A stretch of DNA of 64,000 bases from Chiloscyllium plagiosum (GCF_004010195.1 NC_057756.1:5436093-5500092), one strand, 5' to 3'; positions 1 through 64,000 are shown, counted from the stretch's first letter. Notes: generated by a model not told the origin, from the sequence alone. Translations and numbers: made by a program.

Positions 1-2946
1 GTTAAGGACTGGGCCCAGTGAGTGAAGGGGAGGATCGGTGGGAGCCCATTGGGAAGTCCCGGTGGGTGAGGAGTGTCCTGGTGGGTGATTTGAGTCACAG
101 GCTGACATTGTTCAGGGTGGTTTGGTGTGAAGGAATATCCCAAATCTGATGGTGCAGTAAATGTCTGTCCAAACCTGGGCGAAAATACTAATCTAATACT
201 TCAAGTGTGAAAACCGCAGGACTGTAGTGCCAGTATGGGGGCAATGAGTTTGATTAGGGTCTTTCTTCCAAAGAGCCAGCAGGAGATGGGCTGAATGATC
301 TCATCCTGGGGTGCTGGTTGTGAGGAGCTGGAAAGTTGGCTGTTTTTGTAGGTGGAGCTGGTGGAAAATGTCCCATGGCAGAAAAATAGTTGAGAAATTC
401 AGTTACAGCGAGAGTTAAGGAAATTCTGCACCTTTTGCTGATTTTTTTTTTAAAAAAAGAGTGTAACTGGCAGTGTGATGTTTTCAAATCTTGACAAATG
501 CAGTTTGTATTTCTGACTCTTGTAGAGAGTAGCCATTAATCAGGGTGAGCCTAACCCTATTCCAGATTCCACACACTTTCACTCCTAACTTTGGGGGAAC
601 ATGGGGCAGCCAGTTGTAAGAAAAATTTTTGAAAACATTGCGAAGGTGGTGGGAGAGTCAGCATTGAGGTATTGCCTTAAATGTGTGGTGGGGGAGTTTC
701 TAGTCAGTTGCATTCTGTTTTGCTGTCAGGAATCTGGCGGAAGTGACGGTATTTATATCTTGCTTTGACCCTGTGCCAGGCTGGGATTGATCTGTACACT
801 TAAAGGTGTAGACAAGGGTGGCAAATCTTGGGTGGGGACTGGCACCCAGTCAAAGTGGAGACACTGTGAGTTAGTTATCAGGGTCAGTGAGTGAAGCAGT
901 CCCTGTTCACAGGTCTCTGCAGAATGTGTTTCCAATGAAGTGAACAGCTGTAGGGTGGAGGCAAAGCCACCCGAAAGAGATTGGGATTGTTTCAGAGCTC
1001 TTAACAATCTTTGTTTCCAAGATGGTCTGGGTCAGAATATGGGTATTTGGACAGGGTGGGAGGCAGGGAGTTGAGGAGTCACAGTCTCTGGAGCAGGGTG
1101 TTGACCATTTCAGACACAAGGAGAAATTTCTTGACCTGAATTTCTGTCTACCTTATTGGGGAGCTATGGACAGTCTTTGAGACTGAGAGATTGATTAATG
1201 TTTTGGCTCATGCCATAAGGGACAATGGTGGACCTGAGCCAGATGATAGTAATGGATCAGAGAACATCCTCAAGGGCTGAGTGGCCTCACTGTTCCAATC
1301 TCCGATGTTCCTTGACATTAGAAGATCTTTTCACAACATTTCAAATCAGAAAAGAAAAGGTCATCAGGGGGCAAAGACAGGGATTGTCAGGGCTAGCCAC
1401 TGAACATTTACTCAAAAGGTGGGTTGGAGGAGGGCAGAGAAGTGGCATTAGGGTTTAGGGAGGGAGTTCAAGCCACTGATGGCACAGCTGCCAATGAAGT
1501 GGAGAACTGAGTGAGGCTTGGTGAAAAGAGCCTTGCTTGGAGAAACAAGATTGGAGGCTAGGGGAGGGGAAGAAAGATGAATGGATTGTTGGGCTGAAGC
1601 TAGTTTTGGAAATCGAGGGTGAGCTGTGGTGAGTGAGAGAGTTTGAAGCTTTGTGTGCCTGGATGTGAGCCAGTATAGGTAAATCTGAGCAGTGAAGGAT
1701 TGGGAGGATGGTGGGAGTCTGGATGTGGAGCTGCTGGTCTGGGGTGACTAGACTTTTGAACCTCTGTACAGATTGTGAACAGTCTTGATTAACCAATGGC
1801 CGTGGAGAAGACAAGAGTATTCCAAAGTATGGTCTTCTCAAGGGAACAACTCATCCTGTAATGGACGTTGACAAATTCTAGGGAGATAGATCACAGAAGT
1901 CTACAGCATAGAAAAAGGCCATTCGGTCCATTGAGTCTAAACTGGTCAAAAACAACAACCGAATTATTCTAATCCCATTTTCCATCAGTTGGCCCCTAGC
2001 CTTGCCATCACAAGTGTATATCTAAGTATTTCTTAATTACAATGAGGGTTTCTGTCTCTCCCACCCTTGCAGGGGGTGAAGTGGAGGTGAAGTTGTACTG
2101 GGGGTAGTCAGTGTGTCTATGGAAACTAACAGTTGTGCTGATGGCCAGGATGCTGATGAGAATTGGTAGGAGGGAGGTGAAGAGGTAATTCTTGGAGCAC
2201 ACCTTAGCTGAGAGCAGGAAGAGAGAGTATTGCAGGGATTCCCTGTGGATGTGACTGTGTGCAGGAAGCCCTGCTGAGTTAGCCAGTGGAGGGAGTGTGG
2301 GAAAGAGGGCTAATCCTGGATCGATGAAGGATAAAGAGTAATAGGAGTTCACAGCAGGAGGGCATTGAGCTGCAGGAAATGCAGGTTTTGTTTAAATTGA
2401 ATCCCAAGTTCTCATCTCTTCACCCCCCCTCCCGCGCCATCCCATAATCCTAGATTTCCCAATGTCTAATGAGATTCTATCCACTTTTACACTAATGATA
2501 TTCAATGACTCCCCTACTCTATCATCTCTCGGTGTGATCACATCATGCCTAAGCAGTAAGTTCCAGCCATACCATCATGCCTATTTGCTTCCATAAACAC
2601 TTTATCCATCTTGTCTATGTGTCCCCCTACTTTAAGGAATCAAAGGTTATGGTGAAAAGGTAGGAAAGTGAAATTGAGGATTGTCAGATTAACTAGCTCT
2701 TATTGAATGATGGAGCTGTCTCTATGGGCTGAATGGCCTGTTTCTACATTTTATGGTCAGTTGAGATGCTTTGTACCTCTTTTTGTCACTATCCTATGGT
2801 TTGTTCTCCCCGAATGCATTCCAATCCCTCCTCTTCAGGTTAAATTCCATTTGCTCTCTTTTTGTCCAACTGACTAGTTCATTGGAAGGTCCCTGGAGTC
2901 TATGCCTTTCCTTCTCACTGTGTTTCACCATGAAACCTGCCTTAGT

Positions 2947-3265
2947 GGGCGGCACGGTGGCCCAGTGGTTAGCACTGCTGCCTCACAGCGCCAGAGACCC
3001 GGGTTCAATTCCCGCCTCAGGCGACTGACTGTGTGGAGTTTGCACATTCTCCCCGTGTCTGCGTGGGTTTCCTCCGGGAGCTCCGGTTTCCTCCCACAGT
3101 CACAAAGATGTGCGGGTCAGGTGAATTGGCCATGCTAAATTTGCCCGTGGTGTTAGGTTAAAGGGGTAGATGTAGGGGTATGGGTGGGTTGCGCTTCGGC
3201 GGGTGGGTGTGGACTTGTTGGGCTGAAGGGCCTGTTTCCACACTGTAAGTAATCTAATCTAATCA
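2947..3265 (+). mobile_element. HE1-type tRNA-derived V-SINE
   Basis: tRNA-like head (ggcacggtggc..agtggttagcac, ggttcaattcc), V-domain (gtgtggagtttgca..ttctccccgtgtctgcgtgggtttcctccgg), CR1-like tail and (taatc)n end. Confidence 0.9.
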
Positions 3266-3404
3266 TTTCCACACTGTAAGAAATTGTTGGTTCTGACTTT
3301 GAGTTCTGTTCCAGTGCCTCGATGTGTTGAAGTTTCATTGGAATAGATTCCATTAGAGTTTCAGGAATTACAGTGGAGAGAGAGCATGTAGGGAGATGAC
3401 CATT

Positions 3405-4090
3405 AGAACATAGGAACAGGCCGTTCAACCCACCATGTCTGTGCCAACCATGAAGCCATTCTAAACCAATCCCAGCTATCTGCCTACACCTTGGTTCCCT
3501 CTATTCTCTGCCTGTTCATGTGATTGTCTAAATGCCTCTTAAACATTGCTATCAAACCTGCTTCAACTACTTCTCCTGGCAGCATGCTCCACCCACTATG
3601 TTTAAAAAAAAAACTCACTTTGCACATCTCCTTGAAACTTTCCCCTCTCACCTTAAACCTATGCCCCCTAGTATATGACATTTCCACCTTGGAAGAAAAC
3701 CTCCAACTACCCACCCCATTCATGCCTCTCAAATTTATAAACTTGTATCAGGTCATCCCTCAGCCTCCAACGCTCTAGTGAAAGCAATCCAACTTTGTCC
3801 AAACTCCTTTCAGCAACACATTCCAATCCAAGCAACATCCTGGTAAATAAAACCAACCACCTGCAGATACTGAGGATTCAAAAACCGAAACAGAAATTAC
3901 TGGAGTTCTGATGAAGAGTCACCAAACTCGAAACGTTACCTCTGCTTTCTTCCCTCGGATGCTGCCAAGACCTGCTGAGTTTCTCCAGCAATTTCTGTTT
4001 TTGTTTTAAACACCTTGGTAAACCTCTTTTGTACGCTCTCCAAAGCATCCAGATCTTCCCAACAGTGTGGGGACCAGAACCTGCACACAT
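3405..4090 (-). mobile_element. CR1 LINE 3' fragment, interrupted by a short Penelope-like element
   Basis: TRGHRFKVRGE-type C-terminal ORF2 remnants; CR1 3' UTR. Confidence 0.8.
3848..4008 (+). mobile_element. Short Penelope-derived element with hammerhead core
   Basis: CTGATGA-A-GAGT(caccaa)ACTC-GAAAC-GTT at 3908-3937; imperfect 14-bp TSD aacatcctggtaaa / aacaccttggtaaa. Confidence 0.75.
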
Positions 4091-5334
4091 TTGAGGGAGG
4101 GAGAGAGCACAAGTGCAGTAAATGCTCTCCAAACTGATTCCCGGGTTATGAGGAGGAATTGGGTTGACTCGGGCCTACATTCACTGGAGGGGTTCTCATT
4201 GAAACATGTGAAACTCCTGACAGGGCTTGAGAGATTGCAGGAAGGATGCAGCCAGGATGCTCCTCTTAGATGGAACAAGGAATCATGGTCCCAAGATTTG
4301 CAGCAGCTCAGATTGTACTGAGCGGAGTAGTTTCTTCGCTCAGAAGCTGGTGAACCCGTCGAATTCTCTCTGCCAGGATGCTGTGGAGGTGAATTCACTG
4401 AAATACATTTAAGAAAGAAATAGATACATTTCTAGAGGCTGAATGTGTCAAGGGGAATGGGGAGAGAGTGTGGCTTTTCAACTGAGAAATGGCCATGATC
4501 ATTTTGAATCATGTTGGATGCTCGATGGGCTGATTAGCTCTCCTGCAAGTTTCTACAACTAGACTTGGAGGACGAGAGGTAATGATCAGGGCATAAAGTT
4601 TAAACGTTGCCATTTTGCTGAGAAATCTGGCAGGACAGGAGTCTCTACCCCCTTCCTGTCCCATTCTTTCATTCTGTTGCTTTTTCATTGTGTTGCTCTC
4701 GGTCTCCCTTGCGCACGGTCTCTCGCTTTCTCGCGTAATATTGTGTCAAGGCTAGGAAGGAAAGTTAGATGTCCAAGGGCAGTGAGCTGTTGGAGGATGT
4801 GAAGATTTTGGAGTGACAACTGAGGAATTGGAAGAGTGAGGTAACATTGACCATAGGCTGGGGAGGAGGGGAGTAGTTGAAGAAGGTTTTTGGGAAGGGG
4901 AAGAGAAGAGGCAGTTAGGGTAGGGAGCTGTCATTGATTTCATCGATAAAGCTCCTCATGTCTTCTCCAATAGGAAGTTGGAATGAATGTTTCTGGGAAA
5001 GGGGAAGTGGGGGAATATTTTCCATGTCCAGGTGATATTACAGACCAAGCCAGTATCGGCAGTGGAAAGGGAGGTTGAGTAGAGTGAGACTCAACCAACA
5101 TCCCTTTGGCCAGAAATTTAAAAATGGGCAATCCGGGTGATTGCCACATTACCTATGTGTGGAATCTTGCTGTCCAGTAGTTTCCTACCTAGCAGGAAAG
5201 GTCCAGGACAGGCTTCACTGAGAGTGAGAAGCTGAGTGTGAAATGGCGCTGGTGGTTTGATTACCTCAGACCTCCCACCTCTCCATTGGTCTGTTTCTCT
5301 GTGAAGTTTGACAGAGGGCAGGTCCATATGCCCT

Positions 5335-5550
5335 GTGTGTGGGAGTGTGTGTGCGTGCGTGTCTGCACGTGTGTGTGGGAGTGCATGCGTGCGTGTCTGC
5401 ACGTGTGTGGGAGTGTGTGTGCGTGCGTGTCTGCACATGTGTGTGGGAGTGTGCATGCGTGTCTGCACGTGCGTGTGGGAGTGTGTGCACGTGCGTGTGG
5501 GAGTGTGTGCGCGTGCGTGTAGGAGTGTCTGCATGTGTGTGCGTGTGCGC
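5335..5550. repeat. GT-rich minisatellite (about 36-bp unit)
   Basis: gtgtgtgggagtgtgtgcgtgcgtgtctgcac repeated. Confidence 0.9.
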
Positions 5551-6139
5551 GTTCCTGATTGGCCGCGTCGCTGCAGAAAGAACTGGGACCCTGGTGTCGT
5601 CTGGCGATTGTACACAGAGTCGAGGAACGTGTTTAAAATCCTATAGCATCTCTCACTTTCCACAGGCAATAGGTCAGTGATCAATGCACTGGGAGCTGAC
5701 CCATGGACAACACAGCTATCAAGGTTATGCATAGCAATGAGATAATGACTAGTTCATTTATGTAAGGACATTGGATTGAGGGGGAGTTGTTGACCCCAGA
5801 AGCCATGAGGGATCACCCCTACTTCAGGCAGCTGCACAATACTGGCGCTTAATGTTGCCCTCAGAAGGAAGGCCTCCTAGTGTTGTAGGGTTTACCGAAC
5901 TGCCAGACTGCTCAGTTACTGGAACCTGACAGCACAGCCCTCACCAACTGGGATAATAACCCACTGATCGATATTCCCGCTGCTTCTTACACATCCTGGA
6001 ATTTTGTTTGGGGATTATTTGCTTTAGCTGCTCACGTTACTACAACATTGCAACACTCTGCTGACTCACCTTGTTGCTAGTTTCTGTCTCTCTGTCCCCT
6101 CTGCCGTGCTCTCCCCCTCTGCTGCTCTCTCCGCCTGCC

Positions 6140-6325
6140 TCTCCCTCTCTGTCACGCTATCTCTCTAGTCCATCTGTCTCTCCCCCTCTGTCACTCAGTC
6201 CATCTGTCTCTCCCCCTCTGTCACTCACTCCATCTGTCTCTCCCCCTCTGTCACTCACTCCATCTGTCTCTCCCTCTCTGTCACTCACTCCATCTGTCTC
6301 TCCCCCTCTGTCACTCACTCTGCTG
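6140..6325. repeat. 30-bp pyrimidine-rich minisatellite
   Basis: tcactcactccatctgtctctccccctctg, about 5-6 copies. Confidence 0.92.
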
Positions 6326-6787
6326 ATCTCCCTCTTTGGTTTCATGTTTATATGAGAGCTACACTCAGTTCATAAACTGACTACAAACCAGGCCTTATCA
6401 GGGAGGCTCCTTTCTCTGGACTAACACACCGTGTCTGCGAGGGAGGGAGAGGGGGGTGGCGGGGAGGAGGCCAGGTAGGGGGAAGGAGGGAGGGAGCATG
6501 GTTCGGTGACAGACACTGGGTGAAGGGAGCAAATTGTTCCTACACAGATCCCTGAGGGAGACACTGACGATCCTGTGTGGGGGACTTTCCAGGGCATGGG
6601 GTAGGAAGTGTGGCTCGAGGGGATGTTTGAGGGGATTTATGTGAGGGGAGGGTGGATGGAGACGGGACTGTGGAGTTTCTGGGGGTATGTGGGGAGGGAG
6701 GGGCACTCTCTCCTCCCAGTGAACCTGTTGGCTGATGATTTGTGGGGTGGTATCTTGATTAAACTGGGGATCTGTTGTGATCCACAG

Positions 6788-7129
6788 GATTCTCCACGGC
6801 GATTCAGGTGACTATCCCAGATCCCTTTCGGACAGCGATCCTTTTCCAGCCTGTCGTCCTGAAATGTCGCTATGATACAACAAGCCTCCAGCCCCCCATC
6901 GTCCTGTGGAAATACAGATCCTTCTGCCGAGACAGAATCTTGGACGCGTTCAATCCCAGCAGCTCCGAGAATCAAGTCAATGACCAACTGCAGCAGGCGG
7001 ATCCGAATTACAATCCGTATGTGAACTGTCCAGACAGCTCTCGCACTGTGAGGACGGTTGCATCGAAACATGGAAGGGCAGTGACCTTGGACAGTTACTA
7101 CCAGGGTCGAAAGATAACAATTATCAATG
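6788..7129 (+). CDS. LSR: LSR / angulin-1, coding exon 2 (Ig-like V domain, first part)
   Basis: ccacag acceptor, G|gtaagg donor. Translation (G)FSTAIQVTIPDPFRTAILFQPVVLKC...IVLWKYRSFCRDRILDAF...YNPYVNCPDSSRTVRTVASKHG...DSYYQGRKITIIN matches the LSR Ig domain. Exon 1 (signal peptide) not identified in the window. Confidence 0.95.
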
Positions 7130-7436
7130 GTAAGGAGAAGCAACACAGCCATTCAGCTCATAGACCATCCTATCCCATTCAACATGATCAATGCTGACCA
7201 CCAGTGTCAGGTTCACTCTCTCACCCTGCCCCCCAAAAAGCCATCCATGTTGAGGCTAAATCACCTCAGGCATTTGGCATCCACATCACCTCAGGCAAGG
7301 GCGGAGAAACAGATTCCTCCCCCACGTGCGTGAAGACATTTCTCCTTCACTCGGATTGAAACAACTTTCCTCAGAAGCTGAGGCTGAGGCCCCATCCTGG
7401 GGGAGGTGTGTGTGTATGTGTGTGTAGAGAAGGATC

Positions 7437-7716
7437 TCTCCAAATCAACCCTATCAAACTCCTCAATCTTGCCTGATTTACAGAGATCAGACTCTGTTCT
7501 TCGAGAAAGAACGTTACAGCACAGTCCAAGTCCTTTGGCCCTTGATGTTGCGCTGACCTGTGGAACCAATCTGAATCTCTCCAAATCAACCCTATCAAAC
7601 TCCTCAATCTTGCCTGATTTACAGAGATCAGACTCTGTTCTTCGAGAAAGAACGTTACAGCACAGTCCAGGTCCTTTGGCCCTTGATGTTGCGCTGATCT
7701 GTGGAACCAATCTGAA
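7437..7716. repeat. 141-bp tandem duplication
   Basis: Two near-identical copies; caaatcaaccctatc starts at 7441 and 7582. Confidence 0.92.
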
Positions 7717-7809
7717 GCCTATCTATCCTACACTATTCCATTTTCATCCACGTGTCTATCCAATGATCGTTTAAATGCCCTCGCAGTTAGCGAGCCTCCA
7801 TTTCCTGCA

Positions 7810-8520
7810 CCTCCATTCTTGAACCCCACCTGTCCCCCAACCACAACAAGGATAGAACCTCCCCCTGCCCCCACCACCCCTCCCAGGTCCTCACATTCCA
7901 CACTTCTAATCTCCAAATCTAGTGCATCACATCCTCTGCCACATGTGCCATTTACAGTCAAGACCTACCATCAAAAATATATTCCCTATCTTTTGTTGGG
8001 TCCACACTCTCCACCAACCCTCTATCCATTCCTGATACCTTCCCCTGCTGTAAGGGGTGCAAAACCTGTGCCAAACTCCACAAATACCCTCACCCCCCAC
8101 CCACTTCTCTCCAAGGCCCCAAAGGACATCAGGCAGAAATTTGCTTGCATGCCCTCGAACCTCATTTTACTGCATCTGTTGATCTCAATGTGGTCTCCTC
8201 CACACCAGAGAGATCGAGTGCAAACTCATGGAATGTTTCAGGGAACACCTCTGGTCTGTACACACCGACCAGCCCCACCTCCCTTGGTTATTCACTTCCA
8301 TTCCCCCCCATCACATATCTACTCTGGGCTTCCTCCACCATCTACACGAGGTCACCTGCAAACTGAAGGAGGAACACCTCATCTTCCACCTTGGGAACCA
8401 ACAACTACATGACCTCAACATTGAATTTACCAGTTTCCAAATCTCCTCAACCCCCAAATCCCATCCCAGATCCAATCCTTCAACCCACCTATTCACCTTC
8501 CTTCCCACCCAACTATAATT
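7810..8520 (+). mobile_element. Degenerate Penelope-like element remnant (GIY-YIG region)
   Basis: Frameshifted FAC..SNLI..CI...CGLL.....CFREHL...KLKEEHLIFHLG...LNIEFTSF, resembling PLE endonuclease C-termini. Confidence 0.65.
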
Positions 8521-8534
8521 ATCACCTCCTACAA

Positions 8535-10375
8535 AGAACATAGAACAAAGAATATTACAGCACAGTACAGGCCCTTCGGCCCTCGATGTTGTGCAGACCT
8601 GTGGATCCAATCTGAAGCCCATCTATCCAATACTATTCCATTTTCATTCAAATGTTTATCCAATGACCATTTAAATGGCCTGAAAGTTGGTGAATCTACT
8701 ACTATTGCAGGCAGTGTATTCCACGCCCCTACTACTGCTCTGAGTAAAGAAACTACCTCCGTTCTATATCTATCACCCCTCAATTTAAAAGCTATGTCCC
8801 CTTGTGCTAGCCATCATTTTCTGAGGAAAAAGGCTCTCACTGTCCACCCTATCTAACCCTGTGTTTATCTTATATGTCTCTATTAAGTCACCTCTCAACC
8901 TTCCCCTCTCTATCGAAAAAAGCCTCAAATCACTCAGCCTTTCCTCCTAAGACCTTCCCTCCACACCAGGCAACATCCTGGTAAATCTCCTCTGAATCCT
9001 CTCCAAAGCTTCCACATCCTTTATATAATGCAGTGATCAGAACTGTACACAATACTCCCAAGTGCAGCCACACCAGAATTTTGTACAGCTGCAACATAAC
9101 CCCATGGCTCTGAAACTCAATCCCTCTACGTATGCCTTCTTAACAATCGTATCAACCTTGGTGGCAACTTTCAGGGATCTATGTACATGGACACTGAGAT
9201 CTCTCTGCTCATCTACACTACCAAGAATCTTACCATTAGCCCAGTACAGTTTTTTTTTCTCTCTGTTACTCCTTCCAAAGTGAATCACCTCACACTTTTG
9301 CACGTTAAACTCCATTTGCTACCTCTCAGACCACTCTGCAGCTTATCTATGTCCCACTGTAACCAACAACATCCTTCAGCACAATCCACAACTCCATCAA
9401 CCTTAGTGTCATTTATTAACCCATACTTCTACGCCCTCATCGAGGTTATTTATAAAAAGGACCATCAGCAGTGGCCCCAATGCAGATCCTTGCAGTGCAC
9501 CATTAGTAACTGAACTCCAGGATGAAAATTTCCCATCAACCACCACCCTCTTTTCTTTTAGCTAACTAATTTCTGATCCAAACCACTAAATCATCCTCAA
9601 TGTGCAATAGCCTACTGTGGGGAACCTTATCAAACGCCTTACTGAAATCCACATACACCACATCAATGCTTTAACCTCATCTACCTGTTTGGTCACCGTC
9701 TCAAAGAGCTCAATAAGGTTTGTGAGACATGACCTATTCTTCGCAAAACCATGTTGACTGTCCCTAATCAAATTATCCCTCTTTAGATGATTATAAATCC
9801 TATCTCTTAAACCTCACAACCAAAATAAGGCTCTCTGGTCTATAATTAGGATTCTCTCAACTCCCTTTTTGAACAAGGGAACAACATTTGCTATCCTCTA
9901 GTCTTCTGGCACTATTCCTGTGGACAATGACGACATAAGGATGAAAGCCAAAGGCTTCACAGTCTCCTCCCTGGCTTCCCAGAGAATCCAACGATAAATT
10001 CCATCCAGCCCGGGGGACTTGTGTATTTTACACACTTTGCAGAATTGCTAACACCTCATCCTTGTGAACCTCAATCGCTTATGATTTTATAAACCTCTAT
10101 AAAGTCACCCCTCAGCCTCTGACGCTCCAGGGAAAACAGCCCCAGCCTGTTCAGCCTCTCCCTGTAGCTCAAACCCTCCAATCCTGGCAACATCTTTGTA
10201 GATCTTTTCTGAACCTTTTCAAGCTTTACAACATCCTTCCAACAGGAGGGAGATCCAAACTGAGCACAGTATTCCAAAAGTGGCCGTATCCAATGTCCTG
10301 TACAGCCACAACATGACATCCCAACTCCTGTAACTCAGTGCTCTGACCAATAAAAGGCAAGTATACCAAATGCAA
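8535..10375 (-). mobile_element. CR1 LINE fragments (RT region + 3' end), two joined pieces
   Basis: SQHGF..RSCLTNLIE, MEFN..KCEVIHFG and LEYC.QF motifs. Confidence 0.9.
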
Positions 10376-10585
10376 GTGTTCTTGCTGATAACTCTGACTC
10401 CCGTCATATTTTACCAGACAGTTTGGATTATCTGATTAATCTCGACCTGGTATGATTATGATTCTCTATTCATTCACAGTCACCACAGAGAGAATAACTA
10501 GGAATGATTGTCTGTCCAGCTGTAATTGAGTTGTGACCAGAGTAACAGCTGTCTTTCTTGTTTGCTTCATGTTTATCTCATTCAG

Positions 10586-10705
10586 AAGCCGACCTCAGCA
10601 TTGAGCAGACAGCTTGGGGTGACAGTGGGGTTTATTACTGTACAGTCACTGCCTCCGATGATCTTTCAGGTAACAATGAAGGTTACGTGGAGCTGCTTGT
10701 CCTGG
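10586..10705 (+). CDS. LSR: LSR exon 3 (Ig domain end, 120 bp)
   Basis: ttcag acceptor, G|gtaagt donor, phase 1-1. (E)ADLSIEQTAWGDSGVYYCTVTASDDLSGNNEGYVELLVL contains the DSGVYYC motif. Confidence 0.95.
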
Positions 10706-11097
10706 GTAAGTGACTCTCACTGGGGCATGGGCTCACTCACACATACACACACTCACTGGGGTACAGCTAGCTCATGCTGATATGCTCACTCATTGTCACA
10801 CACTGACCCACCTTCTCCTCCTGCCCTCTCCCCCACTGCCCTCTCCCATACCCCACCCCCCCACATACACACTCTGATTCTCACTGGGGTATTGCCTCTT
10901 GTGCTCTCCCATGCTTGCTCTCTCTCTCACACACAGACTCTTACTGGGTTGCGGACACACAGACACTCTCACTCTCTTGCACCCTCTCTCGCTCTCTGTC
11001 ACACTTGCACGCTCGCACACTGGCATGGGTGGACCATTGGTTGACCATGTGAAGGAACACTTTGTCTGTTCCAGAGTTTTGATTATATATCCTGCCT

Positions 11098-11310
11098 GAA
11101 AATGTGTTGCTGGAAAAGCGCAGCAGGTCAGACAGCATCCAGGGAGCAGGAGAATCGACATTTCGGGCATGAGCCCTTCTTCAGGAAGGCTTATGCCCGA
11201 AACGTCGATTCTCCTGCTCCCTGGATGCTGCCTGACCTGCTGCGCTTTTCCAGCAACACATTTTCAGCTCTGATCTCCAGCATCTGCAGCCCTCACTTTC
11301 TCCTCGAAGA
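11098..11310. mobile_element. Fold-back Penelope-derived short element
   Basis: About 80-bp inverted arms; 14-bp TSD tatatatcctgcct (11084-11097, 11311-11324). Confidence 0.88.
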
Positions 11311-11764
11311 TATATATCCTGCCTCACCAGTTCCAGTTGTTAGGTTCTTAATGTGGCTGTTGGTGGTCTTTGTGTGTTTGTAGCCATTCAATCAACCAAC
11401 AAACTGCGTTAATGTGAGGGAATGAGCTCCCGATCCCAGTATGAACAATGTCTGGAGTTTTTCTTGTGGTTGAAGATGGAGAGTGGTTTGTCAGTTCGCA
11501 TTGCTGTTTTTGAACCTGTGACTTCTTTGATGCGGCTGGTGGCTGTGTGTCTGTTGTCCTAGAGACTGGGCATCAGTGAGGATCTGAGAAAGTACGGGGG
11601 GGAAAATGGTGTTTGGGAAGTGCTCCTCAAGATGATTCCACACAAATTCTTACAAAGAACACCCAAACATTGCAGTGTCCTGCACTTCCCTGTCTGGGAT
11701 GGGAGGCAGGAATCTCCAAGCTGAAACACATTTCCTGCTCAGAATGCTCACTCAACTAACGATT

Positions 11765-12480
11765 GGACTGACCAATGAGGAAAGCAGAGACTGGCTGATT
11801 CTGTATTCTTTGGAGTTTAGAAGAGCCGGAGGTGATGAATGAAAATCTATAAGAGACTTGGGGGGNNNNNNNNNNNNNNNNNNNNNNNNNNNNNNNNNNN
11901 NNNNNNNNNNNNNNNNNNNNNNNNNNNNNNNNNNNNNNNNNNNNNNNNNNNNNNNNNNNNNNNNNNNNNNNNNNNNNNNNNNNNNNNNNNNNNNNNNNNN
12001 NNNNNNNNNNNNNNNNNNNNNNNNNNNNNNNNNNNNNNNNNNNNNNNNNNNNNNNNNNNNNNNNNNNNNNNNNNNNNNNNNNNNNNNNNNNNNNNNNNNN
12101 NNNNNNNNNNNNNNNNNNNNNNNNNNNNNGGGGGGGGGAGACGTGACTGGGGGGATGTGCAGAGAATGTTTGCTCTTGTGGGAGAATCTAGAACTAGTGG
12201 TCACTTTTATAAAAAATAAGGGGCCATCTATTTAAATCAGAGATGAGGGAAGATTTTGTCTCTGAGGCTTGAGTGTCTTTGTAATTCCCTTACTCCAAAG
12301 GCAGTGCATACAGGATCATTAAAGCAGAGATAGAGAGTTTGGTGATGACCGAAGCGATGACAGGTTGTCGGGATATGCAGGAATGTAAAGCTGAGGTTAA
12401 AATCAGATGAGTCATGATCTTATTGAGTGACTGAACAGGCTTAAAGGGCTGAGTGGCCTCCCCGTGTTTCTTGTTTGTGT
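11765..12480 (+). mobile_element. CR1 3' fragment spanning an N-gap
   Basis: ctgtattctttggagtttagaaga...gggagaatctagaactag...gtggcctcc 3' UTR. Confidence 0.7.
11866..12129. other. Assembly gap
   Basis: N run flanked by poly-G. Confidence 1.
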
Positions 12481-12773
12481 GTCCCAAGGCACTTGATAGA
12501 AGTCAGTCTCTGACCAAACATGGTACTGAGCTCCCTCAGAAGATAACAAGACCCAGTAATCAGTTAAAGGAGTTTTCTTGCGGAGGGGGGGGGGGTTTGA
12601 GGTTGCTAGACAGAGAGGGATGGAGGGAGTGAGGGAGGAGCCATAACTTCAAACTTGGTGTCCAAGCAGCCGAGGCCACACGAGTTGGGGGAGAGGGTTG
12701 GAGAAGATTTGGTGTTTGGTTGACCACTTTCCCCTTGGTAACTCAGTTGTCCTCTCTCTGTTTTGTTCTCCAG

Positions 12774-12830
12774 GTAGAACTGGAGTCACCACTTCCCTGT
12801 TGCCAGGTGTACAGATAGGGATCATGCCAG
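12774..12830 (+). CDS. LSR: LSR exon 4 (57-bp cassette-type exon)
   Basis: Polypyrimidine tract + ctccag, G|gtactg donor. (G)RTGVTTSLLPGVQIGIMP resembles mammalian GRTSGVAELLPGFQAGPIE. Confidence 0.88.
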
Positions 12831-13492
12831 GTACTGCCCTCTCCTGCACTGTCAGAGTAGAACCAGGCCTTCCATGGGGTGATGGGGAGCTACTGAAGAG
12901 CTAGTGTACAGTACAGGATGGGTGCTGAGTGTTGGTGTACCCTGAGCACCCGCTGTGTTGCTGGGAACATCTTCCTCTTTACGATCTTGGGGTCCTCTCA
13001 GTTCCTGTCTCTCGGCTGTTTGATTTTGACATTGGTGGCACGGAGTGCTTTGTAATCTGAATGGTAGAAGTTCTCTCTCTCTCTCTCTGTGGGATATTGG
13101 GTCCTTTTGGTCTGTCATGACAGGCTGAATGGCCACCTCCTGTGCCAAAGGTGATGATGTGACGTGTTGATGTGTAAACTGTCCAATGGCTGGTCTGCAG
13201 TGGTGTGTGATGGCGTAGGCTGGGAATCCATAACGCACTCGCGGTAATGTAGGTGTGACAGTGGGGGTGAGGGCAGGGAGGGAGGGAGTGAGTCTGTAAT
13301 GGAGGTGTGGGGGCTTTATGAGTCTGTAGACCGCGGGCATATAATTTGGTGTATAATTTGCATTGTTTAAAATGTACTGTACTGAGGTTTCAGCCCTCTG
13401 CGTGTGGGACCCTTGTCTGGAGTGGGGACCACAGCAGATGGGGCGATGTTGGACTCATTTCCTGGTGAATAATCTTCCCTCTCTGCCCTCAG

Positions 13493-13639
13493 ATTGGCTG
13501 TTTGTGGTCCTGGTTGTTCTCGGGTTTGTCATTCTGCTGATCCTGATTAGTGTTTGCTGGTGCCAGTGCTGCCCTCACACTTGCTGCTGTTATGTACGGT
13601 GTCCCTGTTGTCCAGAGAAATGCTGCTGTCCATATGCAT
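13493..13639 (+). CDS. LSR: LSR exon 5 (transmembrane helix + Cys-rich region, 147 bp)
   Basis: (D)[48 protein letters not shown]; ag and gtgagt boundaries. Confidence 0.97.
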
Positions 13640-14205
13640 GTGAGTAACCCTGTCTTCACTCGGACCTTTTCTGTCAACATGGAATGTTCCTCAGATCTAA
13701 TCTTTGACTGAGCAGAGCAGAATCACTGTAAATATTGTAATGGGTTGGTGCAGAGGTACCTGCAGAGGGAGGGAGAAGTGAATAGAGCCCAGAACAAAGG
13801 TCAGGATCTTCACATCAATGATGGGTGGAACTTGGTCAAACACAGGATTACTCTCTTTCGCCCTCGCTGTCCCTCTCCCACACCACATCAACGTGACATG
13901 GCTCGAAGTGGTCAAATATTTCAAAGCTTTGGTCATGTTTTGATGGGGTCTGAGGGTTAGCAACCACAGTGACTAAGTAGGGCTAAAATATAGATCAGTC
14001 ACAGTCTGCACGGGGGGAACACCTTCAATGGGCTGAATGGCCGCCTGATATTGTGAGGCGGGGGGGGGGGGGGGGGGGGGCAAATGGCCATCTGTTCCTG
14101 TGTGATGATTACAGTTTAGGTGATGTGGTAGGCTGTGGCAATTTGGGAATATTTCTCACTGGTGTCTAGTTCAATGTGTTTTCTCTCTTTCCCCCCCCCC
14201 TCCAG

Positions 14206-14385
14206 TATATCATGCTGGGAAAGCAGCTACAGCAGGTGTGCCTAGTCTCTACGCCCCCAGTACCTACGCTCCCAGTGTGTACTCCCACCCCAGTCAAGGC
14301 AAGATGCAGCCCCCGCTCCCGGTCATGGTCCCAATGACCCAGTTTAATGGAGGCTATGGATCGGATTTCGATGGAGCCAGCTCAG
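14206..14385 (+). CDS. LSR: LSR exon 6
   Basis: tccag acceptor, G|gtacgt donor. (L)YHAGKAATAGVPSLYAPSTYAPSVYSHP...GYGSDFDGASS. Confidence 0.93.
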
Positions 14386-14929
14386 GTACGTCACCAAACA
14401 CTGCAGACACAGAACAACGGGAATCGTCGGCAGTTCAAGCAGCAGCCAAGAGAGAGAAACAGCGCCAGTTTGGGTGGAGCTGGCTCTGCACTCAGGGTAA
14501 ATGGTCATGCATGTGAGATGTTAACTCTTGAGAGGAGCAGCAGTTTCAGCTCTGGTCCCAGCTGGCTGCCCAGAGTGAAGGGGGCAGGAGTTACCTAGTT
14601 ATGGCCATGGAAACCAGCAGGATAGCGCCATTGAGGAAGTGGTCGGTTGTGATCTAGAACAGAGGTGCAGGCTCAAGGGGCTGAATGGCCGGTTCCCTTT
14701 ACCAGCTCTTGGGACGCAGTAACGTTCTGGACTCAGGAGGGGAGGGGATGAGGGCCCAGTGGGATGTTGCTCCCAGATTTTTGGGCCAGGGGTTTTGATG
14801 GGGTTCCCAAGCTAAGCACCACCATGCCACCCCTCTCCCCCACCCAGCAGAATGGGATGGCTCTCTCCTGGGCTGTGGGGCAGGGGGTTTAATGGGCCCC
14901 AGCCCAAACCTCCCTCTTCCCCCCTTCGG

Positions 14930-15335
14930 AATATATTCATTGGAATTCAGAAGAATTGGTGGAGGGGAGGAGATCTTACCGAAAGATATAAACTGATGAA
15001 GGGAATCTATGTGAGAGAAGCAGGAGGGTATCGGAACGAGGGGCACAGCCTCAAGATAACGGGGGTGGGGAGCAGATTTCAGACGGAGCTGAGGAGGAAC
15101 CTCGGCACCCAGAGAGTTGGGAATCTGTGGGGTCCCCTGGCCAGCTGAGGCTATCACGTTGAATGTTGTTAAGGTGAAGGTAGATTTTGGAACAGTGAAG
15201 GGAGTAAGGGTTAGGGTGAGCGGGTGGATTGTTGGAGCTGAGTCCATGAAAAGATCAGCCATGATCTTACTGAATGGGAGAGCAGGTTCGAAGGGGCTGA
15301 TTGGCTGCCGCCCCCGCCTCTTTCTTGTGTTCTGA
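14930..15335 (+). mobile_element. CR1 3' fragment
   Basis: GDLTERYKLMKG...GHSLKI motif and 3' UTR. Confidence 0.75.
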
Positions 15336-15350
15336 TGATCTCCCATCAAT

Positions 15351-15522
15351 CCAGGTGAGGGGCTGGTACACTCCAGGTGAGGGGCTGGTACACTCCAGGT
15401 GAGGGGCTGGTACACTGCAGGTGAGGGGCTGGTACACTGCAGGTGAGGGGCTGGTACACGGGCTGGTACACTGCAGGTGAGGGGCTGGTACACTGCAGGT
15501 GAGGGGCTGGTACACTCCAGGC
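15351..15522. repeat. 21-bp minisatellite
   Basis: caggtgaggggctggtacactS, about 8 copies. Confidence 0.92.
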
Positions 15523-15995
15523 TGTACAACAGATTGAGAGACAGACACTGGGTTGTAACCACTGTCTGAGTCTTGATGATACAGCCTGTGATTATCATCG
15601 GAATCATGGTGTGTGCGCGTGTGTGTGTCAGATCATGTCCGCTGTTAGTCACTGAGTGGTGAAAAGCAGGTTTCAACTTGTCTCACAGAAATGTCAGTTT
15701 GTGTGGATCCTGCTCCCTTCTCTGTGCTGGAGCTTGGTACTGGGCCTGGGGCCCGGTGCAAGTCGGGCGGGGGTGGGTGGGGTCTGGTGTGGTCCTACAG
15801 GAAGTGTCTGGGTCTCTCTCTCTCTCTCTCTCTCTGGTTGCTGTGTGATGTAAATGGGCACTGGGGAATAGTACAAAGTGGGTCGTTGGAATTTGAAAGC
15901 TGCCCAGTGTTCCGTGCAGCCTAGGAGATTCGGTCGAGCGCAGTCGCCAGGCTAGGATTCAGCCTGGATGGGTGCATGGGCATGTCACAGGCTCA

Positions 15996-16095
15996 TTCTG
16001 GATCAGTGGTGCTGGAAGAGCACAGCAATTCAGGCAGCATCCGAGGACAGGCAAAATCGACGTTTCGGGCAAAAGCCCTTCATAGGTTTTTACCT
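15996..16095 (-). mobile_element. Short Penelope-derived element
   Basis: Same family as 11098; 14-bp TSD atgtcacaggctca (15982-15995, 16096-16109). Confidence 0.85.
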
Positions 16096-16402
16096 ATGTC
16101 ACAGGCTCAGACTACCCTGGGGTGTGGTGGGTGGGTTTGAGGGGTGGAGTTGGGATTGAGGTGGGCTCACAGTCTGGGACCCTGGAAAAAATTACCAGAA
16201 AGTAGTGTAGAGCCTGGCAGAGGGTTAAAGAGAGGATGGGAACCTTCGAAGAAGTGTGTGGGGCTGTATTGAACTGGGGCCTGACGCCTGAAGCCTGGGG
16301 TGTGAAGTCAGGGCCTGTGGCAGAGTTTGGAATTCAGAAGCCTGTGGCCTAACCATGTCACGCTTCCTGATCTCTCTCTCATTCTTTCACCATGTTTTCC
16401 AG

Positions 16403-16456
16403 TTGGAAACCAGAGTCGTGTTCCCCTACTACATGACCAGGACACCGCAAGCTCGG
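16403..16456 (+). CDS. LSR: LSR exon 7 (54 bp)
   Basis: ttttccag acceptor, G|gtgagt donor, phase 1-1. (V)GNQSRVPLLHDQDTASS matches the VPLLxD motif of LSR. Confidence 0.88.
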
Positions 16457-17487
16457 GTGAGTAAGCATTGTACAGTTTTATTCTCAGAGTGCTGAGATTC
16501 ACTTTGTTGCTGTTCACTGGAGGCAGGGCCGTAATCCTGGGGGGGGGGGCTGGACTGTAATGGATGAATTTGAAACCTGTGGCAATCCAGACATTCACAT
16601 TGCTGCCTCTGTCGTGAACGTGAATGTGAACAGACAGTGAAGCAGTCACATTCTCCAGGACTGGCAATTTTATATCTGGGTATTGATTGGCAGAAGTGGC
16701 CCTGTGGATGGTGTTATTTCACTCACTCCCCGGATATCGCTGTAGTCTGCTCTAACTATCTCAGTTTGAGGAACTCTGCCTCTCGAGCACAGCGTTGCCA
16801 TAGTTCAGAACTCCACCTTCCAAACCACCCTGTGCAAACAAGTTTTTCCACTTCCGCTTATTTAGTTTCGTTCTGTCACATAACCAAGGAGCTGATCCAC
16901 AAGAATAATCTCTGTGTTTACCATGTCCTTTTAACTCTTACTGCTCTGGAAAATTAATGAGAGACCATTGTACTGGGAGCTAGAAGGTGACCCTTCCCTG
17001 CTCTGCACCCTGACACCACACTGGCTTCTAGTCGGTGTCTGCACAAGGGGGACCATCCCACCACCGCGCGCCCCACTGCCCCCTCTCTACATGCACCACT
17101 GTACCCCACTGCGGTCCCCTTACTCCTTCAGGCTCCATGACCCCTTCAGACTCCATCGCTGTCAGGCCATCTTTGCTCCCACATTCTGGGCTGCCCCATG
17201 CCTCAGGTATTCCCTTGCCCCCATACCCCATTGTCCCCATATACCCTGTTGCACTTGTATGCCCCCCTCAAGCACCTCACTCCCTCAGTCCTTGACTTGG
17301 CTGCTCCCTCATTCCTTATCTTTCACTCACTCATAAATCTAACACCCAGGGAGGGTATCCATGTGGATGTGTGCACCTGCCTCCTGAGGGGGTATCTGTG
17401 TGTCTGGGTTAATGCTGATGGAGTTGTACCTCAGTTTGTTGGAGAGCTCTGTGAATAGCTACTGTTTGATAATCTCTCTCTCCACCC

Positions 17488-18017
17488 NNNNNNNNNNNNN
17501 NNNNNNNNNNNNNNNNNNNNNNNNNNNNNNNNNNNNNNNNNNNNNNNNNNNNNNNNNNNNNNNNNNNNNNNNNNNNNNNNNNNNNNNNNNNNNNNNNNNN
17601 NNNNNNNNNNNNNNNNNNNNNNNNNNNNNNNNNNNNNNNNNNNNNNNNNNNNNNNNNNNNNNNNNNNNNNNNNNNNNNNNNNNNNNNNNNNNNNNNNNNN
17701 NNNNNNNNNNNNNNNNNNNNNNNNNNNNNNNNNNNNNNNNNNNNNNNNNNNNNNNNNNNNNNNNNNNNNNNNNNNNNNNNNNNNNNNNNNNNNNNNNNNN
17801 NNNNNNNNNNNNNNNNNNNNNNNNNNNNNNNNNNNNNNNNNNNNNNNNNNNNNNNNNNNNNNNNNNNNNNNNNNNNNNNNNNNNNNNNNNNNNNNNNNNN
17901 NNNNNNNNNNNNNNNNNNNNNNNNNNNNNNNNNNNNNNNNNNNNNNNNNNNNNNNNNNNNNNNNNNNNNNNNNNNNNNNNNNNNNNNNNNNNNNNNNNNN
18001 NNNNNNNNNNNNNNNNN
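17488..18017. other. Assembly gap in LSR intron 7
   Basis: N run flanked by C-rich sequence. Confidence 1.
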
Positions 18018-18074
18018 CCCCCCTCTCAACCACCCCCACCCTCACACCACCATCCCCCCTCTCTCCCCTCACAG

Positions 18075-18203
18075 TGCGCAGTGGCTACAGAATTCAGGCC
18101 AATCAGCACAACGATGACATGCGGGTCCTGTACTATGTGGAAAAGGAACTTGCCCATTTTGACCCCAAGTCTCCTGGTGACTCCAGCTCGAAATATGAGA
18201 ACA
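18075..18203 (+). CDS. LSR: LSR exon 8
   Basis: (V)RSGYRIQANQHNDDMRVLYYVEKELAHFDPKSPG..., an angulin family signature; acag and gtgagt boundaries. Confidence 0.95.
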
Positions 18204-18510
18204 GTGAGTTTACAGAAAAAGCGTACTGTGTGTTTGAGACGCACAGTACAGTGGGCAATGCAGTTGTCAGTAAATGATTTACAGAAACCATGGGGTGGAT
18301 TGGTGTTCTGGGCAGTTGGTGTTCTGTGTTTTCTGCTATTTTGCTTGTTGCTGTTGCATGGCAGGCTTTCGTCTGTGGGTCACCTGTTAAACTTTGGTCC
18401 TTATCCTTGCTTACAATCTAACCACATGAATCCTAGGGACTGCTTTGTGTCTCACAAATCTCTCTCTCTCTTCCCCCCCCCCCCCCCCCCCCCCCTTCCC
18501 ACTCCTGCAG

Positions 18511-19157
18511 CCTCCGCGATGAGTGAGGTGTCTTCCTTGCACGAAGATCATAACACGAGGAATAACTTACACAGCAACATTGGCAGGGTCCGTATGCAGG
18601 CCATGCCCCCGATCAGGGACATAGATGAGGAAAGTGCTGTGAGCAGTGTGTCCCGTCAGACACCGAGACGAGACTACGGTTGGCACGATGATGATCGTGT
18701 TTACCGTGGGAGTCACCAGCGGGCCCGGTCGATGGAGAGCCTTGATGACATAGGCAGGCGGGATCGGGATTACCCCCAGGGTCGTCAGGAATTCGATCGC
18801 AGCCGAGGGAGGCGCGAGTCCGATAGCGAGGCGTCCAGCCGAGGCTACGCCCATGACAGGCGGCGCAGAGATTATTCCCCTGAGTACCACCACGGAGAGT
18901 ACAGGAAGCGTAGCCGCAGCCGCGATGATCTGATGGAGCTGGAGCGAAGCCGGGACTACGCCACGGGGGGCTACCACGATTCCTTCCTGGATGACGTTCT
19001 CCGGAAGAAGCGAGGTGCAGGCCGTGATGTGGACAGCAGTAGTGGCTCCACCGCGAGATCCCGGGCCAGGAGAGACGCGGATCTGCCCCAACCACCACCA
19101 TACACTGAGACAGAGTCCGTGTCCTCCAGGGGTAGAAATGAGAAGAAGCTGAGAAAG
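18511..19157 (+). CDS. LSR: LSR exon 9 (Arg/Ser/Asp-rich cytoplasmic tail)
   Basis: ctgcag acceptor, AAG|gtcagt donor. SAMSEVSSLHED...RARSMESLDD...RSRSRDDL...PPPYTETESVSSR. Confidence 0.95.
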
Positions 19158-19199
19158 GTCAGTCAACTCAGAACTGAGATTTCTGGGCACCTTCTTTAA

Positions 19200-19680
19200 G
19201 GCAGAATGGAGAGAGAGTGCAGTGAAGATTTCCTAGAATGATACCAGGAATGAGGGATTTTAGATACAAGGAAAGATGAGAACAATTGAGCTTGTTGTCC
19301 TTGGAGCAGAGAAGGTTAAGAAGTGACCTTTATTGAGATGATCAAAAATACCATCAATTTTAACAGGGTATAGAAAGACATTCTGTTTCCATTATGTCAG
19401 TAACATAGGATCACATTTTCAAAACTGTCAGCAAGAGTGCGAGGAGGGAAAACTTCTTTACTCAAGAGTTGTTAGGATTTATAATGTGCTGTCCATGGGA
19501 GTGGCAGAGGCAGATTTCACAGGAGGTTCAAAAAAAGATAGATATTTAAAAAGTGATCAAGTTAGAGGGCAACAGCGATAGGGCTGGTGAGTGGGACTAA
19601 CTGGATAACTCTTACAGGAGCTGGTACATCTGCGATGAACTGGATAGCCTCCTTCTGTCGTATAAAATTCTATGATTCTA
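19200..19680 (+). mobile_element. CR1 3' fragment in the last LSR intron
   Basis: ttgtccttggagcagagaaggttaagaagtgacc...ttctatgattcta tail. A related copy lies at about 39290-39800. Confidence 0.75.
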
Positions 19681-20016
19681 ACTCGGGTGCACGGGATGGG
19701 GATAAGTGGGAATGATAAAAATGTCTGAATTGTGTGGATCTTCTAACAAAGGGCAGTCCCGTTGCTGATGCTAAGTGACAACTGTTCGGACAATGGTCTA
19801 AAGCTGAGTGACCAACACGAACCAATGGGCTCTGGGTTCCAGTGCTGTTCCTGAGTTCAGGACTCGCTCCAGCCCTGGTGCCTGGGGTCCAGACTCTGGC
19901 CTACGGTTAGAGTATATTGAATTTTTAGGGGTTTATGGGACATGAATCCCAGCTACCGAGTCTCTCGCTGCCTCTCTCTCTCAAGCAATAAATACATTGT
20001 TTTGTTTGTTTTACAG

Positions 20017-20052
20017 AATGATGCTGTCAGTCGTGAGAGTTTGGTGGTTTAA
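20017..20052 (+). CDS. LSR: LSR last coding exon
   Basis: ttttacag acceptor, phase 0. NDAVSRESLVV* matches the LSR C-terminus. Confidence 0.95.
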   Translation, partial: NDAVSRESLVV

Positions 20053-21311
20053 TGGTTGAGGAGAGGATTAATACAGGATCAAAGTCCCTCTAGTGACAGA
20101 TCTCCATGGAAACTGACCAGCATCAACTCTCTTACCTCCTCTAACAATCGAATTCTTTATTCCTCCTCCAGATGGGTCAAAATAGCTGTATTTCTCTTCA
20201 ATTATTGATTTTTCAAATGTTTTATACTTTTTGAGACTTTATAATCTCCGATATCACTGGGGGAATATCTGAACATTTCTGTGAACTCCGAGCAATTTCT
20301 GCAGTAAAAGTTCCGGAATGATTTTCCATCTAAACTCCCTACACTTGAGGGGGTGGGAAAAATGAGCCTTTAGAAGTTGCCATACCTGGGGAGTTTAGGG
20401 AGGGTGAGGGTGCCCCTGTTCCAGCCCACAACTGCCACCACTCTACCATCCCTTGCCCTGTCCCAGTTCCGTCTCCTGCACCAGTTATCGGGGATCAGTG
20501 CAAAGGGTTTCTCCCTAGTTTCCCCTCCAGGTACGACCAAAATATAGATTAAGGAGGCAGTGGTCCTGAGGGGAGGAGCATTTTCTGTTTTTATACAATT
20601 AGTATTAATTTTTTTTTAAAAACTGTAAATGTTTTTAGATTTGAAACACTTGTTTTTATACACCACAAGCTATTCTTGAAGTATACCTTTCCCCCGTGGA
20701 GGATATTTTCTCTTGCACCATGTCCTTGCAGTGTATCAGGCATTCTAGTGTATAACTTGTAAAACTGGGAGTTCTCAGCTGAGTTTGCCCATCAGGCCTG
20801 TCGACTTTAGAGAATGTGATTCTAAAGGGAACTGAACTTAGCCCCGTTTTTGACTATTCCTGGGATCCTCCAAGTGTCCCAGACAGTTTCTCTCCGACAT
20901 GCTGTGCTGTTCTATAAACTGGGCAGTGTGATTGAGTGAGATCTGATGTCCAGAGAGAATTCCCTGCGTATCATTTCCAGGACCTTAAAGTGGACCATGT
21001 CTTTCTGCCTTTACCCTTTTTTTTTTTGTGCACTGGTTTATCATGTGCAAACAAATGAATCTGTTTCTGTGTTTTGCTTTGGAGAATAGTGTGGTGTTTT
21101 TTTGCTGTCTTGTAAATACAAAACCGGTCCAGCATTGTGTGAGAGATAAGTGGATAATATCTGAGACGTATTGTGCCCGAGTAGATTCTCACTGAGAACA
21201 GGCCCATTATGAGTTTTATTTTAAAATGGAAATGGACTGCAGCTATTGTGAAGATTTGAATTTTAATTCTAAATGAAAACATTGACTGTGTACAGGTTCA
21301 CCGATTTGGAC

Positions 21312-21317
21312 AATAAA
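21312..21317 (+). terminator. Probable LSR polyadenylation signal
   Basis: AATAAA about 1.26 kb after the stop codon, at the end of repeat-free, U-rich UTR-like sequence. Confidence 0.6.
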
Positions 21318-21719
21318 AGCATATTTGTATTAGCCTGCCAACCAGAGCTGATTAATGAGCTGCAAAGCTGGCAATGAAGTGGATCTTGGACAGTGTAAAC
21401 CTGAAGAGGTTTTACAGCCACCACACTCCTCAATCCAGTGTGCAATTCACTGACAATCTGACACTTTGGCTTGGTCCAGAGAGAGGTTCTTCCCTGCCTC
21501 CATCTTTCAAACAGTCACCTCTGCAACATTCAGAGAGAGTCCTAAGTATAGGCTGATGACAGGGGTAGAAGTGAACATCTTCCAATGCTCTGCACTCTGT
21601 CACATCTCCCCGGGCTGGTTCACTGGAAATCAAGATGCACGATTCCTGGGGTCATCACAAAAGTGATTATTGGATTAAACTCCGAAATGTCTCTAATTCT
21701 ACCTCGCCATTTAATTCGG

Positions 21720-21915
21720 GATGTGGAGGTGCCGCTGTCGATGAGCAAAGTTGGAAGTCGCATGATGCCAGGTTACAGTCCAAGAGGTTTATTTGAAATC
21801 ACAGGCTTTTAGAGCACTGCTCCTTTGTCAGGGGCAACTCGAAGGAACAGTGCTCCGAAAGCTTGTGATTTCAAATAAACCTCTTGGACGTGTGTCGTGT
21901 GACTTCTGACTTTGT
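21720..21915. mobile_element. Fold-back Penelope-derived element, different family
   Basis: gtccaagaggtttatttgaaatcaca...tgtgatttcaaataaacctcttggac inverted arms; ggaacagtgctcc-GAAAGCTT hammerhead-like half. Confidence 0.75.
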
Positions 21916-23479
21916 ATGATTCAAGGTAATGGGATGTATACAGGTTCCCATAAACGTAAAAAAGTAACTACTTGTTGTGATCAAACCGTTTTTAATTAAT
22001 AGCAAGAAAGAAACATGAATTGCTCAGCTATAACTAGGTTGGAGAATTCTGATCATTAGTCTCTGAGTAACCGGTTGATCATTTGCCCTTTTTGCTGCTT
22101 CTGCCAGTGGTTTCTCCCCTTTTCCTTTCAACAAGAGGACTGAAGAGAGAGCCACTCAAAGAGGAAAGGTGAGAGAGAGTAACTAACTACTAGGGATTTT
22201 CATTTACATTTATATTTCCCCACAAAGGAGATGCTTTCTCTTCACTGACCAATGTTTCTATAGTATTATCCACTCTCAAGCCTGTAGCCTCATGCCCAGG
22301 AACTATGCTGAGCATCCCTAAACAAAAGATATCCTCAACGCCATCACCTCCTGCCATCCACCCAACATAACTGCCTGAATGAGACATTTTATGTACAATA
22401 CACAATGAATTGCATTTTTCAAACTACATTCTCTTTTCCACAATTTTTAGTCCACAGTTCAATCAAAGAAAGTGTGATTGGTTGCTGGGAGAACTGACCC
22501 ATTTAATAGGACAGAGTGTGCCCATAATTGTAGCCCCTGCTTCACAAGCTGTTATTAAAAACAAAGCTGAGATGACCAATTCATCTTGCTGATTGCTGTT
22601 CAAGGTAAGAGCAATTCACACCAGGTTTTGTCGCTAACAGAAAATCATTAATTATTGTAATGCTCTACAACACATCATAAAATTATTTAAAATGTATTAT
22701 TATTAAGAGATGTTAATGCCCTAATGGGGCAAAATTAGAACATTGATGTTCTAATCCTAATTGACATTAATGGACAAGTCTGATCCAGACTGAAATCTGC
22801 CTTGATAGACTATTTTTCTCTTTAGCTTTAACAAGGCAATCTTTCACTGAAACACATGGCAAACAATGCTGATGATTTACTTTGAACAAAATCAGTAAAC
22901 TTATTACACAAAAGAAATTAGAATAAATAGAACTACTTATATACAAGTTTAAAGATGTTGAAACTAATTTTAAAAAATGTTTAATCCCACCAAGTTCTCC
23001 TTACAGAAATCAAACACCATAATGTTGCCAATCACAGGGACTAGGTTAAATTGTCATAGGTACATAGTATTTTACAGCATGCAAACAGTCCACTTGGTCC
23101 ATTATGAATCATGCCCCTTATCTAGCATTAATTTACTTTAATCCCAATTTCCATGATTTGGACCATAGCCTTGCACACTGTGGCACTTGCACACCACATG
23201 AGGAACAAAATTCTCAAGACCAAACAGCCAGATCTGCCAGCATAGCTTAATTTACCTCAGTTGTTTTTTCTGTGATGTAATGGTCGCTCTTCACTCTAGT
23301 GGTTGATCGGTTGGACCTAGGTCTTTTGAACATAGATGGGTGTTCTAATCTATGACATTACTGATCCAGCTTCACTTTCCATATGATAACCTACCAGTGA
23401 CCTTACCCTAATGACCTCAGAGTCCTGCCCCATGGCCTCTGATGCTCAGAGCCCCACCTCCTCAGGGAATAGCTCCTAT

Positions 23480-24357
23480 ACACAGCCCCTCTCACTGGTG
23501 ACCTCACAGAGCCCCACGCTGATGACCTCACAGAGCCCCACCCTGATGACCTCACAGACCCTCTCAATGATGACCTCTTAGCCCCTCAGTGATGACCTCA
23601 CAGCCCCTCACTGATGACCTCAGTCTCCCTCTCACTGATGACCTCACAGCCCTTTCACTGATGACCTCACAGCCCTCTCACTGAGGACCTCAGTCTCCCT
23701 GTCACTGATGACCTCACAGCCCCTCTCAGTGATGACCTCAACGCCCCTCACTGATGACCTCGTCTCCCTCACTGATGACCTCACAGCCCTCTCACTGATG
23801 ACCTCAGTCTCCCTGTCACTGATGACCTCACAGCCCCTCTCAGTGATGACCTCACAGTCCCTCACTGATGACCTCGTCTCCCTCTCACTGATGACCTCAC
23901 AGCCCTCTCACTGATGACCTCAGTCTCCCTGTCACTGATGACCTCACAGCCCCTCAGTGATGACACCTCAGCCCCTCTCAGTGATGACCTCACAGCCCCT
24001 CTCACTGATGACCTCACAGCCCCTCTCTGTGATGACCTCAGTCTCCCTCTCTGTGATGACCTCAGTCTCCCTCTCTGTGATGACCCTGTGATGACCTCAG
24101 TCTCCCTCTCTGTGATGACCTCACAGCCCCTCTCTGTGATGACCTCACAGCCCCTCTCTGTGATGACCTCACAGCCCCTCTGTGATGACCGCACAGCCCT
24201 CTCTGTGATGACCTCACAGCCCCTCTCTGTGATGACCTCACAGCCCCTCTCTGTGATGACCTCACAGCCCCTCTGTGATGACCTCACAGCCCCTCAGTGA
24301 TGACCTCACAGCCCTCTCTGTGATGACCTCACAGCCCCTCTCAGTGATGACCTCACA
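23480..24357. repeat. About 22-bp minisatellite upstream of FAM187 copy 1
   Basis: tgatgacctcacagcccctctcWS, roughly 40 copies. Confidence 0.95.
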
Positions 24358-24556
24358 AAGGTCCAGCCCCTCCCCCTTGGATCCACCAACTCGTAGTCCC
24401 GCCCCCGGTGACCTCCACCTGGTGACGCCCAGAGCCACACCCCCTGGTGACCTCACAGTGACCCCCGGCCCCCACGGGGCCTGGTGCCCCCTCGGCCGGC
24501 CGGCCGCCCCCGGGTTTTCCTGGCGGCGGGGAGGGGGGAGGGAGGCGGGGGCCTGG

Positions 24557-26074
24557 ATGTTCGGGCAGACGGCGGTCCTGCTGTCGGTGGCTCTGTTCGC
24601 CCTGATCGGCAGCTTACCCCGGCTCCTGGAGAAGGAGGTCTCCGAGTCCGAGTGTCCGGAGCCCGGCTTAGGCCCGGGGCCCTGCACCGTCCCTTTCCTG
24701 TCCCAGAACCCGCTCACCCTGCACTGCCCGGGGGCCCTGCAGCACGGGGACGACACGGTGTACTGGCAGTACCTGAACCTGAGCGCGGGCCCGGGCCCGG
24801 GGCTGGGGCTGGGGCTGGGCCAGGGGCCGGGCCCGGGGCCTGGGCGACACAGGAGGAGGCCTGGGGCTGGGGCTGGGCCTGGGCCTGGGCCTGGGGCTGG
24901 GCCTGGGCCGGGGCCGCGGGGAGCCGCAGGGCACACGGAGCTGGGGGAGCCCCGCACCTTCATTGGTCCCCGGGGGGCTCGGGCTCGGCGGGGCCCTCTG
25001 TCAGAGCTGAGCAGCCGGGCTGTCCTGAGGGCTGGGGCCCTGCTGGTCGCTCAGGCCCGGCCTGGGGACTCGGGCCTTTATGTGTGCAAGGCCGGAGCCA
25101 CGAGGCTGGCCCAGTACCGGGTGGACGTGCAGGACGCCGAGCGGCTCCATGTGTCTCACCGGGGCTTGGGCCAGGCCCCTCTCCGTAACCAGAGCGTCAG
25201 GCTGCAGCTGGAGGCCGGCCGAGGCCGCGGGGCTGGAGGCTGCCGCCTCAGGCTGTACACCCGCTGGGGACCCTGGCAGGAGTGTGACCGCTGTGGGGCC
25301 CCGGGGGAGAGGAAGAGGCTGGGTTTCTGCTGGGCCTCCCTGCAGGAGGATGAGGATGAGGAGGACGACAGGGACGAGGGGGAGGGTAGGGCTGAGGAGG
25401 AGCCCTGTGGCCTCATGCAGCTCCGCCTGGGCCAGGTCCTGCCGCGCCGAGGCCCCGAGATCCGCTACGAGATCTGTCGGAGGGAGTGTGGCTCCTCCGG
25501 GGCTGAGGAGCTGGCTGCCCAGGCCCGGGAGCTGCTGGGCTCGGGGTACTTCCTGAAGCGGGACCAGGGCCTAGGTCTGGGTCAGGCCGGCAGAGGGGAT
25601 CTCCGGGTCCCGCCAACGTGGCTGCAGCCTCGCTCCCTGCTGCTGGAGACGCTGCTGCTGGATGTATACGAGGAGGTGAGGCTGCAGTGCCCAGGTGCCT
25701 CAGTCTACACGCCGGTATCCTGGCAGCGGGACTCAGTACTGCTCACCCGCCTCGAGTTGCTCCGCTCATCGTGCAACAGGAGCCATCAGCTGGACCGGGA
25801 GACGGGCGGTGGTGTCTACACTATCGCCGGAGTGCGGCGCTCCGACCAAGGGGTGTACCGGTGCTGGGTGAGAGGCCGCCGGGCTGCTGCCTTCCACCTC
25901 GAGCTGCCTGAGCCACCGTCGTCCTTCCACGATGGCACCGGCAGCCGGCAACACCGGCTGCAGTCACGCCGCCTTCTTGGGGTCCTGCGGGCTGTCATTG
26001 GCTCCTTTGCACTGGTATTTGTGCTCAGCGCTCTGGCTGAGCTGCTGCATTCGTGCTGGTGCGAGGTGCTGTGA
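24557..26074 (+). CDS. FAM187-family Ig-like domain protein, copy 1 (505 aa, single coding exon)
   Basis: Hydrophobic leader MFGQTAVLLSVALFALIG; Ig1 (DSGLYVC); YRVDVQD..LHVSHRGLGQAPLRN; YTRWGPWQECDRCGAPGERKRLGFC; second Ig (LQCPGASVYTPVSW...DQGVYRCWV); C-terminal TM. These are FAM187A/B motifs. The ORF-track extension to 24275 is minisatellite-derived. CpG-rich. Confidence 0.9.
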   Translation: MFGQTAVLLSVALFALIGSLPRLLEKEVSESECPEPGLGPGPCTVPFLSQNPLTLHCPGALQHGDDTVYWQYLNLSAGPGPGLGLGLGQGPGPGPGRHRRRPGAGAGPGPGPGAGPGPGPRGAAGHTELGEPRTFIGPRGARARRGPLSELSSRAVLRAGALLVAQARPGDSGLYVCKAGATRLAQYRVDVQDAERLHVSHRGLGQAPLRNQSVRLQLEAGRGRGAGGCRLRLYTRWGPWQECDRCGAPGERKRLGFCWASLQEDEDEEDDRDEGEGRAEEEPCGLMQLRLGQVLPRRGPEIRYEICRRECGSSGAEELAAQARELLGSGYFLKRDQGLGLGQAGRGDLRVPPTWLQPRSLLLETLLLDVYEEVRLQCPGASVYTPVSWQRDSVLLTRLELLRSSCNRSHQLDRETGGGVYTIAGVRRSDQGVYRCWVRGRRAAAFHLELPEPPSSFHDGTGSRQHRLQSRRLLGVLRAVIGSFALVFVLSALAELLHSCWCEVL

Positions 26075-26199
26075 GGACCCCCCAGGAGATGGGAAGGGAC
26101 AGGGGAACACACACTCCCCACCTCCTTGTCATCTCACCACCCCTTCCACCTCCTCCCTCACCCCTGCAACACACCTTGACCAACCGAATGACTGAAGAT

Positions 26200-27260
26200 A
26201 ACACCCACTGAGCTGCACTGGAGATATCGAATGGCACTGGGCATGCTGCTGTTGAAATGCACTGAAAATACTGCTGCTGAAGTATATACCAGACATCAAA
26301 TTGCGCTGGGCGTACTGCCACTGAAATGCATTGGATGTGCTGCGATCAAACTGCACTGGAGACATGAAATTGCACTGGACATATGCCACAAAAATGGGTC
26401 GGAAATGCTGCTGTCAGGCTGCATTGGAGCTACTGACACTGAAATGAACTTGAGACACGAGACCACTTCAAGATGCCAGGCTGCATTGGAAATACTGCCA
26501 GTGAAGTGCAATTAAGACATGAAGCTGCACTGGACATGCTGCCATTGAAGTGCATTGGAGACACCACGTGCATTGGAGATAGGATGCATTGCAGATGCTG
26601 CCATGAAATGTATTAGAGAGAGAGAGAGAGAGAGAACTGTATTGTCCCCAAATGGTGATGGTGCTGTTGCTATTGGAATGTATTCATGACACTAAACTGC
26701 ATTGGAGATACTAACACCTAAATGCCTCCAAGAAATGGGCTGTGTTAGAGAGATCACCATTTGAAATACATTGGAGCCACCTATCTGTGCTGTGGAAGTA
26801 TTAGCAATGAGCTGCATTGGGGACAGGAAGGTGTATTTAAGACACTGAAAAGCTGAGAAATATTTGGTTTTGAGCTGCATTGAAGGCACTGATCTACCTG
26901 GGAGATACTGGTACTGAGCGGCATTGAAGATCGTGGCATCGAGCTGCACTGAAGGCTGAACTGTATTGGAGATGCTTGGACTTAGCTGCACTGACACCAG
27001 ATAGAATAAGCTGCATTTGGGGGACCCAGCTGCATCAGAGCCATTGACATTGAGTAAGACTGAGCTTTATTGGGAGCAACCCTGGTTCACTTGCGTTAGA
27101 GGGATGGTGATTGATGTACATGGAAGAATTTGAACTGTATTGGAGAGGCACTGAGATCACACTCCATTATAAACATTGATCTGGGAGACAGCGGGACTGA
27201 CTATAGTGGGAAGATTCGGAACAAGCTCAGTTTGAGCTACCAGACTTGAACTGTATTGTA
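26200..27260. repeat. Degenerate tandem repeat in the putative 3' UTR of FAM187 copy 1
   Basis: Recurring (gagc/aaa)tgcaYtggagaYa motif. Confidence 0.65.
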
Positions 27261-27585
27261 TTAACTGGTTTCTACTGTGTGATATTGTTTGGTGCAGGTA
27301 GGAGTTTTTTCAGTCTGTATTCTCTTTGAGATCTTTACCAAACCACCTTGGAGTGATTGAATTGGAATTGTCAGACCTGGTCTAACTGCCAACTGATGCA
27401 GCAGGAGTGTGCTACCACAGTCACCTTGGGCCGGCTACATGAATGACAGCAGTGATATCCGAGTTACTTTGGTGAGCGAGAGATGGAAATATGTTTGAGG
27501 TCCCTGGATGTGCTCTACTGGGAGACTGAGTTGGAATGAATTTTTTCTTGAACAATCAGGTAGAGCTTCACTGATTTTTATATAA

Positions 27586-27591
27586 AATAAA
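27586..27591 (+). terminator. Candidate polyadenylation signal for FAM187 copy 1
   Basis: First clear AATAAA seen downstream of the stop at 26074. Confidence 0.4.
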
Positions 27592-28174
27592 ACAGGACCT
27601 GGCAGGGGATCTCCACCAGCTAACTGGATGGAGAGCCATTACCAGCCTGTGGTAACTTTATAAAATTAAAATATCTAGTCCATATACTTCTGGATATGTC
27701 TGAGTTCTTATCTACCATCTATCTGTAGACTGCACATACAAAAGTGTCTGGTGCTGGTGTAAGTGTGCCATTTCCCCAACAGCAAAACTTTGGGACCAAT
27801 TTATTTTAAATTAGTTCACCTCTTTATTGAATATCTAATACCCGCTTTCCACTTCCTTTAATATCCAAACAATCTTTTAAAATCGATAGACGTGATGACT
27901 TGCGGCAGCAAATTCTACATTTCTGGTTGGAGAACCGGGCTAGCTTTCATTCTGGCAATCACCAATGAATTTCATTGTTCATCTTAAAATGTATCCCACT
28001 GTGCCATCTCGTTGACCAGTAGGTACTTTGCATTATTCATCTTAAACTGCTCTTAACCTCTGGGCTGTCTTCTCAGGTACGCTACGTTTTATTTTAAAAA
28101 TACTCAAAATTGTTGATTCTCTTTTCATAATTGCTACCTGCCCTCCTAGAATTCATAGAAAGTTAACAAGAAGT

Positions 28175-28495
28175 TCATAGAATCCCGACAGTGTGGAAGC
28201 AAGCCATTTGGCCCATGGAGTTCACTGCCAACCCTTCAAAGGGCAAGCCACGTAGCCCTAATCTACCCTGCCCCTGCATTTCCCATGGCTAATCCATCTA
28301 GCCTGCACATCCCTGGGCAATTTAACATGGTCAATCCACCCTAACCTGCAGGTCTTTGGACTGTGGGAGGAAGCCCACACAGGCATAGGGAAAATATGCA
28401 AACTCCACACAGGCAGTCATCCAAGGGTGGAGTCAAACCCTGGTCCCTGGCCGGATGAGGCAGCGGTGCTAACCACAGAGCCACCGTTCTGCCCT
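28175..28495 (-). mobile_element. Diverged HE1-type SINE
   Basis: Reverse complement of the V-domain (tgcaaactccacaca) and head (gtgctaaccac..agccacc). Confidence 0.75.
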
Positions 28496-30479
28496 AAATT
28501 AATGTTGCACCTTTTTCACCATATATGCATGCTGCTTCCCTGGGTAGGTAGTCCCAGTACAAGATTGTTGTCTTCAACTCTGTTCTATGGAGTCGTTCAT
28601 TGTGAGCTTTTCTGCATAGTGTCCTGCTTGAGAGCGAGCTGCCTATTGCTGCACTCCATTTTACAGGCCATATTTGACTCTTTTATACCTGGCAGCCATT
28701 CAATGCTATTGGGATATGAGGCTGGGAAAGAAACTGGTCTTGGACCTGATGACATAAATCTGGCACAGGAGTCCGTAACGCTAAGGCAAAATTCTCTGCA
28801 TGACTGTACAGCTTCCTGTCCCCATGGTCTCCAAGCAGCCTGTTCGACAAATCACACTTGGTAGGCAGTCTGATTTGCTTCCCACCAGGATTTGGTGCAT
28901 TGTTTTCCTAAACCCACCTTTTAAAAAATTATTTCATCTTGGTACGTGGTAGATTTATGCCGATCCTTAATTGCCCTGAGGGAAGTTACAAGTCCACATT
29001 TCTGTGGGTCTGGAGTCACATGAAGATCCAGACTGGGTAAGGATGACAAATTGCCTTCTCCGAAAGGTCTTAGTGATCAAAGATGTGTTTTTAATGATTG
29101 ACAGTGGCTACATGGTCTCCATTGGGGCTAACCTTTTATTTCAAATTGTTAATGAATTCAAATTTCACCACCTTTCTCAGGATTCAAATCCATGTCCAGG
29201 ACAGTAGTCAGGGTTCTGGATTACTTGCCCAGTGGCTTATCTCATTCTTCATGCTCCAGGCAGTACTCTTTGATTCCAAGGGATAGCTACTCCAACCCCA
29301 ACCCTGCACTTAGTTTTCATTACCACAATTAGAATTGCATTTAAAATAGCTGAGCCAGGTTTACTTCCAACCCATAAAGTCTAGGAGTCAGTATTAGAAC
29401 AGCTAAACTTGGAATTACTGGAAATAAGCAGCATCTGTGACCCTCTCTTATTCCTCTACCAGTTGTCCCTTTGGATCTTTGCCAAGTCTTTCTCAAACCT
29501 CCTGTAATCTTAGTTTTCAGCCATTTTCCATCCAAACAACTCAGCTACGACTTCTGCTGAAGTGAATGCTCCATTTCTAACACTCTTACCAACCTGTGAG
29601 GTTATAATGGTGATTGTCGAATTGGTAACCAGAATCTTTCTGAACTCCTTTTACCCACTTGGAGACTTCAGCAGAAAGGGAGTCTGCGTTGAGAGCTGTT
29701 GGGCATGACTTAATGTTTTCGATTATAAAGAAACCAGGAGAAATTTGGTTTGGAAAATCAGAAGCTGGGCTGGTGGTAGAAAAAATGTTGATACAAGCTG
29801 TGTCAGGAATTGAAGGGGCCCAGAGGTGACTATGGTGGCTGCGTTCCAAACTGTGACATTTTCTTATCTAGTACTTCCACGTGTCTCTCTCTCTTTCTCA
29901 GAAGTGCTGCTTTGAAACCTGACCTCTTGCCCAAGGGTTTGTGTCATTGGGGTCAGCTTGCGACTGTTTCACCTGCCAACCATCAAGGCGCATTTTCACA
30001 TCACTGCCGGCTGTGGTTGTTGCAGGAGCATTCAGTTGGAATGAGGCAGGTACTTATGGGAGGAGTGGGGAATTGGAGGAAATCCATGTGTCCATGAGGA
30101 GGAGCACTGGCGTATAAATACACACTGTGTGATGACGGAAGCTGGATTGAAAGCCAACAAGGCATGTGTGAAGGTGGCAGACACACAGTGACAGCTTCAC
30201 TGGGGCTGAAAATAGAAACAGCAGTTGAGGGAAGCAGGTGAATGTTAAAACAGCTAGTTATTTTATTAAACGAAAAACTGAGCATGCTGACTGAACCATA
30301 AGTTATTTTAGTAAACAGCTAGTTATTAAACTAATGGAATCAGCAGAAATACTGAGCATGCTGACTGAACCATATGTTAATCTTAAAATCCAAAAAAAAA
30401 CAACAAAAGAGGCTTCAAACTGTGCCCTGTTCTATATATCAAAATAACTCTTAACCCCTCAAATTCTCTGCAACACACT

Positions 30480-30995
30480 CCTGAGCATCTGTTTTTCTAT
30501 ATCTAAACCACCCCAAACCCCTTAATTAGATTCCATTCTGTAACTCCCTCTCGGGGTATCTGTTATTCTATATCTAAACCACCCCAAACTCCTTAAATTA
30601 GATTCCAGTCTGTAACTCCCTCTTGGGGTATCTGTTATTCTATATCTAAACCACCCCAAACCCCTTAATTAGATTCCAGTCTGTAACTCCCTCTCGGGGT
30701 ATCTGTTATTCTATATCTAAACCACCCCAAACCCCTTAAATTAGATTCCATTCTGTAACTCCCTCTTGGGGTATCTGTTATTCTGTATATAAATCACCCC
30801 GAACCCCTCGATTAGATTCCAGTCTGTAATTTCCTCCCGGGTATCTGTTATTCTGTATATAAACCACCCCGAACCCCTCGATTAGATTCCAGTCTGTAAC
30901 TCCCTCCCCGGGGTATCTGTTATTCTGTATATAAACCACCCCGAACCCCTCGATTAGATTCCAGTCTGTAACTCCCTCCTGGGTAGCTGTGTTCT
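30480..30995. repeat. About 70-bp minisatellite upstream of FAM187 copy 2
   Basis: ttattctRtatMtaaaccaccccRaacccct..attagattccagtctgtaactccctc..gggtatctg, about 7 copies. Confidence 0.93.
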
Positions 30996-31403
30996 GGATG
31001 TGTAATTCCTGAGGATTGCAATTGCAAGTGTGGGCCTGAATCTGATGTCTCATTTCAGCTACAAAGACCTGTTGTAATTCACTGACTGCGTTGGTGTGGA
31101 GTTTACTGAGAGGTTTGGATTTATTTGAGGTGAATGTATTCTCAGGCTGTATCTTGAGGCTGGACAAAGTGACTGTGGATCTCTCTGGCTGTGCAGAGTA
31201 GAGCCTGCCAGTGAATGTCCGATGTTGTAACAAACAGCTGATGGTCAGGAGATTGTTCACCTCACTGCTGTCCCCATGGCGATGTACAGAATGGGGCAGG
31301 TTGGGGGGTGGGGAGGGCAGGAAGGTGTGTGGGGTGGTCTGGTCTGTTTTCTGAGCTGGACGACCCAGGGCAAAGCCTGTGACCAAGACGTGGGTGCTCC
31401 ATC

Positions 31404-32597
31404 ATGTTGGTACACTGGCCTGTCCTGGTTACCCTGCTGTGGTTTAGTTGTTGGCAGGTTGTGTCGTTGGGGACAGCAATATCCTGTTCTCGTCACCGGC
31501 TCTGCCAAATTGCTTTGGTCAGCAGTAACCCAGTGCTGTTGGTCTGTGTGGATTGGCCGAGACAGGAGGGAGAACTCTCCTGGTTTTACATGAACAGCTC
31601 AGAGCCAGAGTCCGGGCAGGTCCGTCTGTTGGCATCCAACCAGATCCAAGGAGCTGGCTGGGACCTGCAGAGCGATGGTCTCCTCCTCCTCCACTCACCC
31701 ACCATCTGGGACTCTGGCATTTACCTGTGCCGTGCAGGGGCCAAGACTCTGACGTATTATGAGGTGGACGTGCAGGATGTGAAGCAGCTCCACCTGTCTG
31801 GGGGGTTGCAGGGTGGGACAGTACTTCCCAACCTCAGGGCGGAGGTCGGGGGGCAGGGTGTTTACATGTTCACTGTCTGGAGCCCCTGGGGGCGCTGTGA
31901 CCACTGTGGTGTCCCAGGATACAGGAGACGCCTGGGTTTCTGCTATGCCCAATCATCAAGTAAGGCTGAGGACCCCATGCCATGTGGCCTGCTGTCTCTG
32001 GGGCCACAGAAGCTGCCCCCCCGTGGCCCCGAGCTTTCCCTTGAAGCCTGCCATGTCCCCTGTCAGTCCCCTTCCGTGGCCCAGGTCCACCACCGCCACT
32101 TAGTCCCAGGTGGCCCTTTGGTATTAGACAATGACAACCGGGTCCTCCTCTTCGAGACTTACCTGGTCAATGTTCACAGCAAAGTGACATTCCACTGCCC
32201 GGACTCCTCCATCTACAGCCCAGCGACCTGGCAAAGAGAGCTTACCCAGCAGAGGACCAGAACGAGGCATCCGAGGACCAGCAGGGGCCTGTCCCAGCAA
32301 ATGGAGGGCAGCCACTCTCTGGACCAAGCCATAGGCAGCAGCACCTATACCATCCAGGATGTAGAGATTGCAGATGAAGGAATCTACAGGTGCTTTATCT
32401 CTGACAGACTGGCTGCCTCCTTCCACCTCAAAGTCTTCCGACCATTCAGGAGGAGGATGATCGTTGCCCACCGTACCATGGCACTGATCTGGTACATCCT
32501 GCTATCCCTCGGCGTGGTTTCGCTGCTCTTGGTGATGTTAACCTTCTTGTACGCTTTCTGCAGTTACACCCGCCGTCACCAGCTTATCCAGTGGTAA
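31404..32597 (+). CDS. FAM187-family Ig-like domain protein, copy 2 (FAM187B-like, 397 aa, single coding exon)
   Basis: Signal peptide; [23 protein letters not shown] resembles FAM187B [75 protein letters not shown]; second Ig (DEGIYRC); C-terminal TM. Confidence 0.92.
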   Translation: [397 protein letters not shown]

Positions 32598-32909
32598 GCA
32601 ATGTGGTGACCAGAGAGAAGATAACCCTTGGTAGGGAGTTCCTCTGGGCAGAGGGTGAGAGCGTTTACACCCACTGGAATTATTACTGCAGACAGTGAGA
32701 GAATGGCAAAGATTGTCCGGCCCCTGCTGTTTTCTGCCGGTGCCAGGGAAATGCAGAAGGTAATGGGAGACAAAGTGTTGGCTCTAACCTGCATCAATCG
32801 TTTCACAAAGGCCATTTGAAATGTTTCATTCCCTTTATTCAAATTAAACTTCAAAGCTCAGGAAAGCAATTATTAGAAATTGTGATAAAGTGATCTTTTC
32901 TCTTTTAAT

Positions 32910-32915
32910 AATAAA
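32910..32915 (+). terminator. Candidate polyadenylation signal for FAM187 copy 2
   Basis: AATAAA about 310 bp after the stop, followed by a GT-rich tract (gttctgttgtgttt). Confidence 0.6.
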
Positions 32916-33589
32916 GGTTTACACACAAACAGTGATGTTCTGTTGTGTTTATGCCCTCAAATTCCACAATCCATTTCCTCCTTCTTTGTATTTATTAAGA
33001 AGTTTGACAGCTGATTGTTTAAAGATTTGATCAAACCGTCGAATATACAGTGAGTAGTCAGGGGGAGGGAGGGAGGTATTAGTTCAACAGTGGACATGAC
33101 AACATTCCACACTAGCCCTTTTAGAGAATTAGAGTTTTTACAGCACAGAGACAGGCCCTTCAGCTCATAGAATTCCCACTAGTCATCAAGTTTCTATCTA
33201 ATCACATTTTCCATCACTTAACCTGTACACCATACCAGTTCAAGTTCCTATCCAAATACTTCTTCAATATCCTACTACCTCTCTGGGTAAAGAAAACCTT
33301 CCTCACATCCTCTCTAAACCAGCTGCCACTTACCTCAGAACTACCCCCTCTCCTAACGTGGGAAAATATCTCCCTATCTACTCTGTACCTCAAACAGAAC
33401 CTGCCCCACCCCAACACACAGTACGTACTCCAGGAATGAATCAACCGTTCTATTGTTAAGCCGTTTACTATGGAGAGGACAGAAAGGATACCTTGAAGAC
33501 AGAGAGCAGTAGTGAAAAACAACTGGGGTGGATTCTGAGAGGAGAAAGGTTATTCAATGTAAACTGAGATGGAGGTCTCATAGGACCTA

Positions 33590-35095
33590 GGGGTCAAAGA
33601 TATTGAAAATTTAGTCAAAAAGGACAAATGTGTAAGGTTTGGGAAATTGAAATCGGACAAGGTCCTTGAGGAAGCAGGAAAGAAAGATTTGGAAGGGCTA
33701 AAGATGGCTATGAATTGTCCTTGGCAAGTTGGATTAAGGAAAATCCCAAGACATATATATCAGGAACAAGAGGGTAATTAGGGAAAGATAGGTCCACACA
33801 CGAAATGAGGGTCTTTATACATGAAGCCAGAGGAAGTGTGTAGGGTCCTTAATGAGTACTTCACACCAGCATTCACCAAGGAGAAGGACATGAATGATGG
33901 TAAGAATAGGGCATTTCGATATTAAGATGGAGGAGATATTATATGAAAGGTAGGTAAGTCCCCAGGGCCTGATGGGATCTATCCCAGGATATAGACAGGA
34001 GCAAGGAAAGAGATTGCTGGGGCCTTGACAGAGATCTTTGTATCATCTGGAGCCATTGGAGGTGCCAGTAAAGTGTAGAATAGACAATATTGTTCCTTTG
34101 TGTAAGAAGGGCAATGGTAAATTATAGACCCAGTATCAGTGGAAGGGAAATTATTGGAAAAGGTTCTTAAGCACAGGATTTACTCATATTTGAAAAAGAA
34201 AGGACTTTTTAGGGCTTAAATTTGAGTTGATTCTAATTTTTTTTCTATTTTTAAATTTGAGTTCATTGAGGTGACAATGAATGATAAGGTTAGGGCAGTT
34301 GATTAGATGGGCCAATGGGCTGAGAAGTCGCAGTTGGAGTTTAGTTCAGATAAATGCGAGGTGCTGCATTTTGGGAAAGCAAATCTTAGCAGGACTTATA
34401 CACGTAATGGTAAGGTCCTAGGGAGTTTTGCTGAACAAAGACCTTGGAGTGCAGGTTCATAGCTCCTTGAAAGTGGAGTCGCAGGTAGATAGGATAGTGA
34501 AGGCAGCATTTGGTATGCTTTCCTTTATTGGTCAGAGTATTGAGTACAGGAGTTGGGAGGTCATGTTGCGGCTGTACAGGACATTGGTTAGGCCACTGTT
34601 GGAATATTGCATGCAATTCTGGTCTCCTTCCTATCGGAAAGATGTTGTGAAACTGGTTTAGGGTGAGGGGGGAAAGATATAAAAGAGACCTAAGGGGCAA
34701 CTTTTTCACGCAGAGGGTAGTACGTGTATGGAATGAGCTGCCAAAGGAAGTGGTGGAGGCTGGTACAATTGCAACATTTAAAAGGCCCCTGGATGGGTAT
34801 ATGAATAGGAAGGGTTTGGAGGGATATGGGCCGGGTGCTGGCAGGTGGGACTAGATTGACTTGGGATATCTGGTCAACATGGACGAGTTGGACCGAAGGG
34901 TATGTTTCCATGCTGTATACATCTCTATGACTTTATGAAAGCATTTAACAAGGTCCATCATGGCAAGCTGGTCCTGAAGACTGAATCACGTGGAATCCAT
35001 GGTGAGTTGTTACATTGGATACAAATTGCTTGGTTGTAGAAGACAGGGTGGTTGTAGAACAGTGTCTTCCTGACTGGAGATCTGTGACCACTGGT
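33590..35095 (+). mobile_element. Old CR1 with a younger CR1 3' fragment (about 34305-34935) nested inside
   Basis: KSPGPDGIYPR-like remnants; DLGVQVH..LK, LYRTLVRPLLEYC and FFTQRVVRVWN. Confidence 0.85.
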
Positions 35096-35502
35096 GTTTT
35101 TCTACTGAAAAGTGGCAACAGTTTCTTGGTCATCGTGGGACTCTTATTACCAGATTTTCGATTGAATTCAAATCTCAAGACAGAAATTATCTGCCTTGGT
35201 GGGATTCAAACCAGGGTTACCAGGACATGACCTGGGTCTCTGGATTAATAGTCCAGCGGTAGTGTCGTTAGACCATCGCCTCCCTTGAGGTGATTATGGG
35301 AAAAGGAAGGAATTAGATTGGAATGACTATTTCAATTTGTGAATTTACACAAGGGATCAAGTTGGATAAAGTATTTCTTCTGGAAAACCAATCAATACAA
35401 TTAGCTCTGCAATACAGTGTACACTGGGTAAATGTGAAAGTCAGAACTCGCTTCTGCTGTGTTGCCTTGGAAAATCATCTGTGTTTCTGAAGTCTCTTCG
35501 AA

Positions 35503-35630
35503 TTATTGTTGGTCATCCCCAAGGAAACACCATGCCCAATCGTGGCAACATCCAAGAATCACAGGGAACCACAGCATTGCCATAGTGACCCAGGCTGTAC
35601 TTTGCCAGGAAGTTGCACCATTAAATTCTC
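35503..35630 (-). CDS. ZP-domain gene: probable last coding exon (membrane anchor)
   Basis: tttttaccaacag acceptor, phase 1. (G)EFNGATSWQSTAWVTMAMLWFPVILGCCHDWAWCFLGDDQQ* gives a hydrophobic GPI/TM-like tail. Confidence 0.7.
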
Positions 35631-35872
35631 CTGTTGGTAAAAACACACACCAGGAATGAGATATTATGCAGGGTTATAGGGATAGGGTAGGGGTTGGGCG
35701 GGGGTGGGGTGAGGGTGGAGGTGAGGTTTGTGCACAGAAGAGTGCAATTGGACTAAGATGTGATGCCTGTATGGCTGATTACCCATGAGGTTAGGATTGG
35801 TGGTGGTGTATTTTATCTCAGACAGGAAGGGAATAAAAGTAAATAATATCTCACTGAAAGAGAGCACTGTAC

Positions 35873-35960
35873 CTTTATCATGGGACTTTAACTGGAAAGG
35901 ACCAATAGTGTGAATGCTCCCATTGTTGTGGCTTCCACTGGCTCTTCTTTGGAGGCATTC
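35873..35960 (-). CDS. ZP-domain gene: cleavage-site / external hydrophobic patch exon
   Basis: ctgtag acceptor, G|gtacag donor. ECLQRRASGSHNNGSIHTIGPFQLKSHDK: last ZP cysteine, basic pair and EHP-like IGPF. Confidence 0.82.
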
Positions 35961-37054
35961 CTACAGTTAGAATAATAGTAATGGAAAAGTCATTAAATGG
36001 AATAAATTTTCTATTTTTTCCAGAAATCCAACAGCCCCAAATCCCAGCAGGACCGAGCGTGATCCTGTCCCTAACAGAACCAGCAGGCCTCCTACAGTGC
36101 ACACACTGCAGTGGTTCAGGAGGGCATCTCCTCACTACCTTCACCAGGGGCAGTGAGGGATGTGCAATAAATGCTGACCCACCAGCAACACCTACATTCT
36201 TCGAAATTAATTTATTTTCAAAAATCCACCAGTTTAGGTAACTGGCTGGCAGGTGGGTTGAGAAAAGTTGCAAAGGTTTCAGATTTTCAATATCGTGCCC
36301 ATAAGATCATGAGAAACAAGAACAGGAGGAGGCTGTTCATCACCTTGAGCCTTTCTGCCATTCAATAGGATCCAACATGCGTCATGTTCACTTTCCCGTA
36401 ATTCTTGAATCCCCAACTGATCAAGAATTTAACTCAGCCTTAAATGTACACAAGGACTCTGTCCTCCCATCTGTCTGTGGTCTCAGCATTAAACTGACAC
36501 CTGTCCATTCTGAGACTATGCCCAATGGTTGTTGACTCTCCCATGAGGAGAAACATCCTCTCAGGATTTAGCCTGTCAAACCCCTTAAGAATGCTGTATG
36601 TTCCAATTAGATCCCAAATTCTTCTTAACCCCATCTGAGTAGAGTCCTAACTTGTTTAGCCTTTGCTCAAATGACAATCCCCCCCCCCCCCCCGGGATCA
36701 TCCTAGCGAACCCTGCTCTAAGCTGCCTCTGATGAAAAGATATTTTTCCTTAAATAACGGGACCAAAACTGCTCTCAGTACTCCTGATGTAGTCTCACCA
36801 GCACTTTGTACAGTTGCTGTAAGCAAATACAGACAAAAAGCAGCTTCAGATGTTCAGTGTAAGGAAGGAACTAACATCAGATAAGTATCTCGCCCAATGC
36901 CCTACTACTGGGTGGTCTGCAAACCCAGATTCGTTCTCATCATGAATGTGAATGTGTTTGTGTCTCCAGTCTCTGCCCAATTTCAATGCTCATCTAGGTA
37001 ACTAACTCACCAGTGGTCATGTATGTCAAATGGGATGTCTCTGCACAAACTTAC

Positions 37055-37217
37055 CATCAAACAACGACTGCTTTGTACGTCACACAGCTGTATTTGGCAA
37101 TGAATGTAAATTCCACTTGAATCTCCAACAAACTGGAAGAGGCTCAGAGAAAAACGAGCGACAGTGGAGTGTCCACTTTCTTCAACATTTACTGAACTGT
37201 CGTGTACAGTTGGGCAC
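37055..37217 (-). CDS. ZP-domain gene: ZP-C exon 2
   Basis: (Q)CPTVHDSSVNVEESGHSTVARFSLSLFQFVGDSSGIYIHCQIQLCDVQSSRCLM; aatag and gtaagt boundaries, phase 2-0. Not in the ORF track. Confidence 0.92.
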
Positions 37218-37372
37218 CTATTTCACAGGAATAGTTAGTTGTAACGGTCTAATGGAAGCATTTGCTAAATCTTCTGTTGCTCTTCCACAGAAACCACTTC
37301 TAGCCTGCTCCTCCATTCCATAGGATCAGGTTGATCCTCTATTTCAATTCCTTGTACCTGCTTTCTCCACAT

Positions 37373-37712
37373 ATTAGATTAGATTAGATTACTTACAGTG
37401 TGGAAACGGGCCCTTCGGCCCAACAAGTCCACACCGACCCGCCGAAGCGCAAACCACCCATACCCCTACATTTACCCCTTACCTAACACTACGGGCAATT
37501 TAGCATGGTCAATTCACCTGACCTGCACATCTTTGGACTGTGTGAGGAAACCGGAGCACCCAGAGGAAACCCACGCAGACACGGGGAGAACGTGCAAACT
37601 CCACACAGTCAGTCAGTCGCCTGAGGCGGGAATTGAACCCGGGTCACTGGCGCTGTGAGGCAACAGTGCTAACCACTGTGCCACCGTGCCACCCAGTGGT
37701 TAGCACTGCTGC
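37373..37712 (-). mobile_element. HE1-type SINE with short 5' fold-back
   Basis: Reverse complement of the 2947 copy; (ttaga)n tail at left. Confidence 0.9.
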
Positions 37713-37797
37713 ACATACTCCTTGATGCCTTTAATATCTAAACATTTCTCTTCCTCTTTCCTGAATATATTCAATTTCAGTATGGGCAATTCCATAT

Positions 37798-38080
37798 GGG
37801 TGGCATGGTGGCTTAGTGGTCAATACTGCAGCCTCATAGCACTAGGGACCCAGGTTCGATTCCAGCCTTGGTAACGGTCTGTGTGGAGTTTGCACATTCT
37901 TCCTGTGTCTGTGTGGGTTTCCACCCACGATCCCAAGATGTGTAGGTAAGGTGGATTGGCCATGCTAAATTGCCCATTGTGTTCGGTGCATTAGTCAGAA
38001 GGAAATGGATCTGGATGGGTTACTCTTCAGAGGGAGAGTATGGACTTGTTGGGCTGCATGCCCTGTTTCCATACTGTAGA
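37798..38080 (+). mobile_element. Diverged HE1-type SINE
   Basis: Head, V-domain and tail recognisable, with deletions. Confidence 0.8.
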
Positions 38081-38396
38081 AATTCTTTAAACAAAAAAGT
38101 TCAGTACCCTCTGGATGAAGAAATCATAATGCTAAATGGTCCAACCAGTTTTCTGAGACTGTATCCCCGGTTTCCAGAACCCCCCACCCAGGCTGAACAT
38201 CCCCCTTGCATCTAGTCTGTCCAACCCTAATAACATTTTACACATTTCAATCAATCAATCAGTGGAGCCTTGTCCACTGTAATGAATACAGGGCCAGTCT
38301 AACCAATCTCTCCTCAGAACAGTCCTGCCATTCCCTGTATCAATGGAGTGAATATCTGCTGCACTCCCTCAGTGGTAAGTTGGTTAAAATACTCAC

Positions 38397-38645
38397 TGCT
38401 CAGTGATGAAGACCCAGTGAGTTGCTTGCTTTGGATCACTCCCAGGGGTCGCCCAGCAGTTCTTCAATGTCAGCACAAATCGACTGGCATCAACACCCGA
38501 CACAATTGTTCCGACGTAGATTTTACTGTTGATGTCCAGCACAACTGGGGTCTGGTTGAAGGGCTGGCTGTAACCAGAGTCACGATAAACTACCATCTTC
38601 GATTCAAAGAGCTTCTGACCACCTGGCAAGGTGATGTTTATAACA
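38397..38645 (-). CDS. ZP-domain gene: ZP-C exon 1
   Basis: (S)VINITLPGGQKLFESKMVVYRDSGYSQPF...IYVGTIVSGVDASRFVLTLKNCWATPGSDP...FITE; CWATP motif; phase 2-2. Confidence 0.93.
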
Positions 38646-39042
38646 CTGAGGAAAGCAGCAAAATGGAGGACGAGACATGAACAAAAACCCAGCAGTGAGT
38701 CAAACAACGAAACCAGAAGTTCTGGCAACCATCTCCACAACCCACCTTTCCCCAACAATCCTCCCTGTTCCTTGCATTCTAACCACTACCATCCCCCAAT
38801 CTCTGCCCTTCCTCCCTCTGCATACCACTCCCCCACATCCGTCCATCCCGCTCCCTTCCTCCATATCCCTACCTCTTCCCTCCCCCACATCCCTCCATAT
38901 CCTCTTGTCCAGCCTACAGTCTTCCTACTCCCCCATATCCTTCATCTCCTCCCTCAGATCCACGGTTGGGCCTTTATGCCTCACTCTGAGCTTGGCAGAC
39001 TGGAGTCACATGTACAGTAGTATCTAGGCTGTTAATGTAACT

Positions 39043-39137
39043 GATGAGAGTGTGGTGCTGGAAAAGCACAGCAGGTCAGGCAACATCCGAGGAGCAGGAG
39101 AATCGACGTTTCAGGCATAAGCCCTTCATCAGGAATC
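39043..39137 (-). mobile_element. Short Penelope-derived element with hammerhead core
   Basis: Minus strand reads ttc-CTGATGA-agggcttatgcct-GAAAC-GTC-gattc. Confidence 0.8.
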
Positions 39138-40053
39138 TGTGCTGTCTGGTTCTAAATTCACTTATCACCAGGAACAGTTTCTCCTCAACTACTGTAACCA
39201 GCTAGCTCAGGAGTTTGAAAACTTTATCAAATCTACTTAGTGTTCTGTTCTCCAAGCTAGGTCCTAACTTCCCAAATCTATCCTCAATTATTTGGAGGAT
39301 TGTGTTCAGTTCTGGGCACCTTACATAAGAAAGGATATTAAAGCCCTGGATTCAGTTCAAAAGGAGAATGAAGGATTTTAGATACGAGGAAAGATTAGAG
39401 AGATTGGGCTTACTCTCCCCGGAGCAGAGAAAATTAAGATATGACCTTTTTGAAGTTTTCAATATGATGAACAATTCTGACAGGGTAGCAAAGGATATTC
39501 TGTTTTTACCAGTTGGTATGTCGGTAACTCGGGGATTACAATTTCCAGATTGTGAGCGAGAGAGCTAGGAGTAGCCTTTATTCAGACAGGTGTCAGGATT
39601 CGGGATTGCTGTCAGGGAGAGTGGCAGAGGCTGAGTCTACAGGAGGTTCAAAAGGAGAGCTGGATATATATTTGAAAATGATGAACTTAGAGGGCAACTG
39701 AGATAGGGCTGGTGAGTGGGAATGGCTGGATAGCTCTTTCAGGAGTAGTACAGACATGATGGGTTGAATGGTCTCCTTCTTTACTGTAAAATTCTAAGAG
39801 TCTATACTGAAGTCTCTGATCCCTGAAACTATCCTTGTAAATTTCTTCAGCACTCTCTCCAATGCATTCACATTGTTCCTATAATGTAGTGCCCACAAAT
39901 GTACTCAATACACCTACTGAGGTCTAACAAGTGTCTTGAACAAGTTCCTTGCTCTTGTACTTTATGCCTCTATTAATAAAGCCAAGGGCACTATGCTTTA
40001 CTAACTGCACTCTCCAGCTGTCCTCCCACTTTCAATGATTCATGGAAACTTGC

Positions 40054-40217
40054 CTCTGCATGGTTGAGATTACCACTGACGAGGAGATATTCATGGTTAG
40101 GGGATAGGCACATGAGAATTCAATCGTAACATTCCGTTGCCTTGTGATGATTGCCCCAGAATCAGCTTCAGTTAGCCCTCTGATGGCATTGGAATAGATG
40201 AAGTGTGTGCTGTTCAC
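40054..40217 (-). CDS. ZP-domain gene: ZP-N exon 2
   Basis: VNSTHFIYSNAI...IITRQRNVTIEFSCAYPLTMNIS...MQ; acceptor catccag, donor AG|gcaagt (GC-AG intron), phase 0-2. Confidence 0.9.
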
Positions 40218-41459
40218 CTGGATGGACACGAGCAGAAACATATAGCCAACAGTCCATAGCTACCAAATCATTGACCTACTTCACATCAGCAATTCAAATT
40301 CTCCTTCGCAAAGCTGCAGCTCATAATGATAGTTCAGGGAATCTTCCTCATGTGGATCAGATCTGACAATAATTCACAGGATCTGTCCTCTACGAACTGA
40401 TCACTGGCAAGAAAACCAGTCCTGTGACTTGGGTGATGATTGAGAAGAGGGAGTCAGTTCATTTCCAACAAAGGAGCACCTCAGCTGGATCAAAGAACCA
40501 CCCCACTGACACCCAGCATTCGGTCTCAGACACCTCCAGCAAAGACAAGTACAACTGAGAGCAGTTCACATTTAACATCTGGGGATCATTTGCACAGGCG
40601 GTCTTGTGAGGCTAATGGGAAGTGTCCCAATCTCTGAGCCAGCAGGTTTTCCCAGTCCAGAACTTGATGGACATGGAAAGGGGTGTTCATAGTGAGGCTA
40701 AACAGGATGCCTTTCGACTTGTAAGTTCTTCAAATTCAAGCCAAGAACAGGAAATATTCTTGGTCACCTATAGGAGGGGAGAGAATTGAAGCCTCTCCCG
40801 ACTTTGTAACTCCTGGTGACAACATGGAGATAAATAAAGTTCTTTCCCCTGGTAGGAGAGGCCAAAATGAGAGGGCGTAGGTTTAAGGTGAGGACAAAGA
40901 TTTAAAAGGGACCTGAAGGGCAACTTTTTCACAGAGGGTGTAGTATATAGAATGAGCTGCCAGACTTGGTAGTGGAGGCTGGTACAAATACAACATTTAA
41001 AAAGGCACCTGGAAGACTTTAGAGGGATATGGGCCAAGTGGTGACAAACGGAACTAGAGTAATTTCGGATATGTGGTCAGCGGGTGTATGTGGACTACTT
41101 GACTCAGTTTCCTAGCTCGTGACATGGTGGTATTGTCATTGGCCCAATAACTCAGAGGCCCGGTCAATGTACAGAGGCTGTCATGGGTTCAAATCCCACC
41201 AGGGCAGCTGATGAAATTTCAGCTCAGTAAAAATCTGGAATAAAAAGCTACCCTCATGAGGACTGTGTAGCCACGGAGGATTATTGTTAAAAATCCTTTG
41301 GGATGACTAATGTGATTCAGAAAAGGCGATCTGTCATTACCCAGTCTGGTTTTCCACATAACTCCAGACCCACAGTGATGTGGGTGTCTTTTACTGACTT
41401 GACAATCAGGGATGGGTAATAAACACTGATCTCCACAGTCATGTCCATATCTGGTGAAT

Positions 41460-44400
41460 AGCTGTGGCTCGTGAGGTTAGTAGACCATTGGGATGCCCTT
41501 CTGGGGAAGGTGGGACCTGTAGGGGGAGGATGGGTTGCATTTAAACTGGAGGGCCACAAATGTCCTGGCTGGGAGGTTTGTTCATGTGGCTCGGGAGGGT
41601 TTAAACTAGTTTGGCAAAGGGGTGGGGACAAAACTACATATCTGGGGGCGGGGGGGTACTTGTAGATGGGGCAGTGACTGGATGTAGTGAATCTATTAGA
41701 AAGGTTTTTCATGTGATGAAACAAAAGGGGTCAGTTAAAGTGTGTCTGCTTTAATGCAAGGAGTGTCAGAAATAAGAATGATGAACTTAGACCATGGATT
41801 AGTACTTGGGATTGTGATGTTGTGGCCATAACAAGACTTGGATTTCACAGGGACAGGAATGGTTGCTAGATGTTCCAGGGATTAGAACATTTAAAAAGAA
41901 CAGGGAAGGTGGTAAAAGAGGAGGGGGCGTAGCATTGCTAATCAGAGAGTGCATCACAGCTACAGAAACGAAGGTCGTTGATGAAGGTTTGTCTACTGAG
42001 GCAGCGTGGGTGGAAGTTAGGAACAGCAACAGAGCAGTCATCTCATTGGGGGTTTTCTACAGACGCCCTAGTAGCAGCAGGGAGATTGAAGAACTCATAG
42101 GCTGGCAGAATTTGGAAAAATGCAGATGTAGTAGGGTTGTTTTTATGGGCGACTTCAACTTTCCCAATATTGACTGGAACCTCCTTAGTGCAGATGGTTT
42201 GGATGGAACAGTTTTTGTCAGGTGTTCAGGAGGGTTTCCTTACTCAGTATGTAGACAGCCATTTTGGATTTGGTGCTCAGCAATGAGCCAGGACAGGTGT
42301 CAGATCTCACTGTGGGAGAGCACTTTGGTGACAGTGACCATGACTGCCTCACGTTTACCATAGCCTTGAAGAAGGAAAGGAGCAGTTACCAAAGGAAGAT
42401 ATTTATTTGGGGAAAAGGAAATTATGATGCTATCAGGCAGGAGTTGGGAAGTACAGACTGGGAGCAATTGTTCCACAGAAAGGGCACAGCAGACATGTGG
42501 AGACTGTTTAAGGAGCATTGTTGTGAGTGGTGTACGAATTTGTTCCTCTGAGACAGGTAAGAAGGGGTAAGATTAAGGAACCTTGGATGACAAGAACAGA
42601 GGAGCTTCTCGTCTAAAAAGGAAGGCGGCAGCTTACATGAGGTGGAGGAAGCAAGGATCTAGCCCAGCTTTAGAGGATTACAGGCTTGCTAGAAAGGAGC
42701 TCAGAAATGAACTGAGGAGAGCCAGGAGGGGGCATGAAAAAGGTTTGGCAGGAAGGATTAGGGAGAACCAAAAGGCATTTTACTCAGACATGAGGAATAA
42801 GAGAATGATCAGGGAGAAGGTAGGGCTGGTCAGGGATAGTGGAGGGAACTGGTGCATGGAGTCAGCAGATAGGGGAAGGCCTAAATGAGATCTTTGCTTT
42901 GGTTTTCACAAAGGAAAGGGACCTTATCATGAATGAGAACTTTGAGGAGCTGGGATACAGTCTTGACGAGATTAAGATTGCTGGTGTTTATGTGCTGGAA
43001 ATTTTGGGAAACATTAAGATTGATAAGTCCCCAGGGCCAGACCAGATTTATCCTAGGTTGGTCCAGGAAGCGAGAAAGGAGGTTGCTAAGCCGTGGTGAG
43101 GATATTTGCCTCCTCACTCTCCACAGGAGTCGTACTGGAGGATTGGAGGGAGGAGAAAGTTGTTCCTCTTTTCAAGAAGGGTAATAGGGAAATCCCTAAC
43201 AGTCAGCCTTATGTGTGTGGTCAGCAAAGTTTTGGAAAGAATTCTGAGGAATAGGAGTTATGACTATTTGGAAAAGCATAGCGTGATTAAAGGCAGTCAG
43301 CATGGCTTTGTGAGGAGCAGGTTATGCCTCACAAATCTTATTGAGTTCTTTGAGGAGGTGATGAGACAGGTCAACGAAGGTCAAGCAGTGGATGTGGTGT
43401 TCATGGACTTCAGCAAGGTATTTGATAGGGTTCCCCACGGTAGGCTCATTCATAAAGTCAGGAAGTATGGGATAGAGGGGGATTTGGCTATCTGGATTCA
43501 GAATTGGTTGGCTGACAGAAGGCAGAGAGTGATTGTAGATGGAAAGTATTCTGCCTGGAGGACAGTGTTGAGTGGGGTCCCGCAGGGCTCTGTTGTTGGG
43601 CCTCTGCTCTTTGTAGTTTTTGTAAATGACTCGGATGAAGAGGTTGTGGGGTGGGTTAGTAAATTTACAGACGACACGAAGGTTGGAGGTGCTTTTGATA
43701 GTATAGAGGGCTATTGCAGGCTGCAGTGTGACATAGACAGGATGCAGAGCTGGGCTGAGAAATGGCAGATGGAGTTCAACCTGGATAAATGCGAAGTGAT
43801 GCATTTCGGAAGGTCAAACTCGAACGCTGAATATAGGATTAAAGACAGGATTCTTGGCAGTGTGGAGGAACAGAGGGATCTGGGTGTGCAAGTACATAGA
43901 TCCCTCAAAGTTGCCACTCAAGTGGATAGGGTTGTTAAGAAATCATAAGGTGTTTTGGCTTTCATTAGCAGGGGGATCGAGTTTAAGAGCCAAGAGGTTT
44001 TGCTGCAGCTCTACAAGTCCCTGGTGAGACCACACTTGGAATATTGTGTCCAGTTCTTGTCGCTCTATTATAGGAAAGATACAGAGGCTTTGGAGAGGGT
44101 GCAAAGAAGGTTTACCAGGATGCTGCCTGAGTTGAAGGGCTTGTCTTGCAAAGAGAGGTTGACGAAACTCTGACTTTTCTCTCTGGAGAGAGGAAGAGAG
44201 GAGACTTGATCGAGGTGTACAACGTAATGAGAGACATGGATAGTCAATAGCCAGAGACTTTTCCCCAGGGCAGGATTGACTGGCATGAGGGGTCATAGTT
44301 TAAAGGTTTTAGGAGGAAGGGATAGAGAAGATGTCAGAGGAAGGTTCTTTATGCAGAGAGTTGTGAATTCAATGCCAGCTGTGGTGGTGGAAGCAGAATC

Positions 44401-44555
44401 ATTCGGGACATTTAAGCAACTGCACATGGACAACAGTGAATTGAGGGGCGAGTAGGTTCTATTATTTTATTTCAGATTAGCAATAATCCTCAGCACAACC
44501 TTGTGGGCCGAAGGGTCTGTTCTGTGCTGTACGTTTCTATCTTGTGTTCTAATAA
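41460..44555 (+). mobile_element. Long CR1 LINE: ORF1 esterase tail, APE endonuclease, RT and 3' UTR (disrupted)
   Basis: EDGLHLNWRATNVLAGRF (ORF1 SGNH end); CFNARSVRNK, GGGVALLI, GDFNFPNIDW, SDH (APE); QHGF, GVPQGS, KFTDDTK (RT). Frameshifts and stops present. Confidence 0.95.
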
Positions 44556-44869
44556 AGAGATGAGTGTTCCAGACATGAGGTCCAAGTGCCATTCTGGCTG
44601 GAGTAGATTCTCCCACTTACCCCCGTGGTGGAGGCATCAGGGGTATTGAAGGAGTGATAACATTGAATTGAGAGGATCAGCCATGATGATGTTGAATGGT
44701 GGAGCATGCCTGATGGACCCAATGACTTAACTACGGCTCCTATTTTCAGTGTTTCTCTGGGGGAACTGTCCTGGCACTGTAGCTTAGGCTGACATGCAGT
44801 TTATCTGGCTGCAAGATGTCACTTGACCAGTAGATGGTAGTACTGCACCACAGACAATTCATTCTGAAC

Positions 44870-45676
44870 GTGTTCAAAGTTTGTGAGAAGATTTGTAGCT
44901 CGGGTGCTCGTTGTTGTGGTTCTGTTCGCCGAGCTGGGAATTTGTGTTGCAGACGTTTCGTCCCCTGTCTACGTGACATCCACAGCGCTTCTGTGATGTT
45001 TCCTCCGGCATTTATAGTGGTTTGAATCTGCCGCTTCCGGTTGTCAGTTCCAGCTGTCCGCTGTAGCGGACAACCAGAATTTGTAGCTCGGGTGCTCGTT
45101 GTTGTGGTTCTGTTCGCCGAGCTGGGAATTTGTGTTGCAGATGTTTCGTCCCCTGTCTAGGTGACATCCTCAGTGCTTACCAGAACGAAGGACCCGATAC
45201 CCAGCATGAGAAAACTAACGTCGTGTACAAAATCCCATGCAAGGACTGCACAAAACACTACATAGGACAAACAGGAAGACAGCTAACGAACCGCATCCAT
45301 GAACACCAACTAGCCACGAAACGACACGACCAGCTATCCCTAGTAGCCACACACACAGATGGCAAGCAACATGAATTCGACTGGAACAACACTACTATTA
45401 TAGGACAAGCCAAACAGAACAGCCAGGGAATTCCTAGAGGCATGGCACTCATCCACAAACTCCATCAACAAACACATCGACCTGGACCCAATATACCAAC
45501 CACTACAGCGGACAGCTGAAACTGACAACCGGAAGCGGCAGGGACAGGCCACTATAAATGCCGGAGGAAACACCACAGAAGCGCTTCACAGGAGGCTCCC
45601 AAGCACTGAGGATGTCACCTAGACAGGGGACGAAACGTCTGCAACACAAATTCCCAGCTCGGCGAACAGAACCACA
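44870..45676 (+). mobile_element. 5'-truncated Penelope-like retroelement: inverted pLTR pieces + GIY-YIG fragment + pLTR
   Basis: NVVYKIPCKDCTKHYIGQTGRQLTNRIHEH; pLTR at about 45510-45680 repeated inverted at 44910-45180; flanking direct repeat acaattcattctgaac (44854-44869 and 45677-45692). Confidence 0.93.
45603..45642 (+). ncRNA. Minimal type I hammerhead ribozyme in the Penelope pLTR
   Basis: GCA-CUGAGGA-U-[GUCACCU agac AGGGGAC]-GAAAC-GUC-UGC: catalytic core, stem II, GUC triplet and 3-bp stem I. Confidence 0.8.
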
Positions 45677-46235
45677 ACAATTCATTCTGAACTTAAACAT
45701 TCAACAAAAAAGTTTCACAATCGAGGTAACTAAATCAAAACAACACTATGCAGAATTCCAGTTTCCTTAATTAATAGAAGATAGAACATAGGACAGTACA
45801 GCACAGTACAGGCCCTTTGGCCCTCTATGTTGTGCCAGCCTTTTATCCTACTCAAAGCTGAGACTAACCTACATTGTACTATCTTTCATGTGTCTATACA
45901 AGAGTCACTTAAATGTCCCTAATGTCTCTGACTCTACCACCACCTACTGGCAGTGCATTCCACACACCCACTGCTCTGTGTAAATAACCTCCCTCTGACA
46001 TCTCCCATAAGCCTTCCTCCAACCACCTTCACATTATGCCCCCTCTTGATAGCCATTTCCACCCTGGGAAAAGGTCTCTGGCTATCCACGATCTATGCCC
46101 CTCTACATCTTGAACACCTCTATCAAGTCACCTCTCATGCTTCTGCACCCCAATGAGAAAAGACCTAGCTCTCTCAACCTTTCTTCATAAGCCATGCCCT
46201 CCAGTCCAGGCAGCATCTTGGTAAATGTCCTCTTT

Positions 46236-49200
46236 AGAACATAGACAAGTACAGCACAGAACAGGCCCTTTGGCTCACGCTGTTGTGCCGAGGTTTAATC
46301 CTAATTTAAAATATAATAACCTAACCTACGCACCCCTCAACTCCCTACTATCCATGTGCCTGTCCAGCAGTCACATAAATGTCCCCAATGATTCTGCTTC
46401 CACCACCACAGCTGGCAATGCACATCCCATGCATTCACAACTCCCTGCGTAAATAGCCTACCTCTGAAGTCTCCTTTATACCACCCTCCTAATATCTTCA
46501 AACTATGACCCCTCATACCAGTCAATCCTGGGGAAAGGTCTCTGGCTATTGACTCTGTCTATGGCACTCATTATTTTGTACACCTCCATCAAGTCTCCTC
46601 TCTTCCTCCTTCTCTCCAGAGAGAAAAGTCTGAGCTTATTCAAGCTGTCTTCATAAGGCAAGCCCTCTAGTCCAGGCAGCATCCTGGTAAACCTTCTTTG
46701 CGCCCTCTCCAAAGCCCCTGTATCTTTCCTATAATAGAGCGACCAGAACTGGACACAATATTCCAAGTGTGGCCTCACCAGGGACTTGAGGCACTGCAGC
46801 AAAACCTTGTGGCTCTTAAACTCGATCACCCTGTTAATGAAAGCCAAAACACCATATAATTTCTTAACAACCCTATCCACTTGAGTGGCAACTTTGAGGG
46901 ATCTATGTACTTGCACACCCAGATCCCTCTGTTCCTCCACACTGCCAAGAATCCTGTCTTTAATCCTATATTCAGCATTCGAGTTTGACCTTCCAAAATG
47001 CATCACTTCGCATTTATCCAGGTTGAACTCCATCTGCCATTTCTCAGCCCAGCTCTGCATCCTGTCTATGTCACACTGCAGCCTGCAATAGCCCTCTATA
47101 CTTTCAACAGCACCTCCAACCTTCGTGTCGTCTGTAAATTTACTAACCCGCCCCTCAACCTCTTCATCCGAGTCATTTATAAAAACTACAAAGAGCAGAG
47201 GCCCAAGAACAGAGTCCTGCGGGACCGCACTCAACACTGTCCTCCAGACAGAATACTTTCCATCTACAATCATTCTCTGCCTTCTGTCAGCCAACCAATT
47301 CTGAATCCAGATAGCCAAATCTTCCTCTATCCCATACTTCCTGACTTTATGAATGAGCCTACCATGGGGAACCCTATCAAATGCCTTGCTGAAGTTCATA
47401 TGTACCACATCCACTGCTTGACCTTCGTTGACCTGTCTCATCACCTCCTCAAAGAACTCAATAAGATTTGTGAGGCATGACCTGCCCCTCACAAAGCCAT
47501 GCTGACTGCCTTTAATCAAGTTATGTTTTGCCAAATAGTCATAAATCCTAACCCTTAATTCTTTCCAAAACTTTGCTGACCACAGACGTAAGACTGACTG
47601 GTCTGTAATTGTTAGGGATTTCCCTATTACCCCTCTTGAAAAAGAGGAACAACATTCTCCTCCCTCCAATCCTCCGGTACGACTCCCGTGGAGAGTGAGG
47701 AAGCAAAGATCTTTGCTTCCTTTCTCGCTTTCCCAATCAACCTAGGATAAATCTGGCCTGGTCCTGGGGACTCATCAATCTTAATGTTTTCCAAAATTTC
47801 CAGCACATCAACTTTATCAATTTCGATCCGGTCAAGACTGTATCCCAGCTCCTCGAAGTTTTCTTCATTAACAACAAGGTCCGTTTCCTTAATGAAAACC
47901 AAAGCAAAAAATTCCTTTAGGCCTTCCCCTATCTGCTCAGACTGCAAGTTCCCTCCGCTATCCCTGACCGGCCCTACCTTCTCCCTGATCATTCTCTTAT
48001 TCCTCACATGAGTAAAATGCCTTTTGGTTCTCCCTAATCCTTCCTGCCAAGCCTTTTTCATGCCCCCTCCTGGCTCTCCTCAGTTCATTTCTGAGTTCCT
48101 TTCTAGCAAGCCTGTAATCCTCTAAAGCTGGGCTAGATCCTTGCTTCCTCCACCTCATGTAAGCTGCCTTCTTCCTTTTGACGAGAAGCTCCTCTGTTCT
48201 TGTCATCCAAGGCTCCTTAATCTTACCCCTTCTTACCAGTCTCAGAGGAACAAATTTGTGCATCACTCACAACAACTGCTCCTTAAATAGTCTCCACATG
48301 TCTGCTGTGCCCTGTGGAACAATTGCTCCCAGTCTGTACTTCCCAACTCCTGTCTGATAGCNNNNNNNNNNNNNNNNNNNNNNNNNNNNNNNNNNNNNNN
48401 NNNNNNNNNNNNNNNNNNNNNNNNNNNNNNNNNNNNNNNNNNNNNNNNNNNNNNNNNNNNNNNNNNNNNNNNNNNNNNNNNNNNNNNNNNNNNNNNNNNN
48501 NNNNNNNNNNNNNNNNNNNNNNNNNNNNNNNNNNNNNNNNNNNNNNNNNNNNNNNNNNNNNNNNNNNNNNNNNNNNNNNNNNNNNNNNNNNNNNNNNNNN
48601 NNNNNNNNNNNNNNNNNNNNCAACCTCCTCATCCAAGTCATTTATAAAAACTACAAAGAGCAGAGGCCCAAGAACAGAATCCTGCGGGACCCCACTCAAC
48701 ACTGAACTCCAGGCAGAATACTTTCCATCTGAAATCACTCTCTGCCTTCTGTCAGCCAACCAATTCTGAATCCAGATAGCCAAATCTCCCTCTATCCCAT
48801 ACTTCCTGACTTTATGAATGAGCCTACCATGGGGAACCCTATCAAATGCCTTGTTGAAGTTCATACACACCACATCCACTGCTCGACCTTCGTTGACCTG
48901 TCCCATCACCTCTTCAAAGAACTCAATAAGATTAGTGAGGCATGACCTGCCCCTCACAAAGCTATGCTGACTGCCTTTAATCAAGTTATGTTTTGCCAAA
49001 TAGTCATAAATCCTAACCCTTAATTCTTTCCAAAACTTTGCTGACCACAGACATAAGACTGACTGGTCTGTAATTGCCAGGGATTTCACTATGACCCCTC
49101 TTGAAAAGAGGAACAACATTCTCCTCCCTCCAATCCTCCGGTACGACTCCCGTGGAGAGTGAAGAAGCAAAGATCTTGGCTTCCCTTCTCGCTTTCCGGA

Positions 49201-50022
49201 CCAACCTAGGATAAATCTGGCCTGGTCCTGGGGACTTATCAATCTTAATGTTTTCCAAAATTTCCAACACATCAACTTCATCAATTTTGATCCGGTCAAG
49301 ACTGTATCCCAGCTCCTCGAAGTCTTCTTCATTAACAACAAGGTCCGTTTCCTTAGTGAAAACCAAAGCAAAAAATTCCTTTAGGCCTTCCCCTATCTGC
49401 TCAGACTGCAAGTTCCCTCCGCTACCCCTGACCGGCCCTACCTTCTCCCTGATCATTCTCTTATTCCTCACGTATGAGTAAAATGCTTTTTGGTTCTCCC
49501 TAATCCTTCCTGCCAAGCCTTTTTTGTGCCCCCTCCTGGCTCTCCTCAGTTCATTTCTGAGTTCCTTTCTAGCAAGCCTGTAATCCTCTAAAGCTGGGCT
49601 AGATCCTTGCTTCCTCCACCTCATGTAAGCTGCCTTCTTCCTTTTGACGAGAAGCTCCTCTGTTCTTGTCATCCAAGGCTCCTTAATCTTACCCCTTCTT
49701 ACCAGTCTCAGAGGAACAAATTTGTGCATCACTCACAACAACTGCTCCTTAAATAGTCTCCACATGTCTGCTGTGCCCTGTGGAACAATTGCTCCCAGTC
49801 TGTACTTCCCAACTCCTGTCTGATAGCGTCATAATTTGCTTTTCCCCAAATAAATGTCTTCCTTTGGTAACTGCTCCTTTCACTCTCCAAGGTCAAGGCT
49901 AAACGTGAGGTAGTTGTGATCACTTTCACCAAAGTGCTCTCCCACCGCGCGATCTGACACCTGTCCTGGCTCGTTGCCGAGCACCAAATCCAAAATGGTC
50001 TCTCCCCTTTTTGGTCTGTCTA
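46236..50022 (-). mobile_element. CR1 LINE with internal ~1.46-kb duplication across an N-gap, inserted in an older CR1
   Basis: RT ORFs at 46503-47669 and 48283-49371; 47160-48360 is repeated at 48621-49830. Confidence 0.92.
48362..48620. other. Assembly gap inside the duplicated CR1
   Basis: N run. Confidence 1.
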
Positions 50023-51410
50023 CCCTCTCTAAAGCTTCCACATCCTTCCTATAATATGGTGACCAGAACTGAACACAATATTCCAAATGTGGTCTCACCA
50101 GAGAGCTAAAGAGCTGCAGCAAAACCTCATGGCTCTTAAACTCAATCCCCTTGCTAATGAAAGCCAACACACCATATGCCTTCTTAACAACCCTAACAAC
50201 TTGGGTGGCAACTTTGAGGGATCTACAAACGTGGACCCCAAGATCCCTCTGTTCTTCTACACTGCTAAGAATTCTGCCTTTAATCCTGTATTCTGCCTTC
50301 AAATTCGACCTTCCAAAGTGAATGACTTTACACTTTTCCAGGCTGAACTCCATCTGCCAATTATCAATCCAGCTCTGCATCATGAGCCTCATTTCTGATA
50401 AAGGGAATTATGCCCATAACAAACTCTCCTGCTCCTTGGATGCTGCCTTACCAGCTGTGACTTTTCAGCACCAAACTTTTCTACTTAGTTCTGTATCCTG
50501 TCAATGTCCAGTTGCAACATACCACAGCCGTCCACACTATCCACAACTCCACCACCTTCACGTCACTGACAAACTTACTAACACACCCTTCCACTTCCTC
50601 ATCCAAGTCATTTATAAAAATCACAAAGAGCAGAGGTCCCAGAACTGATCCCTGCGGATCACCACTGGTCACCAAGCTCCAGGCTAAATATTTTCTATTT
50701 ATCACACCCTCTATCTTCTATAGGTTAGCCAATTCTATTATCCAGACAGACAGGTTCCCTGTATCCCATGCCTCCTTACTTTCTGAATGAGCTGACAATG
50801 GGGAACTTTATCAAATGCCCTGCTAATATCCATGTACACCACATCCACTGGTCTACCTTCTTCAATGTGTTCAAAGAATTCAATAGGGTTTGAGAGTCAT
50901 TACCTGCCCCTCACAAAGCTGTGCTGACTATCTCTAATCAAACTATGATTTTCCAAGTAATCGTAAGTCCTGTCTCTCAGAATCCTCTCCAATAATTTGC
51001 CCACCACTGACGTTAAGACTGACAGGTCTGTAATTCCTAGAATTATCCTATCCCTTTCTTGAACAAGGGAACAACATTTGCCACCCTCCAATCATCTGGT
51101 ACTACTCCAGTAGGCAATGAGGACGCAAAGATCTTTGCCAAAGATGCAGCAATCTCTTCTCTCATTTCCTGTAGAAATCTTGAGTATACCCCATCTGGCC
51201 TAGGGGATTGACCTCTGCTTATGTTTTTTAAAGTTTTCAGCACATCCTCCTTCCTAACATCAACCTGTTTTAGCAGATTGTTTTGTTTCACACTGTCCTC
51301 AGAAATATCAAGGTCTCTGTCAGTCGTGAATACTAAAGCAAAGTATTCATTAAGGACCTCCCCTACTTCCTCTGACTTCAGGCACAAGTCCCCTTCACTA
51401 TCCCTGATCC
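50023..51410 (-). mobile_element. Older CR1 (host); its 3' part continues at about 45780-46235
   Basis: Host reads ...ggtaaatgtcctct | accctctctaaagcttccac..., contiguous once the insert is removed. Confidence 0.85.
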
Positions 51411-51720
51411 CTTTATTATTTCAGTGGAGCTCTGCCACAGAAGATGGTAGAGACAGGATCTTTGAATATTTTTACAGTGGAATTGGATACATTTTTATTA
51501 GCTGGGGAAGTTGCGGGTGGCAAATGGGAACATGGGATTGGAAACACAAACAGATCAACTATTGAATGGCAGAGCAGAGCTCAAAGGACTAAGGGGCCCA
51601 CTGTTATTTGGATGGAAATCAGGAGCTTGTAGGAACCCAAGACCCTATACCCTCCGTCTCACCATCACCCCCCAGGAATAAGAAGGATCAACACAGACAG
51701 ATGATTGAACTGCACCAGAC

Positions 51721-51905
51721 CTGGAGTTTGTTACCGCAGGTGATTCTGTTACTGACAAACGGAAAGATCACTCGGCCTCGGCTAGTGCTTCCCACACAAC
51801 TGGGGTCATTCAGATGTAAGCTATCGGTGGAGAGTCCAACATCAAACAACATGCAGCGGGAGAGGGATACTGCACTGCCAGTGCCGTTACAGCTCAGAGA
51901 GTAAT
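51721..51905 (-). CDS. ZP-domain gene: ZP-N exon 1
   Basis: (D)YSLSCNGTGSAVSLSRCMLFDVGLSTDSLHLNDPSCVG...TCGNKLQ; the LHLNDPSC motif is typical of ZP-N. ttgcag and gtctgg boundaries, phase 1-0. Confidence 0.9.
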
Positions 51906-52461
51906 CTGCAATTGGAGCAACACAGATTGTGAGAGAGAGAGAGTGCCTGCAGCCAAGAGGCAGTGAATCCTGAAGCAATTCGGTCCTTCATTCCACAGCA
52001 AGGCAACTTCAGGAACAGTATACTGACCCTGGAGAAAGAATTCTTCAAAGACTGACCAAAATGACTCAGGAACTCAAAAAAAGAGTGAAGATACTAAGAC
52101 AGATTATACAGACTCCGCGCAGATTCTCATGTGGAATGTTACAAGACCAAGGTAATGCAAAGCGTTTCAAATGTCAATTATTACAGCAGATACAAACTTG
52201 CTGAACTCCTCGTCTCCCTCATTCGCTGGGTTTAAGGAGATTAAGCTGTCCTCCAGTCCGTCAAGGGGACATCATTCAATAAATGTGTGACATTGTCGGG
52301 CAGTCTCGGCCAGAGTGTGGAAGAACTTTATACTTCAGTCACAGTACTGGAAATTCACTGCACAGGGACCCTCACCCGTTCTCATAGCCAGGACTGTTCC
52401 CTGCTTACAGAGGCTGTCCTTCAACAAAGCATTTCTGAGTGAGTCAACAAGATTAATCCCA

Positions 52462-52618
52462 TAACAACCGAAAGAACTGAGGATGCTGTAAATCAGAAAC
52501 AAAAAATTAAAAATCAGAAATTACTGGAAAAGCTCAGAACTGGAAGGGTCACTCGAGCTGAAACATTAACTCTGATTTCTCTCCAAAAGGTGCTGCCAGA
52601 TATGCTGAGCTTTATCTG
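52462..52618 (+). mobile_element. Short Penelope-derived element (family of 3848), degenerate
   Basis: 12-bp TSD agattaatccca (52450-52461, 52619-52630). Confidence 0.75.
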
Positions 52619-53129
52619 AGATTAATCCCACGACTGGAGAACTCAAGAGGGAGGGCGAGGTAACTTGCAAATTGGAAGCAAGTTGTTCCACTGGGGAACA
52701 ACTTCCTCAGCAGCCAAGGGATCTCCCTCCAAAGAGGTGCAAGTTGCAAGGAGATAGTTGGAGTTTCCCTGGACCGAGAAAGGAAGATGTTCCCCGATGC
52801 TGGGAAATGGAGGGATACAGAACTAAATTCCTACACTGTTCCAATGCACTTTGGTCAAACAGTTTCTCTAATGGCATCTTCCTGTGCCCAAAATTCAAGA
52901 TTCTCACTGGCTATTAGCTCAGGGAACAGCTTCCCATCTTCAAAAGATGCTTCACATCAGACCTTTTAAAGAATTCATCCCTGGAGTCTTCATTGCTGAC
53001 TGCTTGATCAATATTTAACCATGCAGTGTACAGTGAACAATCAATCCCATTGCTGTGGGTCTGGAGTCATATGTAGACCAGACCAGGTAGGAGCAGCAGA
53101 TTTCCTGCCCTGAAGGACATTACTGAACC

Positions 53130-53420
53130 AGATTAGATTCTCTACAGTTTGGAAACAGCCATTTGGCCTAACAAGTCCACACTGACCATCCCATCCAGAC
53201 CCCATTTCCCCGACATTTACCCCTGACTAATGCACCTAAAGCTATGGGCAATTTAGCTTGGCCAATTCACCTAACCTACACACTTTTGGACTGTGGGAGG
53301 AAACCGGAGCAGCCGGAGGAAAACCGCGCAGACACGGGGAGAATGTGCAAACTCCACACAGACAATCATCCGAGGCTGAAATCGAACCCCAGTCCTTATT
53401 GCTGTGTGAGGCAGCAGTGC
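53130..53420 (-). mobile_element. HE1-type SINE, head truncated
   Basis: ggactgtgggaggaaaccggag...tgcaaactccacacagac. Confidence 0.8.
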
Positions 53421-54439
53421 CTCCCTGTACTAGATTTTCAATTCCAGATTTTTATTGAATTAACGTTCCAGCATCTGCCTCAGTGGGATCTGAACCCATG
53501 TCCCCAGCACATTCACATGAGGTTCAGGATAACTACTTACATTAATACTACATCAGCACCTCCCTCATGCTCTGCTAATGGTAATATCACTGGGTTTGTG
53601 ATCCAGAGCTCGAGGTTAATGCCATTGGATAGGGATTCACATTCCACCACAGCAGCTTAAATTCTATCACACTCCCCTGGGGTAGTGCACTGGAAATCAG
53701 ATCTCATTATTCCTGAATTTATTAAAGTTATGGATTTTTAACTGAAAGATTCCTGAATTTTCCAACCTTTCAGACCTAGGTTCACAGAAAGCGTGGATCA
53801 CGTTCCTGTAGTGAACCAAAAATCTATTGGTTAGAAGGGATTTAAATAACTAGGTGGTTGTTTTGGACCAGTAAAAACTCGATCCACTGTTTTCGATGCT
53901 AAAGGGCTGTTTTCAATGCTCTGGACGTTTATTACTCAATGACAAGTAAATAGAGTTTAGTTACACATAACAATTATAAGCTGTTGGCATACAAGTCTGC
54001 AAATTAAGACACTAATCACTTTATAAAATCCCCCTTAACAGGCACACACACACACACAGATAAAGGATTATGATCAGAGAGAACACTGGGAAAGCCGCTC
54101 AGCGATTGTTGTCGGGTCAATTCTTTTGCCAGTCAGAATGCTGCTTCTCAGTTGTCCTTCTCTGGAAGAATTCATCAGTTTGCGAGGGGCACAGGGTGAC
54201 TGGTTTACTGATAAAAAGGTCTCTTCCTTAATGAAAAGTTGCAGCTTACAACAATGTTCAGAGCAAGTTAAACTGGTATTCTTCAGATTTAAAGTGGCTT
54301 ATTGCAGAGAACTGAGAAAGTTCTGAGCTGGAGGTCAGATGACTTTTCCATATCTTGTTCACAGCCCAGGCTTTTTTTTTTTTACCTAGCTGAGAACCAT
54401 TCACATAATTGTTGACACACTGGACGTCTTTGGCGTTGG

Positions 54440-56820
54440 TCATAGAGACAGAGCTGTACAGCATGGAAATAAACCTTTCAGTCCAACTCATCCATGCTGA
54501 CCAGATATTTGAAATTAATCTAGTCCCATTTGCCAGCTTTTGGCCCATATCCCCAGAATTATCTCCGTAATGGCACTGTGGGTCAACCCACAGTAGGTGG
54601 ACTGCAGCGGTTCAGAAAGACAGCTCACCAACACCTTCTGAAGTGCAACTAGGGACAGGGTAATAAATGCTGGCCCAGCCAGTCATGTCTACATCCCATG
54701 AATGAATAAACTTCCCTCTAAACCCTTTCTATTTATGTACCCACCCAGATGCCTTTTAAATGTTGTAATTGTATCAGCTTCCACCACTTCCTCTGGCAGC
54801 TCATTCCATACACACACACCACCCTCTGCGTGAAAAAATTGCCTTTTAGGTCTGTTTCATATCTTTTCCCTCTCACCCTAAACCTATGCCCTCTAGTGCT
54901 TGTCTCCCCCACCACAGGGAAAGATCTTGTCTATTTACCCTATCCATGCCCCTCATGATTTTATAAACCGCTATAAGGTTATCCCTCAGCCTCCGACGTT
55001 CCAGAGAAAACAGCCCCAACCTATTCAGACTGTACAAGAAGGGTAGTAGGGATATTCTGGGTAACTACAGACCAGTGAGCCTGACATTAGTGGTGGGAAT
55101 GTTGCTGGAGAAGGTACTGAGGGATAGGATCTTTTTATATTTAGAAAAGAATGGGCTTATCAGTAATAGGCAACATGGATCTGTGCAGGGGAGATCGTGC
55201 CTTACCAACTTAATAAAGTTCTTTGAGGAAGTAACCAGGTTGATAGATAAAGGAAGGGCTGTTGATGTCATATACATGGACTTTAGTAAGGCGTTTGATA
55301 AGGTTCCCCATGGTAAACTAATAGAGAAAGTGAGGTCACATGGTATGCAGGGTGTTCTAGCTAGGTGGACAAAGAACTGGTTGACCAACAGGAGACAGAG
55401 AGGAGTAGTTGAAGGGAGTTTCTCGAAATGGAGAAAAGTGACCAATGGATCAGTATTGGGCCCACTGTTGTTTGTGATATACATAAATGATCTGGAAGAG
55501 GGCACTGTTGGTATGATCAGCAAGTTTGCAGATGATACGAAGATTGGTGGAGTAGCAGAAAGCATAAGGGACTGTCAAAGAATACAGGAGGGTATAGATA
55601 GACTGGAGAGTTGGGCTGAAAAGTGACAGAGTTCAATCCAGACATGTAAGGTGATGCATTTAGACAAGTCTAATTCTAGAGCGAATTGTACATTGAACGG
55701 AAGAGCCTTGGGAAAAGTTGATGGGCAGAGAGACCTGGGAGTGCAGGTCCATTGTACCCTGAAGGTTGCTGCACAGGGGGATAGAGTGGTCAAGAAGGCA
55801 TATGGTATGCTTGCATTCATTGCCAGAGTATAAGAGCTGGCAAGTCATGTTAAAATTGTACAAGACATTGGCTCAGCCACATTTGGAATACTGTGTACAG
55901 TTCTGGTCACCACATTACCAAAAGGATGGGGACACTTTGGAGAGGGTGCAGAGAAGGTTTACAAGGATGTTACCTGGTATGGAAAGTGTTAGCTATGAAG
56001 AGACGTTGAGTAGGTTAAGTTTGTTTTCATTAAAAAAAAAGGAGATTGAGGGGGAGCTGATTAAGGCTTACAAAATCATTAAGGGTATAGACAGGATGGA
56101 TAAGCTTTTTCCCAGGGTGAAGGATTTAATAACAAGAAGTCACGCTTTCAAGGCGAGAGGTGAAAAGTTTAAGGGGGATACACGTGGCAAGTACTTTACA
56201 CAGAAGGTGGTGGGCGTCTGGAACGCGTAGCCAGCAGAGGTGGTAGAGGCAGGTACGGTAGATTCATTTAAGATGCGTCTGGACAGATTCATGAGTAGGT
56301 GGGGAGCAGAGGGATACAGATGCTTAGGAATTGGGAAACAGGTTTAGATAGTAGATTTGGATAGGCTCAGACTTGGAGGGCTGAAGGGCCTGTTCTTGGG
56401 CTGTAAATTTTCTTTGTTCTTCTTTGTCCATATAGTTCAAACTCTCCAACCCTGGCAACATCCTTGTCAATCTTTTCCGAACCCCTTAAATATTTCACAA
56501 CATCTTTCCAATATCAAGGAGATCAAAATTGCACACAGTATTCCAGAAGTGGCCTAACCAATGTCCTGGAAAAGCATAGCAGGTCAGGCAGCATCCGAGG
56601 AGCAGGAATATCGACATTTGATGACGGGCTCCTGCCCAAAACATCTATTTTCCCGCTCCTCGGATGCTGCCCGACCTGCTGTGCTTTTCCAGCACCACTC
56701 TAATCTGGACTCTAATCTCCAGCATCTGCAGTCCTCACTTTCACCTAATCAATGTCCTGTACAGCCACAATATGATCTCCCAACTCCTATACTCAGTACA
56801 CTGACCAATAAAGGCAAACG
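54440..56820. mobile_element. Minus-strand CR1 3' fragment with a plus-strand CR1 (about 55031-56425) nested inside
   Basis: Plus-strand RT: QHG..GRSCLTNL, DFSKAFDKVPH, KFADDTK. Flanks are contiguous minus-strand CR1. Confidence 0.9.
56569..56743. mobile_element. Fold-back Penelope-derived element inside a CR1
   Basis: TSD cctaaYcaatgtcctg (56553-56568, 56744-56759). Confidence 0.8.
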
Positions 56821-57047
56821 TGTGTGACTGGTCATTAAACCACAAATTAATCAGCTCAGTGCCAAAAAAAGCTCCATTTGTACACAATTCCAGTTTATCT
56901 GTAATTTACATTTCAATTGCTGATTCAACAAGCAGCTGTGTAAATTATGCTGTACAACGAGGGTCAAATTACTTACTTTCTCAGCATGTAGCAATCCCTG
57001 CAACCTCTAAATTGGAAATAGTCCCTTTACTGTTTCAATCCACAATT

Positions 57048-59677
57048 AGAGTCAGAGACGTACAGCATGGAAACAGACCCTTCAATCCAACTCGTCAATG
57101 CCGACCACATATCCTAAACAAATCTAGTCCCATTTGCCAGCATTTGGCCCATATCCCTCGAAAGCCTTCCTATTCATGCACCCATCCTAGTGCCTTTTAC
57201 TAGATCATATCCTGATCACTTCTTCTGGCAGCTCACTCCATACAAGCACCACCCTCTGTGGAAAAAGTTGCCTCTTAAGTCCCTTTTAAATCTTTCCCCT
57301 CTCACCTTAAACCTATGCCCTCTCGTTCTGGTCTCCCCATCCCAGGGAAAAGATCTTGTCTATTTACCTTATCCCTGCCCCGAATGATTTTATAAACCTC
57401 TATAAGGTGACCCCTCAGCCTCCGACGCTCCAGGGAAAACAGTCCCAGCCTGTTCAGCCTCTCCCTGTAGCTCAGATCCTCCAACCCTGGCAACATCCTT
57501 GTAAATCTTTTCTGAACCCTTTCAAGTTTCACAACATTATTCCTACAGCAGGGAGACCAGAATTTCACACAATGTTCCAACAGTGGCCTAACCAATGTCC
57601 TGTACAGCTGCAACATGACCTCCCAACTTCTGTACTCAATACTCTGACCAATAAAGGAAAGCATACCAAACACCTTCTTCACGATCCTATCTACCTGCGA
57701 ATTTCAAGGAACTATGAACCTGTACTCCAAGGTCTCCGTTCAGCAACATTCCCCAGCACCTTACCACTAAGTGTATAAGTCCTGCCCTGATTTGCCTTTC
57801 CAAAATGCAGCACCTCGCATTTATCTAAATTAAACGCCATATGTTACTCCTCAGCCCATTAGCCCATCTGATCAAGATCCTGTTGTAATCTGAGGTAACC
57901 TTCTTTGCTATCCACAACATCTCAAAGTGGGCGGCACGGTGGGTCAGTGGTTAGCACTGCTGCCTCACAGCGCCAGAGACCCAGGTTCAATTCCTGCCTC
58001 AGGTGACTGACTGTGTGGAGTTTGCACATTCTCCCAGTGTCTGCGTGGGTTTGCTCCGGTTCCCTCCCACAGTCCAAAGATGTGCAAGTTAGGTGAATTG
58101 GCCATGCTAAATTGCCCGTAGCGTTAGGTGAAGGGGTATGGGTTGGTTGTGCTTTGGCAGGTCGGTGTGGACTTGTTGGGCCGAAGGGCCTGTTTCCACG
58201 CTGTAAGTAATCTAATCTCCAATTTTAGTCTCATCTGCAAAATTACTAACTGTACCTCTTATGCTCTCATCCAAATCATTTATATGAATGATGAAAAGTA
58301 GAGGGCCCAGCACCGATCCTTGTGGCACTCCACTGGTCACAGGCCTCCAGTCTGAAAAACAACCCTCCGCCACCACCCTCTGTCTTCTACCTTTGAGCCA
58401 CTTCTGTATCCAAATGGCTAGTTTCTCCCAGTATTCCATGAGATCTAACCTTGCCAACCAGTCTCCCATAGGGAACCTAGTTGAACGCCTTACTGAAGTC
58501 CATATAGATCACGTCCACCTCTCTGTGCTAATCAATCCTTTTTGTTACTTGTTCAAAAAACTCAATCAAGTTTGTGAGACATGCTTTCCAGTGCACAAAG
58601 CCACGTTGGCTATCCCTAATCATTCCTTGCCTTTCCAAATACATATAAATGTTGATTGGAATGGATGGATTGGACCGAAGGGTCTGTTTCCGCGTTGTCA
58701 TCTCTATGACTCTACGACTCTATATTCTTGATCTGTTTAGCCCTAAGAATTATATATAACTCTTTCTTGAAAAGATTCAATGTTTTGACTTGAATTGCTT
58801 TTTGTAGCAGAGAATTCCACAGGCTCACCACTCTATGAAGAAAGAAAATTCTCCTCACTTCAGTCCTAAATGGCTTATCCTGTCTCCTTATGCTGTGATC
58901 ATTTGATTCTGGACTCTCTGTTTTTCAGGAACATCCTCCTGGTGTTTACACTGTTTAGTACTGTTTAGAGTTCTAAACTCCCATGAATATAATACCAACT
59001 GATCATGCATCGGTTCTCAGGAATCAGTCTGGTAAAAGTATCGCTGCACTCTCTCCATCCCCAGAACATCCTTCCTCAGGTACAGAGACCTTAACTGACC
59101 ACAGTACTGCAGGTGTGCTCTCACCAAGGCCATGGACAACTGCAGCAAGACATTTTTGGTCCTGTACTTAAATCCTCTCACTACGAAGGCCAACACACCA
59201 TTTGCCTTCTTCATTGCCTGCTGAACCTGCCTGCATACTTTCAGAGACTGGTGTACAAGGAACTCATTGCACCTCACTCTTTCCCTAACCTATCTCCATT
59301 TGGATAATAATCTGCCATGTGCTTTTTGCTACCAAAACGGATAACCTCACAATTATTCACATTATCGTGCATCTGCCATACAGTTGCCCACTCACTGTCC
59401 AAATCACTCTGCAACATCTCTGAATCCATGTCACGGCTCACCCTCCCAACCAGCTTTGTGTGGTCTGCAAATTTTACAACTAGTTCCCTTATCTAAAATG
59501 ACTGATGTATAGCATGAATATCTGGGGTCCCTGCGACACCCCATTAATCACTGCCTGTCACTGGGAAAAATATCTGTGTATTCCTTCTCTGTTTCCTGTC
59601 TGCCAACCCGTTCTCTATGCACGTCAGTACACTATCCCCAATCCCATGAGCTTTAATTTTACATGCTAATCTCTGGC
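57048..59677 (-). mobile_element. Two CR1 fragments in series
   Basis: [31 protein letters not shown]; a second, degenerate copy at about 58700-59677. Confidence 0.85.
57928..58218 (+). mobile_element. HE1-type SINE nested in a CR1
   Basis: Full SINE interrupting minus-strand RT sequence. Confidence 0.9.
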
Positions 59678-59690
59678 AAGAGTCTGTAGC

Positions 59691-59904
59691 TGAAAATGTG
59701 TTGCTGGAAAAGCGCTGCAGGTCAGGCAGCATTCAGGGAACAGGAGAATCGTCGTTTCGGGCATAAGCCCTTCTTCAGGAACCCAGGCTTATGCCCGAAA
59801 CGTCGATTCTCCTGCTCCCTGGATGCTGCCTGACCTGCTGCGCTTTTCCAACAACACATTTTCAGCTCTGATCTCCAGCATCTGCAGTCCTCACTCTCTC
59901 CTCA
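59691..59904. mobile_element. Fold-back Penelope-derived element
   Basis: Near-identical to the 11098 copy; 13-bp TSD aagagtctgtagc (59678-59690, 59905-59917). Confidence 0.88.
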
Positions 59905-60214
59905 AAGAGTCTGTAGCCTCAGGCCAGGGCTGTATGCTTGGGTATCAACTAGATTCCCAGCTTGAGACTTATTTCAATGCAGCTGAATATCAACATTGGC
60001 CATTCTCTGCTGACTGGGATCGAAAAGATTGTTTCTCAGAACATTTCCAGTGAGGCTGAAGAGACTAATTATCGAAGGTGCATTTCAGAAAATAAGGAAT
60101 CTGTAATTCCTGAGAAGGGTGAAGGTTTAGAAACTGAATATTGAAACAAAAGGGGATAAAGATTTGCACTAGTGAGATTATGATATATTCAGCCAGGATG
60201 CAGGAGCGACTCAC

Positions 60215-60343
60215 CGAAGGTGTTGTCGATCCTGGAACGTGTCTGGTTAGTGCAAACACAGCCAATGTTCCCATGACGTTGACCACATCTCTCCCACTCA
60301 GTGCAACCCTGATCTGCACAAGGGTCTGGGAAGGATCCACCAA
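60215..60343 (-). CDS. ZP-domain gene (uromodulin/GP2/alpha-tectorin-like): EGF-like exon
   Basis: tttttcag acceptor, G|gtgagt donor, phase 1-1. (V)GGSFPDPCADQGCTEWERCGQRHGNIGCVCTNQTRSRIDNTF. Confidence 0.85.
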
Positions 60344-60528
60344 CTGAAAAAGGAAACTTTCAGAGGAAATTAAACAAGTCCCCAAAACCCTGTCACCATA
60401 ATAAAACAAAATCCAAGTGTTTGCAAAGAGCAGACGATGAAACGGAGGACAATGCTGAGAGATGTACACAACATACTCAAATAAAAAAGCTGTGGAGATA
60501 GGGAGGGAGTTAAAATTCAGAGTGAACG

Positions 60529-60832
60529 CTTTACTCTGTATCTAACCTCATGCTGTTACTGTCCTTGTCCCTGTCAGTGTTTGATGGGCGGACAGTGTAG
60601 AAGGAGCTTTACTCTGTATCTAACCCCGTGCTGTCCCTGTCCCTGTCCCTGTCCCTGGGAGTGTTTGATATGGGGACAGTGTAGAGGGAGCTTTACTCTG
60701 TATCTAACCCCGTGCTGTCCCTGTCCCTGGGAGTGTTTGATGGGGGACAGTGTAGAGGGAGCTTTACTCTGTATCTAACCCCGTGCTGTCCCTGTCCTGG
60801 GAGTGTTTGATGGGGGGGGACAGTGTAGAGAG
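60529..60832. repeat. About 70-80-bp minisatellite
   Basis: ctttactctgtatctaaccccgtgctgtccctgtcc..gggagtgtttgatggggacagtgtagagggag, 4 copies. Confidence 0.92.
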
Positions 60833-60872
60833 AGAGTTATACTTTCAAATTAATAGAGTAAAGTGATCTAAC

Positions 60873-60911
60873 CATGTGTTTTCTGATTGCCTTCTGGTGA
60901 TTCATCTGTAG
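60873..60911 (-). CDS. Candidate 39-bp microexon of the ZP gene
   Basis: Long pyrimidine tract + atgcag, G|gttaga donor, open phase 1-1: (A)TDESPEGNQKTH. Confidence 0.45.
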
Positions 60912-61063
60912 CTGCATTTCACAAAGAAGGAGAAAAAGAGGTGAGAGGGAATTGGGCAGGGTGGGGTGGTGGGTGAGATTGACTGAGGGAATTGAAGTAT
61001 TTAAGTTAATGAATTGATTAATTATCTGACAAATTACACCGATAAAGGGGAGGGTAATTTTAC

Positions 61064-61087
61064 CTGAACTTGTCGGCAAGATGGTGG
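61064..61087 (-). CDS. Candidate 24-bp microexon of the ZP gene
   Basis: ttctcttccag acceptor, CAG|gtaaaa donor, phase 1-1: (A)TILPTSS. Confidence 0.5.
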
Positions 61088-61408
61088 CTGGAAGAGAATT
61101 TAAACAATGTCAGAATGAACACTTTTAGCCAGTCTGTAAGAGAACAGATAACCACCTTTACAGCAATTAGGTTAGATTATGAACACCTCTGTTTTAAAAC
61201 ACAAACACTGCCCTCATAAAGTCTCTTCTGGGAAATTAAGAGTGAATTTTATCCAGATCATCGAGTACCTTTAAAAACTAATTGCCTTTTGATTTATGGA
61301 ATAAATGCCTAGACAGGAAAGCATCCTAACCCACTGGATGAGTTTGATACATAAGATCAGGAGAAGGCCACTCAGCAAAGAGCATGGTTGATCTAGGAGA
61401 GATTTTGA

Positions 61409-62090
61409 AGTGGAGTGCATCATTTCTCCCTCCAACTCTATTTTGATTTAGTCCCTACCCTCCCCTTCACTGTTTTGATCACACAGCACTGTCCCTTGAT
61501 GTGAAGGGCAGTGTTTGTCACTGGCCACCCGGGTGTTTTCCTATCTTCCTGGTGGTGGAAATTGAATAAAGATTCGTGCACTTTGTGTCTTCCACTGTGT
61601 CTCACACCTGCACACACACACCATGGGTGCTGGGGATAAAATAAGCACTACCGCACTTAGGTGGTAGTGTGGGGGTTAAAAGATATAAATAGGGATTCCC
61701 CCTCTTCCGCGGAGAAAGAAAAAAAAAGCAAAAAAAAAAAAAAAATAAATAAAAGCACCCACTGTGTCTCCATTGTGTACAATTCCCCCACCCTCCCTCA
61801 CACCCCCACCCCTCGCTGTGTCCCAGGTCCTGGGCTGGAGGGGGTGGGGGGGGGCACGGGGAGTGTGTGCAGAGACTGACCGGCCATTCGACTGTGTGTC
61901 TTCATGCACAGCAAGTTCCCAGTCCCCCGGCTTCCCCTGCCCCACCCCACCCCTCACTGAGAAAGGGGCTTTTTTTCCCATCACCCCACAGTTTGGACAA
62001 AACAGGAGACCCAGGGCACAGCAAGATCCCACTGTGTTAATGACATGTAGATTAAAAAAAAAAGAAAAAAGAAAAAAGAAAAGATAAAAA
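61409..62090 (+). mobile_element. 5'-truncated Tx1/L1-like LINE end with two A-rich tails
   Basis: VECIISPSNSILI* ORF end, AATAAA, A-tails at about 61716-61753 and 62054-62090; 14-bp TSD aggagagattttga (61395-61408, 62091-62104). Confidence 0.7.
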
Positions 62091-62350
62091 AGGAGAGATT
62101 TTGACTTTATTTCCTGCTCATTGCCTGACTCCCCCACTTTCCATGATCCTCCAATCCCATCACTGGAAAATCATTAAACTAAATTATTTGTTGAAGTCCT
62201 GAACTAACCATTTGAAAAGGATAAATCCTGCTACCTATTCTGTTAAGATTACACCTCCCTCCCCCGCCCCAAACATCACCTCCACCATTAATCACTGAAA
62301 ACTCATGCACAAAGCTCTCAGCACTCCACCCCCACCTGTCACACTTTTAC

Positions 62351-62377
62351 CTTGGGTGTCCTGGGCCACAGCAAACC
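62351..62377 (-). CDS. Candidate 27-bp microexon of the ZP gene (end of signal peptide)
   Basis: tttctgatttgttgcag acceptor, AAG|gtaaaa donor, phase 1-1. xFAVAQDTQ has an AxA-Q signal peptidase pattern. Confidence 0.5.
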
Positions 62378-63661
62378 CTGCAACAAATCAGAAACACTAA
62401 GTTCATTTTTTGCACAAACATGTTCCCGGGCAGTAACGTGAATTGAGACATCAGACCCCTAACACACAGGAAAGGTGATTCTTCCTCAGTGATGTGCGAG
62501 AGATGAAAGCATGTGGATTGTTGCAGAGTAAGTTAAATATCACAACACCAGGTTACAGTCCAACAGGCTTATTTGGAAGCACTAACTTTTGGAGCCTTCA
62601 TCAGGGAGCTGGTTGGAGAGGACCATAGGATACAACACAACAGCCTGTCCTCGGATGCTGCCTGAATTGCTGTGCTCTTCCAGCACCACTGATCCAGAAT
62701 CTGGTTTCCAGCATCTGCAGTCATTGTTTTTACAACATCACTGTGTCATGCAACTGATGCGATATATTACTGTTGTCCTTCATCTTTTAGAATGGGTTAC
62801 AGGTTTTGATTCATTAATATGTAAATCCCAGAACTCCTTTCAAGGTAAATTCCCAGATAACTTGATATTTTATAAAATAAAGGTGACACTGCATTAAAGG
62901 TGGAAGGTTAGAGTCTGTCTGCATTCCAATCTTGAGTCAGACTGGTTCTATTTCCAAAGTAGGATCTTACAAAATGTCGCAAGGGTTGACTGCCTGCAGA
63001 TTGTGTGCTTTTTGAGCAAAATAGAATGTTATAAAGTGGGCACCGTGTACTGCAAGACTCACATACAGGACTGTGATTTTCAGCAGTGAAGGAACAGCTG
63101 AAATCAAATTGTCATAAGGTGACTCAGGTAAGCCTTTTGTATTAGGGGCAAATGGAAACAGTCAACTTAGTGTGTCTTAATACCTGAGTGCAATTTACAA
63201 TAGACTTGAGCACCTCAGGGAGTTCAAGGTAGGAAGGGAAAGAGGTTTTGGGTTGGTTTTCCATAAACTTTTACAGCCTTCAAGAATTGTTCTGATCCAG
63301 TAGAAGAAGCTGTTTAATTGGTAAATATCTGCTAAAGTTCTGTTTTCTGTTTCTCTGAGTGGTATACTTTCTCCTGACATAGGTTGCCTTCCAATCAAAT
63401 GAAAGGATTGTTATGGTGCACAGGCCATTCCGCCCATCATGCCTGCATCTGTTGGCCAAATTAAGATTTGACTCATACATTTTGAGTAAGTGGTGAGCAG
63501 CAGAGGATGTAAGGGCCAAATGGAAAATCCTATCAGCGGTGAGATCAGTGGCTGAGGGACATAGTGAAGGGAAGGCAGCTGATTGGTGTCTATCTCTAGT
63601 CTTTAAAGTAAAGTTTGTGATCAGGTCTCTAGTTTATTTTTCTACAGAGTGTACACATTGT

Positions 63662-63971
63662 GGGCGGCACGGTGGCACAGTGGTTAGCACTGCTGCCTCG
63701 CAGCGCCAGAGATCCGGGTTCAATTCCCGACTCAGGCGACTGACTGTGTGGAGTTTGCACGTTCTCCCCGTGTCTGCGTGGGTTTCCTCCGGGGGCTCCG
63801 GTTTCCTCCCACAGTCACAAAGATGTGCAGGGTCAGGTGAATTGGCCATGCTAAATTGCCCATAGTGTTAGGTAAAGGGGTAAATGTAGGGGTATGGGTG
63901 GGTACGCTTCGGCGGGTCGGTGTGGACTTGTTGGGCCGAAGGGCCTGTTTCCACACTGTAAGTAATCTAAT
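63662..63971 (+). mobile_element. HE1-type SINE
   Basis: Near-identical to the 2947 copy. Confidence 0.9.
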
Positions 63972-64000
63972 TAGTATTTGCAATTTGAAGAACTTCAGAC

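Follow-up and report, generated by a model that had tools for sequence, protein, structure and literature searches.

Scattered through a 64,000-nucleotide stretch of the Chiloscyllium plagiosum genome (GCF_004010195.1 NC_057756.1:5436093-5500092; hereafter the window) are 11 short pieces at 10 loci that are most likely dead-end mini-insertions of endonuclease-bearing Penelope-like elements (PLEs), belonging to three pLTR families of this carpet-shark genome. Their PLE origin is almost certain, they are very probably not retrozymes, and I would favor twin priming, by analogy with better studied elements, as the source of both of the arms from which most of them are built. The inserts are real, PLE-derived and of a known kind, and what they add is a modest, testable mechanistic clue that lies in a tight 5' limit and in the pattern of lengths of the two arms.

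The window is vertebrate DNA interrupted by three N gaps. It holds two FAM187-like ORFs (one of them 77% identical to a whale shark FAM187B-like sequence), LSR exons found through a Pfam LSR match together with further ones recognized by motif, and a uromodulin-like gene, the tested 83-aa exon of which matches a Chiloscyllium plagiosum protein at 100% identity and its C. punctatum counterpart at 94%, marking the host as a bamboo shark. LINE fragments with RVT_1 and AP-endonuclease domains, which I take to be CR1/L2, fill much of the rest. The initial annotation placed the inserts mostly in introns, and 7 of the 11 pieces do lie within mapped introns; however, introns account for at least 53% of the window itself, so this is no enrichment.

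Self-BLAST of the window sorts the pieces into family A (11098, 15996, 39043, 50395, 56569, 59691 and 62643), family B (3848 and 52462), which is a distant relative of family A, and family C (21720 and 62548), and all eight inserts and both remnants named in the initial annotation are present where it put them; it had proposed about three families. Profile searches and a covariance-model scan found no further members anywhere in the window, the model having been built from nine cores that, as training rows, match it by construction. One family C row is out of register in an alignment made for covariance modeling. Together the inserts sum to 1,576 bp, or 2.5% of the non-N bases, and the 11 pieces amount to one per 5.7 kb, the first estimate having been about one per 7 kb. 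In the following list, arm positions are counted from hammerhead residue C3 (C3 = 0), with cleavage in family A predicted between +27 and +28; the arm ends limited by a junction and the tail remnant of 15996 (judged against 62643) were placed by eye.

3848..4008, minus strand: family B two-armed insert interrupting a LINE fragment; target-site duplication (TSD) 3834-3847 / 4009-4022; tail-less arm on the plus strand (about 3903-4008), short tail-bearing arm on the minus strand starting at +75 from C3.
3908..3937, plus strand: minimal hammerhead core, no core base missing; stem III palindromic and loopless, stem I weak.
11098..11310, plus strand: family A hairpin in an LSR intron; perfect 14-bp TSD 11084-11097 / 11311-11324; inverted tail-less arm with 5' end at -3, direct arm with 5' end at +5 to +9 and a tail of about 40 nt.
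15996..16095, plus strand: family A insert in an LSR intron; perfect 14-bp TSD 15982-15995 / 16096-16109; inverted tail-less arm with 5' end at -1 to +3, the other arm being a tail end only, of about 10 nt.
21725..21930, minus strand: family C hairpin (insert 21720) with a decayed core; TSD uncertain, a 7-bp match; tail-bearing arm on the minus strand reaching at most -10, tail-less arm on the plus strand starting at +5/+6.
39045..39136, minus strand: family A solo tail-less arm (39043) in a uromodulin-like intron, sense to the gene; 5' end at -4; TSD not found.
39105..39132, minus strand: minimal hammerhead core with all core bases and a G10.1-U11.1 wobble.
50385..50486, plus strand: decayed family A solo tail-less arm (50395) inside a LINE fragment; 5' end at -4 to -10; 14-bp TSD 50371-50384 / 50487-50500.
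52462..52618, minus strand: family B two-armed insert; perfect 12-bp TSD 52450-52461 / 52619-52630; tail-less arm on the plus strand with 5' end at 0 to +5, tail-bearing arm on the minus strand starting at +67.
56569..56743, plus strand: family A hairpin interrupting a LINE fragment; 16-bp TSD with 1 mismatch, 56553-56568 / 56744-56759; tail-less arm starting at +21, tail-bearing arm at +1.
59691..59904, plus strand: family A hairpin; perfect 13-bp TSD 59678-59690 / 59905-59917; tail-less arm ending at -3, a 4-nt filler, then the direct arm from +9 with a tail of about 39 nt.
62535..62606, minus strand: family C solo arm (62548) with a stem II deletion and an undefined upstream boundary; without TSD.
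62643..62731, plus strand: family A tail-bearing arm starting at +34, identical to the 15996 arm in 58 of 58 bases; without TSD.

The feature that most clearly points to PLEs escaped the initial annotation: at 7 of the 10 loci, two arms of the same sequence are joined head-to-head, and in all seven only one arm carries a pyrimidine-rich tail (about 39-40 nt in 11098 and 59691), so that one arm ends about 88 nt past C3 and its partner extends about 40 nt more. The tail-bearing arm measures 115-127 nt in 11098, 21720, 56569 and 59691, about 58 and 75 nt in 3848 and 52462, and about 10 nt in 15996, while at 50395 a tail-less arm stands alone inside its TSD. Either arm can be the longer one, the tail-less in five of the seven two-armed inserts and the tail-bearing in two. 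Their junctions often show 1-4 nt of microhomology or a short filler; 11098 (a hairpin with arms of 85 nt that are 94% complementary) and 59691 belong to one subfamily and share identical arm ends (-3, +9) apart from the 4-nt filler, with tail arms identical at 115/118 positions, and the junction is different in each of the remaining five. A 5'-truncated inverted copy together with a 30-40-bp tail is the signature of PLE insertion (PMC8557442, PMC3846280, PMC8969392); how PLEs form such repeats and tails has been described as not yet defined (PMC8557442).

The 12-16-bp TSDs claimed at the outset are borne out for 7 of the 11 pieces, three of them backed by comparison with empty sites in LINE copies, and they include one at 50395 that had been overlooked. 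Among the 11 boundaries tested, five gave 12-16-bp matches with scores of 12-14, whereas in 3,000 random pairs drawn outside tandem repeats a score of 12 was reached by two and a score of 13 by none. At 3848 the TSD is 14 bp with 2 mismatches and other LINE copies provide a gap-free empty site; at 56569, the sequence left after removal of the insert and one duplicate likewise aligns with other LINE copies without a gap; and at 50395 the 14-bp TSD (11/14 identical) is seen as the overlap of an interrupted LINE copy. The seven TSD-bearing inserts, none of which has poly(A), are therefore proven insertions, and the other four are without a clear TSD: the boundary match at 21720 is only 7 bp, and for 39043, 62548 and 62643 none was found at the boundaries, nor a distant partner for 39043 or for 62548/62643. 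The TSDs are 43% G+C.

Where the arms stop is the second clue. The cleavage site (+28) is the start of none of the 18 arms, the nearest of which begin at +21 and +34, and 13 of the 18 cross it, therefore the template RNA was uncleaved. Instead, 12 of the 17 arms with a definable boundary have 5' ends between -10 and +9 relative to C3, the other five lying at +21, +34, +67, +75 and about +115 (62548 is the undefined one), and for every one of the eight inserts whose limits are given by a TSD or an internal junction, the 5' end of the longer arm falls between -10 and +5. In scans of the whole window, no arm extended further upstream with shared sequence. A memoryless-truncation model fitted to the remaining drop-offs gives such a pile-up a probability of about 1e-12, a figure calculated from positions entered by eye, from arms that are not independent when they share a locus, and from one window. 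The 5' truncation of these inserts is not random, and the fixed limit at the 5' edge of the hammerhead suggests either run-off from an mRNA 5' end or a strong stop.

The hammerhead itself is of the kind expected of PLEs, in which minimal motifs have an extra base between positions 9 and 10.1, a G10.1-C11.1 pair and a palindromic 15.2-16.2 segment (PMC4209133). In the window the core has a stem II of 4-5 bp and a loopless, palindromic stem III, and the extra base between 9 and 10.1 is always present in the motif, so that a scan written without it misses most cores. G10.1 pairs with Y11.1 in 9 of 9 arms and stem II is 89% paired over the same number of arms, with changes on both sides in two of its four pairs, whereas stem I is only 51% paired (nine arms); the covariation score of 0.222 was reached by 70 of 500 shuffles. 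A strict motif scan returned three hits in the window and 0-1 in each of 20 shuffles. The initial annotation held that several copies keep the core, and these hits speak for it, but all core bases survive in only 2 of the 18 arms (3908 on the plus strand and 39132 on the minus strand); the 11184 core has U in place of C15.2 and the 59778 core A in place of U16.1. An Rfam scan placed no hammerhead family among its 13 matches up to E=5, and loopless minimal variants may fall outside the Rfam hammerhead models. The Rfam matches to miRNA families are generic hairpins, far under their gathering scores. The earlier proposal of a PLE origin with a minimal hammerhead and palindromic stem III is supported.

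Predicted folds give the ribozyme stem II a pairing probability of 0.0 inside the two best hairpins, versus 0.58 and 0.75 for cores taken outside the long hairpin, and the full hairpins are thus modeled to sequester the ribozyme. Co-folding of two cores, which is weakly informative, yields a lowest-energy structure other than the catalytic dimer. Minimal PLE hammerheads show no cleavage as monomers and low cleavage as dimers (PMC4209133; dimer cleavage is reviewed in PMC6765202), and dispersed singles and close opposite-strand pairs of hammerheads were ascribed, "probably", to truncated PLEs (PMC4209133).

An autonomous partner was sought within the window. No Pfam GIY-YIG match was found in the 357 ORFs scanned, comprising 107 of the 130 ORFs of at least 100 aa (23 in N gaps or tandem repeats were dropped and 2 trimmed) plus 250 ORFs of 62-99 aa, those in tandem repeats and the FAM187 ORFs being dropped, and all six RVT_1 matches fall within the repeated LINE fragments. 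A search for a PLE protein with 40 aa translated from an arm had three candidates and no hit, and a 42-aa translation in another frame gave three weak hits in 1.84 billion proteins, none of them a PLE: one is a methyltransferase model with an exonized family A piece and two are unrelated. Longer copies may lie within the three N gaps. Since no autonomous partner was found, the PLE origin rests on anatomy.

That anatomy can be set against well described systems. Endonuclease-bearing PLEs (Penelope/Poseidon and Neptune; PMC8557442, PMC3846280) have the same head-to-head arm, the same 30-40-bp tail at one end, a TSD, no poly(A) and junction microhomology, whereas the shark inserts are only 100-215 bp long and have no ORF body; assignment to a clade would need the RT, and their TSDs of 12-16 bp exceed the 8-10 bp described for Adineta (PMC3846280). 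The metazoan PLE hammerheads resemble those described here in the type I topology, the extra 9/10.1 base, G10.1-C11.1, a palindromic stem III without a loop, a stem I that is short, and their occurrence both as dispersed singles and as close pairs on opposite strands, but stem II is 7-8 bp in Schistosoma versus 4-5 bp here, and the available part of that paper names no shark genome (PMC4209133). The closest experimental parallel is the Poseidon element of Anolis (PAc; PMC11167929), in which there are likewise two 3' ends, spaced 30-40 nt from each other at about 60 and 100 nt past the cleavage site, and the RNA that is copied is likewise uncleaved. Its distal start lies 85-92 nt 3' of the cut (cut at +26, start at +111-118), compared with about 99 nt in the shark, where the tail is about 40 nt. 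It differs in that its ORF begins at the core AUG, a frame closed in most family A arms by a stop at codon 18, and in that its targets are AT-rich and its tails AC-rich, unlike the 43% G+C TSDs and pyrimidine-rich tails seen here; the accessible portion of the Poseidon report models neither an inverted two-arm product nor a fixed 5' limit (PMC11167929).

Now considering these parallels, the dead-end mini-insertions could be made as follows. Three steps can be read off the inserts themselves: integration at a break staggered by about 12-16 bp, head-to-head joining of a tail-less and a tail-bearing arm of the same sequence, either of them the longer, and copying of uncleaved RNA, the arms passing the hammerhead cleavage site. 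Anolis Poseidon work in vitro, in which both strands are nicked and extended and reverse transcription begins at two internal positions that set the limits of the tail (PMC11167929), suggests that the PLE protein would nick both strands. By twin priming, one cDNA would then begin at the start site of the tail end and a second one at the site 30-40 nt upstream, after which their ends would be joined, often via 1-4 nt of microhomology or a short filler. In the twin-primed inversions of LINE-1, primers from opposite nicks produce an inverted 5' segment that is joined by microhomology within the TSD. The shark inserts differ in their fixed internal priming sites and in arms that often overlap almost fully, which implies two RNAs or strand displacement; short tail arms would be compatible with one RNA template, whereas fully overlapping arms would require either two RNAs, the protein being a predicted dimer, or that displacement. 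Fold-back self-priming of a single cDNA, a route raised for PLEs (PMC3846280), predicts a longer tail-bearing arm, true in only two of the seven; because the tail-less arm is longer in the other five, simple one-cDNA fold-back is unable to explain that pattern, and twin priming is preferred because either arm can be longer.

For the 5' limit, the route I prefer, and the least certain part of the scheme, is run-off: priming would use the copy of the binding motif that a PLE transcript carries near its 5' end, and copying would proceed to the cap. Alternatively, copying might stop at a folded or protein-bound hammerhead, or at a splice junction, since in Drosophila virilis an intron ends at helix I (PMC4209133) and the transcription start lies further upstream (PMC2377424). 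I would put run-off, rather than a stop site, at a little short of an even chance. The ribozyme would be a passenger that decays after insertion; hammerhead mutants of Poseidon insert normally, and its product becomes shorter when the RNA is shortened at the 5' end (PMC11167929). The minimal active Poseidon RNA extends to +172 (the step size of the truncation series is not visible in the available part of the source), past the start site at +111-118 (PMC11167929), and therefore the inserted shark copies are probably not templates themselves.

That requirement for RNA to +172 is also an argument against a non-autonomous miniature PLE, since copies ending where these do would lack part of the binding region. 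On this unlikely account the hairpin would be transcribed, for example in introns, and re-mobilized as a unit in trans by a PLE protein. The shared arm ends and 115/118 identity of 11098 and 59691 would fit a common master copy, as the closed core-AUG frame of family A would fit a miniature element; non-autonomous Chlamys elements exist (PMC8557442), and pLTRs sufficed to trans-mobilize a host gene in the rotifer Adineta (PMC3846280). A unit-mobilized hairpin is thus possible because this pair shares junction ends and rotifer pLTRs mobilized passenger DNA, but the other five two-armed inserts differ in their junctions and no variant common to two inverted arms separates them from two direct arms. 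In its boldest form, to which I would likewise give only a small chance, such hairpins would be self-propagating, non-coding 200-bp mini-Penelopes, the equivalent of MITEs among retrotransposons, and would account for a few percent of the bamboo-shark genome; priming would occur at two sites on uncleaved RNA, and the hammerhead fold would bind protein or signal a stop instead of serving as a nuclease. Ordinary 5' truncation at random points, of PLEs that have an inverted pLTR and perhaps with further trimming by deletion or by palindrome collapse during assembly, is rather improbable. Frequent 5' truncation beside an inverted copy is the textbook PLE pattern (PMC8557442, PMC8969392), long inverted repeats pose problems of stability and assembly (PMC8557442, and general knowledge), and five arms do end at various points further downstream. 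However, the narrow range of the longer arm in eight of eight bounded inserts and the lack of any arm extending upstream with shared sequence in the whole-window scans are at odds with it, and deletion would not explain why three different families should all stop at the edge of the hammerhead. The stereotyped extreme 5' truncation offered initially as one of two options was therefore the closer one, except that the products are two-armed, inverted and tailed, with a 5' limit tighter than random truncation would give.

The other option, retrozyme-like mobile RNAs with ends set by hammerhead self-cleavage and with circular intermediates, is very improbable. Non-LTR retrozymes are likewise short, non-coding and PLE-related, carry a type I hammerhead, and are present in the one chondrichthyan sampled (PMC7229834; bioRxiv 10.64898/2026.07.22.740005), and a hammerhead motif, the absence of an ORF and long TSDs would all suit them. 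Yet retrozymes are head-to-tail tandems, every unit holding a complete ribozyme, that yield unit-length circles (PMC7229834; bioRxiv 10.64898/2026.07.22.740005), whereas the shark inserts are head-to-head and dispersed, their ends are unrelated to the cleavage site, which 13 of 18 arms overrun on its 5' side, and none of the 33 tandem-repeat rows of the window overlaps an insert; the two intact cores among 18 arms and the stem II predicted to be unpaired in both best hairpins count against it as well. With neither tandems nor cleavage-defined ends, the retrozyme reading is already largely refuted. Finally, short, non-coding inverted repeats flanked by TSDs could recall MITEs, in which a DNA transposon leaves terminal inverted repeats and a TSD, but this is extremely improbable, given repeats that are asymmetric with a tail outside them on one side, junctions that vary, TSDs of 12-16 bp that vary in length, solo arms that have TSDs of their own, and a PLE-type ribozyme motif within the arms.

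A full-text literature search, whose scope ended short of subscription journals, Repbase and Dfam, returned no description of these shark families, which are probably already in repeat libraries, and no paper in that search combined "twin priming" with "pLTR". As a catalog entry the inserts are ordinary: PLEs are expanded in the whale shark, with 30% of them intronic (bioRxiv 10.1101/443036, PMC8455134), so an intronic expansion in sharks has already been reported (bioRxiv 10.1101/443036). Nevertheless, dead-end mini-insertions of this kind place long double-stranded hairpins in pre-mRNAs and confound gene models. Furthermore, if the pattern holds genome-wide, the shark mini-inserts would amount to a very large collection of products of natural integration, with which it could be tested directly whether twin priming at the pair of start sites mapped in vitro gives rise to the inverted arm, and whether the transcript's 5' end, or a stop, is what the hammerhead marks, rather than a cleavage point in transposition.

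Two arms of family A, one of three families of short inserts derived from Penelope-like elements (PLEs), lie 46 kb apart and are identical at all 58 of 58 bases (15995-16052 and 62643-62700), an identity that marks a young family A subfamily.

A LINE fragment at 46606-49773, inverted relative to 42364-44196, is tandemly duplicated across an N gap at a spacing of 1,465 bp with 94-99% identity, and this is either a recent duplication or an assembly artefact. Two SINE-like copies in opposite orientation (37380-38010) form two inverted pairs, of 72 bp and 49 bp, from which the mir-3473 match in the Rfam scan arises, and an LSR intron holds a near-perfect (98%) 141-bp tandem duplication at 7434-7716. 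Downstream of LSR lie two single-exon FAM187-like paralogues sharing 33% identity, the first of them within a 69% G+C island and carrying a Gly-Pro repeat insertion:

24260-26071, +, FAM187-like paralogue
31383-32594, +, FAM187-like paralogue

Insert sequence also enters gene models. The predicted uromodulin-like NCBI model P0014 starts within a family C arm (62626-62587, -), and it is joined to an exon near 62361 from a predicted splice donor, a GT belonging to the decayed stem III of that arm's hammerhead; because this next exon resembles the end of a signal peptide, the true first exon of the gene may lie upstream of the P0014 start. The lysine-methyltransferase protein model P0012 opens at its N-terminus with the translation of a family A arm plus tail (the roughly 40 extra nucleotides on one arm), representing either exonisation or an annotation artefact at a locus other than that of the window:

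P0012 residues 6-39, family A arm and tail, corresponding to 11188-11310 and 56651-56746 of the window

A sequence resembling a 3' splice site, in which a branch-point-like word is accompanied by a pyrimidine run and CAG, occurs in the arms of families A and B:

11236-11257, branch-point-like word, pyrimidine run and CAG
56676-56692, the same
3968-3988, the same

These stretches could serve as cryptic acceptors, or could be the mark of a PLE intron.
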